Below are positions 1 through 64,000 of a stretch of DNA of 64,000 bases, piece by piece; position 1 is the stretch's first letter; every line of letters starts with the position of its first letter. The notes under the pieces were generated by a model. The model saw only the letters and a program-made list of their open reading frames with translations. It had not been told where the DNA came from and searched no databases. Location: assembly GCA_003971905.1 (NCBI GenBank), contig RSEE01000044.1, positions 248,001 through 312,000 on the forward strand. Direction: 5' to 3'. A program made the translations under genes and the position numbers. Source of the DNA: Moniliella sp. 'wahieum' (lineage: Eukaryota).

Positions 1-2491
1 AAAGGATAACGGAGCGGGTTCTCTGCCAGCAGGGATTGAACTGGAGGTACAGTGGAGCTTGTGGCTGTTGCGGCGAGAAGAGACAGGGAATGGTGGAAGA
101 CTGAGAAGGAACTTCTGAATTATATATACTGGTCCGGTTTCATCCGAGTCCGACAGCGCAATACAGGATGAAAACGTTGCATTGAGCGTAAGCAGTATCC
201 CGACGGGGGCGAAAGTGGGCGTCGCCTCTTCTCATATTCCCAATGAGGAAGAAGCCAGTTGAACCTACACGATGTGTGGTGAGAGGCAAGAACAAAAGGA
301 GGCCGGGAAAACTCAATGTAATGTATAGTGTGAAGGGCCTCTATAGAAGCAGAGACCTGCAATGGCGACGGCAGGTGGTATAGGCTTACGCCCCATATAC
401 CACACACCCCTTAACGGAAGAGAGCCAACGATCCCGAAAGCAGGCCCAGATATACACGTGTGAACTTCGAACGCCAACAAAAGAAGGCAAAACAGGGTAT
501 ACAAAACCCGTGACATATGTCTGCAATTGGAAGGTCCCACAACACAAGGAAGTCATCATGGCCTCTTCTTGGCCTGCCATGTAAAAATGTACCGCGGTTT
601 TTTGCCTTTGCGGGTGCATGAACGAGATAAACTGTTGGTCCTTTATACTCCGGTTTGTACCTTTGGACCACCATCGTACCTCGATGAGGAGACCTCATCG
701 ACCATTAGCCTCATCCCTCTTCCTCCATTTGTTTGCCCTTCCGCAGCCTGGGACAGTTCAGACAGCCACACCGTAGTCGCCACCACCTCCCCTCGAGGAG
801 AGCAATTATTACCCATTCCATCGAGGATGGTCAATGCGTGAGAAACAACCAACATGCTCTTTGAGCTAGACAGGCACGCGGCTCAGTGTTGAGCCACGGG
901 GTTGTGCAATGGCTCGTGCTTCTGGCCAAGGTCTTTTATGAAGGTCTTTTCAGATCCTATTCAGGCCTAGGAGCATATCGATATGGGTTCTTCTCCCGTT
1001 TGCCTTCCTTTTGTTCCATCCCGTCCCGACGGTTGCGCGGCCTGGATAACTAATGGCATGCTGAAGCGTCGATGTCCCGGCAGGTGTTTGGTTGGGTTTA
1101 AGACCACCACCATCTCACCATTGCACCAATGGTTCGATTGTGTTACCCTCTATAGCCCCCAGGTCGCGTCGTCGGCGCCCAAATCATGCATGCCTGGATA
1201 GCTGTGACTGGTGGTTGGTTGCTGGGGACCGGGGAGGGGATGCCGATGCCGATGAGGCCATGAGCATGTCACACCCATGCCTGCCATGCAGCCATGGCAT
1301 ACAACGGATGACGTTGTGTTTGTAACGCCTCATTTGTCGCTCGCATGGCCATGTGACATGTCAGTCGGATTCCATGCGTTACGCGCATGCGTTACGCGTT
1401 ACGCGTTACGTTATACGTGGTTTTGCGACTTGCTTGCCAGAGTAACTAGCACTAGCAACCAGTAGCACTGGAGCAAGTAGGTACTCAGCACGCGCTCAGC
1501 CGCGCGCGACTCGTGACACGTGACTAGTGACTTGTCACAGTGACTAGTGGCTGACTCGTGACTTGGCGACTAGTACAGCACAGCGCTCGCATGCACAACT
1601 TGCCAGCTAGTTACTAGTCCCTGGCGCTGAGCGCGCTGAGCCGGAGCAGGCCTTCAAGAATGATTAATGACCGGTGATTAATGATTAATGATTAGTGGCC
1701 GCCTCCGGTCTCCATGCCTGTTGCATCGGTCGTGTGTTCGATCAGAAACCGGCTTCGCTTGGGTTGGTGGGGGCTGGTGGGGGTCGATGCCGTCGAAGCG
1801 CGTCGAAGACGCAGAGAAAAAGAAGCCCATCCCGACATCTGCCACACGCGTGACCTCGTCACCACGTCATCAATCAATTCACAACGTCACGCGTCACGCG
1901 TCACCGGTCACATGTCAGGCCGTCAGACTCGGGCCGAAGTGCGGCAGCGTGGCTCTTTTCCGCCTCAGCTGCACTATGCCCACATGCCGCGTAGCACAGC
2001 CTCCCTATTGCGCCGAGCGCCTGGCCGTTCCTGCATCCTGCCGCCCGCTGCCGCATCTGGCGCACCGCACTGCCTCACAGCCACACACAGCCTAGATTGA
2101 TGCATGATGCATGATGATCGATGGCCGATTTTCCTGGCCAGTCCAGCCCAGCGGCCCAGCCCCCACCACGCGCCACGCCGCCTCCCCTGGCAGCACGCCT
2201 GCGTGATGAATATTGAATGGTGGTGGAGATGGGTGATCGAGTGGTTATGATTAGTGATCGATGCCGACGATGACGTACATGGTGCAGACGCGTGGCAAGG
2301 CACACTGGGTGGTGGTGGCGCGGGACGTGTGTGACGCGTGTCATGTGACATGTGACAGGTGGTGCCGAAGCTGCCGGGTGCCCAGCAGTGCGCAGCGCCC
2401 TGCGCACAGCACCTGTAGCACGGACCATGTCTGCGCGTGCGCCCTTCTTCTTCGTTCCCACCCGCCTTCTTCTCCGGCGGGACGAGGTGCT

Positions 2492-2498
2492 TATATAG
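2492..2498 (+). promoter_or_regulatory. TATA-box-like element upstream of the SYG-repeat gene
   Basis: TATATAG about 100 bp before ATG 2595, followed by a pyrimidine-rich (CTCAC)n leader at 2521-2560. Confidence 0.5.
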
Positions 2499-2594
2499 CC
2501 CCCCTCCCACACAGTTGCCTCCACCTCACCTCACCTCACCTCACCTCACCCCACCTCACCACCTGTCCACCTGACCAGTACCCGCTTCTTCATC

Positions 2595-3846
2595 ATGGGC
2601 CTCTTTGACCAAGTGCGTTCCTTGCCCCCCCCCTCTCCCCCGCGCGCTCGTCCAATCCTAACCCGCTGCCCAAATAGGCTAAGGACTTCGCTCTGAACCA
2701 GGCTGAAAACATGGCCGCCCAAAAGCTGGGTGTTGACCCTAGCACCTTTGGTGGCAACAGCAACAACAGCTCTTACGGGAACAGCAGCAGCAACAACAAC
2801 TCCAGCTCCTACGGCAACAACAACTCTGACTCGTACGGCAGCAACAACAACAACTCTGACGCGTACGGCAGCAACAACAACAACTCCAGCTCCTACGGGA
2901 ACAACAACTCTGACTCGTACGGTAACAACAACAACTCGGACTCGTACGGCAACAACAACTCCAGCTCCTACGGGAACAACAACTCTGACTCGTACGGTAA
3001 CAACAACAACTCGGACTCGTACGGCAGTAACAACAACACTCGTACGGCTCCTCCAACGACAACTCTGGTCGCAAGCACCACAAGAAGGACGATGACAACT
3101 CGTACGGCAACAACAACTCCTCGTCCTTCGGCAACGACAACTCCTACGGGAACAGTAACAACAACAGCTCGTCGTTTGGCAACAACGACAACTCGTACGG
3201 CAACAACAACTCTGACTCGTATGGCAACAACGACAACTCGTACGGCAACAACAACTCTGACTCGTACGGCAACAGCAACAACAACTCCTACGGCAACAAT
3301 AACTCTGACTCGTACGGCAGCGGCAACAACAACTCTGACTCGTACGGCAGCAGCAACAACAACAACAACAACTCCTACGGCTCCAACTCGGACTCGTTTG
3401 GTGGCAACAACAACAACAACTACGGCTCCTCTGACAATGATGACTCGGGCCGCAAACACCACCACCACAAGAAGGACGATGACAACTCGTACGGCGGCAA
3501 CAACAACTCGTACGGCGGCAACGACTCGTACGGCGGCAACGACTCGTACGGCAACAACAACAACTCGAGCTCGTACGGAAACTCCAACTCCGATTCGTAC
3601 GGCAACAACAACAACAGCAACTCGTACGGGAACAACAACTCGGATTCGTACGGGAGCAAGAACTCCGATTCGTACGGGAACAACAACAACTCGTACGGCA
3701 ACTCCAACTCGGACTCGTACGGCAACAACAACTCGTACGGCAACTCCAACTCCGACTCGTACGGCAACAACAACAGCTCGTACGGCAACTCCAACTCTGA
3801 CTCGTACGGGAACAACAACAACAACTCGTACGGCAACGACTTTTAA
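2595..3846 (+). CDS. Asn/Ser/Gly/Tyr/Asp-rich low-complexity repeat protein (SYG-N repeats)
   Basis: ATG 2595 (MGLFDQ), intron 2613-2677 (GTGCGT..CCTAAC..TAG), exon 2 in frame with ATG 2711. About 40 [S/A][Y/F]G motifs separated by N-runs. An apparent 1-nt deletion near 3038 throws the ORF track into the Thr-rich frame; the true frame ends SYGNDF-TAA at 3846. Confidence 0.85.
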
Positions 3847-4046
3847 GTCACAAATGTGCCTGGTCTTACTCTGCCCATTAAGTGACTTGTGTTTATTCCC
3901 CATATACTATGCATTGCATTGCTCGGTCGGGCGCACCATCGCGACTCAATTGTCAACGAAACAGGAAAACTTGAATTGCGTAGTAGGCCCACTGTAGAAC
4001 TGTAGAGGGCCGACCAAGGGTCCCCCTTTGAACTTGGAACCATGCA

Positions 4047-4836
4047 TCATGTGAGCCGTGGGTAGTAGGAACGGCCAGGGGAAACCTCCGGGCAAATGAT
4101 CCACAGGGGCCCTCTGCCATTACCTGGTAACATCCACCTCAATGGTTCCCATATTTTCCAAGCAGTCCGCAAGAGGGGACGCCTGACCAACAAGTCGAGC
4201 AACACGGCGGGCATCTGATCAACGGGAGACGGCCGCGCGTCAAAAGTCACCCCGCCGTATCGAGGGGGGTGCAGATAGTACCAGTCCTCAGCTATCTCGA
4301 TGCCCATCACACACTTGTCCACCGAGAGAGCGCATCGAGGAAAAGCACGGCGTGCGCTCAAAGCGATCCTGCGCTACCTCCGCATCGAGACGTTCCTTGG
4401 CAATGCGTACGGCATCCTCCAATGTTCCATCTTCGTCATGCTGGTCTGCCCGGTCAGCGAACCATATTGGATACTACTCACAGTGGTAGGCACACCACAC
4501 ACACACAACCACTGAAAGAAGAGGACAAGGAAAGAATTAGGTTCAGCGTACCTCCCACGGGACAAACCTGAAGGTGCTAGCTTGATCCAGCTCTAGCGGT
4601 TCTTCGGTTTCTGGGAAAAAATAGGTGGTGGCCAAGCCTTTGGGTCCGCGCAGAAACGCATCTGCTTCAGGCGAAATGGCCTCTGGCCGACGGGTGAGGT
4701 AGAAGATCGTTACCCCATCCGCGGTGTTCGGATCGGGGCCAAACACACCCCCGGCCATGTAGCTGTACACGCCTTCAACCTTGCCCTCCTTGTTCGCGTC
4801 TGGGGATGAGGGGGAGGGAGCAGAGTCGTGGGACAT
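4047..4836 (-). CDS. hypothetical protein (probably spliced and frameshifted)
   Basis: Protein-like ORF 4543-4836 ending at a GTACGC donor-like site; protein-like downstream pieces (DEDGTLEDAVRIAKERLDAE.., EDWYYLHPPRYGG..). No family recognised. Confidence 0.4.
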
Positions 4837-5813
4837 GGTGGACGTGGGATACCGAAGCGGGATGGTCGATGGTCGATGGAATGGAACCGAGGTTAAATAC
4901 GTTTTGTTGCAAGGGGCAGAACAGAGTGGGGTTACCGGTTACCGGTTACGACCAAGAAATAGGCTTCACCTTATCGACCTTTTATCGGCCTCTTCAATAG
5001 GTGCCATGCGGCGGCTTGCGGCTTTTGGCGCCAAGGCCCCTTTGGCCCCTCTTCAGTCCGATTATGTTTCGGAGCTCCAAGGGGGCGTTTCCGAAGTGTT
5101 GTGGGTTGGCGAGTCCGAAGGCGGATATCCACCTTGAAGCTCTTGAAGCTTAAAGCTTGAAGTTTGAAGCTTGATGGCCATCTCATGCGTCAGATCCACT
5201 TTCAGGCCTCGGGACTCCGGACCCCACAGGTCTGCCCCTGTTCTAGCTGGACGTGCCGGCGTACAGGGTTACACGTCACTGGACGCTGCTGGTTCTTTCC
5301 AGGCGTGACCGATTGCGATCATGTGATCAAGGACGAAACTCTTCTTTTTTACTTCCAGGCGTGCCAATCGCTCATCGATCCTAGGCATGACTCAATCAGT
5401 TGCTTGTTTTCCGTAATGCTGTTACTGTTCCCAGCAGATCTTCTCTGCCCTATGCGCTTCGCCTCTACTAACAACGCCTCACATATCATCCCTACCTCAT
5501 TTGCAAATCTTGGGTCTCGAAAATGTGAAAATGATGAGACCTGGAGTCAAAATGGTCGTCAGGGTGATGCAAACGTACCAGTGCCAGGTGCTGGTATTGG
5601 ACGCGGTCGAAACCAACTGACAACACCTACAAAGAAACCACATCAACCAGCCAGTCGCCATAAGGGGATAGGCCGCGGAACAAGGAAACGGAAATGAGAA
5701 AACAATGGAGAACTCTAGGCCTGAGAAAGGACTGAAGGGACGTTGGCCGAAATCCAGGATCCACCTGCGGTGGATCAACAAAAAAACGTTGCATGTTCTC
5801 GTGATTCCCAGGG

Positions 5814-6988
<1,175 letters not shown>

Positions 6989-9900
6989 GAGTATGGGTGG
7001 GTATGGTATGGGGGGGGGGAGAGTGCAAAGGTGAACACGAAAGCAGAAGAAGTTGGGTGCAACAAGGTAAAGTCGTTGGGCTGGTGGGCCGCGTTTTATG
7101 CGAGTACTAACTGGCCACTGGCTGCTATTGGAGGTGCCAACTCATCAGGCCGATGCTACATGCTATAGCCTCAGCCTCAGCGCCTCAGCCCCCTCGGGCA
7201 AGAGCCCGAGCGCCTGAGCGTAGGTCACCAGTCAGCTGACCCCGCTGAGAACCAGGCACGCAGTGCGGAGCTCGAGGGACGTGGCGTGGTATGGCGGGTG
7301 TGATCGGTGAGGGCGTGACGTGAAGTGATTAATCCCGATTACCTCGATGATCGATGAGATCGATGATCGATGACCGGCCACAAGTGGCCGACCCAACTCC
7401 CAGCAAAGGAATACCGCTGAACAAGTACTGAACGTTGAACATTGAACGGCTATAACGGCCGTAGGGGGTGTTCTGACCCGAAATCACAATTCGCATCACG
7501 CGGGGCTTGGCTGGTCTGGGCGGCTGCGAGGCTCGATGCCCGCGGTCGCATTAAACCTTGAACCGACGGGAGGGGCAGAATAGGACTGGTGTTCTGGTTG
7601 AACAATGTGGTTATACCGTTTGCGCGACGCTTACGTCCGGCCCACCGATGCGCCACTCAAGGTGGAACGGAGATAAAGAATGCTCCACTTACATACGCGA
7701 TCACGCGTTACATGCACACATCATGTTGCTCCACTCGTCCTCAGTTATTCATGCACCGATCTCCCTGAGCGCCTGAGCGCCTGAGCGCCTGAGCGCCGAG
7801 CACCTGAGGCTCCGGATTCACCAGCTCGCGTCCCCTATCATTGGTGCCCCTTCGACAAGCAAAAGGGCCGCGGCGGTTCATGTCGCAACTGCTCATATCG
7901 CCGCCGGGGCATTGCAACATTGCACACTGAACATTTGACAGAGCTGCCGGGTCGTCACGCACGACGGTGTGAGATACTCTTGCGGCGCCCCCACCAGCAG
8001 TCGCCAGCATTCCTCTGCGCCCCGCGGCCCATCCACAGCCCCATCGGTCGTCCCGCGTCACCGCGTCACCCCCTTTCCGCCCGATGCGGTCATCCTCCCC
8101 TGGCCACACCCCTTCTCCCGAGCGATGCGCTGAGCCATGCAGAGCCCCTCCTTCCCGCCGCGTCCCGGCTCCGACGGGGCCAGAGCCACTGAGCAAGGGC
8201 GAACGCCTCTGGATCGCGCGCTGCTGTTGCGACGTTGCTCTCTCTACCGCTGCGGCAGTCTTGATTTCGTCTGACGTGTGATTCTGTCCTGATTTGGGAA
8301 GGGGGGGGAGTGGTTACCGGTTACCGGCCCATGGATTCTTTCCACCGCAGTCTCCTCGTGCGCCTTGGACCGCGCCGCGGACTGCCGTTCAACGTGCACC
8401 TTGGTGGCCGTTTGCTTGCGTTTCGGCTTTCGGCAGCGACCGCTGTTTGGTGTTGGAGGAATTGCCGCTCAATTCGCACCTGTTCAGTTACCATCCTCCG
8501 GCCCTGCTAGCCAGCCACGTGCCATGAAAGTGACCCCCAAGGTTCCGTGCGAACCAGGGAACATGTTCGGGGAGCTTGCGATGCCGTGAGTGCATGTCGT
8601 TTCTTGGGCCATGCTTGGCCAATCTCGTCTTGCTGTGCGGGCTTTCTGAGATGGAGGGGGATAGAGGGGAACGCGTAGCTGGCATTGTTACTCTTTCATT
8701 ACCACACAGAGGGCCATCGAGCCTACGATCGGCTTGGGTGTTGTAAGGTCCCCCTCGATGATGGTCCGCTGTTCCTCCACCGTTCCTCCGCTGTCCTTCA
8801 TCACGCGACGCACAGTATCACCAGCGAATCCTCCATTGCCGTCCTCACCCCAGAGGTCCCAGCAAGCTTGCACAGATTCCACCCTGTGGGAAACAGAAGA
8901 TGTGGGGGCAAGGTAGACGATGTGCTGGGCGAGAGTGACGCGTTCATCTTTATGAAGGTTCGACGAGGCCGACGGGAGACAAAACCCCCTTGGGTAGGAA
9001 GGACGATTCGCATGGAAGGATTCTCGCTTGGGACTTTACGAGTACGTTGCGCCCCAAGCGCACTACGGGCCAACGGGCCAATGATTACATCTTACTCCAC
9101 TGTTGTTGCCCCCACGGACGCGTACATTGCGAACGCTTTACGATACAGAGCCAGCACTGTAGGAAGATGTGGGAGGATCTGCAGGTGCTACTGTAGAAGA
9201 ACTTTAACGGAGCCGACGGTTGTATTGTGGTTGATGATTGATGAGGAAGAAGCAAGGTTCAACTGTACACTTGGATTTCCTCGGTGGCAAGAAACGGTCA
9301 AAATAGGTAGCCTGTGCGGGCTACATCCGGTTTGGGAGCGAATGGCGGGCGCCAGAGCGGCCTGACTTGCTATCGGCTCCTCTGACGGTTTCCTAAACGG
9401 GTTTGGCGCCAACAAGGACAACATGCCGGATGCGCAGGTCGGTTTATATTAGGCGCACTGCTGTTTCGTTGTCCCACCCTTTAGCTCTGGGAATGAGATA
9501 TGACTACAGTACAGCTTCACCGTAGTGGAGCCCACACCGCCAATAGTAGGCTGAGGGCCCCACGTCAGTACCCTCCACGCTTGCATACTACAGAAAAATG
9601 AACAACTAACCGTCGGCTCGCCGCAAACACCCTCCTTTTGGCTTACTTTTTTGTTCACCATCCCCCCACCTGGTAGTACATAGTAGGGGCGCACCCTCGT
9701 GTCCAAGTCCGCAAGCATACGATTGATGATGTACAATAATCAACAGAACCAACATTCTGCTCTTTGCTGCTCAAGAGCGCGGCTGGGGAAGGGTACAGGT
9801 AAAGAACAAAGTTTGAGAAGACAGGAACAGAGTCGCAACATAGACATATACAAGAGAGAGGCCACACACACCAGAGTCATTGATCACGTTGACCAACGTA

Positions 9901-10029
9901 GGATCAACGTGATCAACATCAATCAACAGCATATCGAGAAGAAAAAAAAAACAGCAGGAACCAAAAAGGAAAGACGGCTTGAAGTGGTGCACACCACGTA
10001 CGACGTTCATCAACTTCATCGCATCCCGT

Positions 10030-13000
10030 TCATCCATCATCGCGTCCCTCAACGTTGCTCAGGAAGCTAGATGGCCCAGGACCACTGGATGGGCACCCAC
10101 AGGCGACCGCGGAGCTTCCTGGACCTCGGTCGTACCGGACCGCTGCGCGCCTGCAGTCTCCGATTGGCCGATGCCGAGGGGAAGCCAATAGGTACCGATG
10201 CTCCTTCTCGTCCTCTTCGGTGCACTTGCCCAACCTCGGTGTTGCCAGCCGCGCACGAGGCGCCGAGGAAGGTACGCCCACCACCGACGTGGCGGGGGAA
10301 CTCGTCATGCCCATGCCGTGGCGGCAAGTGGTCTACCGTGCACTGGCTGGATCCTATGCTCGGACTCGGACTTGGACTCGGGCTGGCGCATGAACTGGAC
10401 CCTGGCGTCCTGGCTCGTACAGGGGGGGAGGGAGCGTGCCAACGCCTTGGGCCGGGCGAGGTGGGCGCCCGGGGGGTACGCCCAGAGAAGCAACCGGGTT
10501 GGAGGTGGGTGTGGGTGGGATGTGGATGTGGAGTGGATGTGGAGGTGGATGTGGGTTGGGGTTGGGTGGCCGACGGGACGTTGACCAGACGGGCGAGTGG
10601 GCCGAGGCAGGCCACCGTGGTCGTGTGCGCGGGCCGAGCGATGTGCCGGCCGCCGTAGGCGTACGAAGAAGCGAGCTCGATATTGGCCACATGGGCGTGG
10701 GGAACAAGGTGGAGCCGCCCATGCCTCGGAGCGGAGTGGGGCGGGACGGGTAGGAGCAAGTCCCCAGTGGCCCGGGGTGGGGGTGTGGGGCACAGACTTC
10801 CCCCCCGACCCGGAACGCGTTACGGTCGAAGGGATCGGTCGGTCCACAGGGCCGGTCGGGCTAAGGGTAAGCGAGAAGGGGTGGAAAGGTCGGTGACAAG
10901 TTCAGCTTTGTCCGCCTCGTCCGTCTCGTCTGTCTCGTCCGTCTCGCACACCGGTTCGGATCCAAGTGCACGTTCCCCGCTCGCCGACACGTACGCTCCG
11001 AAAGGGACAGCGATGAGGACAGCTTGCTAGGCGCAGAGCAGACCCGTTCGGTCCCGCACCTCCCCCTCGCGAGGGCGGGAAGACGAAGCGCACCATTCGT
11101 CCTGCAGTAACGTCAAGCTGTCGGAATCAGGTTCGGCGTCCTGGCCTTCCACCAGCCCACAGCTCAGTGACAGGTCCGCTGCATCCCTTGCCCACGCAAC
11201 GCCCGCGCTCGTGCACGTGCCGTGTACACAGGCCCTTGGAACGTGTGACCCAGCGGTGGGGTCAAAGGTGGACCAAGAGGCGGCATGGCTGCCACCTGGC
11301 CAAGCGCAGACGAGCTCCAGAGAGGTTGAAGCGCCGTCGCGATCGCTTTGCGTGCCAAGGGCGATCCAGGAGATTGAGGCATCCGTCCCCCTCGCCCTGG
11401 AGCGGGGGAGAAACGGGCTTGTCCTCGGTTCCGGTTCCGGTTCCGGGTCCGGCAAAGGTGCGAAGGTCAGACTCTTCCATCAAGATCCCCGTGGTACGGA
11501 GGTACAACGGCGTGGCGGGGCTATATGCCGACCAGGGTGCGCTCACCATCCACGATGGAAGCGAGGGCGTGGTGGGGCTGTGAGCCGAAGTGGAGCGAGC
11601 CTGGCCGGAAAAGGGAGTGGTCGACCGAAGAGCTGGATGCGGAGGCGGGGGTGATATGATGGCACTAGGGTGGGTACAAGTACCATTCGGTTCCGAATGG
11701 TTTGGCTTGCGACGCACGTTGCACCCAGCGCAAAACCACAGCAAATCAACATTCTCCTCACTGTTGAACTCAACGCACGCTTGGTGGAACCAGCACTGGC
11801 AGCCATCACATAGGACCATAGGTCCCACGTGGTCCGGCAAACCACACACGCAATCGCCCCGTTCGTCCCCCCGACCCGAACGGGTGCGGCTGAGGGACAA
11901 GTCGACTCGGAGTCGGACTCCGAGTCGGTATGGGAACCAAGACGGTCCCATACGTTGCGCGAAGTAGATCGGGAGCGAAGCGGGAGGCTGAGCGGGAGAG
12001 GCGTTGGCCGATCGTATACCACGTACCGGTCTCGGCCCATAGGCGTGCGCGGAGGCACACCACGTCGGCGCTTGGACGTTCGAGAGCGGTCTCCTGCTGT
12101 GAGGCCGAGAGACGAGGTGTGCACGGAACGGAGCTGTCCATGCGCCCACCTTGCCTGGCTCGCTTCCGCTCCGCCACAGTCACGTCCCAAGCACGCCGCG
12201 ATAAGACGTGTGCAACCATGGGGTGCAAGCCGTATCCGGAGAGGCTCGCAAGCATGTACCCGAGGCGGGCGGACGCGGGTCGGAGGCAGGTGGCACCGTG
12301 GAGCTTGGGTCGTTTGGCTGATCCGGGTCCATGGTTAGGATCCAGCTCGGTTTCCTTCGCCGTAGGCTGCACTTCAGGTTCCTTTTCTTGACAGGTGTTA
12401 GCGCTGGGGGTAAAATGCGGGAAGCGCCATGCAGCCCGTAGTCAGGCGGCACGGTCGCATCGTCCTCATCGCTGCCAACAAGCCAAGAGGAAATGTGGGC
12501 TAGAAGAGCAGACCGAGAAACCACGTTGGGCCCATTGGTTGATCCGCTTCCGCGGGCCAATGTAATGTTGGTCCATGGCGAGGAAGGGAAGTTGCAGGCT
12601 GGCGGCACAGGAGGCACGACAACGTTCACGGCGTGCGAGTAGGTTGGCTGACCTACCGAGGGTCAAGCACAGGGGGTACTCGAGCTCCGACTCGGTCGGC
12701 ACGGTCGATCCCACCATGCGGGGGAAAGAAGGTGCAAACGGGGGTGAGGAGGCACCATTGTGGGAGCTTGGTGCTTTTGGACGGAGCACCGAGGCCAGGT
12801 GGAAGAGACAGAGCGGCAGGGGCGAGGATGCGGCCCACAGCATCCAGCGTGACGGGGGGAGTGTCGCCGGCGGTCATGCGCGGGCGAATGGGGTGGGAAT
12901 AGAATGGGAAGGCTGCAGGAGCGTGCCCCTGCTTCGCTTGTCGTCGTCCGCGCTGGCGCCAGTGGGGACGGTAGGCGGAGGGGGAGAAGGAGTGGGGGAG

Positions 13001-13301
13001 CGGGCGGGGGGGACCTCTGCGGCCTGCGAGCAAGGCGGCGTCGAGGAGGAGGCAGGAGCGAGTCGAGGCCAGGAGGCGGTGGGCACCGCACGGCCGTTTG
13101 GACGCGAGAGCAGCACAGGTGATGCGTGGGCGCGGGTGCGGGGCAGTGGAGGTGCGGGAGGGGGCGATGGTGTCGGTGGGCCGCTCGTCGTCGCCGAGGC
13201 CGAAGTGGAGACAGAGGCGGCGGCCGTGGGGGGGTTGGAGCGGGCAGGACGCGGACGACGCGCTGGACAGCCGGCGGGGCGCCACCCGGCGGGTCGGCCA
13301 T
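10030..13301 (-). CDS. PHD-finger-containing, largely disordered protein (boundaries approximate)
   Basis: C4HC3 PHD finger CVCGLPDHVGPMVLCDGCQCWFHQACV..WFCAGC at 11721-11852. Flanking Pro/Ser-rich ORF fragments on the same strand; candidate ATG at 13301 (MADPPGG). Confidence 0.65.
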
Positions 13302-14360
13302 GGCGGAAAAGGAGGAAGAGGAGGAAAGGGCGGTGGTGACGGAGCTGCGGACGGGGGAAAGACAATGTTTACAGCGAGCAAAATCGCAGCCAGCAAAAAC
13401 GCGCTCCAGGGAAGCAGACGCGTCCGAGTCGCGTGCCAGCGCGGGGTTGCTGCCGCGTGCCCAGTCGCGTCCTCGCGTCCTGCCGCGTCCGGTCGCGTCC
13501 CGCCCGCGAGTTGACGCGACGCGTTCGCGCTCGCATCTGCATCAGACATCACGCCTTCCGCCGCACGGACACTTCCCATATGCCTTGCTGGACGGGATGG
13601 ATGATGCCTGCCATCTCGGCACTAGGGTTGCTGACCCGGAGCTCGGAACTGGGTCCCGCGTTTTGCGGAGGTGAGGCGCACCGAAACGTTCAATATTCAA
13701 TGTGTTTCGTTTTCAAATTTCACCAGCCCATCTCTCCCATGGGGTCAACAGGTCACAGTCCCAGTCGTCCTCAGCCAGTCGCTTGTCTATCTCCTTGGCC
13801 AGCTGATACGCTGGCCTCAGGCCCCATCGTCCTACCGTAATGCGCGCCTGGCCTTCCCGGCCCACCACCCACCCAATATCGGAGGCCAACAGGCGACGCG
13901 CACTGCATGCGGTCCTCTATGCCGCTGTGCTGATGACAAGATAGTCTCCCATGCTCTGTGCCGGTTGAGCAGGTAGGTAGTCGTCTAGGGTACTACAGCA
14001 TGGTCGAGCTCCCGCCCCCACCCCACTCTGGCAGCCATTGCTGTTTCACGGCCACCCGCCGAGCTCTTCTCATATAAGCATCAAGCATGCCACACATCGA
14101 AAGCCTGATAACGTAGAGAGAGGAAAAAGGTATTTGGTTGGATAAACGAGAAAGAAAGGACTTTTGGTTCCACGTGTTTGGAGGTGCAAGGCCGGTGCCG
14201 AGCTAGGCCACAACAGTGTGGGCTGGAAACGGAACAGAAGCAAACGACCCATGCAGGCCAGAAACAAAAACGCTAGAGAGGGACCAGTGGAACCAGAAAA
14301 GAGCGAATAAACGGGTAGTAAAAAAAAAAAAACACCGCCAAGGCGGCCGCGACCAGCGCC

Positions 14361-15526
14361 TCAGGATGCCCAGACCAGCAGTCGGGCGTCCCAAGAGCCA
14401 GTGCAGAGCGCAAAGCCATCCTTAGACACACCCAGACACGATACTCGGTTCTCATGCGCCGACAGCACCCCCACCCGGTCCGACTTGAGCGTATCCCACA
14501 CATTGACATTGTGGTCGTCGTACCCGGCCAGCAAAAGACGGCCCGAGTGACTAAAGTCAACTGACGTGATTCCCACATGAGATTGTCGTGGGCATACACG
14601 GCGAGGGAGCGATCGGCACGCAGGTCAAACAGGCGGCAGGTCGCATCATCGATCCCGATACGAACGCATTGCCATCAGGGGAAAAGGCTACCGAGTTGAT
14701 GTCCGTCTCGTGGCCGGCAAAGGTTTGTACTGCCCCTTTGGACGCAGGCACGCGCGTGTCCCACAACTTGGCCTGCGCATCACACGCACCAGACACAAAC
14801 AGATTTTGGTTGGTAGGGGAAAGAGCGAGGAACATAACGTCGGCAGTGTGCTCGTCGTACTCGGCCTTGCGCTGGCCCGTTTCGTCCCACAGCATGCAGC
14901 TCATCCCCCGACGAGGTAACCATGTCGCGGTCCGTAATGAAGCGGCAGCAGGAAAGATAGCCTGTATGACCCACCAACTCGCGCGCTGGGTTGCCGTTGC
15001 TCTGTGCGTCGGGATCTTTGCTTTGACGCAAGTTGTACACAGAGCACAGGTTGTCCAAGCCGCCACAGGCGACGAGTTGTCCCGAGGGACTGTACCCGCA
15101 CGTCATGACCCAGCTGCTTTTGAGAGGAATGGCATGCACTTTGTTGCTGGTGTGCGCATCCCAGACAATCAACTTGCCGTCTTGGCTAGCCGAGACGAGG
15201 TGGCGCGCATCGTTGGCCCACTGCATGGCATAGACCTTGGCCAGATGGCCCTTGAGCGTCCGGCGCGTCTTGAGCGCCACCCGTGGGAGGGGGGGCACAC
15301 TCTCTGCCGAAGAGAGAGGGTGCCATCAGCAAGGGCGTCCTTCTGGGCACGGATCTGTCCTTAGCGCATCAGCCGTGCGCCGCGCAGCAGCAATCTTTTC
15401 TTGCAAGTCGAGGCTCTGGGCCGAGGTGACGCTGCGGGCGACATGCCCTGCCGACCGGCCGCGGGCGGGGCTGACGTAGTAGGAGCCGTTGGAGGTGCGG
15501 GCGGGAAGGGCGGTGGCGGTGCTCAT
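14361..15526 (-). CDS. GPB1: heterotrimeric G-protein beta subunit (WD40; Ste4/Gpb1/Bpp1 type)
   Basis: [10 protein letters not shown] coiled coil, [79 protein letters not shown]. No intron seen; several frameshifts. Confidence 0.95.
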
Positions 15527-16560
15527 AGCCAGCTCACCAGGGGCGCAGGGGGGAGCGTGATGGTGATGGTGGTGGTGGTGCTGGTGGCGGGAGCGGGCGG
15601 GGGTCGGGTGAAGGTGAGCGGTGCGATTGGGTGGTGCAGGTGGGTGCGACTGGGCGCCTGCGCCGGCGTGCGCTTGCTTGTGGGACCGCGCAGGAGGGGG
15701 CAGGGGGGCAGTGGGCGGACGATCACACACCTTCTGGAACCCCTCTGCAGCCAGCCTGCGTCGGCCTGCATCCCAGCTGCATCCCCTGCATCATCGCCTG
15801 CATCGCCCTGGCAGCGGCTGCCCACTGGCCGCAGTGCCCACGCGCCCTGCCAGCCACGGGCCAGCCTGCCCCGCCGCGTGCGCCGCATTCTTCGGGGCAA
15901 GCCGATCGGCTTACGTACACGCGTGGCTTGGCCCTCCGACCATTGATCATCGATCGGCGTCCCGCGTCACGCGTCCCGCGCCACTGCTCCCAGGCGGCGC
16001 TGCAGGATGCGTGCACCAGCACGCACCACAGTGCGTGCAGCCAGCCACAGCACAAACAGAAGCGCATGGCGTGCAGTTGGCTGATCCTGTGCGGGTGATC
16101 GAATGCTGCATGTGACATGTGATGAGCGAGGTGATGTCGGCAGGTTGCCCCCTGGCATGTCCCCGCCGCCCATACGGTGGTGTCGATGGGTACACACCGG
16201 CATCGGATCTCGACAGGAGGAGATAGTTGACTATAGGGATCGCACTGCCGTCCCCGCTTCCGGGGGTGGCGCGGCCATTGCGCCCAGAAACCTTCCCAAG
16301 AAGAACGGGAACACTGTCGCGAGTGGCAAGCCAGCGCCGCCGACTGCTCGCGCCGCCCTGCGGGGTAAACCGATGGGGCGGAACGGACGGGCGGAAACGG
16401 GGTGGTACGCCACACTCGGGGTGAGTCTTCAAGCTTCAATGTTGCAGTGTAACGGTGACGCGCCATTCGGCCCAGGTCGGCGCCGCAACGGCCGGCGGAT
16501 GGTGGTTGGAGGCCACGAGCAGCACCTACGCTTCCTCGGCGGCGGTGCCGAGCGCTCCCG

Positions 16561-19500
16561 ATGGTCTCTCCGTCCTCGCCACCACCCGGCCGCCGACAGG
16601 CGCACTCGTATGCGCCGCCTCCGCCTCCTGCGCGCCCAGCGCTCCACATCGACGCCCTCCTCGCCCCCACTCGCCGAGCCCACCCCCCGATCCCGCCCAG
16701 AACCCGCCCGCCTACTCTCTCCCGCCCCGCCCCCACGCGCCCCATGCGCACCCTTACGCCCACCCCGCCACTGCCGCTGCTGCGGCCACGGGTGCTGTCA
16801 CGGCTGATGCCCCTTCCGGCCGCACCCCAGCTGTACCAACTGCTACCAGCGCAAGATCCGTTGCCCCAAGGACAAACCCATCGCTCCACCTGCATCCGCC
16901 GCGGCGTTGCTTCGTCGTGCGTGTACGTCGACCGGCGCGAGCTGCCTGCCCACATCCGCCCCCACCCCGCAAACCCAGCCGCAGCGTCATCCCATCCCAG
17001 CCCTCCGCCCGCCCCCGCCCCGACTCCTCCTGGTCCTAACCCCAAGCAAGCGTCTTCCCCCTCATCCCCCCCCCCCCGACATAGCGCCTACGCCTACGCC
17101 TGGCGCTGCTTCGCCCGATGCTGCTGCTGCTGCGTCCGGCGAGCTCATCGGTTCTCCCTCTCCTGGCCACGCTGATCCAGGCCTCAGCACACCGAAGCAG
17201 CTGCGGCCGCCCCATCTGTCCCAGCTGGAGTGGACATGGACACCCTGGCTGACCAAGTCGCCGAACGCATGTCCAGCCGCGTAGCCGACTTGGTTGCTGC
17301 CCGGCTCCTACCCATCCTGTCAGCTGTCTATGCCCGCTCGCAGCCCACTGCTCCCTCGGCTTCGTCCTCCACTCTCCCACCCCACAACCACCTTCCAGGT
17401 GCCCCCGGAACGGGATCGGCCAGCACCCTCATCTTCCCCTATCCTGGGGCTAGCATAGGAGGGGCTTCCACATATGTGGCCAAGGCGCTGGATCTCCCCC
17501 CAGACGATGTGCTCGATTGGGCGGTGGAGTACTTTTTGGTACGTAGTTACGTTTGCTCCTGATGTCTTTTTTAAAAGGTCGAGATCCTAACCACCTTTCA
17601 TCGCTCTCAGCGTGAGCTTGAGCCGCTGCATGGATGCGTCGTGGGCGGTATCCTACTGGATCAGATTGCCGGACTCAAAAAGGAACGTGCTCGGCGCCAG
17701 GCGGCCGCCGGGGGGCGTCGCAGCGGGGCCCCCAATGACGATCCAGCCCTCACCGAACGCCTTAAGACATGGGCGATCTTGCATGCATCCCCCCTTGATG
17801 CCGACCAAGCCGTACCGGTGGCAGTGCTGACTGTCGCCTATGCCGTTTGGCCAACGTCTCCACCGTTTCTCCCTACTCCTTAATCCGCACCCAGACGCAA
17901 TGGGGGCTCGATCGCTGCTGCCCTCTTCTCTTCTTGGCCGCCCGACGGACAATTCGAGGAGGCTCGCATGGCTGCTGCATCACATGGACTCGATGCACTT
18001 CGTACGGGTTACCTCCAGGTAGCTCAGACCTTGTTGGCTGTTGGTCGCTGGGCAGAGTACCCCACCGTCACCTCCCTTCAAGCTGTCATCATCCTTCGTC
18101 CGGTATGGATGGCCCTGGGCCAGCATGTAAGCATGTCATCGGCCAATTCGGTCGCGATCAAGGCGGCGTCTTTCAAAGGACTGCATCGTCTGGGCTGCGC
18201 AAAGGGCGATGGCCAACGCTGGATGGCCCAGCGTCAACGAGGCAAACAGCAACAATACGCTCCTGGTACTTTGCATGGGCCCGTCTCTGTGGGGTTGGGT
18301 GGCATGGCAAATCACACACCTGGTGCTGATGGCCCCGACTGGACTAGCGCGCAAGGGGTGCCGCTACAGATACCTCGGTCAATGTCCATTTCGAACCATC
18401 TGTTGACCCAGCTTCAAACTCAGCTTGGCCGAACCCCATCGCCCGACGCCGCCAGTATGGGGGCAGCGACCAAGAAGACACCACCGGGGGGTAAAGATCG
18501 TTCTCCGAACGAGGAGATCGAAACAGGCAATGGTGCTGATCCGCGTTCCTCTGCCGATGGTGACAATCCTCGCCGTCCGCCTATTGCAGGGTTTGGGATG
18601 GGTCACCATGCGGTGCGGGAGGTGGGGCGTAAGGTATGGTGGTCGCTGGTTACTCTGGACTGGCTCCTCGGTTCGCGGTTTGATCTCTTTTACCTCGTGA
18701 ACGTGGATCAGGGTGTCGAGTATGGCATTGACGCTCATTTGTACCCATGGCGCTTCCCCCGCCTCCCCACGCGTCTGAGTGAAGGCATGACAACACAGGC
18801 GAGTGGCCACGCATGCCACCCAAGCCACGCCGATTCCCGTTCTGTCCCCCCAACTACAGGCCACGTTGAACACGACACCTCCGATCCTGACCATGAGCCC
18901 GATGGTACTACGCTCTACTACTCGGCTCGTTGGCCTCCAGGCAAGGGGCTGACCCGAACTGCCTATCCTCGGTGGGATGTCCCAGAGGAGACTGTCCTCC
19001 AAACTCCGCAATGGGGTGTTGTCCTAGGATTGGAGGTGGAGGAGGAGCCGAGGGAGGATGCGATGAGCCAAGCACCATGCGGGCCCGAGGTCCCTGCCGA
19101 CCAGCTTCCGTCCGATATGTTTCTGGCTCCACCAGGTGCTGGGAAAGGGGGGATTAACATGAGCAGTCTCTTCCTCGTCTTTAGCTCCCTGGTCTCCCAA
19201 GCGTACAAACTCTTGTCGATGACGTGGCCGAAGCCGATGGCGAGTATTCTTCCAAGGACCTTGAGCTCGCCGAACTACGAGGTCGATTCCTCTTTACCAA
19301 CATTCCTTCGCCTCTTCGCTTGACCACGCAGGAACTAATCTATCTGCATGCCGTTACTCCCGAGGTGCAACTGCCTCTGCCCAAGGGGCCAACGGATTTG
19401 CCTTATCCTCAACTCCATCCTTTGCCGGAAGGAGTGACGGTGCAGGTTCCAGCAGGGAAAGTTTGGCTTCACATGCTTCTTCTTCGGACGTTGCATGGCC

Positions 19501-20845
19501 TCCGCCTGTTACACCGGAAGAGAAGACCAAATTGGTGAGTCTCATGATCACCCACCATCTTTGTCTCCGTTCCAACCGGTTCTACATGAGTCGGGTTTGA
19601 CGATCCAACCTATGCCCGCTCGTCCTACTTTTGTGTTAACGCAGCTTGGCAACTCTTGCGTCTTGCCAAGCGTCTGATCACTCCCTTGCCAGATGCAGTA
19701 CCTTGGCTACCGCCTTCTTCGGGAGAGGAGCATGAGTATCTGGCTCATCCATCTACGGTGGGCACCTCGGTGGTTGGCCCATATGGTTTGTTGTGCTTTA
19801 CGTGTTCCATGCAACGATCGTGTTGCAAATGTACTCGGTGCATCGGGCCAATGCAGCGGAGCAGCGCCAGGCTCGCCCGGGCGCGTCTCAGGACACGGAA
19901 CAAGACAAGCAAGAGCGGTACATCGATGAGCAACTGGACGAGATGATCGTCTGGTCCATCCGTGCTATTCGCACCAGCTTTCTCGCGCATGCTCGTCGGG
20001 ATGCGTCTCACTCACTCGTTGACACGCTCATTGAATTTCGCCGACAGGCACAGGGAGTGGACTCACCTGCACGTGCCCCTCCCACCACGACATCCCCACC
20101 ATCCAAACGTCCTAAAACGAGCAAGGAACCAACCTCGTGGCACACGGGCGAACAAACCCCGCACCCTCCCGACTCACCTAGCACCAACCGGCCCCGCGCC
20201 AAGTCACCCCCGAGGTATACGACCGGGACCGGTACGGGCCACCCGGTCCCCCCGCGCGTTGGAGCAACTGCTTCTGGGGCTGTTCAATGGGCCTGAGACC
20301 CAGGGGGATTGGATCCGACTCAGTCGGCCCCGTCGCCGAGTGGACCCGACTACGACGGACCCTACTCCCCCGCTTGTCCCGGAACCACACGCGACAAACG
20401 AACCTTTGCCCGTCCGTCACTTAGCCCCTGGCCGCTCTGGCCTGCGACCGATCCAGAACCTCCACCGCGGTGGGCAACGCCGTTCCCCCTCTCCTCCCCT
20501 CGATGCCCAACCCCTCGGCGCCCCGGGGCCCACTTCCCGATCCAAATGCCACTGCCAACTGGTACGCTCACTTGGGGCGGGCATGGCTGCTCCCGCCGCC
20601 ACGGCAGTCTGGGCGGCTCCCAGGCCCAGACCCAGGCTCAGGTTCAGGCCCAGGCTCACATGGCGTCTTCCGTGCCCGGTATGCCCCCGTTGCGCGGCGC
20701 CGGCGCCTATGGAATATTGTCCCCCGGCTACTTTGGTGCGGCGCCCCCACCCCATCCTCCCTCGCTCTTCTCCGGTACGTGGGCCGGGGAAAATTCAATT
20801 CTGGACCCGTTTGACTCGGCCGTCCTCCAGGCCCTCTTCCCTTGA
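16561..20845 (+). CDS. Zn(II)2Cys6 fungal transcription factor with middle homology region
   Basis: CTNCYQRKIRCPKDKPI(C)STCIRRGVASSC at 16832-16920 (needs one restored base); REVGRKVWWSLVTLDW motif at about 18615-18665; introns 17539-17610 and 19535-19644; ends LDPFDSAVLQALFP-TGA. Start codon tentative. Confidence 0.85.
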
Positions 20846-21405
20846 TGTCCCGCTGCATGGGCCTAGCGGCGTTACCGCTTGCCTCCTGAGTCTCAATACT
20901 GAGGCTCAACATTCAGTACTCAGTCTGGGCCTGATATAACCCAAGTTTCCAACCCTCCTCTTACTTTTGCACTTTTGCACCGTTTTGCTCGTTGTTTGCT
21001 TATCGTTTTGGGTTTGTGTTGTGCCACGGTTGAATGTTGAATGTGGAGTGTTGGCTGCCGGTCGCCGTGAGCGACGGCGGTCTTGTATCGAGAATACCTT
21101 AGCATCGTTCTTGCACCAGGATTGCGGATCATCGATACCTCGAGTAGTGTAAATAGTACGTAGTAGTGCTCCGCGTTCGACGAAGGGCTTCGCAGATGGG
21201 CGTTTCGTCGGAGACACCCAAAGTGTACTAGTAGTAATGGGCCGTATTTGTCAGGCTGGATGCCCTGGGGGTTGAGCTACCAGGCACACACACGCACACA
21301 TATCGGACACAAGAAAGTAGTAAAACAGTGCCGGTCACAGCACAGAACAACGGAACTAGCATGCATCTTGATGTGGCCGTGACCCCGAGTAGAAATTGGC
21401 GGCAA

Positions 21406-21458
21406 GCAAATGTGAGCCCAAGATCTGCTGACGCAAATGTGAGCCCCAAAACCTGCTG
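21406..21458. repeat. imperfect direct repeat, 2 copies at 27-bp spacing
   Basis: GCAAATGTGAGCCCAAGATCTGCTG and GCAAATGTGAGCCCCAAAACCTGCTG. Confidence 0.7.
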
Positions 21459-21968
21459 GATGGCCAGCCTCGATGGCCCGATCGGCGGCGAGCACAGTTA
21501 AAGATGCGCACTTGCGCAACGGATGCACAGACATTCACCTCTCCTCTGAGCGGCAGTACATCAGCGCTACTGCACATCAGGCACAGCATACTATTCAAGA
21601 TCGCATCTGGCGTGCACAAACTCGGGGGAAATCAAGGCGAAAAAAGCGTCTAACGAAGGTGGCACCCACCCAAAAGTCAAGGTGCGTTGCAGGTGGCGGA
21701 GATGGCGTTCAGCCGTCAGACCAAGAGGATTGGATGGCGTACACACCATCAGGGCGGGCCAGTCGGCGGACACCAGTACGTGCCGTGGCCGCCGTATGAC
21801 ATGGTGCGCGTTTAGCTACGTCGTATCGAGCTCAGGGCAATGCGTTCTGCGTGTCCTCAGGGATCAGGCAGGCGGGAATAACAGCAGGGCGGACAGGTCA
21901 TGCTATGATCATCCCGTCGGTGGATGGTCCACAAGGAAGGTGACACAGTGGCAGCCCAAGATCTCGAT

Positions 21969-22302
21969 TCATTCGTCCTTTTCTTCTGGTGGCGGACCGC
22001 AGGGCTGGAGCATGCGCTGCGATAGAGCAAGTAGAAGTTAAGTTAGTGGATGCTTCACACCTGATGGAACCGGGGGAAACAGCGACACACCTCGGTCAGC
22101 TCAAAGCGAGTGCGCGCTTGGGACTCGCCGTCGGCCAGAGCAGTGTAGGCGAGCAGCTGCGGGTAGCCGATGATGGAGGCAGTGGTTCGCGGTGTTGGTG
22201 GGTGATCCACTCGTGCTTGGTCACGTCCGGGTGGATGGTGCCCGTGTATCGTGCATGCAAGTTCTCGAGCTGAGATGCAGCATGGTAACGAAGTTCCGCC
22301 AT
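21969..22302 (-). CDS. SF3B5: splicing factor 3B subunit 5 (SF3b10/Ysf3)
   Basis: MAELRYHAASQLENLHARYTGTIHPDVTKHEWITHQHR..TASIIGYPQLLAYTALADGESQARTRFELTE, intron 22017-22090, then RMLQPCGPPPEEKDE-TGA; one frameshift near 22188. Confidence 0.93.
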
Positions 22303-22654
22303 GCTGGAGATGGAGGTGGCGAGGGAAGGGCAAGGACACGGCATGATCAAGACAACCGCTGCCAGGCCAAGGGAAAAGGGCACAGTTGCAATATTGCAAC
22401 TCATGTTGCTCACGTAAGGGCGTCATTAACGAACGTTGAACGTCTGGGTGGCAGAGTTGACGCGTGACGCATCGGTGACGTCCATGATCACGTGCCTTGC
22501 GGCCGCGCTCGCGAGTCGGAAAGTAGACTTATGTAATCCTGCCCAGGCCCGTTCCCCCCCCCCCCAGCATCGACGCGCCCACCATCCGGCCCATCCTCCC
22601 TTGGCGTCGTACCGAGTAGGTTGCTGACCATGCTCCGCCCGAACGACACCGGAC

Positions 22655-25600
22655 ATGGCGATCACACCTCCAATGGAGAGAGCCGGCCACGTCCCCGCCC
22701 TTGAGCGTATTGGTTTGCGTCGCCGCCCTGATTCCGACGCGAGTGAGGGGAACACCAAACGCCGCAGGCTGACCATCCACCGCGCGCCTGTCCCCAACGC
22801 ACCCTCCTCCTCTTCTCCGTTGCCTCCAGGAGGTTCTGCATCGGAAACGCACTCCGTGTCGACACCGTCAAAGTCACCAAGTGCATACGACCGCTTCGAC
22901 GAGCGGGGCTGGCTGCGTGGCCTGGCCTGGCAAATCCGTCGCGCAGTCAACCGCCCTCTAACACGACTCCTGTTGCCCCCGCACCGTGTCAGGTGTCAAG
23001 CGGACATCCTCGGGATCCACCCCACTTCCGTCCCAAAATCGGTCTTCCCCCAACTCTTGCACACCAACATCCCCTCCCATTCGTTGTCTTTTTCGTCGTT
23101 TCTCAGTGGCCCTGCATCGCCTTCCCCAGCAGAGGTCCCCTCATCTAACGCGGCCCTCAAGTCTCTGGTCGAAGGACACGACGCGTCTTCGTCGATCCCT
23201 TTGGCCCACAAAAGCATGGGCATCTATCGCGAACAGAGCGTGCAAGTTGACTTGGAGAGCCACCGCCCGCCAAGCGTCCCCGGCTTGATTCCCGATCTCC
23301 CCACATTGCCTTCGCTGCACTTTGGTTCGTCCAACCTGAAAAAGCCGTTGGATCTCTGCGGTTCTTGAAGCCGGAAATTCTGCGGCAATCGAAGAGGATG
23401 CTACTGGCGAATCAAAGGACGGAGAGAGGGGCGCCAGGACGGAAGAAGGGGAGGAGGACCCTAATGCTGCTGTGGAACGCGCTCAGCAAGCTGCTCTCGC
23501 TTGGAGAGCTATTCAACTCGGGTGGAGTTTCGGCGCGTGACGGCAAAAAGAACAAGATGTTGGAACTGACTTGGCGCGCTCATTTATTCCTTTGGGCGCG
23601 GTGGGACCTCGGGGAAGAAGAATCTACCGAGTCGGCACCTGGGTCCAAATCGAGCGGCGCATCAGCGATGATTCTTCCTCTTCGGAAGGTTCAGACTCAG
23701 ATTCAGATTCAGATTCAGATCCGACGAAGATCCGACTCAGGTTCTAGCTCCAGCTCCAGCTCCAGCTCGGACGTGGAGCGCACCCTGTGGGATTGAGTCA
23801 CCTAGCTTCCATGACGGACCCAGCTCAGCACAGGGAGGGAAAGGTGTCCAACACATCTTTGTTGTCCGCGGACCCGCTCCCTCCTTCCCGATTTGCTGCT
23901 GCGTTCACGACTAAGGATGGTCAATTGGACATTGATGCACTCCTCAACGCTCGCGGCCAACTGGCTGCACCCACTGCCTCCGCAACCATCAGTGCCCAAA
24001 AAGAGTGCTCTTTGGTGCAGGTTCGTTCGGTCTTTGACAATGCTTGGCACTGAACACTAACTGACATGTCTGCGTTTTAGGAAATCGGTGACAACCCTTC
24101 ATCATCCTCTCGAGCCATTCCAAAAGGACAGAGTCAGTTTTGAAGCGGTTCGCGCAGGAGGACGAGGACGAGGAGGATGAGGGACGAGGAGGATGAGGAG
24201 ATGAGGGCGGAGGGAGGAGGAGGAAGAGGAGGAGGACGAGGAGGACGAGGAGGACGAGGAGGACGATGAGGCGGAGGACGACGAGGCTGAGGACGATGAA
24301 GCGGAAGACCGACGCCTGGACTCGAAAGAGGGCATGATCTTGGAGCAAGCGCCTCCTGTCGAGTACGAAGCCAGCGAGGCGTCCTACGATGAACTGGACG
24401 AGGCCCATTTGAGACGTCTCCGAATCAATGGAGGATGGTCAAAACGAAATTGAACAAGCCCAAGATGAAGAGCAACGGGAGGACCGAATCAGATTGCTTC
24501 GCCCCTCGGCCCTTTTCACACGAGCCTGGACCATATTGTTGTCCTCAGTGACAGCGACAGTGAAGGAGATGAGCCTGCTCCGAAGCCACCGGTCTCCCAA
24601 GATATGCCGCCACATCAATATTTGCCTCCCTTTGGTGACATCGACAGCGATCCGCAAGATGAGGACGAAGATGACGAGGAGGAGGAGGAGGAGGAGGAGG
24701 AGGAGAAGAAGAAGAAGAAGAAGAGGAAGGGGGTGATGAAGATGAGCCGACGATTGGCAAGATCTTCCTGAGGGTAGGTCTGAGGCTGATCCGGACCACC
24801 TGCAGCACAGACCCCTCTCAACCACCTATCCCATCCCACCGATTTGGATCGGTACTCCCATGCCTTCGCCACAGCTGACCCGCCATTCTTCGCTGACAAC
24901 CAAAGCCACATGGACTCCAACCTGGACCATTTCGGATTCGATCCGCTACCGAGTTGGCCTGTGTCTGATATGGGAACGGAGAACCTGCCTTCCTCATCTG
25001 AATTGCCGCCGCCGCCGCCTCCCACATATGCTCCGTCTTCGTATGCCGCCGTCACAGTTGCGGATCCAGCTCCGGCCCGGCTCCGGCTCCGGCTCCGGCC
25101 CGGCTCCAGCTCCCGTTTCAGACCTGGTCACAGAAGGCGTTTTACTATCTGAGACCATTGATCCAGTCTTGGTCGCTATGGCTGCAGCAAGTGCCCAAGG
25201 TGCCCATGATCCACATGCGCCTGGCCAAATCGACCCCAGCCTTCTTGGCACTACTGGTGAGTTCGTCTTCGAGCCTATAACCCAGAATGGGTATGTGCCT
25301 CAGCCTCAACTGTACCAATGGAGCCGAACCCATGGAGAAGGCACCTTCCTCGGAAGAGGCCCGGTTGCCAGTCAAGATGTGGAACCAGCTACTCAGCCCA
25401 CTCTGGCTGCCGAGCCTTCCTTTCCCAACCCCGCTACGTCGACCGACAGAGCCTCCGAGCCTGACCATGGGCCACGGAAGTTGAAAAAGATGGCTTTCAG
25501 GGCCTGGTGGATTTGCCTTTTACCGCTCGGAGGCTGCAGCGATCCCCACTTTGAGCCAGTTCGACCCACCTCACACCTGCTCTGGTGCGCTCCTTAATCC

Positions 25601-26447
25601 CACAGAAACAGAAGCGCGGGTTGAAGAGGCGAGCGCCCAGTTGGGCGGTGAATCCAGTCACGACGCCTCTTTGTACCCGACGCAAATGCCCTCTACCGCC
25701 CCAGTCGCCGTTTCGGAAGCCACCCCCTCCCAAACTGTAACTGTTACAGCAATTGCTGAGCAGAGCATTGACCCGAACGTCAATTCCACCAACCCAATCG
25801 ACCCATCTACCCTGACGCAACAGTCCACGGCGCATCGAGCCGAATTCCAGCCCCAAGACGCAGCAAGCCGATGCCACATTCCCAACTGGTGTTCAAGAAC
25901 TGGTACCGACAAAGTCTGGCGAATCTGGCGACGCCCAAGAAGGGCGTGGCGAGGAGAGGAGAGGCAAGATGGGCACTCTTCTGATGGGCAACCTTCTGGC
26001 CTCCGGCTGTTCTCCCCTCAGAGGAAGACGAAGATTCGGAGGAGGATGGGCCTACGGAAGACGACGACCATATGGGGGGCGACAGTGACACTGCCGATGA
26101 GGACACGCCGAGAAGCATAATGGTCCCCTCGCTGGCGGGGCGGAAATCATTGAGCTCCTCTCCTCTGACTCGGAGGAAGAGTAGGACGAGGATGAGCTGG
26201 ATGCGCAGTGGGACGAGGAGGAGGAGCAACGTAACGAACCCATCCTCGGCTTGGGTGGCCGTTTGCACACGCCCGCCAAGGTGGATTCCCGTGAAGGAGA
26301 CGAGGAGGAGAGGATGTGGATGAAGAGGGGGAGGAGGAGAGGGGAGGAGGAGGAGAAGAGGAGGAAGGGGATGAGGAGGATGGAGACGAGGAAGGACAAG
26401 GGCAAGAGAAGAAGGGGAAGAAAGAAAAGAGGGAGAAGAAGAGGTAA
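22655..26447 (+). CDS. large acidic, Ser/Pro-rich disordered protein of unknown function
   Basis: Continuous protein-like fragments with long D/E tracts (24155-24300, 24660-24740, 26020-26400), an NLS-like KRRR near the start, an intron-like segment 24021-24080 (GTTCGT..CTAAC..TAG) and a basic C-terminus ending TAA 26447. Frames uncertain. Confidence 0.55.
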
Positions 26448-28842
26448 AGAGTGCTGGAAGCACGCCTGAGCAGCAGTCGTGATGCTTATTCTTATTAGGA
26501 TTGATTATTGGGAAGCCAATGGGCGCGAACCTTGCTTCACCTTCACCTATGCCGGCCTAACCTTTGCCAATGTTATGGTGAGGCGCCAGTGGCCTGATAG
26601 AGAGTATGTGTGAGCTGGATGATCGATAGGCCGGAAGCTGGAACCATAGCTGAGCGCTGAGCGAGCGCGCCGTGCGCGATCGCATGATATGCAGGCATAC
26701 ATTGACAGAGCGATGCGATCGATGCCCCCATGCTCCACCAACTATATAGTTACCCTGGTGAGTACGTGGAGTACGACTGAATATACGGATCGGCGCAAGA
26801 GGAGATCATGACGCTTGGAGTCGGAATGGGTCCGACGTTCAGACCGCGTGGGGAGAGACAAATGTGGCGCGGGGCTCACGGTGAGCGCTGAGCCACCCTG
26901 GGAAAGTAAACGCGCTTAGATCTACAGAGGCTCTGCGACAATCACTTGCAGCGTGCATAACCACCTGCGGACATACTGAGACATCCGCAGCCGCTTCAAC
27001 TCGCTTGTGCCGCAGTAGCAGGCAGTAGCCCAGTATGCAAGTCACTTCGTGACGAAGTGACCGGTGACCGGGGTGACCAGGCCAGTGTTAGTTACTGGCA
27101 GCGACCCCAGCGGTCATGCGCCCCAATCCAAAACCGCGTTCAAATATGCGCAAAACCTCAAACCTCGACCAGTCACTACTCAGTAGAACCAATTCAATGT
27201 GCAAGCGGCGCGTGGCGCGTGGAGCATGAAGCGTGGAGGCGCCCTGGTACCACGTAGCCCACAGCTCTTCGTCAGCGAGGGCTTAGATGTATAGTGCATT
27301 ACACGCTTTTCATGTGTGGTGTGGCAGTGCAGGAAGCATGGGGCTAAGCCTGTGGCTAAGCACTAACGTGTAAATAGCCTGCAGCATGGTGGCAAGGAAC
27401 ACAGCTCTACCATGTCGGGGCGTTGGGGCAGTGCTGGCGGTGCACTGTGGTGCGCGCCGGGATGTCTGGGGCTGGGTTAAGTTACAGCGCAACTGCTTCA
27501 ACCCACTTGATCAACATCATCTTCAAACGCTTCATCGATCCATTTGATCTTTTCCGTATCAAATGATCCAACAGGTCAAATAGTTGCGGAATGGTCGCGT
27601 GCACATGGTCGATGATCATAGAGCACTATACTGCTCAAGGGCTCACTATGGCCACGTAGTCATTAGTCCCTCGCAGTCAGCAAGTCTGTCCCCGGCCTTC
27701 TGTTTATGCAGTTCCCTCGCAGGAGAGACCGGACTAGGGACGGTTGGTGGAAGAGGTCACCGCCGTCAGCGTCAGCGTCGCCGGCGCGTCAGCAGGATCA
27801 AGCGATCAGGCCCTCAGGCCTCAGGCCGGTCAGGCGGTCAGGGGGCGTCGGTGGCCGTGGCTCCTTTTTTGGAATGGATCATCGACCTTCGATCAGATGG
27901 ATCATCCATATCCGGCCGAGAGCTGGTGCTATTCCCGGCCGCTGCAAGCTGACCTCAGCGGGCGCGCGGGGCAGGTGGCGAGTGTTCCAGGGCTATCACC
28001 CTCGCCTTCCGATTCCGGCCAAGGCAGGCCAAGGTTCTCTCCATATCCCCGGGCGGCCGCAGGAGGCCACTTTGTGCGCCTCGCGTTGCCGGATCTTACA
28101 TCTCACATCTCAGATCTCCCATCTCCCATCTCGTCCACGCGCCCTCGTCCCCTGCGTGACTGGCTCCGTACTCAACTCGGCACTGGCGCCCACCCAGGCC
28201 CGGCCAGCCCAGCGCATATCCCCGCTCGGCCTGTAACATGTAAGCGGGACTGGGCACCCCTCAGGCCTCAGGTAGGGTTAGCGACGCGGCGCCAGTGCGG
28301 GCAGGTGCCATGCACGGGCCTGTTGCCTGCGCCCTCCCATGCCACATGTCACAGCAGGCACTGGCTCGGGACGGGGAGGCGGACAGGAACACCGTGGGGG
28401 TTGGGGGGAGGTGCTGGGCAGTGTGCGCCGGGATGGAATGGGCGAGTGCATCAACGAGGAGATGAGTGGGATGGGCGGGATGGCCGATGGGATTGGATGG
28501 GAGGGGACGGGAGGAGAGGCGAGGCGAGGACAAGAGGAGGGTGACCGGTGAGGGCAAGAGAGGAGAGAGATCCAACACGACGGGCGGCGCACGATGGGGC
28601 ACAGCGCCGTGTGCCGGCAGCAGGCATGGCGCCAGCGCGGCGGACGGCAGCCGATCGGACTTGTGGTCCGTGCAGCCCTGGGCGTCGGGTACGTACACTG
28701 CCCCCGCCCCCTCGGCGTTGCAGGGGCCGCCCGGGCTTCGGTTTAAATGATCCTTCTCCGCCCGCTCATGCAGGGTCTCTGTCCTTCCCTCCACCACCAC
28801 AGCGTTCGTCCTGTTCGCTCCCGCTGCCCCTGCTTCCCCATC

Positions 28843-30473
28843 ATGTCTACCGAGGCTGTGTACGTTGCCCCTGTTGCTCCAGGCCGCCTCCCCCATCCTG
28901 ACCTCGTCTCTGCCCTCGCCTCTGCCTTCGCTTCTGCCCTCGTCTCCTGTCCTCGCTCAGCTGCGACATTGGCCTGATTGGCCTGGCCGTCATGGGCCAG
29001 AACCTGATTCTCAACATGAACGGTACGCCGCTCCCTGCTCCTAATTGTCCGAGGGTCGGTTCCTGACTTCTTCCCAGACCACGGCTTCAAGGTCGCCGCC
29101 TTTAACCGTACCGTCTCCAAGGTTGACCACTTCATGGCCAACGAGGCCAAGGGCACCAACATTGTCGGTGCCCGCTCCATTGAGGAGTTTGTCAAGCTGC
29201 TCAAGCGCCCGCGCAAGGTCATCTCCTTGTCAAGGCTGGCCCTGCCGTCGACTCGTTCATCCAGATGCTCGAGCCTCACCTCGAGAAGGGTGACATCATC
29301 ATTGACGGCGGCAACACCTACTTCCCCGACTCGATTCGTCGCGCCAAGGAGATTGAGGACAAGGGCTTCCTCTACGTTGGCACGGGTGTGTCCGGCGGTG
29401 AGGAGGGTGCCCGCCACGGCCCCTCGCTCATGCCTGGTGGCTCGGCTGCCGCTTGGCCCGAGATCAAGGACATTTTCCAGTCCATCGCGGCCAAGTCGGA
29501 CGGCGAGCCGTGCTGCGACTGGATTGGCCCCTCGGGCTCGGGCCACTACGTCAAGATGGTCCACAATGGTATCGAGTACGGTGACATGCAACTGATTTCT
29601 GAGTCGTATGACATTATGAAGCGCACGCTGGGCATGTCGGACGATGAGATCAGCGCTACGTTTGACGAGTGGAACAAGGGCCCCTGGAGTCGTTCCTGAT
29701 TGAGATCTCGCGTGACGTGTCGAAGTACAAGGACACGGATGGCAAGCCTCTTCTCGAGAAGATCATGGACAAGGCCGGCCAGAAGGGCACGGGCAAGTGG
29801 ACTGCTGTCAACGCTCTCGACATGGGCCTTCCCGTCACGCTCATTGGCGAGGCTGTTTTCTCTCGCTGCCTCTCGTCGCTTAAGGACGAGCGTGTGCGTG
29901 CCAGCAAGATTCTGAAGCCTACGGCCACCCGTCCTTACTCGGGTGACAAGAAGCAGCTTCTCAAGGACTTGGAGCAGGCTCTGTACGTTTCCAAGATCAT
30001 CTCGTACGCTCAGGGCTTCATGATGTTCCGCGAGGCGGCCAAGGAGTACAACTGGACGTTCAACAACCCTTCCATTGCCCTTATGTGGCGCGGCGGCTGC
30101 ATCATCCGCTCGGTGTTCCTCAAGGACATTACCAAGGCTTACCGCAAGAACCCAACATTGGAGAACCTGCTCTTTGACGAGTTCTTTGTGGATGCCATTG
30201 CCAAGGCCGAGGCTGGCTGGCGCAACGTGGTGGCCACCAGCGCCCTGACCGGTATCCCTACCCCGGCGCACTCGACCGCACTGGCGTACTACGATGCTAC
30301 CGCACCGAGCGCCTGCCTGCCAACCTAATCCAGGCCCAGCGCGACTACTTTGGTGCTCACACTTCCGCGTCCTGCCCGGTGAGGAGAACGAGAACCTGCC
30401 CCTCGGCCAGGACATCCACATCAACTGGACTGGCCGTGGTGGCAACGTCTCGGCTTCGACCTACATTGCTTAA
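28843..30473 (+). CDS. GND1: 6-phosphogluconate dehydrogenase, decarboxylating
   Basis: [86 protein letters not shown]; introns 28860-28960 and 29023-29077. Confidence 0.97.
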
Positions 30474-31117
30474 GAGGTCGCGTAGTCAGCGGGTCGCTTC
30501 CTTCTTGCCTAAGGTGCGTGGAACATGAGATGACTTGGTTGCCATTGTACGCTCTCGGCAGCCCCTATTCTCTCATTGGGCTGTCCTGCGTAGTTCCTGC
30601 GTAGTTCCTGTAGCATGCAATAGTCACTAGGGGAACAACGATTATGTGATGGTGGTCGATGATCCATGATGCATGAAGGTTGAACGTGTTTGAGCGAGCT
30701 GCGAGAGGCTCCAAGTTGAAGTGTAGAGATGTAACTTCCAGGGCACATTAGCGTGAGCGCATGGCGGCGGCTAATGTTAATGATGGCCTGCTTCGGCCGG
30801 TCGGACAGGTTATGACTTCCCTCGAAGTGTTGGTCTTGACAGTGATTATAGTTCCTCCAGTGACTAGCTAGTGACTAGCCGTAAGCAGATGCAGCCGACG
30901 AGGGCGAGGGAAGGACAACTCGGCGAAGCAGCCCTACGACATATGCAGCCGGAACGGTGGCCTCAAACTATGTTCAGTCCCCAGCAGCTGCTATAGACAT
31001 GCTGACGATGCCATGGCGCCAACCTTCTACACAATCCTGGGCCCCGAAACCAAACCATACGTAAACGTTAAACATACAGCCGATGCAATTTGAGTTAGGT
31101 AGGGGTGGGGAAGAGGT

Positions 31118-32495
31118 TTAGAGGTATAACCCTTCCGGAGTACCCTCCTTTTTTCGGTCGATCACCCGCTCCCGGGCGGCGGTGAAGTCCTCTTGGTCAC
31201 CCGCATTCGCCGTTCCCGGAGCGCCAAGAGACCTGCCTCGGTGACCAAGGATTGATGTCGGCACCCGACAAATCATCCTTCATCGCCACAAACTCTTCCA
31301 AGTCCACATCGTCGTCCAAATTCATCCGGCTCGTGTGCAGCTTGAAGATGTGCATCTTTGTCTTCTGATCCGGCAGCGGGAACTCAATCTTTCGGTCAAT
31401 CCGTCCGGGCCGAATTAGCGCTGGATCCAACGACTCGATCTTGTTGGTTGCCATGATGACCTTGACATCACTGCGCGTGTCAAAGCCGTCCAGCTGATTA
31501 AGCAGTTCGAGCAACGTTCGCTGGATCTCCCGCTCGCCTCCCGAGTTGGAGTCGTACCGTTTCGTTCCCACCGCATCAATCTCATCGATGAACACAATCG
31601 AAGGTGCATGCTCTTCTGCTACGCGGAACAGCTCACGGACCAGCTTGGGGCCATCACCGAGGTACTTTTGAATCAGCTCCGAGCCCACGATACGCAAAAA
31701 GGTGGCCGACGTTTGGTTCGCCACCGCTTTGGCCAGAAGCGTTTTCCCCGTACCCGGCACGCCATAGAGGATGACCCCTTCGGTGGCTTGATCCCATCTC
31801 CTCGTACAGCTCCGGGTGGGTGAGGGGCAACTCAACCGACTCTTTGATCTCCTGGATCTGCTGTTCCAGACCACCAATGTCGGCATAACTCTCCGTCGGC
31901 GCCTTGTCCAGCTTCATCACGCTCACCATCGGGTCCGTATCGTCGCCTAGAACACCGACAATTGCGTACGTCTTGTGGTGCAGTAACACACTGCACCCAG
32001 GTTCCAACAGGTCCTTGTCGACCAAAGTGGTGATGTTGACATAGTACTCTGGGCCCGACGCGCTGCTAATGATCGCATGGTCGTCATCGATGATCTCCTC
32101 CAACGTGCCAACTTGCATCGGGCTCCCACGCAAATCGTCCACTTGCGAGCGCTCCTGCTGCTCCTTGTCGTCGACAGGCTTGAGCCGTTCGGAATTGGCA
32201 ACAAATTCTTCCTCCAGCAACAGATGGTCCTTGATGCGTTCCATTTTGAGAAGCTTGAGCCGGCATCGCGTGGTGGGCGTAACCGTCGGCAGCTTGTACG
32301 CAGTATCGGGCCCACGACGCTTCTTCTTGCCCACCCGCGTAGGCAATGGCGGTTCCCACTTTTCGGCTGGTCCTTCTTCTTGTCGTCCTTGTTGCCCCGA
32401 CCTGCGTTGCCACTGGGAGCTTGACCCTGCAGAGAGAAGGGAGAGAGGTGAGAGACTGCACAGCCAAGTAGGGAAACGTCAGTACTACGCACCAT
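31118..32495 (-). CDS. RPT2: 26S proteasome AAA-ATPase subunit 4
   Basis: ATG then intron 32427-32492, then GQAPSG (myristoylation-type MG start); [63 protein letters not shown]-terminal HbYX EGLYL-TAA. Confidence 0.97.
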
Positions 32496-33819
32496 GGTGA
32501 CGATGTGGTGGTGGTGGTGGGCGCGGCTGGTGCCCAAGCGTGCCGGCGCGTCTGGGCTTTGGGCTGGGCGGGCGCTGGTTGCTGTCAGGCCGGAGACAGC
32601 CGTTGCGTACGCGGCCCAACCATTCCGCCCGTCGTTCCGCTGGCCCAGGTCCCAGATCCCAGAGCGCTGCCAATTGAAATTGCAGACGCAGGAAGGTTGG
32701 TACTTGGTACCCCAATATAATCGCACGCCACAGCGGACACACTTAATATATCTTTTGGATTTTTGGAGGTGGGCCCAGTGGCCCGAACTCTCACCTGCTG
32801 GTATCCTACGCCCGCTGCCTTGGCCCTCACCATTGTTGGTCTCCTTTCCGGAGGATACCCAGAGGCCAAAGGGCTGCATGGAATCCAACTGGTCGGAAAA
32901 AGATGTACGCAATGTGCTGGATGGGCATATGATCATAGGCATATGCCCCGAAGTTTCTGAATTCATCCTGGGGGAAGCACATAGTGGAGTGGGGCTATAC
33001 TTATTGTGCCACATTGCTTCGATGGCTATGTTCTTGTGCCTGGAAGAGTGACCGTCGTTTGCGTATAAGGGGAGGTTGAAGGGCTGCTGGGCGGGACAAA
33101 CTCCACCTATAGTAGATGCCTTCTACCCTTAGGCAATCCACAACCTTCTGCAAAAAGGACGTTACTCAGCCATCAAGCAAAATGATGTGCGTTGCCCAAA
33201 CCGCCTGCTTCATTGGCCGAGGATGTCATGCACAGGGCGGAACAAAGGGGTTTGATCGCTCTCACTATACCCATCGAGGAGAGTCTCGGATGGAACTTCG
33301 ACGGAGGGGGGGATCAAAAAAGCCTTCAGTGGGCTGGGCGCTGATGGACGGCAGAATACCGTGACCCCCCCGCCCATCCTAGGTCCAAGGTGTGGCCTTT
33401 GTCCCTCGTGTGCAGATGATAATCATTTGTACGCAGAGATATAACCATCAGGCTTCACAACTCTTCTTCATTGCTCTCTGAGATGACATCTTTCTGTTAT
33501 TAGATGCCCTCTGTCCTGCAGCATCCCACTAAGGTTAAAGCATCTCACCATCCACAGATAACATAGTTTCCGTACACAAGCGTTGGGATCTCACCTATCC
33601 TAACCGTCTGACCTTATATGCGACACTGTGGGAGACCAATCCACCGAAGGGCGTGTGTATTCGTATAGGGAGGAGAAATACGCAGTAGGGTTGCTCCACC
33701 CTAATGCTAGGGTTGCCGTTTTGATTGTTAGAAAAAATTTGCCGCGAGCCCGTCGGTTTAGCGCGTTCAGCATGCTGGGTTGCACCACTACCATCGTTCC
33801 TCTGGCCTCATCTCGCGCC

Positions 33820-34920
33820 ATGGCGGAGCAGAAACCAGTGATTCGGGTCGTCCACCCCAAGCCGGATGTGGCCAAGGGGGTGGAGTACTGGGAAGGGGTA
33901 CCTGCCACCGTCAACGGTGTCCTGGGTGGGTTTGGGACGGACCGTTACCCGCGTGGATGCGTTGGGCTCGCGCCTCTTTTTGCTCAAGCACCTCAAGCGG
34001 CTCAGCAACATCCCTCCTGCCAGTGCTAACAGTTCCGACTGGCTCTCCCAGCGTTTCGAAGCGTGGAGGAAAGGATGCTACGTTCGGGAAGGGTGTCACC
34101 TGCGGATTGGACTGTGGTGCTGGGGTGGGTCGGGTGACGGAAACGGTGTTGCTACCGTTGCTGGATGAGGTGCATCTGGTGGAGCCGGTGGGCAAGTTTT
34201 TGCGCCAAGCCAGCACCCAGTCCAACTCCTGGCAGCCTCTTCAGCAGTCCCAGCAACCAGTCCATTCCATGCACGGAAATCAGTTCATTTTCATGAGGCC
34301 ACCTTGCAGTCCTTTGATCCTGCTCACCCCTATGCCCTCCTCTTCCAACGTGGGGCAAGCGCACGTCGCCCGTCGAAGATACACATGTTGTGCCTCCCAC
34401 CATCCTTCCCATTCTTTCCGCGGAAACAGAAGGAAGCAAGCCCGTCACAGCCTCTGCTACCACGGCGGGCCAGAGCCAGGGGAAGTGGGCCAAGCACATC
34501 CAGTGGGCCTATTGTCCAACACGGTAGCGTACGACGTGGTTTGGATCCAATGGTGTTTGCAACATCTTTCCGATGCTGAGATGGTGGCCTTCTTACGACG
34601 ATGCAAGGCGGCTCTCAAGCCGGACAAACAGGGGTTGGTCCCGACGCAGAGGCGAGCACGGGGGTGCCCCCCTCCGCTATGGAGTCGGCCGCAAGGAACG
34701 ACTTGGTCGGAGGGCGCATCTTTGTCAAGGAGAACGTATGCTCTGAAGCTGAGGATGGCTCGGAGCGCACCATCTGGGATCCGAGGATTACTCCATCACG
34801 CGCTCCACCCAGGTGTTTGAGCGGGTTTTCCAGGAGGCGGGCCTTGAGCTGATCGAGGTTCAAGTGCAGCAAGGGTTCCCGACTGAGCTCTTTCCGGTCA
34901 AAATGTGGGCATTGAGGTAG
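33820..34920 (+). CDS. NTM1: alpha-N-terminal protein methyltransferase
   Basis: YWEGVPATVNGVLGGFG, LDCGAGVGRVT, YDVVWIQWCLQHLSD, FVKEN, SITRS, GFPTELFPVKMWALR-TAG; several frameshifts. Confidence 0.92.
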
Positions 34921-35226
34921 ATCAGTGCCTTTGCTCCTGTGTTCCACGGATTCATGGTGGGTACTATGGTTCAATGGTCAGGATGAAACTCATATCAAAT
35001 CGAGAGCATGGCTGGGCACACAGTAAAGCTCTGAAGGGGGTCAAGGCCCAAGAAAACCGAAGAGAGGTGTGGATGGGAGAGAGGGTAACAATGAGATGCA
35101 GAATCGAGGAAGAAACTAGGATCGGGAAGGTAAGCCAGCCATGGCCTCCCACTCCGCTCGACCCGATCCGGACAGGGATATCACGCCGGGCGGGCGGGTG
35201 TTGGAGCCAACGGAGGAGTGGAAACA

Positions 35227-38200
35227 TTAAGCCAGGTAGGCAACAAGACCCGCTGCCTGGACTTTGTCCGGGACGACCGCATTGACGTGGCGAAGGAAGA
35301 CAACCAATTGCTCGCGAAGTTCATTCCCAAGAACGTCGTCCTCCGTGCCGGCCGGGGTGGCCAGGACGTGAGCATAGACACGCAGAATGTCGTCCATGTG
35401 CTGCTGAGCAATAGCGCTGCTGGATTGGACCAGCGTAATGGTCAGCTGAATGACGGGAGCCCACTCAGCCTTGTCAAACAAGAGAGGCAGGCCAGCAAAA
35501 ATCAGGGGGAAGGTGGTGGCCAGCGGGAGCGTCTCCGGGTTCTTCTTTACCATGCGGGCCAGGCACCCAATTGCGTTGTCCTTCAGCGCTTGCACATCCG
35601 TCGGCTGGGACTTATCGGCAGGCAGGCTCAACGCCGGCTGCAGCGCGTCAGGAGGGGGCGTAGTGCTGCGTTAAGTCATCCTGGCTGTTCTCAATCAGCA
35701 CACCCGCGGCGTAGGTGGCGTTGGTGCGAACCCCCAGGTCCTCGTCCGTCACAGCGTGGGAAAGCGTGGTGAGCATGGGGGTGGTAAACGGTGTGATATG
35801 CTCCTTCATGCCAACTGCCAGACTGCCTAGGGCGCCGTGGCCGCTGCCCGCTCCGCAAGTACTTGCCCGGAGCGTAGTACGTGATCTGAGGCAGGAACGT
35901 CTGCAGAGGCTGCTGGAAGTCGGCGCCCAAGGTGTCGGCCATCGCACCCACAAGGTCCATCGCAGTGAGATAAGTAGGTTCTCGTACTCGGAGCTGTCTT
36001 CCTCCGGGTCCTCCTCCTCCCCATCGGGAGACTGCGCACCCGACTTCTTTTCCAGGATGCTCATGGCAATGTCGGCAACCTCACTGGTTTGCTTGGCAAT
36101 GACAGCAGGCCGACTTCCTTCAGCGTTTCCGCAAGGGACTCACAAAGCTGAGTCGCCACGGCCCTGCAAAGAAAGTAGTGTCAGTAACAAAAGTTCAATG
36201 GTCAAAGGCAAACAGTCAGGTTTTCCACGTAGGTTCTCCACACGGCGGTGGTCCTATTCCACCACTAGGTGTGAGCTGAGATAGGTTTGTCATCCCAGAA
36301 GGGAGTGACAAAGGAGTAAGAGGCACTCACCGATCATCTTCATCGCTCCACATGATCAGAATGTTGGACATGACCATGTCAATCAATTGCTGGACGTCAG
36401 AGGAGATGGGCACGGGCACATTGATGCCCGGGGCCCAGTCCGCCGGTTGCTGAATGGCATTGAGGGTCGTGATGCAAGTAAAGAGCGATGCGAGGGCCGT
36501 CTTGCGAATGTCCGAGCTGTAGTGCTGCAGCAGGGTAACGAGCTCCTGAACCGCATCCTGCAAGTACGGAAGGAACCTGACTTGGTGTACTGGAAAATCT
36601 CACCAATCGAATCAGCGGCCACATCCTTCTCCATTGCAATAGCCGACGAGACCGAACCAAAGATCTCGTTCAGGTCATCCAGGTCGACAAACGCATCGTC
36701 ATCATCCTCGTCTTGGGTGCCGGCCAAAAGAGCTTGGGCCGTGGCACCCTCAAGACCAGAGATGGTACCGTCACCAGAGGCACCAGGCACCGGCTCATGC
36801 TCACGTTGGCGCAAGCTCTCCAGAAGCTTGGGAGCAATCTGGGGCAAAAACTGGCTGAATTCCTCGCCAAAGATCTTGGCCATCGCACTGAAAAAGATAA
36901 AGGAGCACTCACGAAGGCTAGGCTGGTTCAGCTCAAACGCATCGTACGCAATAGCCATCGTGTCGGTAAAGTAAGGACGGAAAGCATCCGCGCCGACAGC
37001 GTCAGCAAAGGTACCAATCGAGTCTTGGGTAATGGCACGGAATTCCATCTGTTCCGTGTTGGTCGTGTCCTTGAATTGCAAGAACGGCGTGAATTTGGCC
37101 ATGATGCCGGGGAAATAAGGTAGGAAATCGCGTTTGGAGGCATGGGCTGCGAGCCAATCGCGCCAATGAGCGTCTTCTTGATTTCCAAGGCACCGTGTCA
37201 AGGTAGCCAGCCAGCGTTCCATAACGGGCTGGAGGTACTGTTTGATCTCCTCGCCCAGGCTCTCGAGGAAACGATCCAACGACCGAGTCGCATCCCGCTG
37301 CGTCTCGGGGTTGGCAATCATTTGCATCAGCGCAGGCATAATGACCGCGTGGTGCTTCACAATCTCGTCGCCCAGTTGGTCGCAGAGATAAGCGATCGCC
37401 ATCGCCGCACCGCGGCGGACACGTGCGTCCGCGTCATTCAGCCCGGCGTTGACAAACTGCCACACCAAATCCATCTGAGGACGAAGCGTCTCCGAGAGAC
37501 CCTCGCACGTCACACCAAGGGCAAACATGGCGGCAGCACGGGGCAGAGTCAGGGCTTGGACAAATACTTGCAACTGCTCAAGGAGCGGAGGCCAGACGTT
37601 GGAAGGGGGTAGCTCGGTGGCCATCGTGTCGAGGATGCGCAGAGCAAGGACAGAGGGGTTGGTCTCATCGTCGTCAAAGTCGCCCATAGGGAGGATGGCC
37701 ATAATTTGAGGAATCATGGCCTTGGCAAGATGCAGCTGCTGGATCTTCTGCCGCTTGGACGAGATGGCCCAGCTGACTGAGTTGAGAACTGCCTCGCGCA
37801 GCTCTTCGTACTCCTCACGCGCTCCAGCGGTGAGATAGAAGGTCAGCAGGTCACCGAGGAAAGCGTTCATGATGGGGAGATCGGATAGCAGGAAGGTGTC
37901 AAACACATCGGTGATGGCGTTGACACCTTCGGCATTGCCAGCCTCAAGGGCTTGTTGAAGCACTTGAACCATCTGAGGAATGGCAGACTGAATCGAGGCC
38001 ATGTCGGCCTCGTCATCACTGTCCATCAGCTCACCCACCTTTCCGAGGGCACGAACAGTAGTGACCCGAACCTCGAGAGACTCGGGATCGTTGAGCGTCT
38101 TGCTGAACAGTTGCATCATTTGGGGCAGCTGGCTCAGGAACGCCTCGTCATCGCTGAATGACTCGAGCAGAATGACAAATACAAAGAGAGCTGCTTGGCG

Positions 38201-38707
38201 CTGAGTGGCATTGCCTTGTTCACCGGCGGCAAAGAGAAGGGAAGCAATTCGGGCCAGGTGTTCTGGGCAGTTCGCGGCGGGCAATTTAAAAACGACGCGG
38301 GCAGAGGCATTACGCACAACGCTGTTAGGCTCGTCCTTGACAATACCCAGGATCTGGGACTGATAGCCAAGCGAACTTGGTCGCTCTGGCCCTTCCATGC
38401 CTTTCCACTCTTCGAGATACGCTTGCGCAGCTCCACCGCAGCCAGCTGGCGCCCCCGTCTCGGTCGAAGTCACAAGGATCTGGAAGAGGGCAGGCACGAG
38501 GGCCGGGTTTTTGTACTGGGCTTGGAGGCCCTCGGTCGCCTGTGGAACAGGTCAGCGGCTGAGAGGGGATGCACTGGCGAATAGGGGCGAGCAGTGAGAG
38601 AAAGCAGAGAATTGGTCACGTACCGCCTTGACAGTGTTGGTGTCTGGCAAGAGAGTGCTCTCAAGCAACTGGTTGATGCTCGCGACGAATTGCGGGTCCG
38701 CAGCCAT
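35227..38707 (-). CDS. KAP123: importin beta family karyopherin (importin-4/Kap123 type)
   Basis: HEAT-repeat protein of roughly 1050 aa starting MAADPQFVASINQLL..PDTNTVKA; motifs LEVRVTTVRALG, LRECSFIFFS, SAIAMEKDVAADSIGE, VRTNATYAAG, DNAIGCLARM; introns 38540-38623 and 36164-36330. Confidence 0.88.
36213..36298 (-). ncRNA. intronic box C/D snoRNA, snR71/SNORD29-like (predicted guide for the 25S Am2946 equivalent)
   Basis: Inside the 167-nt KAP123 intron: C-like box GGGATGA (36296-36290), antisense element CTCAGCTCAC pairing 10 bp (one G:U) with conserved LSU rRNA GUGAGCUGGG, D'-like CCTA (36269-36266) placing D+5 on the A of GUGAGC, and D box CTGA (36219-36216). Confidence 0.75.
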
Positions 38708-39409
38708 GGTGAGCAGAATGCGAAAAGGGAGACAAAAGGGGGGGATGGGGGGTATCGGGAGGTGAGGTGGGGGGGAGTGGGTGAGCCGGGCGGGTGTGGG
38801 GCGGCGCGGCTGCCGTGTCGGTGTGGTAGGAGAAGAAAAGGCAGTGTTGGACTCGGCGCGCCTTTTTGACTGGGCTCGAAAAAAAATGTTGGTTCTGCAT
38901 TCAGGCGCGGCGCCAGTGTCGGCTGTCCCGCTGCACCACGCGCAGTCAGGCAGCTCTCCGTGCCCCAGCCTCCCACTGCTCCTCTGCCCGCGCAGCACCC
39001 CGCCGCACTCGCCCCAACACACACAGCCCCCCCGCCTCGGCCCAGCTGCACCGCCCCACAGCCCCCCCGTGCACGGCCGCCTTCTGTGCCTCTGTCGGCT
39101 AGGGTTGGCTGCCGCGCTTCCTCTTTCACATTTCATCCTGCCTTACATCGCTATCACCATCGCGCGTCACGTGTCGCTGCGTCTACTTCACATGAATCAC
39201 ACATCAGCATGTCACGCCGGCCTACACTCCTGCCCCACCCCCACACCCCTACGCAAGCCATCTAACGGCTGTTCCCCTTCATCGTCCACCGTTTCATCTA
39301 CCCACCACACACCCAATGGGGCCAACGATCTCAGAAAACATGCGTATTGTACAAACAGGGTCGGCAGCAGCGCATCCTCAAGTGCCTCGGGTCGGCGTCC
39401 GCATCAATT

Positions 39410-39919
39410 TTAATGCTCTTCGCTACGCTTCATAGCCGTATCCGCATCAACCGCCGTTCCCTTTGCCTTGGCCGCAGCTCCCGCCAAGGTGAACCCAGCA
39501 CTGCTTCTTTGCGAGTTATCAGTGCCCATCCCAGCAGCCCGATTGGCCTCCTCGAGAGTGTAGGCTTCTTCCGTCTCGAGCTTCTTGGCTTGCGCTTGTG
39601 CAGCTTGGACTTGTTGTGGGCAGCGCGGTGCGCCTCCGAAGGAAAGTGGCGGTCGCAGTGCACGCAGTAGAACAATCCGAGACCCTTTTGGTCCATATCA
39701 ATCTCCTGTGGGTTGATCGCCTTGTTCAGCTTGGACGGGTCACGCAATGTGCTCTGAATCTGGTCCCCATCCAAGTGGCGACGACGCGTTCGGGCAGCGC
39801 GCGAGACGGCTGGGAGGGAAACAGGAGGTCAGCTGCATGGTCCCACAGAAAGGATATTTGTAGGGAAACGTACAGCGGTCGCCATTGCTCATGCGTTTCT
39901 TCTTTTGTGGGCCGGCCAT
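39410..39919 (-). CDS. BUD20: C2H2 zinc-finger pre-60S factor (Bud20/ZNF593)
   Basis: MAGPQKKKRMSNGDR, intron 39810-39873, then SVSRAARTRRRHLDGDQI..GLGLFYCVHCDRHF..HNKSKLHKRK..EAYTLEEANRAAG. Confidence 0.92.
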
Positions 39920-40913
39920 GACGAGGGCAGAGTGGTGGTGTGGACACGGTCAGTAATACTACGTGAGTACAGGCAGCCGAAAAATTGTATATCGGGACCA
40001 CTACCTCCTATTCCGCCTCCGCTCTTGTGCCCCCATCCACGAAAACTACGCTGCACACGTCCGAATGCTTGGCGATGGCGTTTACATAGCACGAGGTGAG
40101 GCCGGTGAGGTAAATAACACGCTAACTCGCAGTGGTGTAACATGTAACGTTGCCAATTCCTCTTTGCTGTTCAGCGCCAGCTCGCTACAGAAAAGACGAC
40201 TGGGGCTGGTACATGTTACGCGCCAGATGCGCGCAAGATGGCCGGGAGTGCCCGGTGATCCGATTACTCGATTACGCGTTACGCGTTACGCGAGTCCAAG
40301 TCACGCATCATGCACCACCGGTCACCCGGAACGTGTCACGTGACTTTTATCACTAGATCTGGAATGGCCCCCACCGGAAATTTGAAAGGGGAGATAAACC
40401 GGAGATTGGGCAAGCGAAGTAAGTAGGAGATAATGACGTTGCGATGGCTGGGCGTGGCCGGGGGGGCGCCGAGAGGAGGCGAGTAATCGGGACCATCGAT
40501 CATCATGCATCATGCATCATCGACAATCGCAATTAATCATCGAAACGCACCACGAGCACCTGCTTGATAAGGACGTACGGGACGGTACACAGGTAACTAA
40601 GTACTACTTGACAGTTAAGCTTCAACTCGACGAAAGAGCCAAGGGGAGCGAAACGTCAACAGCTTGCGTTAAAGCACCCACGTCGCCGTGTCAATGACAG
40701 GTCATCCCCCAACACATCAATGATGCTCATCATGCCCCGTAGCACAACAATCGACAGAAGACGTGATTGATTATCCAGGATTCAGGATTCAGTATTTGCC
40801 CAGCGCGCTTCCAGCGGTCCAGCCGCATTCTTATCCGCCCGGGCCCCTTTTTCTACTCCCTGCGCCGGCCACACCACCATCCTCCCTCTCCTCCAACACC
40901 CCGTTGCACCCCA

Positions 40914-43015
40914 ATGGCCACCTCCACCCACCCCATTGCCGCCGGCGGGTACTCCCGCACCGACTACCCCTCCCTGCCTGCGCTCGCCGCCAGCGTACGC
41001 GCCAACGTCAATCCTATCGCCGACTCTATTCGTACCGCCTACCCCGCCGTTACCCAATGGCGCACCGCCCTCACCGACCGCACCTACGACCACGCCTCCC
41101 ACCCTGCTGCGCCGAGCTTTGCCCAGGTCCTGGCTGCTGCTCCCACCGCTGAGCTCGTGCGCGTCCTGCCCGGTCTTTCGGACGCTGCCCAAGCCGTCCT
41201 GTTCGCTCCCGGTACCGCGCATTCAGAGCGAGGGGCCGCCACGCTGCTCGATGCGTCGGCACTGGTCCAGGCCATGAAGCAAGGCAGCGGACAGCGAGCG
41301 AGGTGGTGGAGGCGACGCTGGCTCGTACGGCGATGGCACAGGAAGCGCTGGGTGCGTTTGTTCATTTGCTCGCTGAACCGGCTCGTGCGCGCGCCAAGGA
41401 GTTGGATGCCAAACGGGCGCGCGGCGAGGCGTTGGGGCCCTTGCATGGCCTCCCCATTAGCATCAAGGTTCGTTTCTTCCCTGCCTGGGCGGGTTGGATG
41501 GGCGTGGAGTGATTGGAGAGGAGGGGGGGGGGGCAGTACGTACGGTGGCTAACCCCCAATTTGTTCTACCGCCACGCTTTGCACAGGGCAACATTGGCGT
41601 CCAGGACACGCTTAATACACGCTGCTTTATTGTTGACGCGCTCCGCGCCGAGGAGGTGGTCGATCCCACCGCTCCGGGGGCACAGTGGCTCGACACGAGT
41701 TTGATTGGGCGAACCGACGCCTGAGGAAGAAGCTGTGATGGTTCAAGCCCTCGTTCAAGCTGGCGCGATCGTCGTGGCCAAGACAACAATGCCAACGACC
41801 ATCATGCAGCTCGACACGCGCTCCCTTGCCTTTGGTCAAACCCTCAATGCGCACAACCTTGCCCTTTCCCCCGGCGGTCGAGTGGCGGGGAAGGTGCCTC
41901 CGTCTCGAGTGGGGCCAGTGCACTGGGTTTGGGCAGCGACATTGGTGGTTCCATCCGTCAGCCAGCGGCCATGTCGGGTCTGTGGGGGTTCCGACCTTCG
42001 GCGTTCCGCTTATCGTTGGTGGGCTCACGCTCGCCCGGACCGGGCAACATGGGTGTAGCGCCCGTGTGTGGACCGTTAGCACGCAGCTTGCGCGACGTGC
42101 AACTCTTCATGCGCACCGTGCTGAGTCCCATGCGCTCGCGGGTACCAGGCGCTCTGGGACCGCGATGGCAGTCTCCAGCCACGTCCCTGGGCCGAGGGGG
42201 ACGACGACACGGACCCAGCGCTGGTTCCGTCGTGGACTGAGTTGGGGCGCAAGGTACGTCAGGCGCGCGGGCTCAAGACCAAGTTGGTCATTGGGGTGCA
42301 ACGGGACGATGGGGTGGTAGTGCCGCAACCGCCGATCCGACGTGCATTGCAGCATGTGGTCGACCAGCTGATTGCCCTGAGCCAAGGCGAGGGCAAAGAC
42401 TGGCTCGAGATCAAAGAATTGCCTGGTCCGTTGGGCGACCACAAGGTGGCCTGGGACTTGATCCGCTCGCTCTACTGGCAAGATGGGGCAGTACGCACGC
42501 GTGCGCTGCTTGCTGCAGGCCAAGAAAAGTTGGACCCACTTACCGAGTTTATTCTGCAGGAACCCTATGTCCCCTCGGCGCCGCTGTCAGCGAGCAAGGT
42601 GTTTGACCTGCGGGCCGAGCGGGAAGCGTACAAGGCCTATTGGCGCGCGTGGGACCAGGCGGGAATCGACGTACTACTCTGCCCAGCCACCACCAGTGTC
42701 GCCGAACGTCCCGAGACGGGCGTACTACTGGGGCTACACGTCCCAGTGGAACTTACTCGATTACCCTGCTCTCTCCTTCCCCTCGGGTGTGGTGGCCAAC
42801 GCAGAGCTGGATCAACAGTTTGTCGAGAAGGAGAAAGCCCAAGCGCGCACCCGCGGTCCGTTTGGCGAGGACGATGCCCGCGTCGCATCCGAGTACGCTA
42901 CCTACCGCCACGCCTTTGATGGCGCCCGGCTGGACTTCAGCTCGTGGCCAAGCGCGACGAACCGCTGATCAAGGCAGCCGAAGTGGTGGATGCTGCGCTA
43001 CAAAAGCAGGCGTAA
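40914..43015 (+). CDS. amidase-signature family enzyme (acetamidase-like)
   Basis: GPLHGLPISIK (catalytic Lys), AGAIVVAKTT, GG(S)SGGEG across a frameshift, GSDIGGSIRQPAA, YWGYTSQWNLLDYPA; intron 41468-41586. Confidence 0.92.
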
Positions 43016-44730
43016 CGCGTACCTCCTCGGACCCACAAGTGGCAGAGATGAAACTGGAAAGAAGAGGGCGGGCCAATGGAAGCCATGTGGGTTTGGCCTG
43101 AGCGCTCATTGAGTTCAACGAACTCATCCAGTGACGGAAAGGCCACATTCCACACATGGTTGCACCCCCCCTCCCCCAACAAGCAGGCAAAAGCTCACCG
43201 GGCTCGCATGGCCCCGTATCGAGTATCTCGCTCTGTCTCTTGCTCAGTATGCTGTGTGAATATTGAATAGCAATCCTATTTCCAAAGTGGAAGCTTTGAA
43301 GCTACGCTGGAGATCAGACTTGGTCAAGCCCGCTGCATAATGGTAACCGGTAAAAAGAGTAGGACCAGAGGTGGAGGAGCGATGATCGATAGATCGATGG
43401 ATCGATGGATCAAAGGATCGATGGATCGAAGGATCGTGGGCGTTAGGCCTTAGGCTCAGGCTGGGCAGTGGCTCCAGGGCCTTAGGCTCAGGCGCAGTCG
43501 CTAGTCGAGGGAGGCAAAAACGGGGGCAAAATGCAGGGCGGGGCAAAATGCAGGGCGGGGCACTGGAGGGCCCTGGCGGGCCCATGCCTTCCGTCTTAGA
43601 TCGTAGGGAGCACATCGATGATCGAGGATCGATGATCGATGGTCGACGAGACAGCCGACGACTGAGATCGATGAGACCATCATGCATCACACATCAGAAT
43701 GCGTAACTAGTAACTGCCAGAACCACCCTGTGGTACAAGATGCCCGAGCCAGAAGACTATACCCTGCAAGGATAGATACGCGAGTCAGACCAGGCCAGAC
43801 CCACCCCAAAGCACTGAGGACATTGATGAGATTGATGAGAACGGGTCCGAGCCAGGAAAGGAGTGAACCAGTGCGAGGCATGGATTGCCTGTGACAAAGT
43901 GGCATGTGAGCGTGGGCACACCCAACGACGCGGAGGCGGGGGTGCATCGAGCATCCTTTTTTGCCTTGCACAGCCCCGGCGTCAAGCTTCAAACTTCAAA
44001 CTTCAAGCGAGACCGGCGAGTCCAGCGAGATGGGATGCCCCCACGAATCGGTAAGGAAGAGCGCAGGAGTTGGACAACGAGGAGCGACGGTGGAGGAAGA
44101 CACAAAACCCGTACGCAATGGACAAGGCAGAGCTGTAACAGCTGACACGAGAGACAAGACGCAATAAGAGACAAGAAACAAGACATAAGACACACGAGAG
44201 AGACGAGAGACGAAAGACGAGAGACGAGGGACGAGGGACGAGAGAAAGGCAATATGGGCACCGAACGCGGTAGGGTAGGGTGAGACCAAGAGAACGGCCT
44301 TGAGGGAAAGGAAGGAGAACCGCGAGGGCCGGGGGGGGGGGGGGGGGAAGGCACGCATGGGGGAATAAAGTGGCGGGTCAGAGGGGAGTGGGAGTGCTGT
44401 AACGAAAGAAATCTCTCTGCACCGTGGGAGAAGGAGCGTTGTCGACCCACTTGGGGCCGAGGAAGAAAAGCGAATGTGAGCGAGAAGGGCAGGTATCAGG
44501 CCGAACTGGGGCGGCAATAGGTATAAAGAAGAGCGAAGAGGAAAACGGCGCAAGACGCACGGCGCACAGCGCACGGGCGCGAAACGCAAATGCGAAACGC
44601 TTGGCTTGGTGGTCGGCACCGCCTGTATAGTGCTGTTGCATCGGGGTCAACCCAGGCCCAGCACTATACTAGGTCGTTTGCGACCAACAAATAAGAAAGA
44701 GAAAGAAACCCCGGGAGTTGCAACGTTGCT

Positions 44731-45700
44731 TCACGGTTCGGTCCGGCCACAAGCCGAGTCGGAAGCTAAGCGCGTGCGCAGTGGCAAGTCTGTCTCGGCA
44801 CTGAGAAACTGGGTCTTCAAGGCGGGCTGAGTGGCATGGTGCGTGATCACGCGGCCTTTTGGTGGCCCGGTCGGGGCTGCGACACAAGACCATGCGTCGG
44901 ACCCGCTCCACGGTGCATTTTGCCCCGGCAAAAGCGGGAAGGTGGAGGTGAATGCCGTGGCGGGAGCTGACAGCAGGCCAAAGCAGTCCTCTTCCGCCGA
45001 AGCAGCAGGCGGGGTGGTGGTGGCAGTCGACATGGACATGGCCGAGCCTGGCGCCGAAAAGAATGTGGTCTGGCTGGCATAGGTGGGACAGCTGAACGGT
45101 TCATCGGAGAAACCGAGTCGGTAGGTCCGATGGGGTCAATGGGGTCAACGGAGTGGGGGTCGTGCAGAGCCAGGCCAGGAGATTCGGAAAGGAAAGGGAG
45201 CTGCTGTGGGGACCGATGCGAGGGCGTGAGGGGCACAGCAAAGGAAGCGCGACCACGGCGCGTGGCGCTGATGGGAGTGACGGGTAAGGGTTCCCAGTCG
45301 TCGTCCGGGGGCGGGATGGGTGGCTGCGGGTGCTGGGGAAGCGGAGAGCCAAGGGAGCCGGGGGCTGTTTACGAGCGCGCCCGCCCCATTGGCCGGCGGA
45401 GAAGCCGGCTGGGACTGGGACGGAGACTGGGACTGGGATTGAGACGGGGCCGGGGAAAGCGCATCGGCTGGAGCGGGCCCAGCCGGGAGCATCAGCGGGG
45501 AGCAGGCGGGGGCATGCGGGGGAGGATTCGGGGGAGAAGGGGGGCGAGGGGGAGGCGGCGGGCGGGGGTGCCAAAAGAGAGGCCGAGGAGGTTGGTCGTG
45601 GGCGGCAGGGCGGAGGGGAAGGCGGACTGGGGCGAGCATGCTGGCCGAGGGGTGGTGGGGGGGGGGGGGGGCGAAGCGGAGGCCGTGGGGGAGGTATATG
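44731..45700 (-). CDS. possible low-complexity Pro/Ser-rich hypothetical protein
   Basis: Protein-like fragments (SQSQSQSPSQSQPASPP; TFFSAPGSAMSMSTATTTPP..EEDCFGLL) on one strand; start not identified. Confidence 0.3.
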
Positions 45701-46798
45701 GAGGAGGGAGGCAGAGGCTGGTTGGTGACTGGAGGGCGGGAAATGCGTGGCGGTCACGCGTCAACCCGACGTGGAAGCGTGAAGCGCTCGGCAGGCGGAG
45801 TGAGCTGTCCGTGCGCACAGCGGCGCCATGCGAGGGGATGCGCCGGACAGGTGATTGTGATGCGTGAGACGCAGGCGATGGATGAGATCGAGCAGACCCT
45901 GAGATCTGCGATCTGAGACCGCCTGACATCTGAGATCCCGCACAGGCAGGCAGTGTGGCATGGTGGACGTGTGATGCATGTGATGCCCGCCGATGGAACT
46001 TTGGCATGGCAGGTCGGTGGTGTCGATGATGGTCCACCGTCGATGGGCGAGCCTACAAGGAGCGGTGCGGGGGGGGGCATGGCATGGAACGTGCGACCGA
46101 GTAGGCAGGGCGATTGAATCGGCGGCCCGATTCGGCGGGCGTGTCCGCCTCTTGGCTGGCTCCGGGTGGATATAGGGGGTGTTGGATCGGGTCGATGGGT
46201 CGATGGGGCTGTGCGTAGACCGCCGTGTGCTCCGCGCCACGCCGACTGTCTCTAGCGTGGCGCCCCCCAGAACACGTGTGGTTCGTATGGCCCATGGGCT
46301 CGTGAGGCCCACGGCAGCCCCGGCGGTGGTCGGCTCTCCTGGTTGTCATCCATATCCACTACCCAACTGCTCCCCGTTTTTGTCTCTGTCTCGGGTGCAT
46401 AACTAGACCGTTTGCTAGGGTGGAGGCATGTGTGGTCCCCGGCTCAGGCGCAGTCGGGAGCTAGTCACTGCCAGGTCACCGGCGAGCCTCAGCGCCTCGA
46501 CCTCGGCCTCGGCCTCTTTTATAACGCCACTGGGGTACTATGTTCGTACTTACTTGGAGCTACGAGTTCTGTAACGCAGGGTGGCGGCTATGTTGCCGTT
46601 ACCCTGGTGGCTGCTGTTGCATCTTCCATCTTGCCATCGCACCGACTCACCACGTCATGACGCCACGAGGTTGGGCTCGGGACAAGCGAAGCCCGTCCTC
46701 TTTTAAAATAGCGCGCATTGGAGAAGCTTATTATAATGTGCCAACACGCAAGCGTTGAATCCACGATGCTTCTTCCTCTTCTCTTCGACTCTCTTCCG

Positions 46799-47007
46799 TG
46801 TTGACCACCAGTGGTCTAGAGCCCATCGGCCTTCAGTGACACGTGGCCCGATCACACAGTGCACCGGGGCAGTGAGTTCCGACCCTTCCACGGGTTTCCA
46901 CTGGCCTCCAGGCCAGGAGCCTATCAAGGCCATAGCTCTAGCTCTCCTTAGCTCTTGAATGCCATCTCCATCGACCATCGCCAGCATCGCTAGCTAGGCC
47001 TGTGACA
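46799..47007 (+). repeat. 5' LTR (209 bp)
   Basis: Matches the 3' LTR except for three 1-nt deletions in short homopolymers. Confidence 0.97.
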
Positions 47008-47153
47008 GAGCTACAATCTGAAGCACCCCACTGGCGCAAAGGATCAATACTCAGCACCACCATCGCGCCACCGTCACCCACACACCACCCCAACGCCACC
47101 ATCGGCACCACACCAACCAATTCAAAAAAAAAACAAAGGAAAAATCAGCCACC

Positions 47154-48499
47154 ATGCCCCCCGAACTGGAAGAAAACACCCCTCCTCCCGAAGTCTCTGT
47201 CATCGAAGAGGCGCAGGACATCGACGAACGACCACCACCCCTGTCTCCGACCCGACCTGGCAACAGGCCCTCACCGACGTCAGAGACAACCTCCTCGCAA
47301 GCACCCGCGCGTTCAAGCCCACAGCGCTGACAATCTCCGCTCCACATGCCGCTCGTTCGCTACGGATGCACCACGGCGGCGTATGGACCGAAGAGCAAGA
47401 AAACCCGGGCGGAAAGGAAATTGGATCTACACGCTCACCCTCGCGTTGGAGAAATATGTATTGGCCGTTGAATTCACGAAGCCGCAAAACACCCGTGAGG
47501 CCCTTGCATCCGCGAGTGAGCATGGCCGAGCTTCGCCACGCTGAGAAACGCGCGTCAAAAGAGATCGAGCGTACCAACGCGACGCGCAAGGACGCCTTCC
47601 GCGACCCCACCGAATTGCTCTGGGAGCCCTCCATCCTCAACATCCTGGACCGCATCCCCCCGCCGCGAAGGACATCGTTCGCTCCGGTCCATCGTCCCAC
47701 ACTACGACTCGTCCCTCGATCTACGCCTCCAGAACCTTCTGTGGTCCCACCTCCGAACGACTTCAATCTGCCATTTTGCACAGGACAACGTTGACACGTC
47801 GCTGACTTGCTCCGTGCCCTGCGAACAAATACGGTACGGTCGACTGCAACGTATCATGAATTGTCCATCGCTTTCACCACTGCTACCAAAACCGGCGCAG
47901 CGGGAGCGCGTTCCTATCTGAAATGGGGACGCTCCGCAACCGGATCAGCGCAACCACACCGTGTCGGACGAGCAATTCCGCCGTATCCTCGTCGGGGCCC
48001 TCCGCGACCTGGTGACGTCGCCGCCTAGAAGCACATGACTCTGGCGGAGACAATGCAAGACGTTGGAGAGAATCCCAGCGACCCCGAGTACAGAATTCCG
48101 TACCGGGCCGTCACCCCGGACCGCCAACTCGGGCGCGGCAAACACGACAGCGCGGGATCCCAGCAGCATAGCGGGGGTCCTCCTGCCGGTGCATCTCCCC
48201 GTAGCGGGGTCTCTTGCGAGGAAAGCCGTCCGGCCACACCGGGGTTCCTTCGAACAACAAATGGCACCGCAACAGCTCCGCGCGAGCGCACATTGCCACC
48301 GAAGACGACGTTCTCGAAGGGGAGACCTGTCTGTGGACCTTGCCCTATCTGACAAATAGGAACTCGCGGGCAACCAGGACATCCAGTCTCGTCACGACTC
48401 GGGCGCGGATCCTAGCATTGGAAGGATCTCAGGGTATTCAAAAACCCTCAAGCCCAGCAACCGCTCAATCGAAATCGCTGATGGAAACTATTAAAGCCA
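47154..48499 (+). CDS. copia gag and protease region (frameshifted in this consensus)
   Basis: GCCACCATG at 47154; protein-like fragments; aspartic-protease DSGA motif at 48396-48407. Confidence 0.7.
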
Positions 48500-51400
48500 G
48501 TGGGCGGAACATGTAGCATCGGTATCAAGTGTACCGACGGCAAATGTATCCATGTTAGACTACCCGGCAGTCTATACGTCCCCGGCATAGCAAGCAATCT
48601 CACGAGCGTAGCGCAAATAAGTGACGCAGGCCACGCATCCTGGTTCGCCCCCCACCGAAAAGGTATCTGGTTAAATGACAAGCATGGCAAATATCACCAA
48701 ATCGCGGATTCCTCATACAAGCTGAACATCGTCCCGAAACCGACACCCACAAACGAACACGCGGCCAAAGCTGCCGTCGCCACCCAACACACCGCAGCCA
48801 ACACCATCGAGCACGTCATGTACGTTCACCAACAGTACAACCACGCCGCGCTAGACCTACTCCCGACACTAACCGCCAACGCGCGAGCGAGCCTCCGCGT
48901 CAGCCCTGCCCAAATCCGACGCATCCGCCCCTTCTGGCATTGTCCCACCTGCACAAAAGCTCTGGCCAAAGCGCCCAGCCACCCTTCGCGCCACGGCCGC
49001 CGCATTTCGGAACGTCCTTTCGAAGTACTGCACGCCGACGTAGTCGACCTCCCTCGCATCACTGGCATGGGACATGGATACGCCCTGGTCGCGGTTGATG
49101 ACTGGAGCCGTTACACCTTCGCTGTTCCCCTAAAGACGAAAGGACAAGCCACGGCGGAGCTGAAAAAACTCATCACCCGCGAGCAACGCATCGGAAAGGA
49201 CCGTCTGCTTCGCATCTTGAAGACAGACAATGCCCCCGAGCTCACCAGCGCACTCCGTCCGTTCCTTGAATCCGAAGGTATCACGACGGAAACCACCATA
49301 CCAGGCCAAAGTCAATCAAATGGGGTGGCCGAGCGAGCCATCCAGGCAATCACCACACGCGCGCGCCAACTCATCATCGCCTCGGGCCTCCCGACATCAA
49401 ACTGGTGGCAGGATGCCTTGCTGGCAGGGTGCTGGACGCACAACCTCATGCCACCGACATCTCCACGCCAGGGCACACAATCTCGGGCTGAGCTGTACAA
49501 GGGGTCACCCCCACCGCTGCCAATGCACGCCTTCGGATCCTTGGCGTACCTTCACCTGGCCCAGGACCAACGTGACCATAAGCTCAGTCCGCGGGCTGTC
49601 GAAGCCATGCTCGTCGGGTACGACGCAGGTCGAGGTACAAAGGGTTGGCGCTGGGCTGTGTACGACCCGTCCATGGGCACGTTCCGATCCCAATGGGCAA
49701 AACCATACAAGTGGACCCAGCGCCAATACCACGAGGTTTTCCCCGACCGCTTTCCGCCTGACGTATCTCGCTTCCCCGCTCAACCCCTGCCTGACAGAAC
49801 TATGACTGACACTGAAACCAAAAAGGGAGAAGAAAAAATGAACAAAATTGAAGTTGCAAATCCCAACACACCACCGAGAATCAACACTGATACTGACGCG
49901 ACCATCGCAAGACAAAACGACACCCATCCAACCACCCCCACCACCAGACGGTACCCCGCCCGGACCCACCAGCGCCGTTTTGACCTTGACTGGGCACAGC
50001 TCCCCGTAGCGGACGACCCTCATGATGGTGACTTCCACGCACACGCTGCCGCGCTGCCTCCGGTTCCCCTCCCTGACGGTAGTCGTAGTCCTGCGATCGG
50101 CCTACGCTTCCCACTGCCCGACACTGCCCTGCCCGCGTACAGCGACGGTCTCCATCCGCCTGAATACAAGGCGATGATCGCCCTTAGCGAGCCAGGGCCG
50201 CACGAGCGCATCCAGCTCACCAAGGACGGAGTACCTGTTGCACCCAAGACAATGAAGGGCCTCCAATCACACCCCTCATTCGAACCAGTGCTGGAGGCGA
50301 TGCGCACGGAAATCGACACCCTAGCCCGCTACGGCACATTCGAAGTCGTCACGCCCCCTCCAGACGCGCAGCTGCTGATTGGTCTATGGCGCATCAACAC
50401 CAAAACGGACGCGGACGGAAATTTCCTACGCTACCGAGCCCGTCTCGTTGCCGGGGGCCACCAGCAGGATGCTGACACATGGGGACAAACATTCGCCCCT
50501 GCCGTGCGCACTCCTGCCATCCTCAGCCTTATCGCCCTTGCTGGAAAGTTCGGCCTCCACCTCTTCACTGCTGATGTGCACTCTGCCTATTTGAACGCTC
50601 CCCTCACGGAAAAAGTGTACCTCCGCCCACCCCCATTCTTTCCCGAGGAAAAAGGCAAGGTCTGGCGTCTCCGGAAAAGCCTATATGGCCTCCACCAATC
50701 CGGCGCAAACTGGGCGGTATTCATCCGTGACTTGCTCCGCGGAGACATGGGTTTTGTACAATCTCTGGCTGAGCCGTGCTTGTTCATCCGACCCCGTAAA
50801 GGCGACACGGTCCTCCTTGCCGTGCACACCGACGATCTTCTCATCGCCTGCACGTCTCACGCACGCTACGATTCCTTCCTCACTGAGATCAACACCCATA
50901 TCGAGGTGCGGGGAAACGGCCCCCTACACTACCATCTTGGCTGCCAGTACGACACCATAAACGGGAAACTGTACCTTAGCCAGCCAAAATTCATTGAGGA
51001 ATCCATTGCCAAACATGAGGTTCCGCCACCCCTGGTTATGGGCCTCCCCCACCCCAGCAAGATGATCCCCGCGCGCACCGACCCCGAACCGCCCGCACTG
51101 CCCGCCGAGAGACGCGACTATCAAGCCAAAGTAGGATCTGGGCTGTGGGCTGCCCGCATGTGCCGCCCTGATGCGCTGTTCGGCATCTCAGCTCTAAGCC
51201 GAGCAACTGCCGATCCCTCCAAGGCCCACCGCGCTGCGGCAACAAACTTCCTCCGCTACCTCTACGGTACCAAGGGCTACGGTCTCCGACTAACACCCGA
51301 GCCTGACGCACCCGCTCTCGCGCTATACACGGATGCCGACCTGGCTGGAGACCCTGACCAATGGCGTTCCACGTCGGGATGCCTGCTTTTCGTCTACGGG

Positions 51401-51832
51401 GTTCCAGTGTCCTGGAGGAGCGTGCGTCAACCCAAGAGCGTCACCAACACTGCTGCGGCCGAATATACGGCGGGATATGAGGGCCTCATTGATGCGAACT
51501 ACGTTAAAAACATCTTACTGGAGCTCGGTGCCATCACCTCAGACGAGCCCATACACTGGTACTGCGACAACATGGCGGCACTTGCCTTGGCCGAAAAAGT
51601 GGGCAGCACGGGCAAACTACGTGAGCTGAACATCCGGTACCACAACGTACGCCAGCATGTCGACTCGGGCGAAGTCAAAATCGCGCACATTGCTGGAAAC
51701 GAGAACCCGGCCGACATCCTCACCAAACCAGCCACTAAGGTCTCACTCCTGGCCAACTTGCCTCGCCTCAAGCTTGAGGACGTTACAACCTTCCATCGTG
51801 CCACTGAGACCTCTGGCCAGCGGGGGTGTTGA
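48500..51832 (+). CDS. pol: copia pol: integrase, reverse transcriptase (RVT_2), RNase H
   Basis: Uninterrupted 1110-codon ORF: H..H..CPTC zinc motif, LHADVV/KTDNA/NGVAER DDE, YRARLVAGG, DVHSAYLN, LYGLHQSG, VHTDD, YTDADLAG, AEY, YCDN, NPADILTK. Confidence 0.97.
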   Translation: MGGTCSIGIKCTDGKCIHVRLPGSLYVPGIASNLTSVAQISDAGHASWFAPHRKGIWLNDKHGKYHQIADSSYKLNIVPKPTPTNEHAAKAAVATQHTAANTIEHVMYVHQQYNHAALDLLPTLTANARASLRVSPAQIRRIRPFWHCPTCTKALAKAPSHPSRHGRRISERPFEVLHADVVDLPRITGMGHGYALVAVDDWSRYTFAVPLKTKGQATAELKKLITREQRIGKDRLLRILKTDNAPELTSALRPFLESEGITTETTIPGQSQSNGVAERAIQAITTRARQLIIASGLPTSNWWQDALLAGCWTHNLMPPTSPRQGTQSRAELYKGSPPPLPMHAFGSLAYLHLAQDQRDHKLSPRAVEAMLVGYDAGRGTKGWRWAVYDPSMGTFRSQWAKPYKWTQRQYHEVFPDRFPPDVSRFPAQPLPDRTMTDTETKKGEEKMNKIEVANPNTPPRINTDTDATIARQNDTHPTTPTTRRYPARTHQRRFDLDWAQLPVADDPHDGDFHAHAAALPPVPLPDGSRSPAIGLRFPLPDTALPAYSDGLHPPEYKAMIALSEPGPHERIQLTKDGVPVAPKTMKGLQSHPSFEPVLEAMRTEIDTLARYGTFEVVTPPPDAQLLIGLWRINTKTDADGNFLRYRARLVAGGHQQDADTWGQTFAPAVRTPAILSLIALAGKFGLHLFTADVHSAYLNAPLTEKVYLRPPPFFPEEKGKVWRLRKSLYGLHQSGANWAVFIRDLLRGDMGFVQSLAEPCLFIRPRKGDTVLLAVHTDDLLIACTSHARYDSFLTEINTHIEVRGNGPLHYHLGCQYDTINGKLYLSQPKFIEESIAKHEVPPPLVMGLPHPSKMIPARTDPEPPALPAERRDYQAKVGSGLWAARMCRPDALFGISALSRATADPSKAHRAAATNFLRYLYGTKGYGLRLTPEPDAPALALYTDADLAGDPDQWRSTSGCLLFVYGVPVSWRSVRQPKSVTNTAAAEYTAGYEGLIDANYVKNILLELGAITSDEPIHWYCDNMAALALAEKVGSTGKLRELNIRYHNVRQHVDSGEVKIAHIAGNENPADILTKPATKVSLLANLPRLKLEDVTTFHRATETSGQRGC

Positions 51833-52038
51833 CCACCAGTGGTCTAGAGCCCATCGGCCTTCAGTGACACGTGGCCCGATCCACACAGTGCACCGGGGCA
51901 GTGAGTTCCGACCCTTCCACGGGTTTCCACTGGCCTCCAGGCCAGGAGCCTATCAAGGCCCATAGCTCTAGCTCTCCTTAGCTCTTGAATGCCATCTCCA
52001 TCGACCATCGCCAGCATCGCTAGCTAGGCCTGTGGACA
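51827..52038 (+). repeat. 3' LTR (212 bp)
   Basis: TGTTGACC..GTGGACA, followed by TSD TTCCG. Confidence 0.97.
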
Positions 52039-52378
52039 TTCCGGCCCCATCGAGCCCTGTCGAACATCGACGGTAGAAAAATCAGAAAGCAGGCAGTTGA
52101 TGGTGTGTATGCATTGCACATGAGCTACAGAGGTTACAGAATATTCATGTCATCCTGCGGAAGGAATATTGGAAGGATTGCACTGGAAAAGGATCCGACG
52201 GGCTTGGGCTACCAGCGCCACTACCCTAGTGTGGCCGGCGACATCGACCTTCGGCCATCGGCTATCAGTAAAATATACACATTTCGCCCACATATATATG
52301 GTGCATGGACCATCAACCATCGGCCATCGGCCATTAACGTAGTTCAACGTTCAACGTTCAACGTTTAACGTTCAACCG

Positions 52379-53898
52379 TCAAATATCTCGGCCATCTCGT
52401 AACAGGAGATGGAGATGGGGGGAAAAGATGAGGATCATATTCATCGAGTGGAAAGAGGACGAGGTATATATGCCTCGGAGCATTATAGGGATGAAACGTA
52501 CACTGGCCAAGGCGAATCGTGCAACATGGCGGGGCAACTCTTCCACGATGCGGCAATCCGATTCAGACTGAACACGTCCAGTTACAACCATTGGCTGATA
52601 GACATCCAGATCGAATCCAGGGTACCGTGCACCTTTTGTCAGTTGTAACGCCAATGGTTTGAACCTCGCCAATCGTAAACGTGCGTAAACGGAGCTTGGC
52701 TTCCGGATGGTCGCTCGGGAACCTTCCATACGAATGGTTACCCGGTGACCTTCACTTATCACTTCCCCGGTTTCGGCGACCACATTCTTGGCTAGGGTGA
52801 AACGGGGTAAGTGATGTGCAACCTTTGACTGCTCATGTACTGGGAATCGAGCCACCTGTTGATGGGTCAGGCGAGGGAGAAAGTGCCGATTCAAATGATG
52901 ATTTGGTTGATACATATGGCTTTGAAGGTAACATATCCTGGTGGGCGATGCATGCGCGGTTAGCTTCGAGCAACCATTGAATCGCCAAATGTTTTGCGGA
53001 GGGGGCGTACGGGCGTTCTTTTGGCCCTGATATCAGCCAAGCATCGAGATATCAGATTCGGCGCACCGGAGGGGCGAGGGAATTGCACCATCTTGTTTAC
53101 CTTGCCATTGAAGTAAGGCGAAACCAGGGGTCAAGCAGTGTCGGATCCCTTCTTTGCGCAAAAGGACGCGGATAATGTCGCGGCTGGTGGGGTTGTGTCC
53201 ATTTGCCCGTATTGCGACACGTGCAGGCCCTACTTTGAAAACGGGAGAATCTCTGCAAGACATCAATAGTGATGCCCTGGTATCAAGTGGTCCTTCATCT
53301 GTTGTGTCTTGGACCTTGCGTGCCCGGTGGATTCTTGACGTGCCTGTATATGGACCCCAAACGTAGCGGGGGGGTGGGGGGGATCTTTGGACAGCACACA
53401 TTGATAGAGTAGGGTGTCACTGTTGGTGACGGGGCACCAATGGTTTTCGTTTTCCGGAGCAAGTTCCGGGTTCTGGCGATTATACCGCATGCGGCTGGCA
53501 GATTTTGTTCCTTGGGGAGATGGTGATGGTGTCCCTGTAGGAGAGTTCTTCAGCTAGGTGAATGTTGAGCCAGGTGGCTCGTGCTTTGGCCAATGTCCCT
53601 TCAGTTCCTCCTCAGGCCTAGGAGTTCCGTTGTTTTCTCTCTCCTGTTTTACCTTGTTCCGCAGCTTAGCCCCTGGTGGCGACTCGCTGCTTGATGTTCC
53701 TCAGTAGGCGTTGCTGGTTGGCTTAGACCACACCACCACCACCACTACTAGTGCGATTGCATCACCCTCGAGGACCACCTGGACTCCAGGTCTCATCAGT
53801 GAACAGGTGTATATCTGTCCGGAGGTGGGCTTGAGCGCGTATTCAATTTGTTTTGTTCGAGAGAGGAGGCTGCGGCTATACAGAAGAAGAGTCTTCAT
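52379..53898 (-). other. orphan ORF fragments (hypothetical gene or decayed element)
   Basis: 178-aa ORF 52379-52915 plus upstream fragments on the same strand; no family recognised. Confidence 0.3.
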
Positions 53899-54147
53899 AG
53901 TATCAAATCGACGCAGGCTCGCGCGCTCACGCGCTCACGAGTGACCAGGCCCCTGGGGGCTGAGCCTCAGCGCCCAGCCTGAGCCCGAAGGCTGAGGTTA
54001 CCCATGTTACATCCCTAGAGCACGTCCATTTCAATATAGCGATCCCTAGAGAATATAGCGATGGGAAACGCCTGTGCACTTTTTGCATAAGCCTCACGTG
54101 AGGTCAGCCCCCGGGTGGCGCAGCCACCCGTCCCAGCCACCAGCAAC

Positions 54148-54690
54148 AATCGGTGATATTATTTCGTCTTTCCAGCGTGGAAGGGTTCCAGCGTGGAACG
54201 GTGGCCGGTGGAACGGTGGCTAAGGTGGCGATGGGGGGAACGGTGGCTACGGTGGCTAAGGTGGCGACGTGGAACGGTGACAAAGGTGGCGACGCAGCAC
54301 CAAGCTGGGGCGAAGCACCAGCCGACCGGGCCGTAGGCCGGTGGTCCTCCTCGTGTGTTACATCTCTATGTTGCATCCATATCATTGACAGAGCTTAAGG
54401 CTGGGACAGGGAAACGCTGCGTCTAAACCGAGCCGTTCATCTTGCGGGAAGAGTTACTTGATAGCGCCACCAATTATAAGATTGGAGGAATCGTCATGCA
54501 CTTTTACATCAGCTGACCGTGCCACGTTCCACGCCACCGCAGTCAGCGCGTCAGCACGAATCGGTGATGTTTTTTACGGTGGCGAAGGGGAACGGTGACT
54601 AAGGTGGCGAAGGGGGAACGGTGGCTAAGGTGGTGACGCAGCAGCTGACCGGGCCGTAGGCCCGGTGGTCTCCTCGTGTTACATGTTACA
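54148..54690. repeat. GGAACGGTGGCTAAGGTGGCGA-type minisatellite inside a local duplication
   Basis: Two related blocks (about 54148-54364 and 54559-54684), both starting AATCGGTGAT and ending GACCGGGCCGTAGGCC..GGTGGTC..TCCTCGTG..TTACAT; an inverted motif copy at about 54517-54534. Confidence 0.8.
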
Positions 54691-55095
54691 GCTTATCGAT
54701 CTTATCGACAAGCGGGACGAGCGACGAGCAACGAGAGGGAGATGAACGGTCACTAGCACTAGGTCACTTACATGTTGCATAGTTCTTGCATGACAATATT
54801 TTCTTCGCGCGAGCGACCCTGCCCTCAGGGACTACAGCGGCCTCACGTCGCAGGGCAGCACAAGCATGCTCTCCAACACCATGCTTCTGATTTTGGGGTG
54901 ATGATCGATGAAACAGTGGCCCCAAGCCTCAATTTGAGGTGGTACAGTCACTTCTCGCTCCGCAAGTCTCAGCTCGATCCCTGTATGACCCCTGGTGAAG
55001 CGACCACACAGCTGCATCCCTTTTACGCGAACTGCATACCCCCGCCCACCACCTTTCCCCCACATCTTCTGTTGAGCCAGTACTGCCACTCCGGA

Positions 55096-56671
55096 ATGCC
55101 TCCCTCCCGCACCAGAAGGATGTCCCTAACATCTTGGACCAGGAACGTCGGTCTCCGCCCGAGGGACACAGGACGTATCAAGCCTAAGCCGGAGCCCGGT
55201 GGAGACTGCTGTCAAAGTTGAAGAGTCGACCCCTGAAGAACCACTTGGGCACCAGTGGGGCCCACAGCGGCTCCGAAGGGCGGGGGAGAGGGACGAGAGG
55301 AGAAGAAACCGAATGTTGTAGGCCCTCCTTCCTCTTCCCGGGCTCCCGTACCGATTCATTTAAGGCTTTTGGATCGACTGAACCTGCCGCTGCAGAAACG
55401 TGACGGCGATGGACAACGATGAAGATGCGCTGGATGTTACCGTTGACACCGTCGTCCCCCGCACTACAGATGCCGATGAGAGTCTCGTTAATCAGGAGGA
55501 ATTTCCTTGTATTCCCCCTGATCTGTCCCTTTCGCCCGCGGAGGGTCTTATTTCATGTTACCGCTCGTTACACGGCAACTTGTATCTCTCCAAGGGCAGT
55601 GACATCACTCCATGAGGACAACAAGAAACTTCGGGAGCTCTTTGTGTCAAACAGTGCGAAGCAAGAATCATTCGCCAGGGGCTTTACCATGGCCAACCCA
55701 CGCCAGTATTTCGAACGCTTGCTGGAGCACAACAAGGTCAGGACCATCACCTCTCCCAGCATACCCCACAGGATTAATACTTTAAAAGTACTGACATTTT
55801 CTCTCTCTTTACATGAACGGATCGCTACTAGCAGAAATGGTGCAAAGAGCTCGCGTATGGGTTTTTTGCATCCTGAGAGCAGGGCCTTCAACAACAAAGA
55901 TTTAGGCTGTTCTTCCGTCGGCAACTGGCTTGTTCTCCTCGAGGTCTTGAGGAGTTCAACTTTGACGCGGGACAACTCCTGGCTCACATCGGTCGAGAAA
56001 AACAGTTTATCCAAGTCCTGTTGACGGTGTTCCGAACCCGATCTGGTCCACCATGCGTCGTCGCATTTTCGATTTGGCGGTACGTTGTGCAATATCGGAT
56101 ATGACCTTGACGTTGTTGCTTGCAGTCAGAGATATTGACTTCGGATCATTTCAGCCCATGACTTTGGATGCATCGAACCAGGAGGACTGGATGCGCCAAG
56201 CTTCGTCATGGATAGGAAAGATTTGGGGGGTATAGGGATTAACACCCCAAACTGGGCGTACCATGGTGTCTCGTCGGAAAGCTGTGAACCTCCTTCTGGC
56301 TGCAGCGATTTATAAGGAAATGTCGGGGCGTGCAGCCAGACTCAACCCCCACCAGGGGCAGGGATCCAGGATCTCGGGACAACCAGGTCGAAATCGGCGA
56401 GGAGTTTGATGAGCTGCCAGAGGAAGACCCACTGCACAACGAGCCACGCATCCGGAAAGGGCATCAGAGGACGAAAACAATGGACGCGTGGGCGGAGATC
56501 CAAACATTGATTGACAATGAACCCCGTATCATGGAGAAGTGCCGTGCAAACAGTGGTATTACCAAGACGGTGGAATGGGTCGAAGGCATTTCTCCTCTCC
56601 TTCGCTTTCCTCCTTCAGCAGCTATTTCAAGGGCTCACCAACCTCCTCTCCCCTACGAAAGCTCACTGTAA
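55096..56671 (+). CDS. hypothetical protein (fragmented, probably spliced)
   Basis: Series of protein-like fragments (MDNDEDALDVTVD.., HEDNKKLRELFVSN.., EIGEEFDELPEEDP..) on one strand; intron-like segment after 55737. Confidence 0.35.
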
Positions 56672-58622
56672 GTTGATTGCGAAGCCCCATTGGTTTGGAG
56701 GAGAAGATGGCCATACGAAACATGGTGGGTGTGAGGGCCTGGCTGCTGAAGGGGCATTGATTTTCAAGCGCAACGTGTTCGGCCGCGATGGCGAAAGTTG
56801 ATGTGGCCGCAGGCCAGAATGGACACCCTTTCGCTACCCATAATATAGCTAAAGAGAAGATGCATTTAATCGAATAGGGAAAACATCCCACTTCTCGAAA
56901 GATGCGCCTATACACTTGGAATACAGTGCTAACCGTCCCCGCCCCTACACATTATGGAAATAACGCATGCTTTTTGTCGAAGCCTCTGGCGTGGCTTTTT
57001 CCCACGTAATGCGAGGATGTCAACTTGGGATTAAACAGAGGAAATCGGCGACGAACGCATGGGATTTTCCTGCTATATGACCCTGGCGCAACACGAGGCC
57101 CACCGAGGTTAAGCTAATACTTCTGTGACAGCGAGTTTGAGATAAAAATGGCAGTTTGGATGCAGTTGGGCAGCATCCGACATGATATTTTAAACCAGCA
57201 AGTTGTGCCGGGAACTTGTCCCAACAGATAAACGTTAAACCCTGCAGCCGTGGTCTGACAATCGAGACAATCATTAGTCATGCTAGTCATGGCAGTTCGT
57301 CGTCACGCCTCATTCTTATGTATATAGCCTCTGTGGCAGTTAGTATGTGTCAATGCCCAATAGTTCGGAACTCCAAACGAAGCATAGCGGGAAGTCTCTG
57401 GGTGCTAGCGAAGGCTACTGACCCCCAGTCTCTCCAAAAAAAGGGCCTCATTCCGGTGCCTTCGATGACGAATCTCTCGATCATCGATCATCGATCATCG
57501 ATCACAAGGTCGAAAGCTTCACTTGTTGAGCTTAATTCATCGATCATCGACGTGCCAAGCCAAGTGTCTGTGGCTTCCATCCGAACGTTTCGCGGTGCAG
57601 TGTATGTAAGTACTATATAAGTAAAGCTCTTGCGGACGTTACGCGCGTTAATACGCGTTACGCGCGTTTTACGGTTGAGTACGTTGAGGAAATGAAGATC
57701 AAATCTTCTTGCGCCTGTGCCATCAAGGCAACTAAGCTAGAGGGGAGCGGAGCACTGACACTTGGAGCCGCTGAGAGAAGGCCGAGAGGCTTAAAGCTTA
57801 AAGCTTAAAAGTGGAAGTGTTGTTCTTCACGCCCCACGGAAGAGAAGTAACTACGTGTTATAATTAGGCCCAGGAGAAAATCGACGATCGGGTCTTGAAG
57901 CTTTTGAAGGTTGAATTCAGGTGGAACACGTTGAACGTTGATTACGTGGATTAATGAGATTGACTCGAAGCTGGTTTATCAGTTCGATCATTCCTGAGGC
58001 CTGATCGTCGCGCAGGATATAACGAAGAGGTGAGGCGGTGAGGAGGCCATGGATTCCACCAAACTGAGCTTTTGGGGTGCATCCGGCCCAGAGACAAGCC
58101 TGGGTGCCCGTACTTATCCAATTCTTTCTCCCACCATTAACATCACATTTGCGTTCGGTCATCTTTCACTGAAACGCCGCTTGCAGGACCTCTCTATACG
58201 CGATGTCTATATAAGCATGACCACAGGATCATTTGAAGTAAATGCGTTCTTATTCTTGAAAAAATGGATGGGTGTGCGCCCGAATCATGTTGCACAAGAA
58301 GGGTTATGGCTGGTGGAGTACTCCCCAGGCATTCCTATTCACGATGGGACAGAGAAGCCGGAAGCGTAGATGCCGTGGCCTCTCAGCGATAGAGGGGCCG
58401 GAGGTGATAGAAACATCCGAGTGGGTGCAAAGATTGAACAAAAAAAGCTAGGTCCGTGCATAAAAGATGAAGCACAGTCGAAGGAAAAACAGTGTGAGAT
58501 CCTAAGTTGTTGGCGGTCCAGATGCCACAGTGCCATGAAGAGGGCCAATAAGATAGGTAATGCCGTTTCCGGGTCAACGTTACAACGCCCTGCACCGCCG
58601 AATAAGCTGTGGTACCGGAACC

Positions 58623-60240
58623 TCATCGAGATGAACTACCACCACATCTCAGGTGTGGTATGAACCCTGTGATGAGAGTGGCGCCCCCCTCGGGACGCCC
58701 ACTGCGGATACCCCCTCCCAGCGACGAACCGGCTGATTCAAACTCTGTGCGTGTCACAGAAGGCCCGTCTTCCGCGACCAGCGTCAACAGTTCCTCGTAC
58801 GTCATCCCATCACAGGGATGGTCATTATTCCTCTTTTCTCCACCGCATTGATCACCGCCAGACGGAGAAGCTCAGTATCCATCCATAGGGCGATTCAACA
58901 ACAACTGGACCCGGCGCGCCAATTGTCGATGCTTCTCGACAAACTGAACTCCAGTATGCGACCCAATAGTCAGGCGAAGCAGCGCCGAAACCGTGGAAAG
59001 TTTCTCCTGGGCTGTGGTGTGACCGTATTTTTGGCGGAGAATGGCGAAGAGAGGATGCAAGAGCCGGCATGGGAGCACCAAGCGATTCATGTACAGAACG
59101 GTGCAAGTGAACATAAAGGGGGTAGAACAGTTTGTGGTCTAGACCAGATTTGTAGTGTGCGTCGGCAGGTCCCAATTCAACGATCGCCCGAGACCCCCTG
59201 ACCGTCAGTTCCAGGGCGGCTAAGGTACTGTTAACCCACGGCCAAAAAGGCTGCCCTGGTTTAAACTTGTCCACTTCCTGAACCCGGTCGGTAAGATTTG
59301 ACAAATCGGCCAAAGTGTTTGGATCCGTGCCGTCGTTATGGTTGCGCTGATACAATGCCGTGCATGCCTGGACGCCAAGGTCGGCACCATACGCACGGAC
59401 GGCGTGATCATTGACCTGGCTCCAACGAAGTCCGCCGTCAATCAAACGTTGGAGGGCATCGACTGCGTTTTGCACATCTGGCCGTGGGTGTGTGAGTCGT
59501 GGCCCCATATGGGGGTTTTCGGCCAATTTCTTTTCTGAAATGACCTTTTCTAGGACCGTCATGGCAGCGGGTATGCCCACTTCAGTACCCCACCGTTTCT
59601 CTGCCACGTCCAGGAGACGTTCCGCAGACAGAACAGAACTGAGCCTATTCAACGTGGACATGATCGCATCAGCATCGAGTGGAGGAGAAGAAGATGACGC
59701 CGTGTGCGGCGCAGTGGCATCAGGAGTTTGTTCGACGGTGGGGAGAGGTGATACCGGTCGTGGGGTCAGGACAGGCCAAAGGTTCAACAGGGATGCCAGC
59801 AGATGTGCCGGAAGGCTGTTCTTCGGTAGAAGTGGAGGGCGAAGATCAATTCCAACATCTGGACAAGAATTGGTAGAACATGTCACGCAATTCGTTGAAC
59901 TGAAGCGCAACAGAAGCTTGGGCAGACGGGTCGCGCTTGCTACCTGATTCACGGGATCCCCGACCATTTTCTTGACCGTCTCCTTGAGTGATTCAAGCCG
60001 GCCCCAGATAGTGTATAGACGAATGTCGAGATCAGCAGAGAACCGTCGCCTTGGGTGGTCACCCAAGACGACTGCGTCTCAAGAACAAGTACAAGGGCTC
60101 ATATTTGCTGAGCATGCCCTTGGCCAGCTGAGAAGCACGTTCAAAGGAGATTCCCGATGAAGGAAAAGGAGGGGGAGAATGCCTTCGGCCCAGGATGGGT
60201 TCGAAGGACCAGAGATAAGGGGTGGAGTGATGGTGCTCAT
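58623..60240 (-). CDS. hypothetical protein, no recognised domain
   Basis: 404-codon ORF 58852-60066 with globular-looking composition; candidate ATG 60240 with TATATATA at about 60449 upstream; extends via frameshifts. Confidence 0.55.
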
Positions 60241-60390
60241 TGTTGACGAAATACACCGAAGGAATAAGAGGGAAATGGGGAGTGGGATGTTGACCGTCGC
60301 TCACTGGATGTGCGAAAAGAAGGAGTTGTAACTCTGACGAGACTTGGAGTCCAGATGGTCCTCGAGAGGGTGATGTAACCGCACTAAGCA

Positions 60391-60428
60391 GTGGTGGTGG
60401 TGGTGGTGGTGGTGGTGGCGGCGGCGGT
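60391..60428. repeat. (GGT)n/(GGC)n microsatellite
   Basis: Direct reading. Confidence 0.85.
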
Positions 60429-61402
60429 CTAAGTAACCAACAACGCCTATATATAGGGCATCCAGCGGCCACTCTCTACCAGGGGCTATCTGAGGCTGCG
60501 TAAAACAAGCAAAACAGAAGCCAGAGAAATCAATGGAACTCCTATAGTGCATGAGGTGCATGAGGGTTCTGTGACGAGGGACTGAAAGGAGCTTGATCAA
60601 ACACACGAGCCACCTGTGGCGGCTAAATGTGGCTTTGGGTTTGTCAATGTTTATATATACCCTGGCGGATGGTTTACTCCCATACTCGAGTTTTTGTGCC
60701 AACTGAAGGCGCACTCGTCCCACCCCAAGCTGCTAGAGTGGGACTGGGAGCACTCGGCGATCCTATGATCAGCTACAAAGCAGCTTCAGACAATGCGTGA
60801 AGGCAAAGTGGTGATCCACAAGCTTCAGAAGCAACGTCTGAAGGGAGAGAGAGGAGAGGAGAAGGAGGGAGATGGAGCGAGCAGGGCGTGCGCGGCCTGC
60901 GAGCGGAACTCTTCCGCTCGGCTAGGCGAGCTTCACCGATCCATTGAGGGCCGTGCAGGAGAAGCCTAGCACTACCCTCTAACACAAGCTAGTGGGACGC
61001 ACACGCGAGAATTGGTCGAACCCACAAAGAGTAGGGAGATAGAGCTGAGGGCAGAACTCCTCTACGCATCGTCGGTCTGACTCACGATAGGGAATGACAC
61101 TGTCCGCGTATTAGACAGTGGGGCCATGGAGAGTAGACGTGCCACTGGTGATGCTGGGGTCAGCCACGGTGGCGTTTTGGTGGTGGAAGGGGGTGGGGTG
61201 GTGTGCCTAGTATCGGGTGCGAGGGCGCACCCTGAGCCTGAAGTAACTAGTATACTATACTAACTCTACTGGCTAACTAGTAGGAATTCGGCACAGGGAG
61301 GGAGGTGCAGGCAGGCAGGGCTAACGGGGCGTTCATATAGTGTGTGTTTTCCTCCCTTTCTCTTCTCTTCGTAACTCGTACTCGATTGGTATCTCAAGCA
61401 CG

Positions 61403-63611
61403 CTATGCTTGCACCTGCCGCTTCGCCTCGACCTTCCGAGCGCGTCGCTCCATCTTCCACGCCTTTTCCGTGCGGAAGCGCTCGTTTCGCACTTCCGGCG
61501 GATCATCCCGCTTTAATTGGGCCATTGGTGTCCACCCTGGCTGGCCCGAGCGCGAGGTAGCATGCCCCATAGGAAGGAGGATGCGCTGGCCTCCACCCTC
61601 ACCCTCTTCCGCGGGGGGAGGGATGAGGGTCGGTCGTCGTGCATGATGGTACAGGGTAGACGCTGGCACCCATCCCCCCGAAGAGGCAGTCGGGGCTGAA
61701 AAGACAAAGTGGCGATACAGTTGGGCCTTGATCGCGCTTCGTACCCAGGACGCGTGCAAACCCAAAGAGAGACTGCTGACGGCCATGTCACCATGTTCTT
61801 CTGCTTGTTGGTGCGCCCGCGCCGAGGCTACCACCGCAGGCCAATCTGCTTCAGGGCCTACCTCGTCAGTTACCGCTTCCCCAGGGGGAAGCAGTGGGCC
61901 ATCGTATGCCCCAGCACGCCATTGTACATCCGTCGCTTTGAACCCGCAATCCCACAGCATCAACGGCGCATCCGATGCCATCTCGTACGTCGGACGTCCC
62001 TCAATCACCGTCAGGGAGTGGTAGAGCTGTTCCAAGGCAGATTCGTGCGCCATCTCGGTCTGGGCCTGGGCCCGGGCCTCGGTTCCTACTTCCTGGCTAT
62101 CAGCCCATGCGAGGTTCGGCTGTGTAGCAGGGTGAGCAGCTGCCATGGCCGTTTCGGCAGCTTGCCGCATCTGTGCTGCGCGCGCACGGTCCTCGTCCGC
62201 TGCTGTGAAGCCTGCCATGGAAGTGGCAGTGGAACCAGGGAGGACGACCATGTGCTGATCGTTTGCTTCTGCATCCGGCCCTGTTCGCAAGCCAGCCAGG
62301 CGCAACGCCAATCGATCCGCCGCCACCGCACCAGTCTTGACATTCAACAATTCATCCACCACGCTCGGTTCCTCCAACCCGGCACCAACCATGAAGAGAA
62401 CAGCGACCATGTGGCGGACTTGGTGGTAGAGGAACGCAGTGCCGCGTAGGTTGAGTACAAACATTTCTTCCCACTTCCCTTCCTCCCTCCGCTGGAGGAG
62501 AAGCGCGGTTGTCGTCCGTGTATGCTTGAACCGTAGAACTCAGCGCTGGGTCGTCCCCCGGTACGCGACGGAGCGGCCAGCCAGGATCGACAAGGTCAAT
62601 GCTCACCCCATCGATGCGACGACGAAAGTTGGTAATTTGTTTTTCCGGTACCATCTTGCACAAGTTGCGGAAATCGTGTTCGCCCAAGAAACGAGCGGCG
62701 GCCTGGCGCATCGCACCAATGTTCAACTCACTCCCGGCATTGTGGATCCCAGGTACAGCCGTCGCGCTCAGACTCCGGAGCGCCGGGGGAGCGCCCGAAG
62801 TGAAGAAGTACTTGTAGTGCCGGTAGCGACAGTCAAAGCGCGAGCTAAAGTCGGCCCGGACGGGAGACCAACCCGTAATCTGGATCGTGGAGGGAAGAAT
62901 GCGGTTGAGCGTATGCACATATGGCAGTTCCTCGGTTGCTGGAACAAATGGGATTGGTCTCCCTTCCTTGTCCAGCAGCGGGGTGCGAAGTAATATTTCG
63001 TCCCTTTCCTCGGACCGCTTCATACCGCGCAACCATTCTCTCCGCTCTACCTTGCGCGCTTCCCACTCGTCCACACGCTTGCTTCGTAGCCACAAACTGA
63101 CCACTTGCCCAGCCGCTGATACACCGCGGTCCGTGCGCCCGCACCGGGAAAAGCCAGCTCCTTCCATCCCCTGTTCAGGGTCCACCAAACGCGCCTGCAC
63201 CAACGCGGTCCACAACACAGCTTCCACCGAGTTGGTCCCCGGACCTACTTGATCCGCTTTCCCCACCTCCCCAGGCACCAGCGGCAGCAACGTATCAATC
63301 CCATTCTGCGCCGCCAAGCCCAGGTACGGTTCCCCGTCGTAGCTGAACCGAAGCGCCACTTTGCGGCATGGGTGACTGAGCACTTTGAATGGCCGCGTAG
63401 GTTTCTTAGGCACCTTGGGTTCTCCCTTGAGTGCAGCAGCCCTTTTGGCCCGGAGCGAGGGGGCGGGCTGGAGCGGGGGTTGAGGCTCCTCCTCCGGGTT
63501 TCGTGGGGGGAAGGAAGGGGTGCGTGCCTCAGCTGCGAGCAGACGCTCAACCAGTTCCTCGTGGGAGAGCTTGGCGTACTCGGCCCGCTTGCTGGCCAGG
63601 TCGGAGGGCAT
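61403..63611 (-). CDS. DEG1: tRNA pseudouridine 38/39 synthase (TruA family)
   Basis: KVALRFSYDG, SRCGRTDRGVSAAGQV (catalytic D), LNRILP, FSSRFDCRYRHYKYFF, HDFRNLCK, GTAFLYHQVR, RPTYEMASDAPLMLWDC; one frameshift near 62465. Confidence 0.95.
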
Positions 63612-64000
63612 GGATGGTTGGGGGCAGGAGAGGGAGCGGAGGCTGCCAGCGTCGGGCGAGCAAGCGTCAGGATTCAGAGAGCCAGCACCGTAGGGCCGGC
63701 CGAGTGCTCTGCTCTGTACACACCTGAAAAAGAACAAAAATACTGCTGCAAGTGAAATGTTCACACGCCGAGGCTTGGCTGGTGCCCAGCGGACGAACGA
63801 CGGGGCCGCATCATCGACGTCGGCGGCTTAGGCTGCCCCGACCCCTAACGGCCATCCAGCCTTCACGCTCCACGCTACACTGCCCACTCCGACGGGGCCA
63901 GCCTACAACAGCAGCAACGGATGCACACCTCGGCCCACTCGTGATGCTCGCCGGGCTGATTCTGTGTCTAGTAGTACAATTTGATTGAGCACGAAAGAAA

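Follow-up and report, generated by a model that had tools for sequence, protein, structure and literature searches.

T-N-A triplets joined by flank-templated palindromes in basidiomycete intergenic DNA: probable repair scars of transposon excision

Introduction

Cyanobacterial STRR sequences are heptanucleotide tandem repeats, and Abr1, an element of the basidiomycete Agaricus bisporus, is said to generate a 7-bp duplication with a consensus target. Abr1 is classed as a hAT-type element (PMC7473861, PMC10051438). Other basidiomycete transposons with 7-bp target-site duplications, according to the relevant sections of PMC12730594, are hAT7 in rust fungi and Kyakuja in Agaricomycotina; the text and the searched supplement of that paper give no target consensus for either, and it does not report them from Ustilaginomycotina-like fungi ('ustilagin' has 0 occurrences). 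TAACTGA heptanucleotide repeats are reported from Beggiatoaceae (PMC4679880).

Excision by hAT, Transib and MULE transposases, like cleavage by RAG, proceeds through hairpins on the flanking DNA that are opened by the host and end-joined, often leaving footprints (mechanistic passages of PMC5499845). In Candida albicans, Ac/Ds leaves as footprints either short deletions or insertions of palindromic P nucleotides no longer than 3 nt, their joints being centred on the complement of the base adjoining the element and heterogeneous, with 28 footprint types among 128 events (footprint sections of PMC5873905). In rice, a plain duplication was left in only 8 of 94 excisions (PMC4423477).

The arrays described here, from a 64-kb stretch of basidiomycete DNA (the window), resemble the footprints of hairpin-forming transposons (Ac/Ds, other hAT, MULE, Transib) and V(D)J P nucleotides in keeping both copies of a target duplication, and resemble Ac/Ds-type footprints and V(D)J coding joints both in their short, flank-templated palindromic nucleotides at the joint and in conserving length, with a gain on one side and a loss on the other. 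Short arms are likewise common to the window and to the fungal Ac/Ds footprints (at most 3 nt in the Candida albicans data of PMC5873905), yet the arm in the window is always 2 nt and the palindrome even-centred, unlike the complement-centred, heterogeneous joints of Ac/Ds; nor are Ac/Ds, other hAT, MULE and Transib footprints, as the window's scars are, genome-scale, arrayed and with no element in view. With hAT7 and Kyakuja the scars share a phylum and a 7-bp duplication, hAT7 being also a member of a superfamily with the flank-hairpin chemistry proposed below, and a basidiomycete class II element, like Abr1, is the type of agent that we propose. The bacterial heptanucleotide families (STRR; Beggiatoaceae TAACTGA) are similarly intergenic, 7-bp and tandem but have a fixed unit and are prokaryotic, whereas in the window the unit varies freely, T-N-A and the symmetry being its sole constants. 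Our literature search found no description of scars this dense and stereotyped.

Results

Periodicity and palindromic spacers

Within the 64-kb window, T-N-A triplets recur at lag 7 in 192 cases, against 118.7±10.8 in 50 dinucleotide shuffles (z 6.8), while at the remaining lags from 1 to 21 |z| does not exceed 2.7, lag 2 being impossible. The four intervening bases are palindromic in 73 of these 192 pairs (7.4±2.9 in 100 shuffles, maximum 18), the middle base is the same in 127 (35 in shuffles), and both properties coincide in 62 (2.2 in shuffles). The excess is limited to T-N-A among the 16 X-N-Y classes, palindromic spacers accounting for 4.5-8.1% in the 15 others, near the 6.25% expected, and there was no enrichment of palindromic spacers of length 2 (31/101) or 6 (2/129). 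Palindromic pairs link into 55 arrays, a density of about 0.73 per kb, with clusters of eight in 1354-2355 and eight in 43099-43991. Exact period-7 repeats of at least 14 bp number 43 (3.6 expected), those with at least 2.5 copies 15 (0.03 expected), and exact period-7 runs without TNA 14 (about 3 expected).

The two regularities put forward in the preliminary description, T-N-A at 7-bp spacing and palindromic 4-bp spacers, are therefore real, both lying far above shuffles. At 25 of the 27 positions that it listed the sequence reads TNA-palindrome-TNA as written; the exceptions, 43633 and 45900, have TGG and TGC, respectively, as second triplet. The count of 14 among the 16 possible 4-bp palindromes holds even though the GATC example is lost with 45900, given that AATT, which was not listed, is present; GATC and TATA are the two missing. 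The remark that arrays went unnoticed in coding exons is borne out, none of the 62 same-N palindromic pairs falling inside Pfam-supported ORFs, where 12.5 would be expected from the share of such ORFs in the window (23% of its length, 20% of its TNA sites).

Anatomy of the arrays

Period-7 identity continues past T-N-A for exactly 2 bases, mostly on a single side: outside the two triplets it is 0.69 and 0.65 at outward positions 1 and 2 and then 0.33-0.37 and lower, over a background of 0.28. No two-triplet array (0/37) is without a flank match; in 34 of the 37, one side or both match at 2 or more bases, and a total of exactly 2 is the most frequent. The outermost spacer is made up of a flank dinucleotide and its reverse complement in 44 of 47 arrays (about 6 by chance, on our own arithmetic), the flank being the left in 19, the right in 16 and both in 9; 56 of 62 pairs obey the same rule, with neither the left-type nor the right-type product prevailing (20 and 17 pairs). 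Neither flank accounts for three spacers within the two mixed arrays: ccgg at 1668, ccgg at 1901 and catg at 1908. Each unit event turns abTNAwx into abTNAwx-x'w'-TNAwx, or into its mirror image. The earlier statement that register and symmetry, not sequence, are conserved and that this is not one microsatellite family is supported. Individual arrays and variants are given in Table 1.

Direct repeats followed by the reverse complement of their own last bases are enriched mainly where repeat and filler add up to 7, the class with a 5-base repeat and 2-base filler occurring 63 and 65 times compared with about 4. In full, as [abTNAwx]x'w'[abTNAwx], the motif has 8 and 9 occurrences against 0.2, and an 8-bp repeat with 2 filler bases 0 and 1; the near absence of the latter sets the largest duplicated block at 7 bp. 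The triplet is TNA in 75 of 128 repeat-plus-filler motifs on both strands. Period 7 dominates among the products, which are even-centred and conserve length. With a palindromic arm of 2 nt in 56 pairs and of 1 nt in none, and with about two plain duplications, the scars vary far less than the footprints in the literature. For the 12-base motif the excess over shuffles at 0, 1, 2 and 3 violations is 75, 87, 121 and 133, a roughly flat spectrum such as steady formation and subsequent neutral decay would give.

Table 1. Arrays and variant forms in the window, with the flank that accounts for the spacer (no strand is given)
Feature	Position	Flank rule or remark
TTA array, spacers cgcg/cgcg	1392..1408	both sides
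TGA ctag TGA, within longer degenerate run 1508-1549	1521..1530	right
TGA array ttaa/ccgg/ttaa/ttaa	1661..1691	ccgg unit unexplained by flanks
TCA array cgcg/cgcg/ccgg/catg, then ggccg-TCA	1887..1917	ccgg, catg unexplained by flanks
TGA tgca TGA tgca TGA	2098..2114	right
TGA atat TGA	2207..2216	right
TGA catg TGA	2346..2355	both
TTA ccgg TTA ccgg TTA	4932..4948	left
TGA/TAA agct array, one unit mutated (agtt)	5144..5174	
Two TGA tcga TGA scars, 9-bp step between	7348..7373	left for each
TGA acgt TGA	7429..7438	right
TTA ccgg TTA	8314..8323	both
TCA atat TCA; TCA aatt TCA	13690..13722	right; left
TGA catg TGA	16113..16122	left
TCA agct TCA	16429..16438	left
TCA gtac TCA	20913..20922	right
TGA cgcg TGA	22458..22467	right
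TGA gcgc TGA	26651..26660	both
TGA gcgc TGA	26882..26891	right
TGA ccgg TGA, then 9-bp step	27058..27067	right
TCA ggcc TCA, then TCA units at 8-bp period	27814..27842	
TAA catg TAA; TCA ggcc TCA	28234..28270	left; both
TGA ccgg TGA	28542..28551	left
TGA tgca TGA	30667..30676	left
TAA acgt TAA	31062..31071	right
TAA catg TAA	40138..40147	left
TTA cgcg TTA cgcg TTA	40272..40288	right
TCA tgca TCA tgca TCA	40503..40519	left
TGA atat TGA	43257..43266	right
TAA ccgg TAA	43344..43353	left
TTA ggcc TTA	43443..43452	right
TCA tgca TCA; TAA ctag TAA	43680..43713	left; right
TCA agct TCA, then plain 7-bp duplication (ct-TCA-aa) x3	43982..44006	
TCA cgcg TCA	45754..45763	no flank support
TCA/TTA acgt array, 4 spacers	52344..52374	folds as single-stranded DNA, z -3.5
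TTA catg TTA, then 9-bp-period pair at 54693	54679..54688	both
TGA tcga TGA	54902..54911	left
TAA acgt TAA	57229..57238	right
TCA tcga x3 TCA	57481..57504	left
TCA tcga TCA	57537..57546	right
TAA agct TAA agct TAA	57792..57808	left
TGA acgt TGA; TGA ggcc TGA	57932..58004	left for each
8-bp-period variant cc-TGA-gc + gc + c, 4-6 copies	7764..7808	palindromic dinucleotide retained plus 1 base of next copy
9-bp-period variant [gc TGA gc] gc [gc TGA gc]	1624..1641	full 7-bp repeat plus 2 palindromic bases
9-bp-period variant [ct TGA ag] ct [ct TGA ag]	5133..5150	
Plain 7-bp duplication gt-TGA-at x2	21029..21044	no palindrome
TGG replacing TNA (TGG tcga x2.7)	4861..4879	same architecture
TTG replacing TNA (TTG gtac TTG gt)	32697..32710	same architecture

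Discussion

We consider it probable, though well short of certain, that the arrays are scars left by the repair of staggered double-strand breaks with T-N-A at their centre, most likely footprints of the excision of a cut-and-paste DNA transposon. The palindromes are shaped like hairpin-derived (P-type) nucleotides at such a break with a 7-bp stagger, and it is from the observed anatomy and statistics that we infer the break, the hairpins, their 2-nt opening and the transposon itself. An element would insert with a 7-bp target-site duplication, ab-TNA-wx; as it left, a hairpin would close each flank precisely where the element ended, and a host nuclease would open each hairpin 2 nt 3' of its tip, leaving two 3' overhangs of 4 nt that are self-complementary (left, wxx'w'; right, b'a'ab), after which the right-hand top strand would begin at T. 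End joining that retained one overhang and dropped the other would yield ab-TNA-wx-x'w'-TNA-wx or ab-TNA-b'a'-ab-TNA-wx, always the target plus 7 bp, with two identical TNA triplets enclosing a 4-bp palindrome that may have any sequence. Such a scar would include a perfectly symmetric target, x'w'-TNA-wx, on which a second hit would create two identical, mutually cohesive overhangs, so that arrays of identical units could grow; slippage may contribute to this growth. The three flank-independent spacers in the mixed arrays would need an extra assumption, either loss of flank sequence in a later event or copying from one of the two nearby inverted arrays to the other. The flank templating of spacers is a reflection of how the DNA was made and not of what binds it, and the arrays look like a mutational record rather than protein docking sites.

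Searched for terminal inverted repeats bordered by a duplication of 3, 5, 7, 8 or 9 bp, the window yielded no element, and its 235 ORFs of at least 110 aa include no transposase except a Copia polyprotein, none of hAT7 or Kyakuja type being seen. Cut-and-paste elements can, however, stay low-copy while their scars pile up, and absence from one window is weak evidence. The density of arrays demands a very active or long-lived agent, and a classical hAT misfits in detail, given that the palindromes are even-centred, in contrast to the centring of the Ac type.

Ordinary heptamer microsatellites, in which a 7-bp unit expands by replication slippage and palindromic units are favoured through slippage-promoting hairpins, are an unlikely source. 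They would account for the excess of exact period-7 runs, including those without TNA, for arrays of 3-5 identical units, and for the folding of the 5-triplet acgt array as single-stranded DNA, which is better than in all 200 shuffles (z -3.5); three of the four arrays tested, however, fold no better than shuffles (z -0.8 to -1.4). Moreover, 25 of the 37 two-triplet arrays lack two complete units (triplet and flank matches together below 7), so that tandem 7-bp duplication cannot be the origin of those 25, and decay by point mutation would strike triplets and palindrome as fast as flanks, yet identity falls sharply after 2 bases. Slippage also leaves unexplained both the templating of the palindrome by one flank and the specificity for TNA. 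We think it quite improbable that the breaks were made by an endogenous nuclease, such as a domesticated hairpin-forming transposase, acting at open intergenic T-N-A with no mobile element and leaving scars as a by-product. The anatomy would be identical to that left by transposon excision, and the extreme uniformity of outcome, the array density, the flat decay spectrum with its suggestion of a long-lasting process, and the absence of an element from 64 kb would all suit such a nuclease, although the last counts for little where elements may be low-copy. Nevertheless, it is textbook that the transposases considered cut targets through strand transfer from the ends of the element and make hairpins on the flanks nowhere but at its boundaries, so that a 7-bp duplication with no inserted element has, to our knowledge, no known chemistry. 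The same restriction of target cutting and hairpins emerges from the mechanistic passages of PMC5499845.

That the arrays are sites kept by selection for a DNA-binding factor, symmetric or oligomeric (a general regulatory factor, nucleosome positioning element or insulator) and akin to the abundant chromatin factor of the preliminary description, is not supported by the anatomy and appears very improbable. The arrays are intergenic and clustered in some spacers, and certain of their hexamers, ACGCGT for example, presumably resemble known motif shapes; but only T and A are conserved, 14 of 16 cores are used, templating by the 2 bases of one flank (44/47) has no binding rationale, the flat decay spectrum implies no purifying maintenance, and any 7-bp insertion would be expected to be excluded from coding DNA. 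Another origin would be elements duplicating a 3-bp TNA (PIF/Harbinger-like, CACTA-like) whose footprints leave 2 bases per inverted terminus, the spacer being wx + x'w'. TNA, as TWA, is the 3-bp target of PIF/Harbinger, and the symmetry of inverted termini would give a 4-bp palindrome automatically. In addition, catg is one of the four commonest spacers per array, with 7 arrays each, and many termini read CA..TG (terminus descriptions in PMC12730594). Such footprints predict flank-independent spacers, however, and are largely refuted by the flank matches (0/37 lacking) and the flank rule (44/47); 14 spacers would require about 14 terminus families in 64 kb, and the 7-bp direct repeats carrying a 2-base filler fall outside the prediction, which leaves this origin a remote prospect. 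An assembly or basecalling artefact is scarcely credible, the structure being templated by unique flanking bases, TNA-specific and absent from coding DNA, and we know of no sequencing error mode that yields a flank-templated, TNA-specific structure.

The alternative offered at the outset, that a fold-back or template-switch process with T-N-A at its centre left the footprint, comes near to the excision scars preferred here; a simple fold-back copy is nonetheless excluded, given that the two triplets of a pair are copied directly: of the 73 palindromic pairs, 62 share the same N, and 5 of the remaining 11 have complementary N. For the AATCACG/AATCGTG heptamer tracts that the preliminary description places in Ustilago maydis, support is anecdotal: a literature search turned up no paper on tracts of this type, and one published U. 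maydis primer (PMC2219887) carries AATCGTG twice in tandem.

T-N-A arrays as a genomic signal

The T-N-A (TNA) arrays, in which TNA triplets recur every 7 bp and are joined by 4-bp palindromic spacers, stand well clear of chance. TNA triplets are paired at lag 7 on 192 occasions where dinucleotide shuffles give 118.7±10.8 (z 6.8), lag 7 being the only one between 1 and 21 to stand out in the window, and 73 of these 192 pairs enclose a palindromic spacer against 7.4±2.9 in the shuffles (maximum 18 in 100), so that the exact spacing and the spacer symmetry noticed in the preliminary description are both borne out. Its quoted array positions read exactly as listed in 25 of 27 cases; the exceptions, 43633 and 45900, have TGG and TGC, respectively, in place of the second TNA. 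The middle base is identical in 127 of the 192 pairs, where 35 were expected; such pairs are termed same-N. Neither 2-base nor 6-base palindromic spacers are enriched between TNA triplets in the window, and in the other 15 X-N-Y triplet classes palindromic spacers occur at chance (4.5-8.1%). The pairs chain into 55 arrays, of which 44 have a single spacer, 7 have two, one has three and 3 have four; 14 of the 16 possible 4-bp palindromes serve as spacers across them. Further, the window holds 43 exact period-7 repeats of 14 bp or longer where 3.6 were expected; TNA is present in 29 of them (21% in shuffles), and 23 have an odd-palindromic unit, in every case with TNA at its centre (9.6% in shuffles).

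Anatomy of the arrays

With the target written ab-TNA-wx, and x'w' and b'a' denoting the reverse complements of wx and ab, the canonical object is the 12-mer TNAwx-x'w'-TNAwx or its mirror image, that is, a 5-bp direct repeat split by two bases which are the reverse complement of the repeat's last two. Perfect 12-mers number 75 over both strands, against 0.2 in shuffles. An unbiased scan for a k-base direct repeat accompanied by m bases reverse-complementing the repeat end, written (k,m), found enrichment chiefly where k+m=7, the (5,2) form occurring 63 and 65 times against about 4. The fuller (7,2) form, [abTNAwx]x'w'[abTNAwx], occurs 8 and 9 times against 0.2 and the (8,2) form only 0 and 1 times, which makes the biggest duplicated block 7 bp, symmetric about N. 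The triplet is TNA in 75 of 128 motifs of (k,m) type, and several of the non-TNA triplets (TGG, TTG, CCA) are one substitution away from it.

Most spacers are tied to their flanks. Among the 47 same-N arrays, period-7 identity outward of the end triplets is 0.69 and then 0.65 at the first two positions and from the third on drops abruptly to 0.33-0.37 or less (background 0.28). All 37 two-triplet arrays show some flank match; in 34 of them it covers two or more bases on one side or both, the most frequent total being exactly two bases confined to a single side. The outermost spacer is described by a flank rule (flank dinucleotide plus its own reverse complement), which is kept in 56 of 62 same-N palindromic pairs and in 44 of 47 same-N arrays. 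An exclusive sorting of the 127 same-N lag-7 pairs gives 56 palindromic pairs that keep the flank rule (20 on the left, 17 on the right, 19 on both sides). A further 6 have a palindromic spacer unsupported by either flank, where 1.6 were expected, and another 6 are simple wx+ab duplications, 4 of these being palindromic arrays read in a different register. No pair has one-base palindromic arms. Three spacers in the window, two ccgg and one catg (Table), match neither flank. The two mixed arrays, inverted relative to each other at a distance of 230 bp, have a ccgg-containing unit in common; copying between mixed arrays, or flank deletion at a later event, could have produced the flank-independent spacers.

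With 0, 1, 2 and 3 violations, copies of the 12-base motif are in excess by 75, 87, 121 and 133, a roughly flat decay series as expected from steady production with neutral decay and not from one burst. As single-stranded DNA, the five-triplet acgt array folds better than all 200 shuffles (z -3.5); three other arrays fold no better than their shuffles.

A proposed hairpin origin and its alternatives

A covalently closed hairpin that is opened off-centre leaves a characteristic mark, a palindromic extension that follows the DNA end immediately with no loop; the P nucleotides of V(D)J joints and hAT footprints are extensions of this kind. In the mechanism proposed here, an inserted element would initially be flanked on both sides by the 7-bp duplication ab-TNA-wx, and both flanks would be sealed as hairpins exactly at the element boundary. 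Each hairpin would then be opened 2 nt 3' of its tip, such that the left top strand would end in TNAwx-x'w' and the right top strand would start at TNAwx, because ab sits in the bottom-strand overhang b'a'ab. End joining that kept the left overhang would yield ab-TNA-wxx'w'-TNA-wx, and end joining that kept the right one ab-TNA-b'a'ab-TNA-wx. Rarer 8-bp and 9-bp periods exist and would reflect retention of one or both bases of ab; the period-11 product carrying both overhangs falls below the listing threshold of 4 in the window, and would be missing because 3' overhangs cannot be filled in. The scar itself would hold a symmetric site, x'w'-TNA-wx, at which a second event would create two identical self-complementary overhangs; identical overhangs can simply anneal, and homogeneous arrays could thus grow. 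Nine of 11 multi-unit arrays are wholly consistent with such second-hit growth. The hairpin model accounts for eight features of the scars, among them the exact gain of 7 bp, a spacer that is free yet palindromic and the conserved N; it likewise accounts for the one-sided two-base flank identity, the equal left and right types and the 7-bp ceiling on the duplicated block.

Several other processes deserve to be weighed against this one. Heptamer microsatellites made by slippage need at least two complete tandem copies of the unit, which only the multi-unit arrays offer; period-7 identity spans fewer than 7 bases in 25 of the 37 two-triplet arrays, which are consequently not tandem 7-mer duplications, and slippage fails on them as it does on the templating of spacers by their flanks. 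It may contribute to long arrays. A PIF/Harbinger-type 3-bp duplication of TNA with two bases left from each inverted terminus predicts a flank-independent filler of few kinds, whereas 44 of 47 arrays keep the flank rule and 14 spacer kinds are present, and this reading fails too. Selected sites for a transcription or chromatin factor, entertained in the preliminary description, would be suggested by where the arrays lie and by no other property of the sequence, which has no conserved recognition element, only T and A being fixed while 14 of the 16 cores occur. An endogenous nuclease acting without a mobile element would fit the anatomy equally well, and comes without a known chemistry for the duplication. 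On this balance the arrays are probably scars of hairpin-type breaks, with the preliminary notion of a fold-back process being the nearest antecedent, and we lean slightly towards a transposon with a 7-bp duplication as their maker.

A candidate transposon and its relatives

In keeping with footprints of flank-hairpin transposons, the scar keeps the target-site duplication in both its copies, as 5-7 bp direct repeats around the joint, and the neighbouring flank serves as template for the P nucleotides found there. Weighing against a transposon are the lack of an element in the window, the uniformity of the scars, the even-centred palindromes, the three flank-independent spacers and the high density of about 0.73 arrays per kb. 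A search of the window for inverted termini beside 3, 5, 7, 8 or 9-bp direct repeats gave two weak matches and no element, a general repeat search of the window found no inverted-repeat element with a duplication, and no transposase other than that of the Copia retrotransposon was found among the window's ORFs. By a rough reckoning, about 1e-5 to 1e-4 hops per genome per generation would be enough for the observed density, a rate that is possible for an active cut-and-paste family staying at low copy number.

Flank hairpins are made by hAT, Transib, MULE and RAG systems, are opened by host enzymes such as Artemis and sealed by end joining, and commonly leave footprints (PMC5499845). As recounted for Candida albicans, Ac/Ds excision leaves either a short deletion or a P-nucleotide palindrome no longer than 3 nt, with 53 of 128 events accounted for by just two products, and classical hAT elements (Ac, Hermes) have an 8-bp duplication and odd-centred footprints on the complement of the element-adjacent base (PMC5873905). 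These classical features are absent here, where the duplication is 7 bp and the palindromes, unlike Ac-type joints, are even-centred; Ac-like odd-centred products are weakly represented (6 against 1.2 at T=8, 13 against 4.5 at T=7). The agent, if a hAT, would nick exactly at the boundary, as RAG or MULE do. The uniformity of the scars, with 2-nt arms only, exceeds that in the footprint papers compared; the rice data record a plain duplication after only 8 of 94 excisions (PMC4423477). Among basidiomycete transposons, 7-bp duplications are listed for hAT7 of rust fungi and Kyakuja of Agaricomycotina (PMC12730594), a length matched here as judged from the maximal block of the scars. Abr1 of Agaricus appears in listings as a hAT-type element (PMC7473861, PMC10051438). 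The 7-bp length is one that the present scars have in common with both hAT7 and Kyakuja. Abr1, too, reportedly has a 7-bp duplication, with a consensus.

A metagenome scan seeded with one 21-base array returned at least 119 stretches, flanks being taken for 80 of these and 54 loci of at least 2.5 kb compared. Among these 54 loci from the listed matches, only 3, all short and with the seed array counted, reach the array density of the window, and in most of the 54 the seed's own spacer is the only palindromic kind; the matches listed did not include a relative of this genome. The rarity of array-dense loci suggests a grammar specific to this genome or lineage and not general to the heptamer. 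The preliminary description had pointed to heptamer tracts in Ustilago, towards which there are just two hints: one U. maydis primer carries AATCGTG twice in tandem (PMC2219887), and tandem repeats are put at 4-11% of smut-related genomes (PMC4824034).

Implications

The 64 kb contain about 47 perfect scars, and decayed ones are in excess to a similar extent. Transposon footprints and P nucleotides are textbook phenomena. A literature search turned up no account of palindromic 7-bp arrays centred on TNA, of stereotyped footprints across a whole fungal genome, or of intergenic DNA studded with uniform 7-bp TNA-centred palindromic scars that build arrays. If the transposon reading is true, the 7-bp duplication of an unseen transposon, its TNA-centred target and its exact-boundary flank hairpins opened 2 nt off the tip would be readable from scars alone, and a sizeable share of intergenic DNA would be the accumulated output of one mutational process. 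The scars would likewise show cleanly, in a natural setting, how a basidiomycete opens hairpins and joins ends, would mark transposon activity in genomes annotated as repeat-poor, and, as a putative link, would explain part of the high tandem-repeat content described for smut-related fungi (PMC4824034). They would also caution against taking symmetric arrays of this kind for a protein-binding grammar. A more sweeping version, which we regard as improbable, is that a transposase-like nuclease, whether domesticated or borne by an element of very low copy number, keeps cutting TNA sites in open intergenic DNA, with a 7-nt stagger and hairpin ends; its +7 bp scars would then be a major writer and lengthener of intergenic DNA in this basidiomycete lineage, yielding hexamer palindromes and stop triplets de novo that would later be raw material for regulatory sites.

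Genomic setting

The window is eukaryotic, with 58% G+C, and encodes an importin-beta exon, 6-phosphogluconate dehydrogenase, a proteasomal AAA ATPase, a G-beta WD40 protein, an old-yellow-enzyme-type oxidoreductase, an amidase, a pseudouridine synthase and a Copia-type retrotransposon. In a homologue search the importin exon had best matches of 68% and 65% identity, and the nearest named proteins were those of Exobasidium rhododendri and Tilletia horrida (43%), followed by other Basidiomycota; on the strength of these homologues the window is taken as basidiomycete DNA, probably near Ustilaginomycotina.

ORF cover proved too permissive as a coding annotation (86% of the window) and GC3 periodicity too weak, which leaves the gene models crude, and Pfam-supported ORFs, with 23% of the window and 20% of its TNA sites, were used instead. 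None of the 62 same-N palindromic pairs lies inside them, against 12.5 expected (P ~3e-5, counting the 47 arrays as independent), in agreement with the earlier impression that coding exons are spared. Of the 11 different-N palindromic pairs 3 do, two of them in the proteasome ATPase gene, where they form perfect palindromes of 10 bp, and one in the Copia ORF; these look like chance events. Arrays occur both 5' of genes and between convergent 3' ends.

Table. Coordinates, within the window, of arrays and other features
Feature	Coordinates	Description
Arrays 5' of a gene	7344-8323	Upstream of the oxidoreductase gene
Arrays between divergent genes	40138-40624	
Arrays between convergent 3' ends	4861-5174; 30667	
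Examples of 8-bp and 9-bp periods	7764-7808; 1624-1641	
Spacers matching neither flank	1668; 1901; 1908	ccgg; ccgg; catg
Inverted pair	2098-2139 and 40478-40519	42 nt in common, 83% identity, 38 kb apart; match extends past the tgca array into tcga-TGG-cc-gatt
Similar pair	7429-7461 and 52328-52360	Resembles the preceding pair
8-bp-period array	43376-43436	Unit GGATCGAT, 7.8 copies; same ATCGAT core plus two extra bases; adjoins several 7-bp scars
Repeat-built ORF	2711-3997	428 aa; 24-27-nt repeats (consensus unit 24 nt, about 10-22 copies); very strong codon periodicity; no Pfam match; low-complexity, Asn/Ser/Tyr/Gly-rich
28-nt direct repeats	54210-54642	Six copies in two blocks about 320 bp apart; directly upstream of a TTA catg TTA scar
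48-nt repeat	54309-54356; 54632-54679	Directly upstream of the same scar
Copia-type LTR retrotransposon	46799-52038	One long ORF (integrase, RVT_2); LTRs about 210 bp, identical but for single-base indels
Copia target duplication	46794-46798; 52039-52043	TTCCG, 5 bp
G+C-rich region	10000-18000	62-66% G+C; weak codon periodicity; few scars, yet real genes (PHD finger, G-beta)
G or C homopolymers	44331-44347; 17066-17077; 22554-22565; 45657-45671	12-17 bases; surroundings G+C-rich with few or no scars

Because the 42-nt match of the inverted pair runs beyond the array, some scars may have been copied with their surroundings or may share an older repeat. The Copia element, with its near-identical LTRs and TTCCG duplication, looks like a recent insertion. 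A tRNA scan of the window found none. Scar density varies strongly from one intergenic spacer to another.

Follow-up and report, generated by a model that had tools for sequence, protein, structure and literature searches.

A mixed array of palindromic spacers as one imperfect instance of a genome-wide insertion process in a smut-related fungus

The array of TCA triplets and palindromic four-base spacers at positions 1887-1917 is an imperfect example of a scar process that acts throughout the genome, and it gives no evidence of compensatory selection. When two copies of the region were compared, palindromic spacers were found to be born whole, through single insertions of 7 bp in which the flank is copied, and we regard it as very likely that the spacers arise by insertion. 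The first-pass annotation had proposed that spacer self-complementarity is either selected or mechanistically generated, and it is the second of these that the comparison bore out. The array itself adds little beyond the class to which it belongs, being a hot spot with a partly erased history.

The window, i.e. the whole 64-kb stretch of DNA that was analyzed, corresponds to C44:248001-312000 in an assembly of 69.5 Mb. An importin encoded in the window was closest to proteins of Ustilaginomycotina (49-50%), whereas a flavin oxidoreductase yielded no lineage when searched; a second copy of the region was located on C32. We compared 382 kb of C44, window included, with 380 kb of C32, and 361,675 bases were aligned. 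The two copies differed by 2.9% substitutions and by 3,238 one-base indels, many of the latter being probably assembly errors. One-base errors of this kind are also the probable reason why an old-yellow-enzyme gene (PF00724; window 5814-6988, minus strand) is split over three frames. A 5.2-kb LTR retrotransposon-like insertion at 46798-52037, with TG..CA ends, 209-bp direct repeats that are 99% alike, and a 5-bp duplication, was absent from the second copy and is therefore recent.

The array was present as annotated and reads TCA-CGCG-TCA-CGCG-TCA-CCGG-TCA-CATG-TCA, the TCA triplets starting at 1887, 1894, 1901, 1908, and 1915. Arrays of palindromic spacers were far above chance: the 64-kb window held 47 starts with one palindromic spacer, 10 with two consecutive ones, 3 with three, and 2 with four, against a mean of 2.0 starts with one and zero with at least two in 40 order-2 Markov simulations of 64 kb each. 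The three palindromic spacer types are likewise real, but all four spacers have the form C..G, so that the repeated unit is GTCAC and only the inner dinucleotide varies (GC, GC, CG, AT), which weakens the argument that had been built on three perfect palindromes. Since the array was identical on C32, within an 81-bp identical run from 1884, its own history is not directly readable. With 5.3% of bases differing locally, a 31-mer should be identical approximately once in five, and an identical run of 105 bp was found nearby. One public DNA run, of which a small share was used, gave no coverage of the array from which a third allele could be read, and the mixed 24-mer of the array was absent from metagenome contigs.

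The features in and around the array are listed in the table. The array lies approximately 700 bp upstream of the Asn/Ser-rich repeat gene, which may resemble yeast DDR48. This gene has an intron at 2613-2677, as judged by its GT..AG ends, a frame break near 3040 in the window copy, and many length differences between the two copies; no Pfam family matched its part 2711-3046. The indel at 2207-2218 had noisy flanks and was left out of the clean set described below. At 2346-2360, the second copy carried a 30-bp expansion of a non-palindromic TGA-CCTG unit adjoining TGA-CATG, which means that decayed units also grow by slippage. Upstream, a period-8 pair at 1859-1869 was rejected as an additional scar, as its first spacer base mismatches the flank.

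Features in and near the mixed array, in window coordinates
Feature	Position	Strand	Basis
Mixed period-7 array, five TCA and four palindromic 4-base spacers	1887..1917		Sequence; same in C32 copy
Two CGCG spacers with their left flank CG, matching the left-copy form exactly (xy-TNA-y'x'xy-TNA)	1885..1900		Rule labels B, L
Spacers CCGG and CATG, each 1 base off left-copy rule	1904..1914		Rule labels 0,0
Period-8 extension TCA-GGCC-G-TCA-GA	1915..1927		Sequence; TCA-GGCC-G-TCA itself at 1915-1925
Second mixed array, TGA with TTAA, CCGG, TTAA, TTAA	1661..1691		Second copy two units shorter
Array with CTAG palindromic unit unique to window copy, adjoining non-palindromic spacers	1514..1537		Right-copy insertion
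TGA-ATAT-TGA-AT, 7-bp indel vs second copy (5 duplicated + 2 mirror bases)	2207..2218		Copy comparison
Asn/Ser-rich repeat protein gene (SYGNNNSD-like units)	2595..3846	+	Translation

When direct pairs of trinucleotides were surveyed in 204 kb, a palindromic four-base spacer was found in 109 of 235 TGA/TCA pairs (46%) and in 28 of 51 TTA/TAA pairs (55%), compared with 0-13% of the pairs in the other 30 trinucleotide classes. In 382 kb there were 280 such motifs, among which all 16 palindromes were present. Most of them obeyed a flank rule, according to which the spacer ends with the two bases that precede the first T-N-A (left form) or starts with the two bases that follow the second T-N-A (right form): 237 motifs followed the rule, 35 were one base off, and 8 were two bases off. 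In the fixed sequence, we counted 160 left and 147 right forms; the classes with a full four-base end were 15- to 31-fold above other trinucleotides, and the 8-bp class approximately 30-fold. The central base of T-N-A was repeated and not complemented (280 the same versus 38 flipped). In 128 isolated motifs, T-N-A alone was fixed and the symmetry of the inner pair was slightly raised (45 of 128 versus a background of 27%); the symmetry of the outer pairs was raised little or not at all, and a longer target consensus was rejected.

The motif loci, 211 in the 382 kb of C44, were unevenly spread, with 5-6 loci in 9 of the 382 1-kb bins and none in 275, which suggests hot regions of open chromatin or local hopping. 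None of the 43 window loci fell in the 9,033 bp of coding DNA, where 6.1 were expected, the coding set consisting of six hand-picked coding-looking stretches, two of which were confirmed as coding. An insertion of 7 bp is a frameshift, and this accounts for the lack of motifs in coding DNA.

The lengths of the indels between the two copies peaked at 7 bp (108, versus 70 at 6 bp and 48 at 8 bp), and 75 of the 108 seven-base gaps passed a cleanliness filter. The results showed that 32 of these 75 consisted of a flank-copying palindromic unit at T-N-A, in which five bases were duplicated and two mirrored the flank. These events show that a site xy-TNA-cd gains seven bases to become either xy-TNA-cd-d'c'-TNA-cd (right copy) or xy-TNA-y'x'-xy-TNA-cd (left copy), and in both cases the spacer is palindromic at birth. 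None of the 75 clean indels had a palindromic spacer that ignored the flank. The other 43 lay outside the T-N-A rule; 35 were unrelated, 5 followed the rule at other trinucleotides, and 3 were plain duplications. Indels that followed the rule at GGA/TCC or CCA centres were seen at 8312 and 2166 in the window, at L036:2222, and at L047:48, so that T-N-A is preferred, not absolute. By side, 22 of the 7-bp indels were left and 10 right, with ties assigned to left.

Most of these events cannot be slippage, since 22 of the 32 occurred at a lone T-N-A, most of them with only 5-6 bases duplicated, whereas units made by slippage would be exact copies of a neighbouring one. Slippage may still lengthen uniform runs. 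The T-N-A model also fitted 9 of 32 clean indels of 8 bp, 5 of 26 of 9 bp, 1 of 11 of 10 bp, and 1 of 43 of 6 bp, and none among those of 4, 5, 11, and 12 bp (110, 51, 13, and 12 indels, respectively). The rarer forms of 8, 9, and 10 bases retain a longer part of the duplication, at most the full seven bases xy-TNA-cd. The five 9-bp rule indels had all of xy-TNA-cd on both sides and two mirror bases, which fixes the length of the duplication at 7.

The direction of change was read from 27 dispersed copies of an 860-bp repeat. All six internal motifs, found in four copies, were missing from most of the other copies and are therefore gains, although in two of the six cases most other copies have CCA, not TCA, at the site. 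A seventh case lay outside the shared part of the repeat and was set aside.

We consider it probable that the array is a pile of repair scars left by a hairpin-forming transposon with a 7-bp target duplication. According to this model, the seven-base duplication would be the target duplication of the transposon, and excision would seal both flanks as hairpins at their very ends. A host nuclease would then cut each hairpin 2 nt beyond its tip to give palindromic 3' overhangs of 4 nt, and joining would either keep one overhang whole (+7) or overlap the two (+8 to +11). Both strands could be ligated without loss, the left form coming from one strand and the right form from the other, and this would explain both the dominance of +7 and the equal numbers of left and right forms. 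The series of indels from 7 to 10 bp agrees with a target duplication of 7 bp and hairpin ends that are opened to 4-nt overhangs. Such a chemistry has precedents: the main product of Artemis is a hairpin opened at +2 with a 4-nt overhang (PMC2175297, accessible part), hAT, Transib, RAG, and MULE enzymes make hairpins on the flanks (PMC5499845, accessible part), and 7-bp target duplications are described for basidiomycete hAT7 and Kyakuja elements, compared with 2-3 bp for EnSpm/Plavaka and fungal CMC/EnSpm elements (PMC12730594 and PMC12810828, accessible parts). The accessible parts of PMC4455052 and PMC6379663 added nothing on footprint shape.

A more far-reaching version, which we offer tentatively and would rather doubt than assert, has an undescribed and very active cutter at work in this lineage. 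It would be a transposase that targets 7 bp of the form NN-TNA-NN and processes the ends in a RAG-like manner, or else a domesticated, element-free nuclease. Lossless ligation of the two strands would produce a heteroduplex and from it left and right scars, repeated hits would build tandem repeats de novo in promoters, and mixed arrays would log the order of the hits.

The scar-writing enzyme remains inferred, as it was not matched to any element found. In approximately 0.97 Mb of the 69.5 Mb, there was no element with a 7-bp T-N-A-centred duplication, and scans of the same sequence for inverted ends with target duplications gave chance-like or array-derived matches only. Large clean-ended insertions between the copies were of LTR type, with 5-bp duplications, or had no inverted ends. 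Two insertions specific to C32, of 589 bp (L069:7725-8315) and 2,019 bp (L060:8578 to L061:598), shared one 35-bp end and differed at the other; they had duplications of approximately 7-10 bp starting with TA and resembled truncated non-LTR elements. Profile searches for hAT, KDZ, MULE, Plavaka, and Harbinger transposases were blank for PF05699, PF14372, PF18758, PF10551, PF18759, and PF13359, and these blanks are weak, given the many 1-bp indels of the assembly and the lack of a positive control for four of them, the two hAT profiles PF05699 and PF14372 included. Tnp2-family transposase-like genes were found at C17:556930-557982 (with C62:282023-283090) and at C34:513259-516872, the former matching the Tnp2 profile above the Pfam cut-off (E 8e-14) and the latter below it (E 2.5e-5). 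Neither the C17 nor the C34 locus had recognizable CAC..GTG terminal repeats or a target duplication. The C17 gene has an unchanged position in the two copies and may have been domesticated. Next to it, a multi-copy match of 440 bp was considered as an element end and rejected, as it is part of the 860-bp repeat, which resembles a solo LTR.

The same insertions might instead be made without a transposon, by a host or domesticated nuclease, or by a replication template switch in which two bases are copied from the other strand before the return to a point five bases upstream; in that case, too, the mixed array would be a pile of one-step insertions. We consider an agent of this kind unlikely, though not negligibly so. 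The indel data show insertion and do not show the agent, no element was found, and the Tnp2-like gene that lacks ends is fixed in both copies. Template switching is, moreover, a published one-step source of apparent compensatory changes (PMC5453318, accessible part). On the other hand, the T-N-A centre is fixed, the two forms are equally common (160 versus 147), and the duplication does not exceed 7 bp, all of which suggests an enzyme of two-fold symmetry that makes staggered cuts. A template switch would also have to return upstream of the point at which it left, and the accessible part of the same paper reports only event types with no such need.

The origin by insertion having been set out, we turn to what happens to the spacers afterwards. 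Among gap-free motif comparisons, with both copies counted, 143 were identical, 32 differed in T-N-A only, 28 showed a single palindrome-breaking change, 7 showed multiple changes with a non-palindromic outcome, and 4 went from palindrome to palindrome; a further 190 comparisons, counted in the same way, contained a gap. Two of the four palindrome-to-palindrome differences were in poorly aligned stretches. As for the two clean ones, the first lies at a site GA-TAA-CA where one copy carries the left form and the other copy the right form, and the second follows a decayed neighbouring spacer; both match independent insertions. The divergence of the spacers (31/716) was the same as that of the flanks (551/12,883), each being 4.3%, and that of the T-N-A bases was 2.8%. 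Thus, after birth, the spacers decay as ordinary DNA at the flanking rate.

These results contradict the claim that spacer self-complementarity is itself selected, since single breaks outnumber clean swaps by 28 to 2 at an unchanged divergence. The paired compensatory changes that the annotation had invoked fare no better: the 28 single and 7 multiple breaks, against 4 palindrome-to-palindrome differences, are the independent substitutions that it had itself named as speaking against its reading, as far as two copies from a single assembly can stand for orthologous arrays of different strains or species.

The view that selection for protein binding or strand structure maintains the palindromic spacers, with mixed arrays as a record of compensatory substitutions, is accordingly very improbable, and for the motif class it is largely refuted. 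It draws on the identity of the array in both copies, on the clustering of the motif loci and their avoidance of coding DNA (0 of 43 versus 6.1 expected), and on the words ACGCGT and TGAC within the array, which correspond to yeast MCB and bZIP half sites. Against these points, an identical 31-mer is expected by chance about once in five, the frameshift caused by +7 explains the coding avoidance, insertion explains both clean swaps, and the spacers diverge as the flanks do, with 190 of the motif comparisons gapped. All 16 palindromes are used, and there is no unusual folding: strand structure as a selected trait was rejected, as no excess stability was found (z -0.5 to -1.1). The array shows no sign of selection, both its folding and its conservation being ordinary. 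It is possible that a transcription factor has co-opted the words of the array.

Mixed arrays, defined by at least two different adjacent palindromes, numbered 14 in 382 kb. Under left and right insertion, 8 of the 14 needed no substitution, 3 needed one, and 3 needed two, compared with two to four changes for every one of the 14 under slippage and substitution. The insertion model is freer in its moves than the slippage model, an advantage only partly offset by a random control in which none of 150 two-spacer arrays could be reduced without substitution. Mixed arrays were caught forming between the copies at L054:5281, L054:5308, and L035:8257. Mixed arrays are the product of left-copy and right-copy events that struck a single site.

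The array at 1887-1917, which had been put forward as the best single piece of evidence, is among the three of the 14 that fit the insertion rule worst, and the second mixed array (1661-1691) also needs 2 changes. Insertion accounts for the array at 1887-1917 with 2 ordinary changes and without breaking any palindrome, versus the 4 paired ones of the annotated model. In the model search, the CGCG units at 1885-1900 could be removed without any substitution, and the second of them may be a re-hit or a slippage copy. The CCGG and CATG spacers would be older hits whose flank was altered later, with 2 substitutions at the outer flank base in the shortest path found. Along this path, left-copy hits would have produced CATG, then CCGG, then CGCG, the outer flank base changing twice between the hits, and an 8-bp right-copy hit would have produced GGCC-G; the extension at 1915-1927 appears to fit the 8-bp right-copy class with one later change. 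We propose this order of hits as the shortest path found, neither unique nor proven, and histories of two steps in which spacers decay and units are then lost by slippage are equally short. Against the model, the rule is not obeyed by two of the four spacers, and it is improbable that a single flank base should have changed twice.

A last alternative, that a GTCAC-NN unit merely slipped and acquired point mutations, with the palindromes of its dinucleotides owed partly to luck and CGCG turning into CATG by CpG decay, is hardly credible. In its favour, the dinucleotide alone varies, self-complementarity is found in 4 of the 16 dinucleotides, the CGCG unit occurs twice without a difference, and CCGG and CATG are off the flank rule. 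However, slippage needs 4 substitutions that all end in a palindrome, versus 2 by insertion, only 3 of 40 sets of the array spacers placed in random flanks reached a cost of 2 (the other 37 being unresolved within the search depth), and births at lone sites are left unexplained.

If the scar model is true, short tandem repeats in this smut-related fungus are born by break repair and not by slippage, the 211 loci in 382 kb are a natural, datable record of hairpin end-joining, and promoters acquire new palindromic words at a high rate. It would also be a warning that differences from one palindrome to another which resemble compensatory evolution can be independent one-step insertions at one site.

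We found no published description of a pattern of palindromic spacers at T-N-A in the literature covered, most subscription journals lying outside it. The nearest match was the '10-bp repeats' of Ustilago maydis, which are likewise numerous small intergenic repeats in a smut fungus and were suggested to be transposon footprints; the accessible part of that paper gives no structure for them and mentions no palindromic spacer, flank rule, or arrays (PMC4081816). The EnSpm/CACTA (CMC) elements of basidiomycetes share with this genome the presence of Tnp2-family genes, but their described members make 2-3-bp duplications, and the Tnp2-like genes found here showed no link to the scars (PMC12730594 and PMC12810828, accessible parts). 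Short-range template switching resembles the present events in making short inverted copies in one step that mimic compensatory substitution, whereas the event order needed here was not observed, and no fixed target or length is named, in the accessible part of PMC5453318. Ac/Ds and the rust hAT7 elements have in common with the scars a target duplication, short palindromic insertions, and a few dominant footprints, the duplication of hAT7 being 7 bp (PMC5873905 and PMC12730594, accessible parts). The palindromes of Ac/Ds are, however, odd-centred, their midpoint being complementary to the base that adjoins the element (PMC5873905, accessible part), whereas the scars are even-centred with no base lost. 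An odd-centred parse of the hAT type was rejected as a misfit here, given the even palindromes and a T-N-A centre that is repeated in 280 cases versus flipped in 38. The P nucleotides of V(D)J joining, which come from RAG/Transib chemistry and opening by Artemis, differ in setting, as the scars are spread over T-N-A sites whose number, by extrapolation from the 280 motifs of the 382 kb, runs into thousands. They also differ in that the scars have a 7-bp duplication and little trimming, whereas most coding joints lose their P nucleotides; what the two share is even-centred palindromic additions made from the end of the flank, with a dominant addition of 2 nt from a 4-nt overhang (PMC2175297 and PMC5499845, accessible parts).
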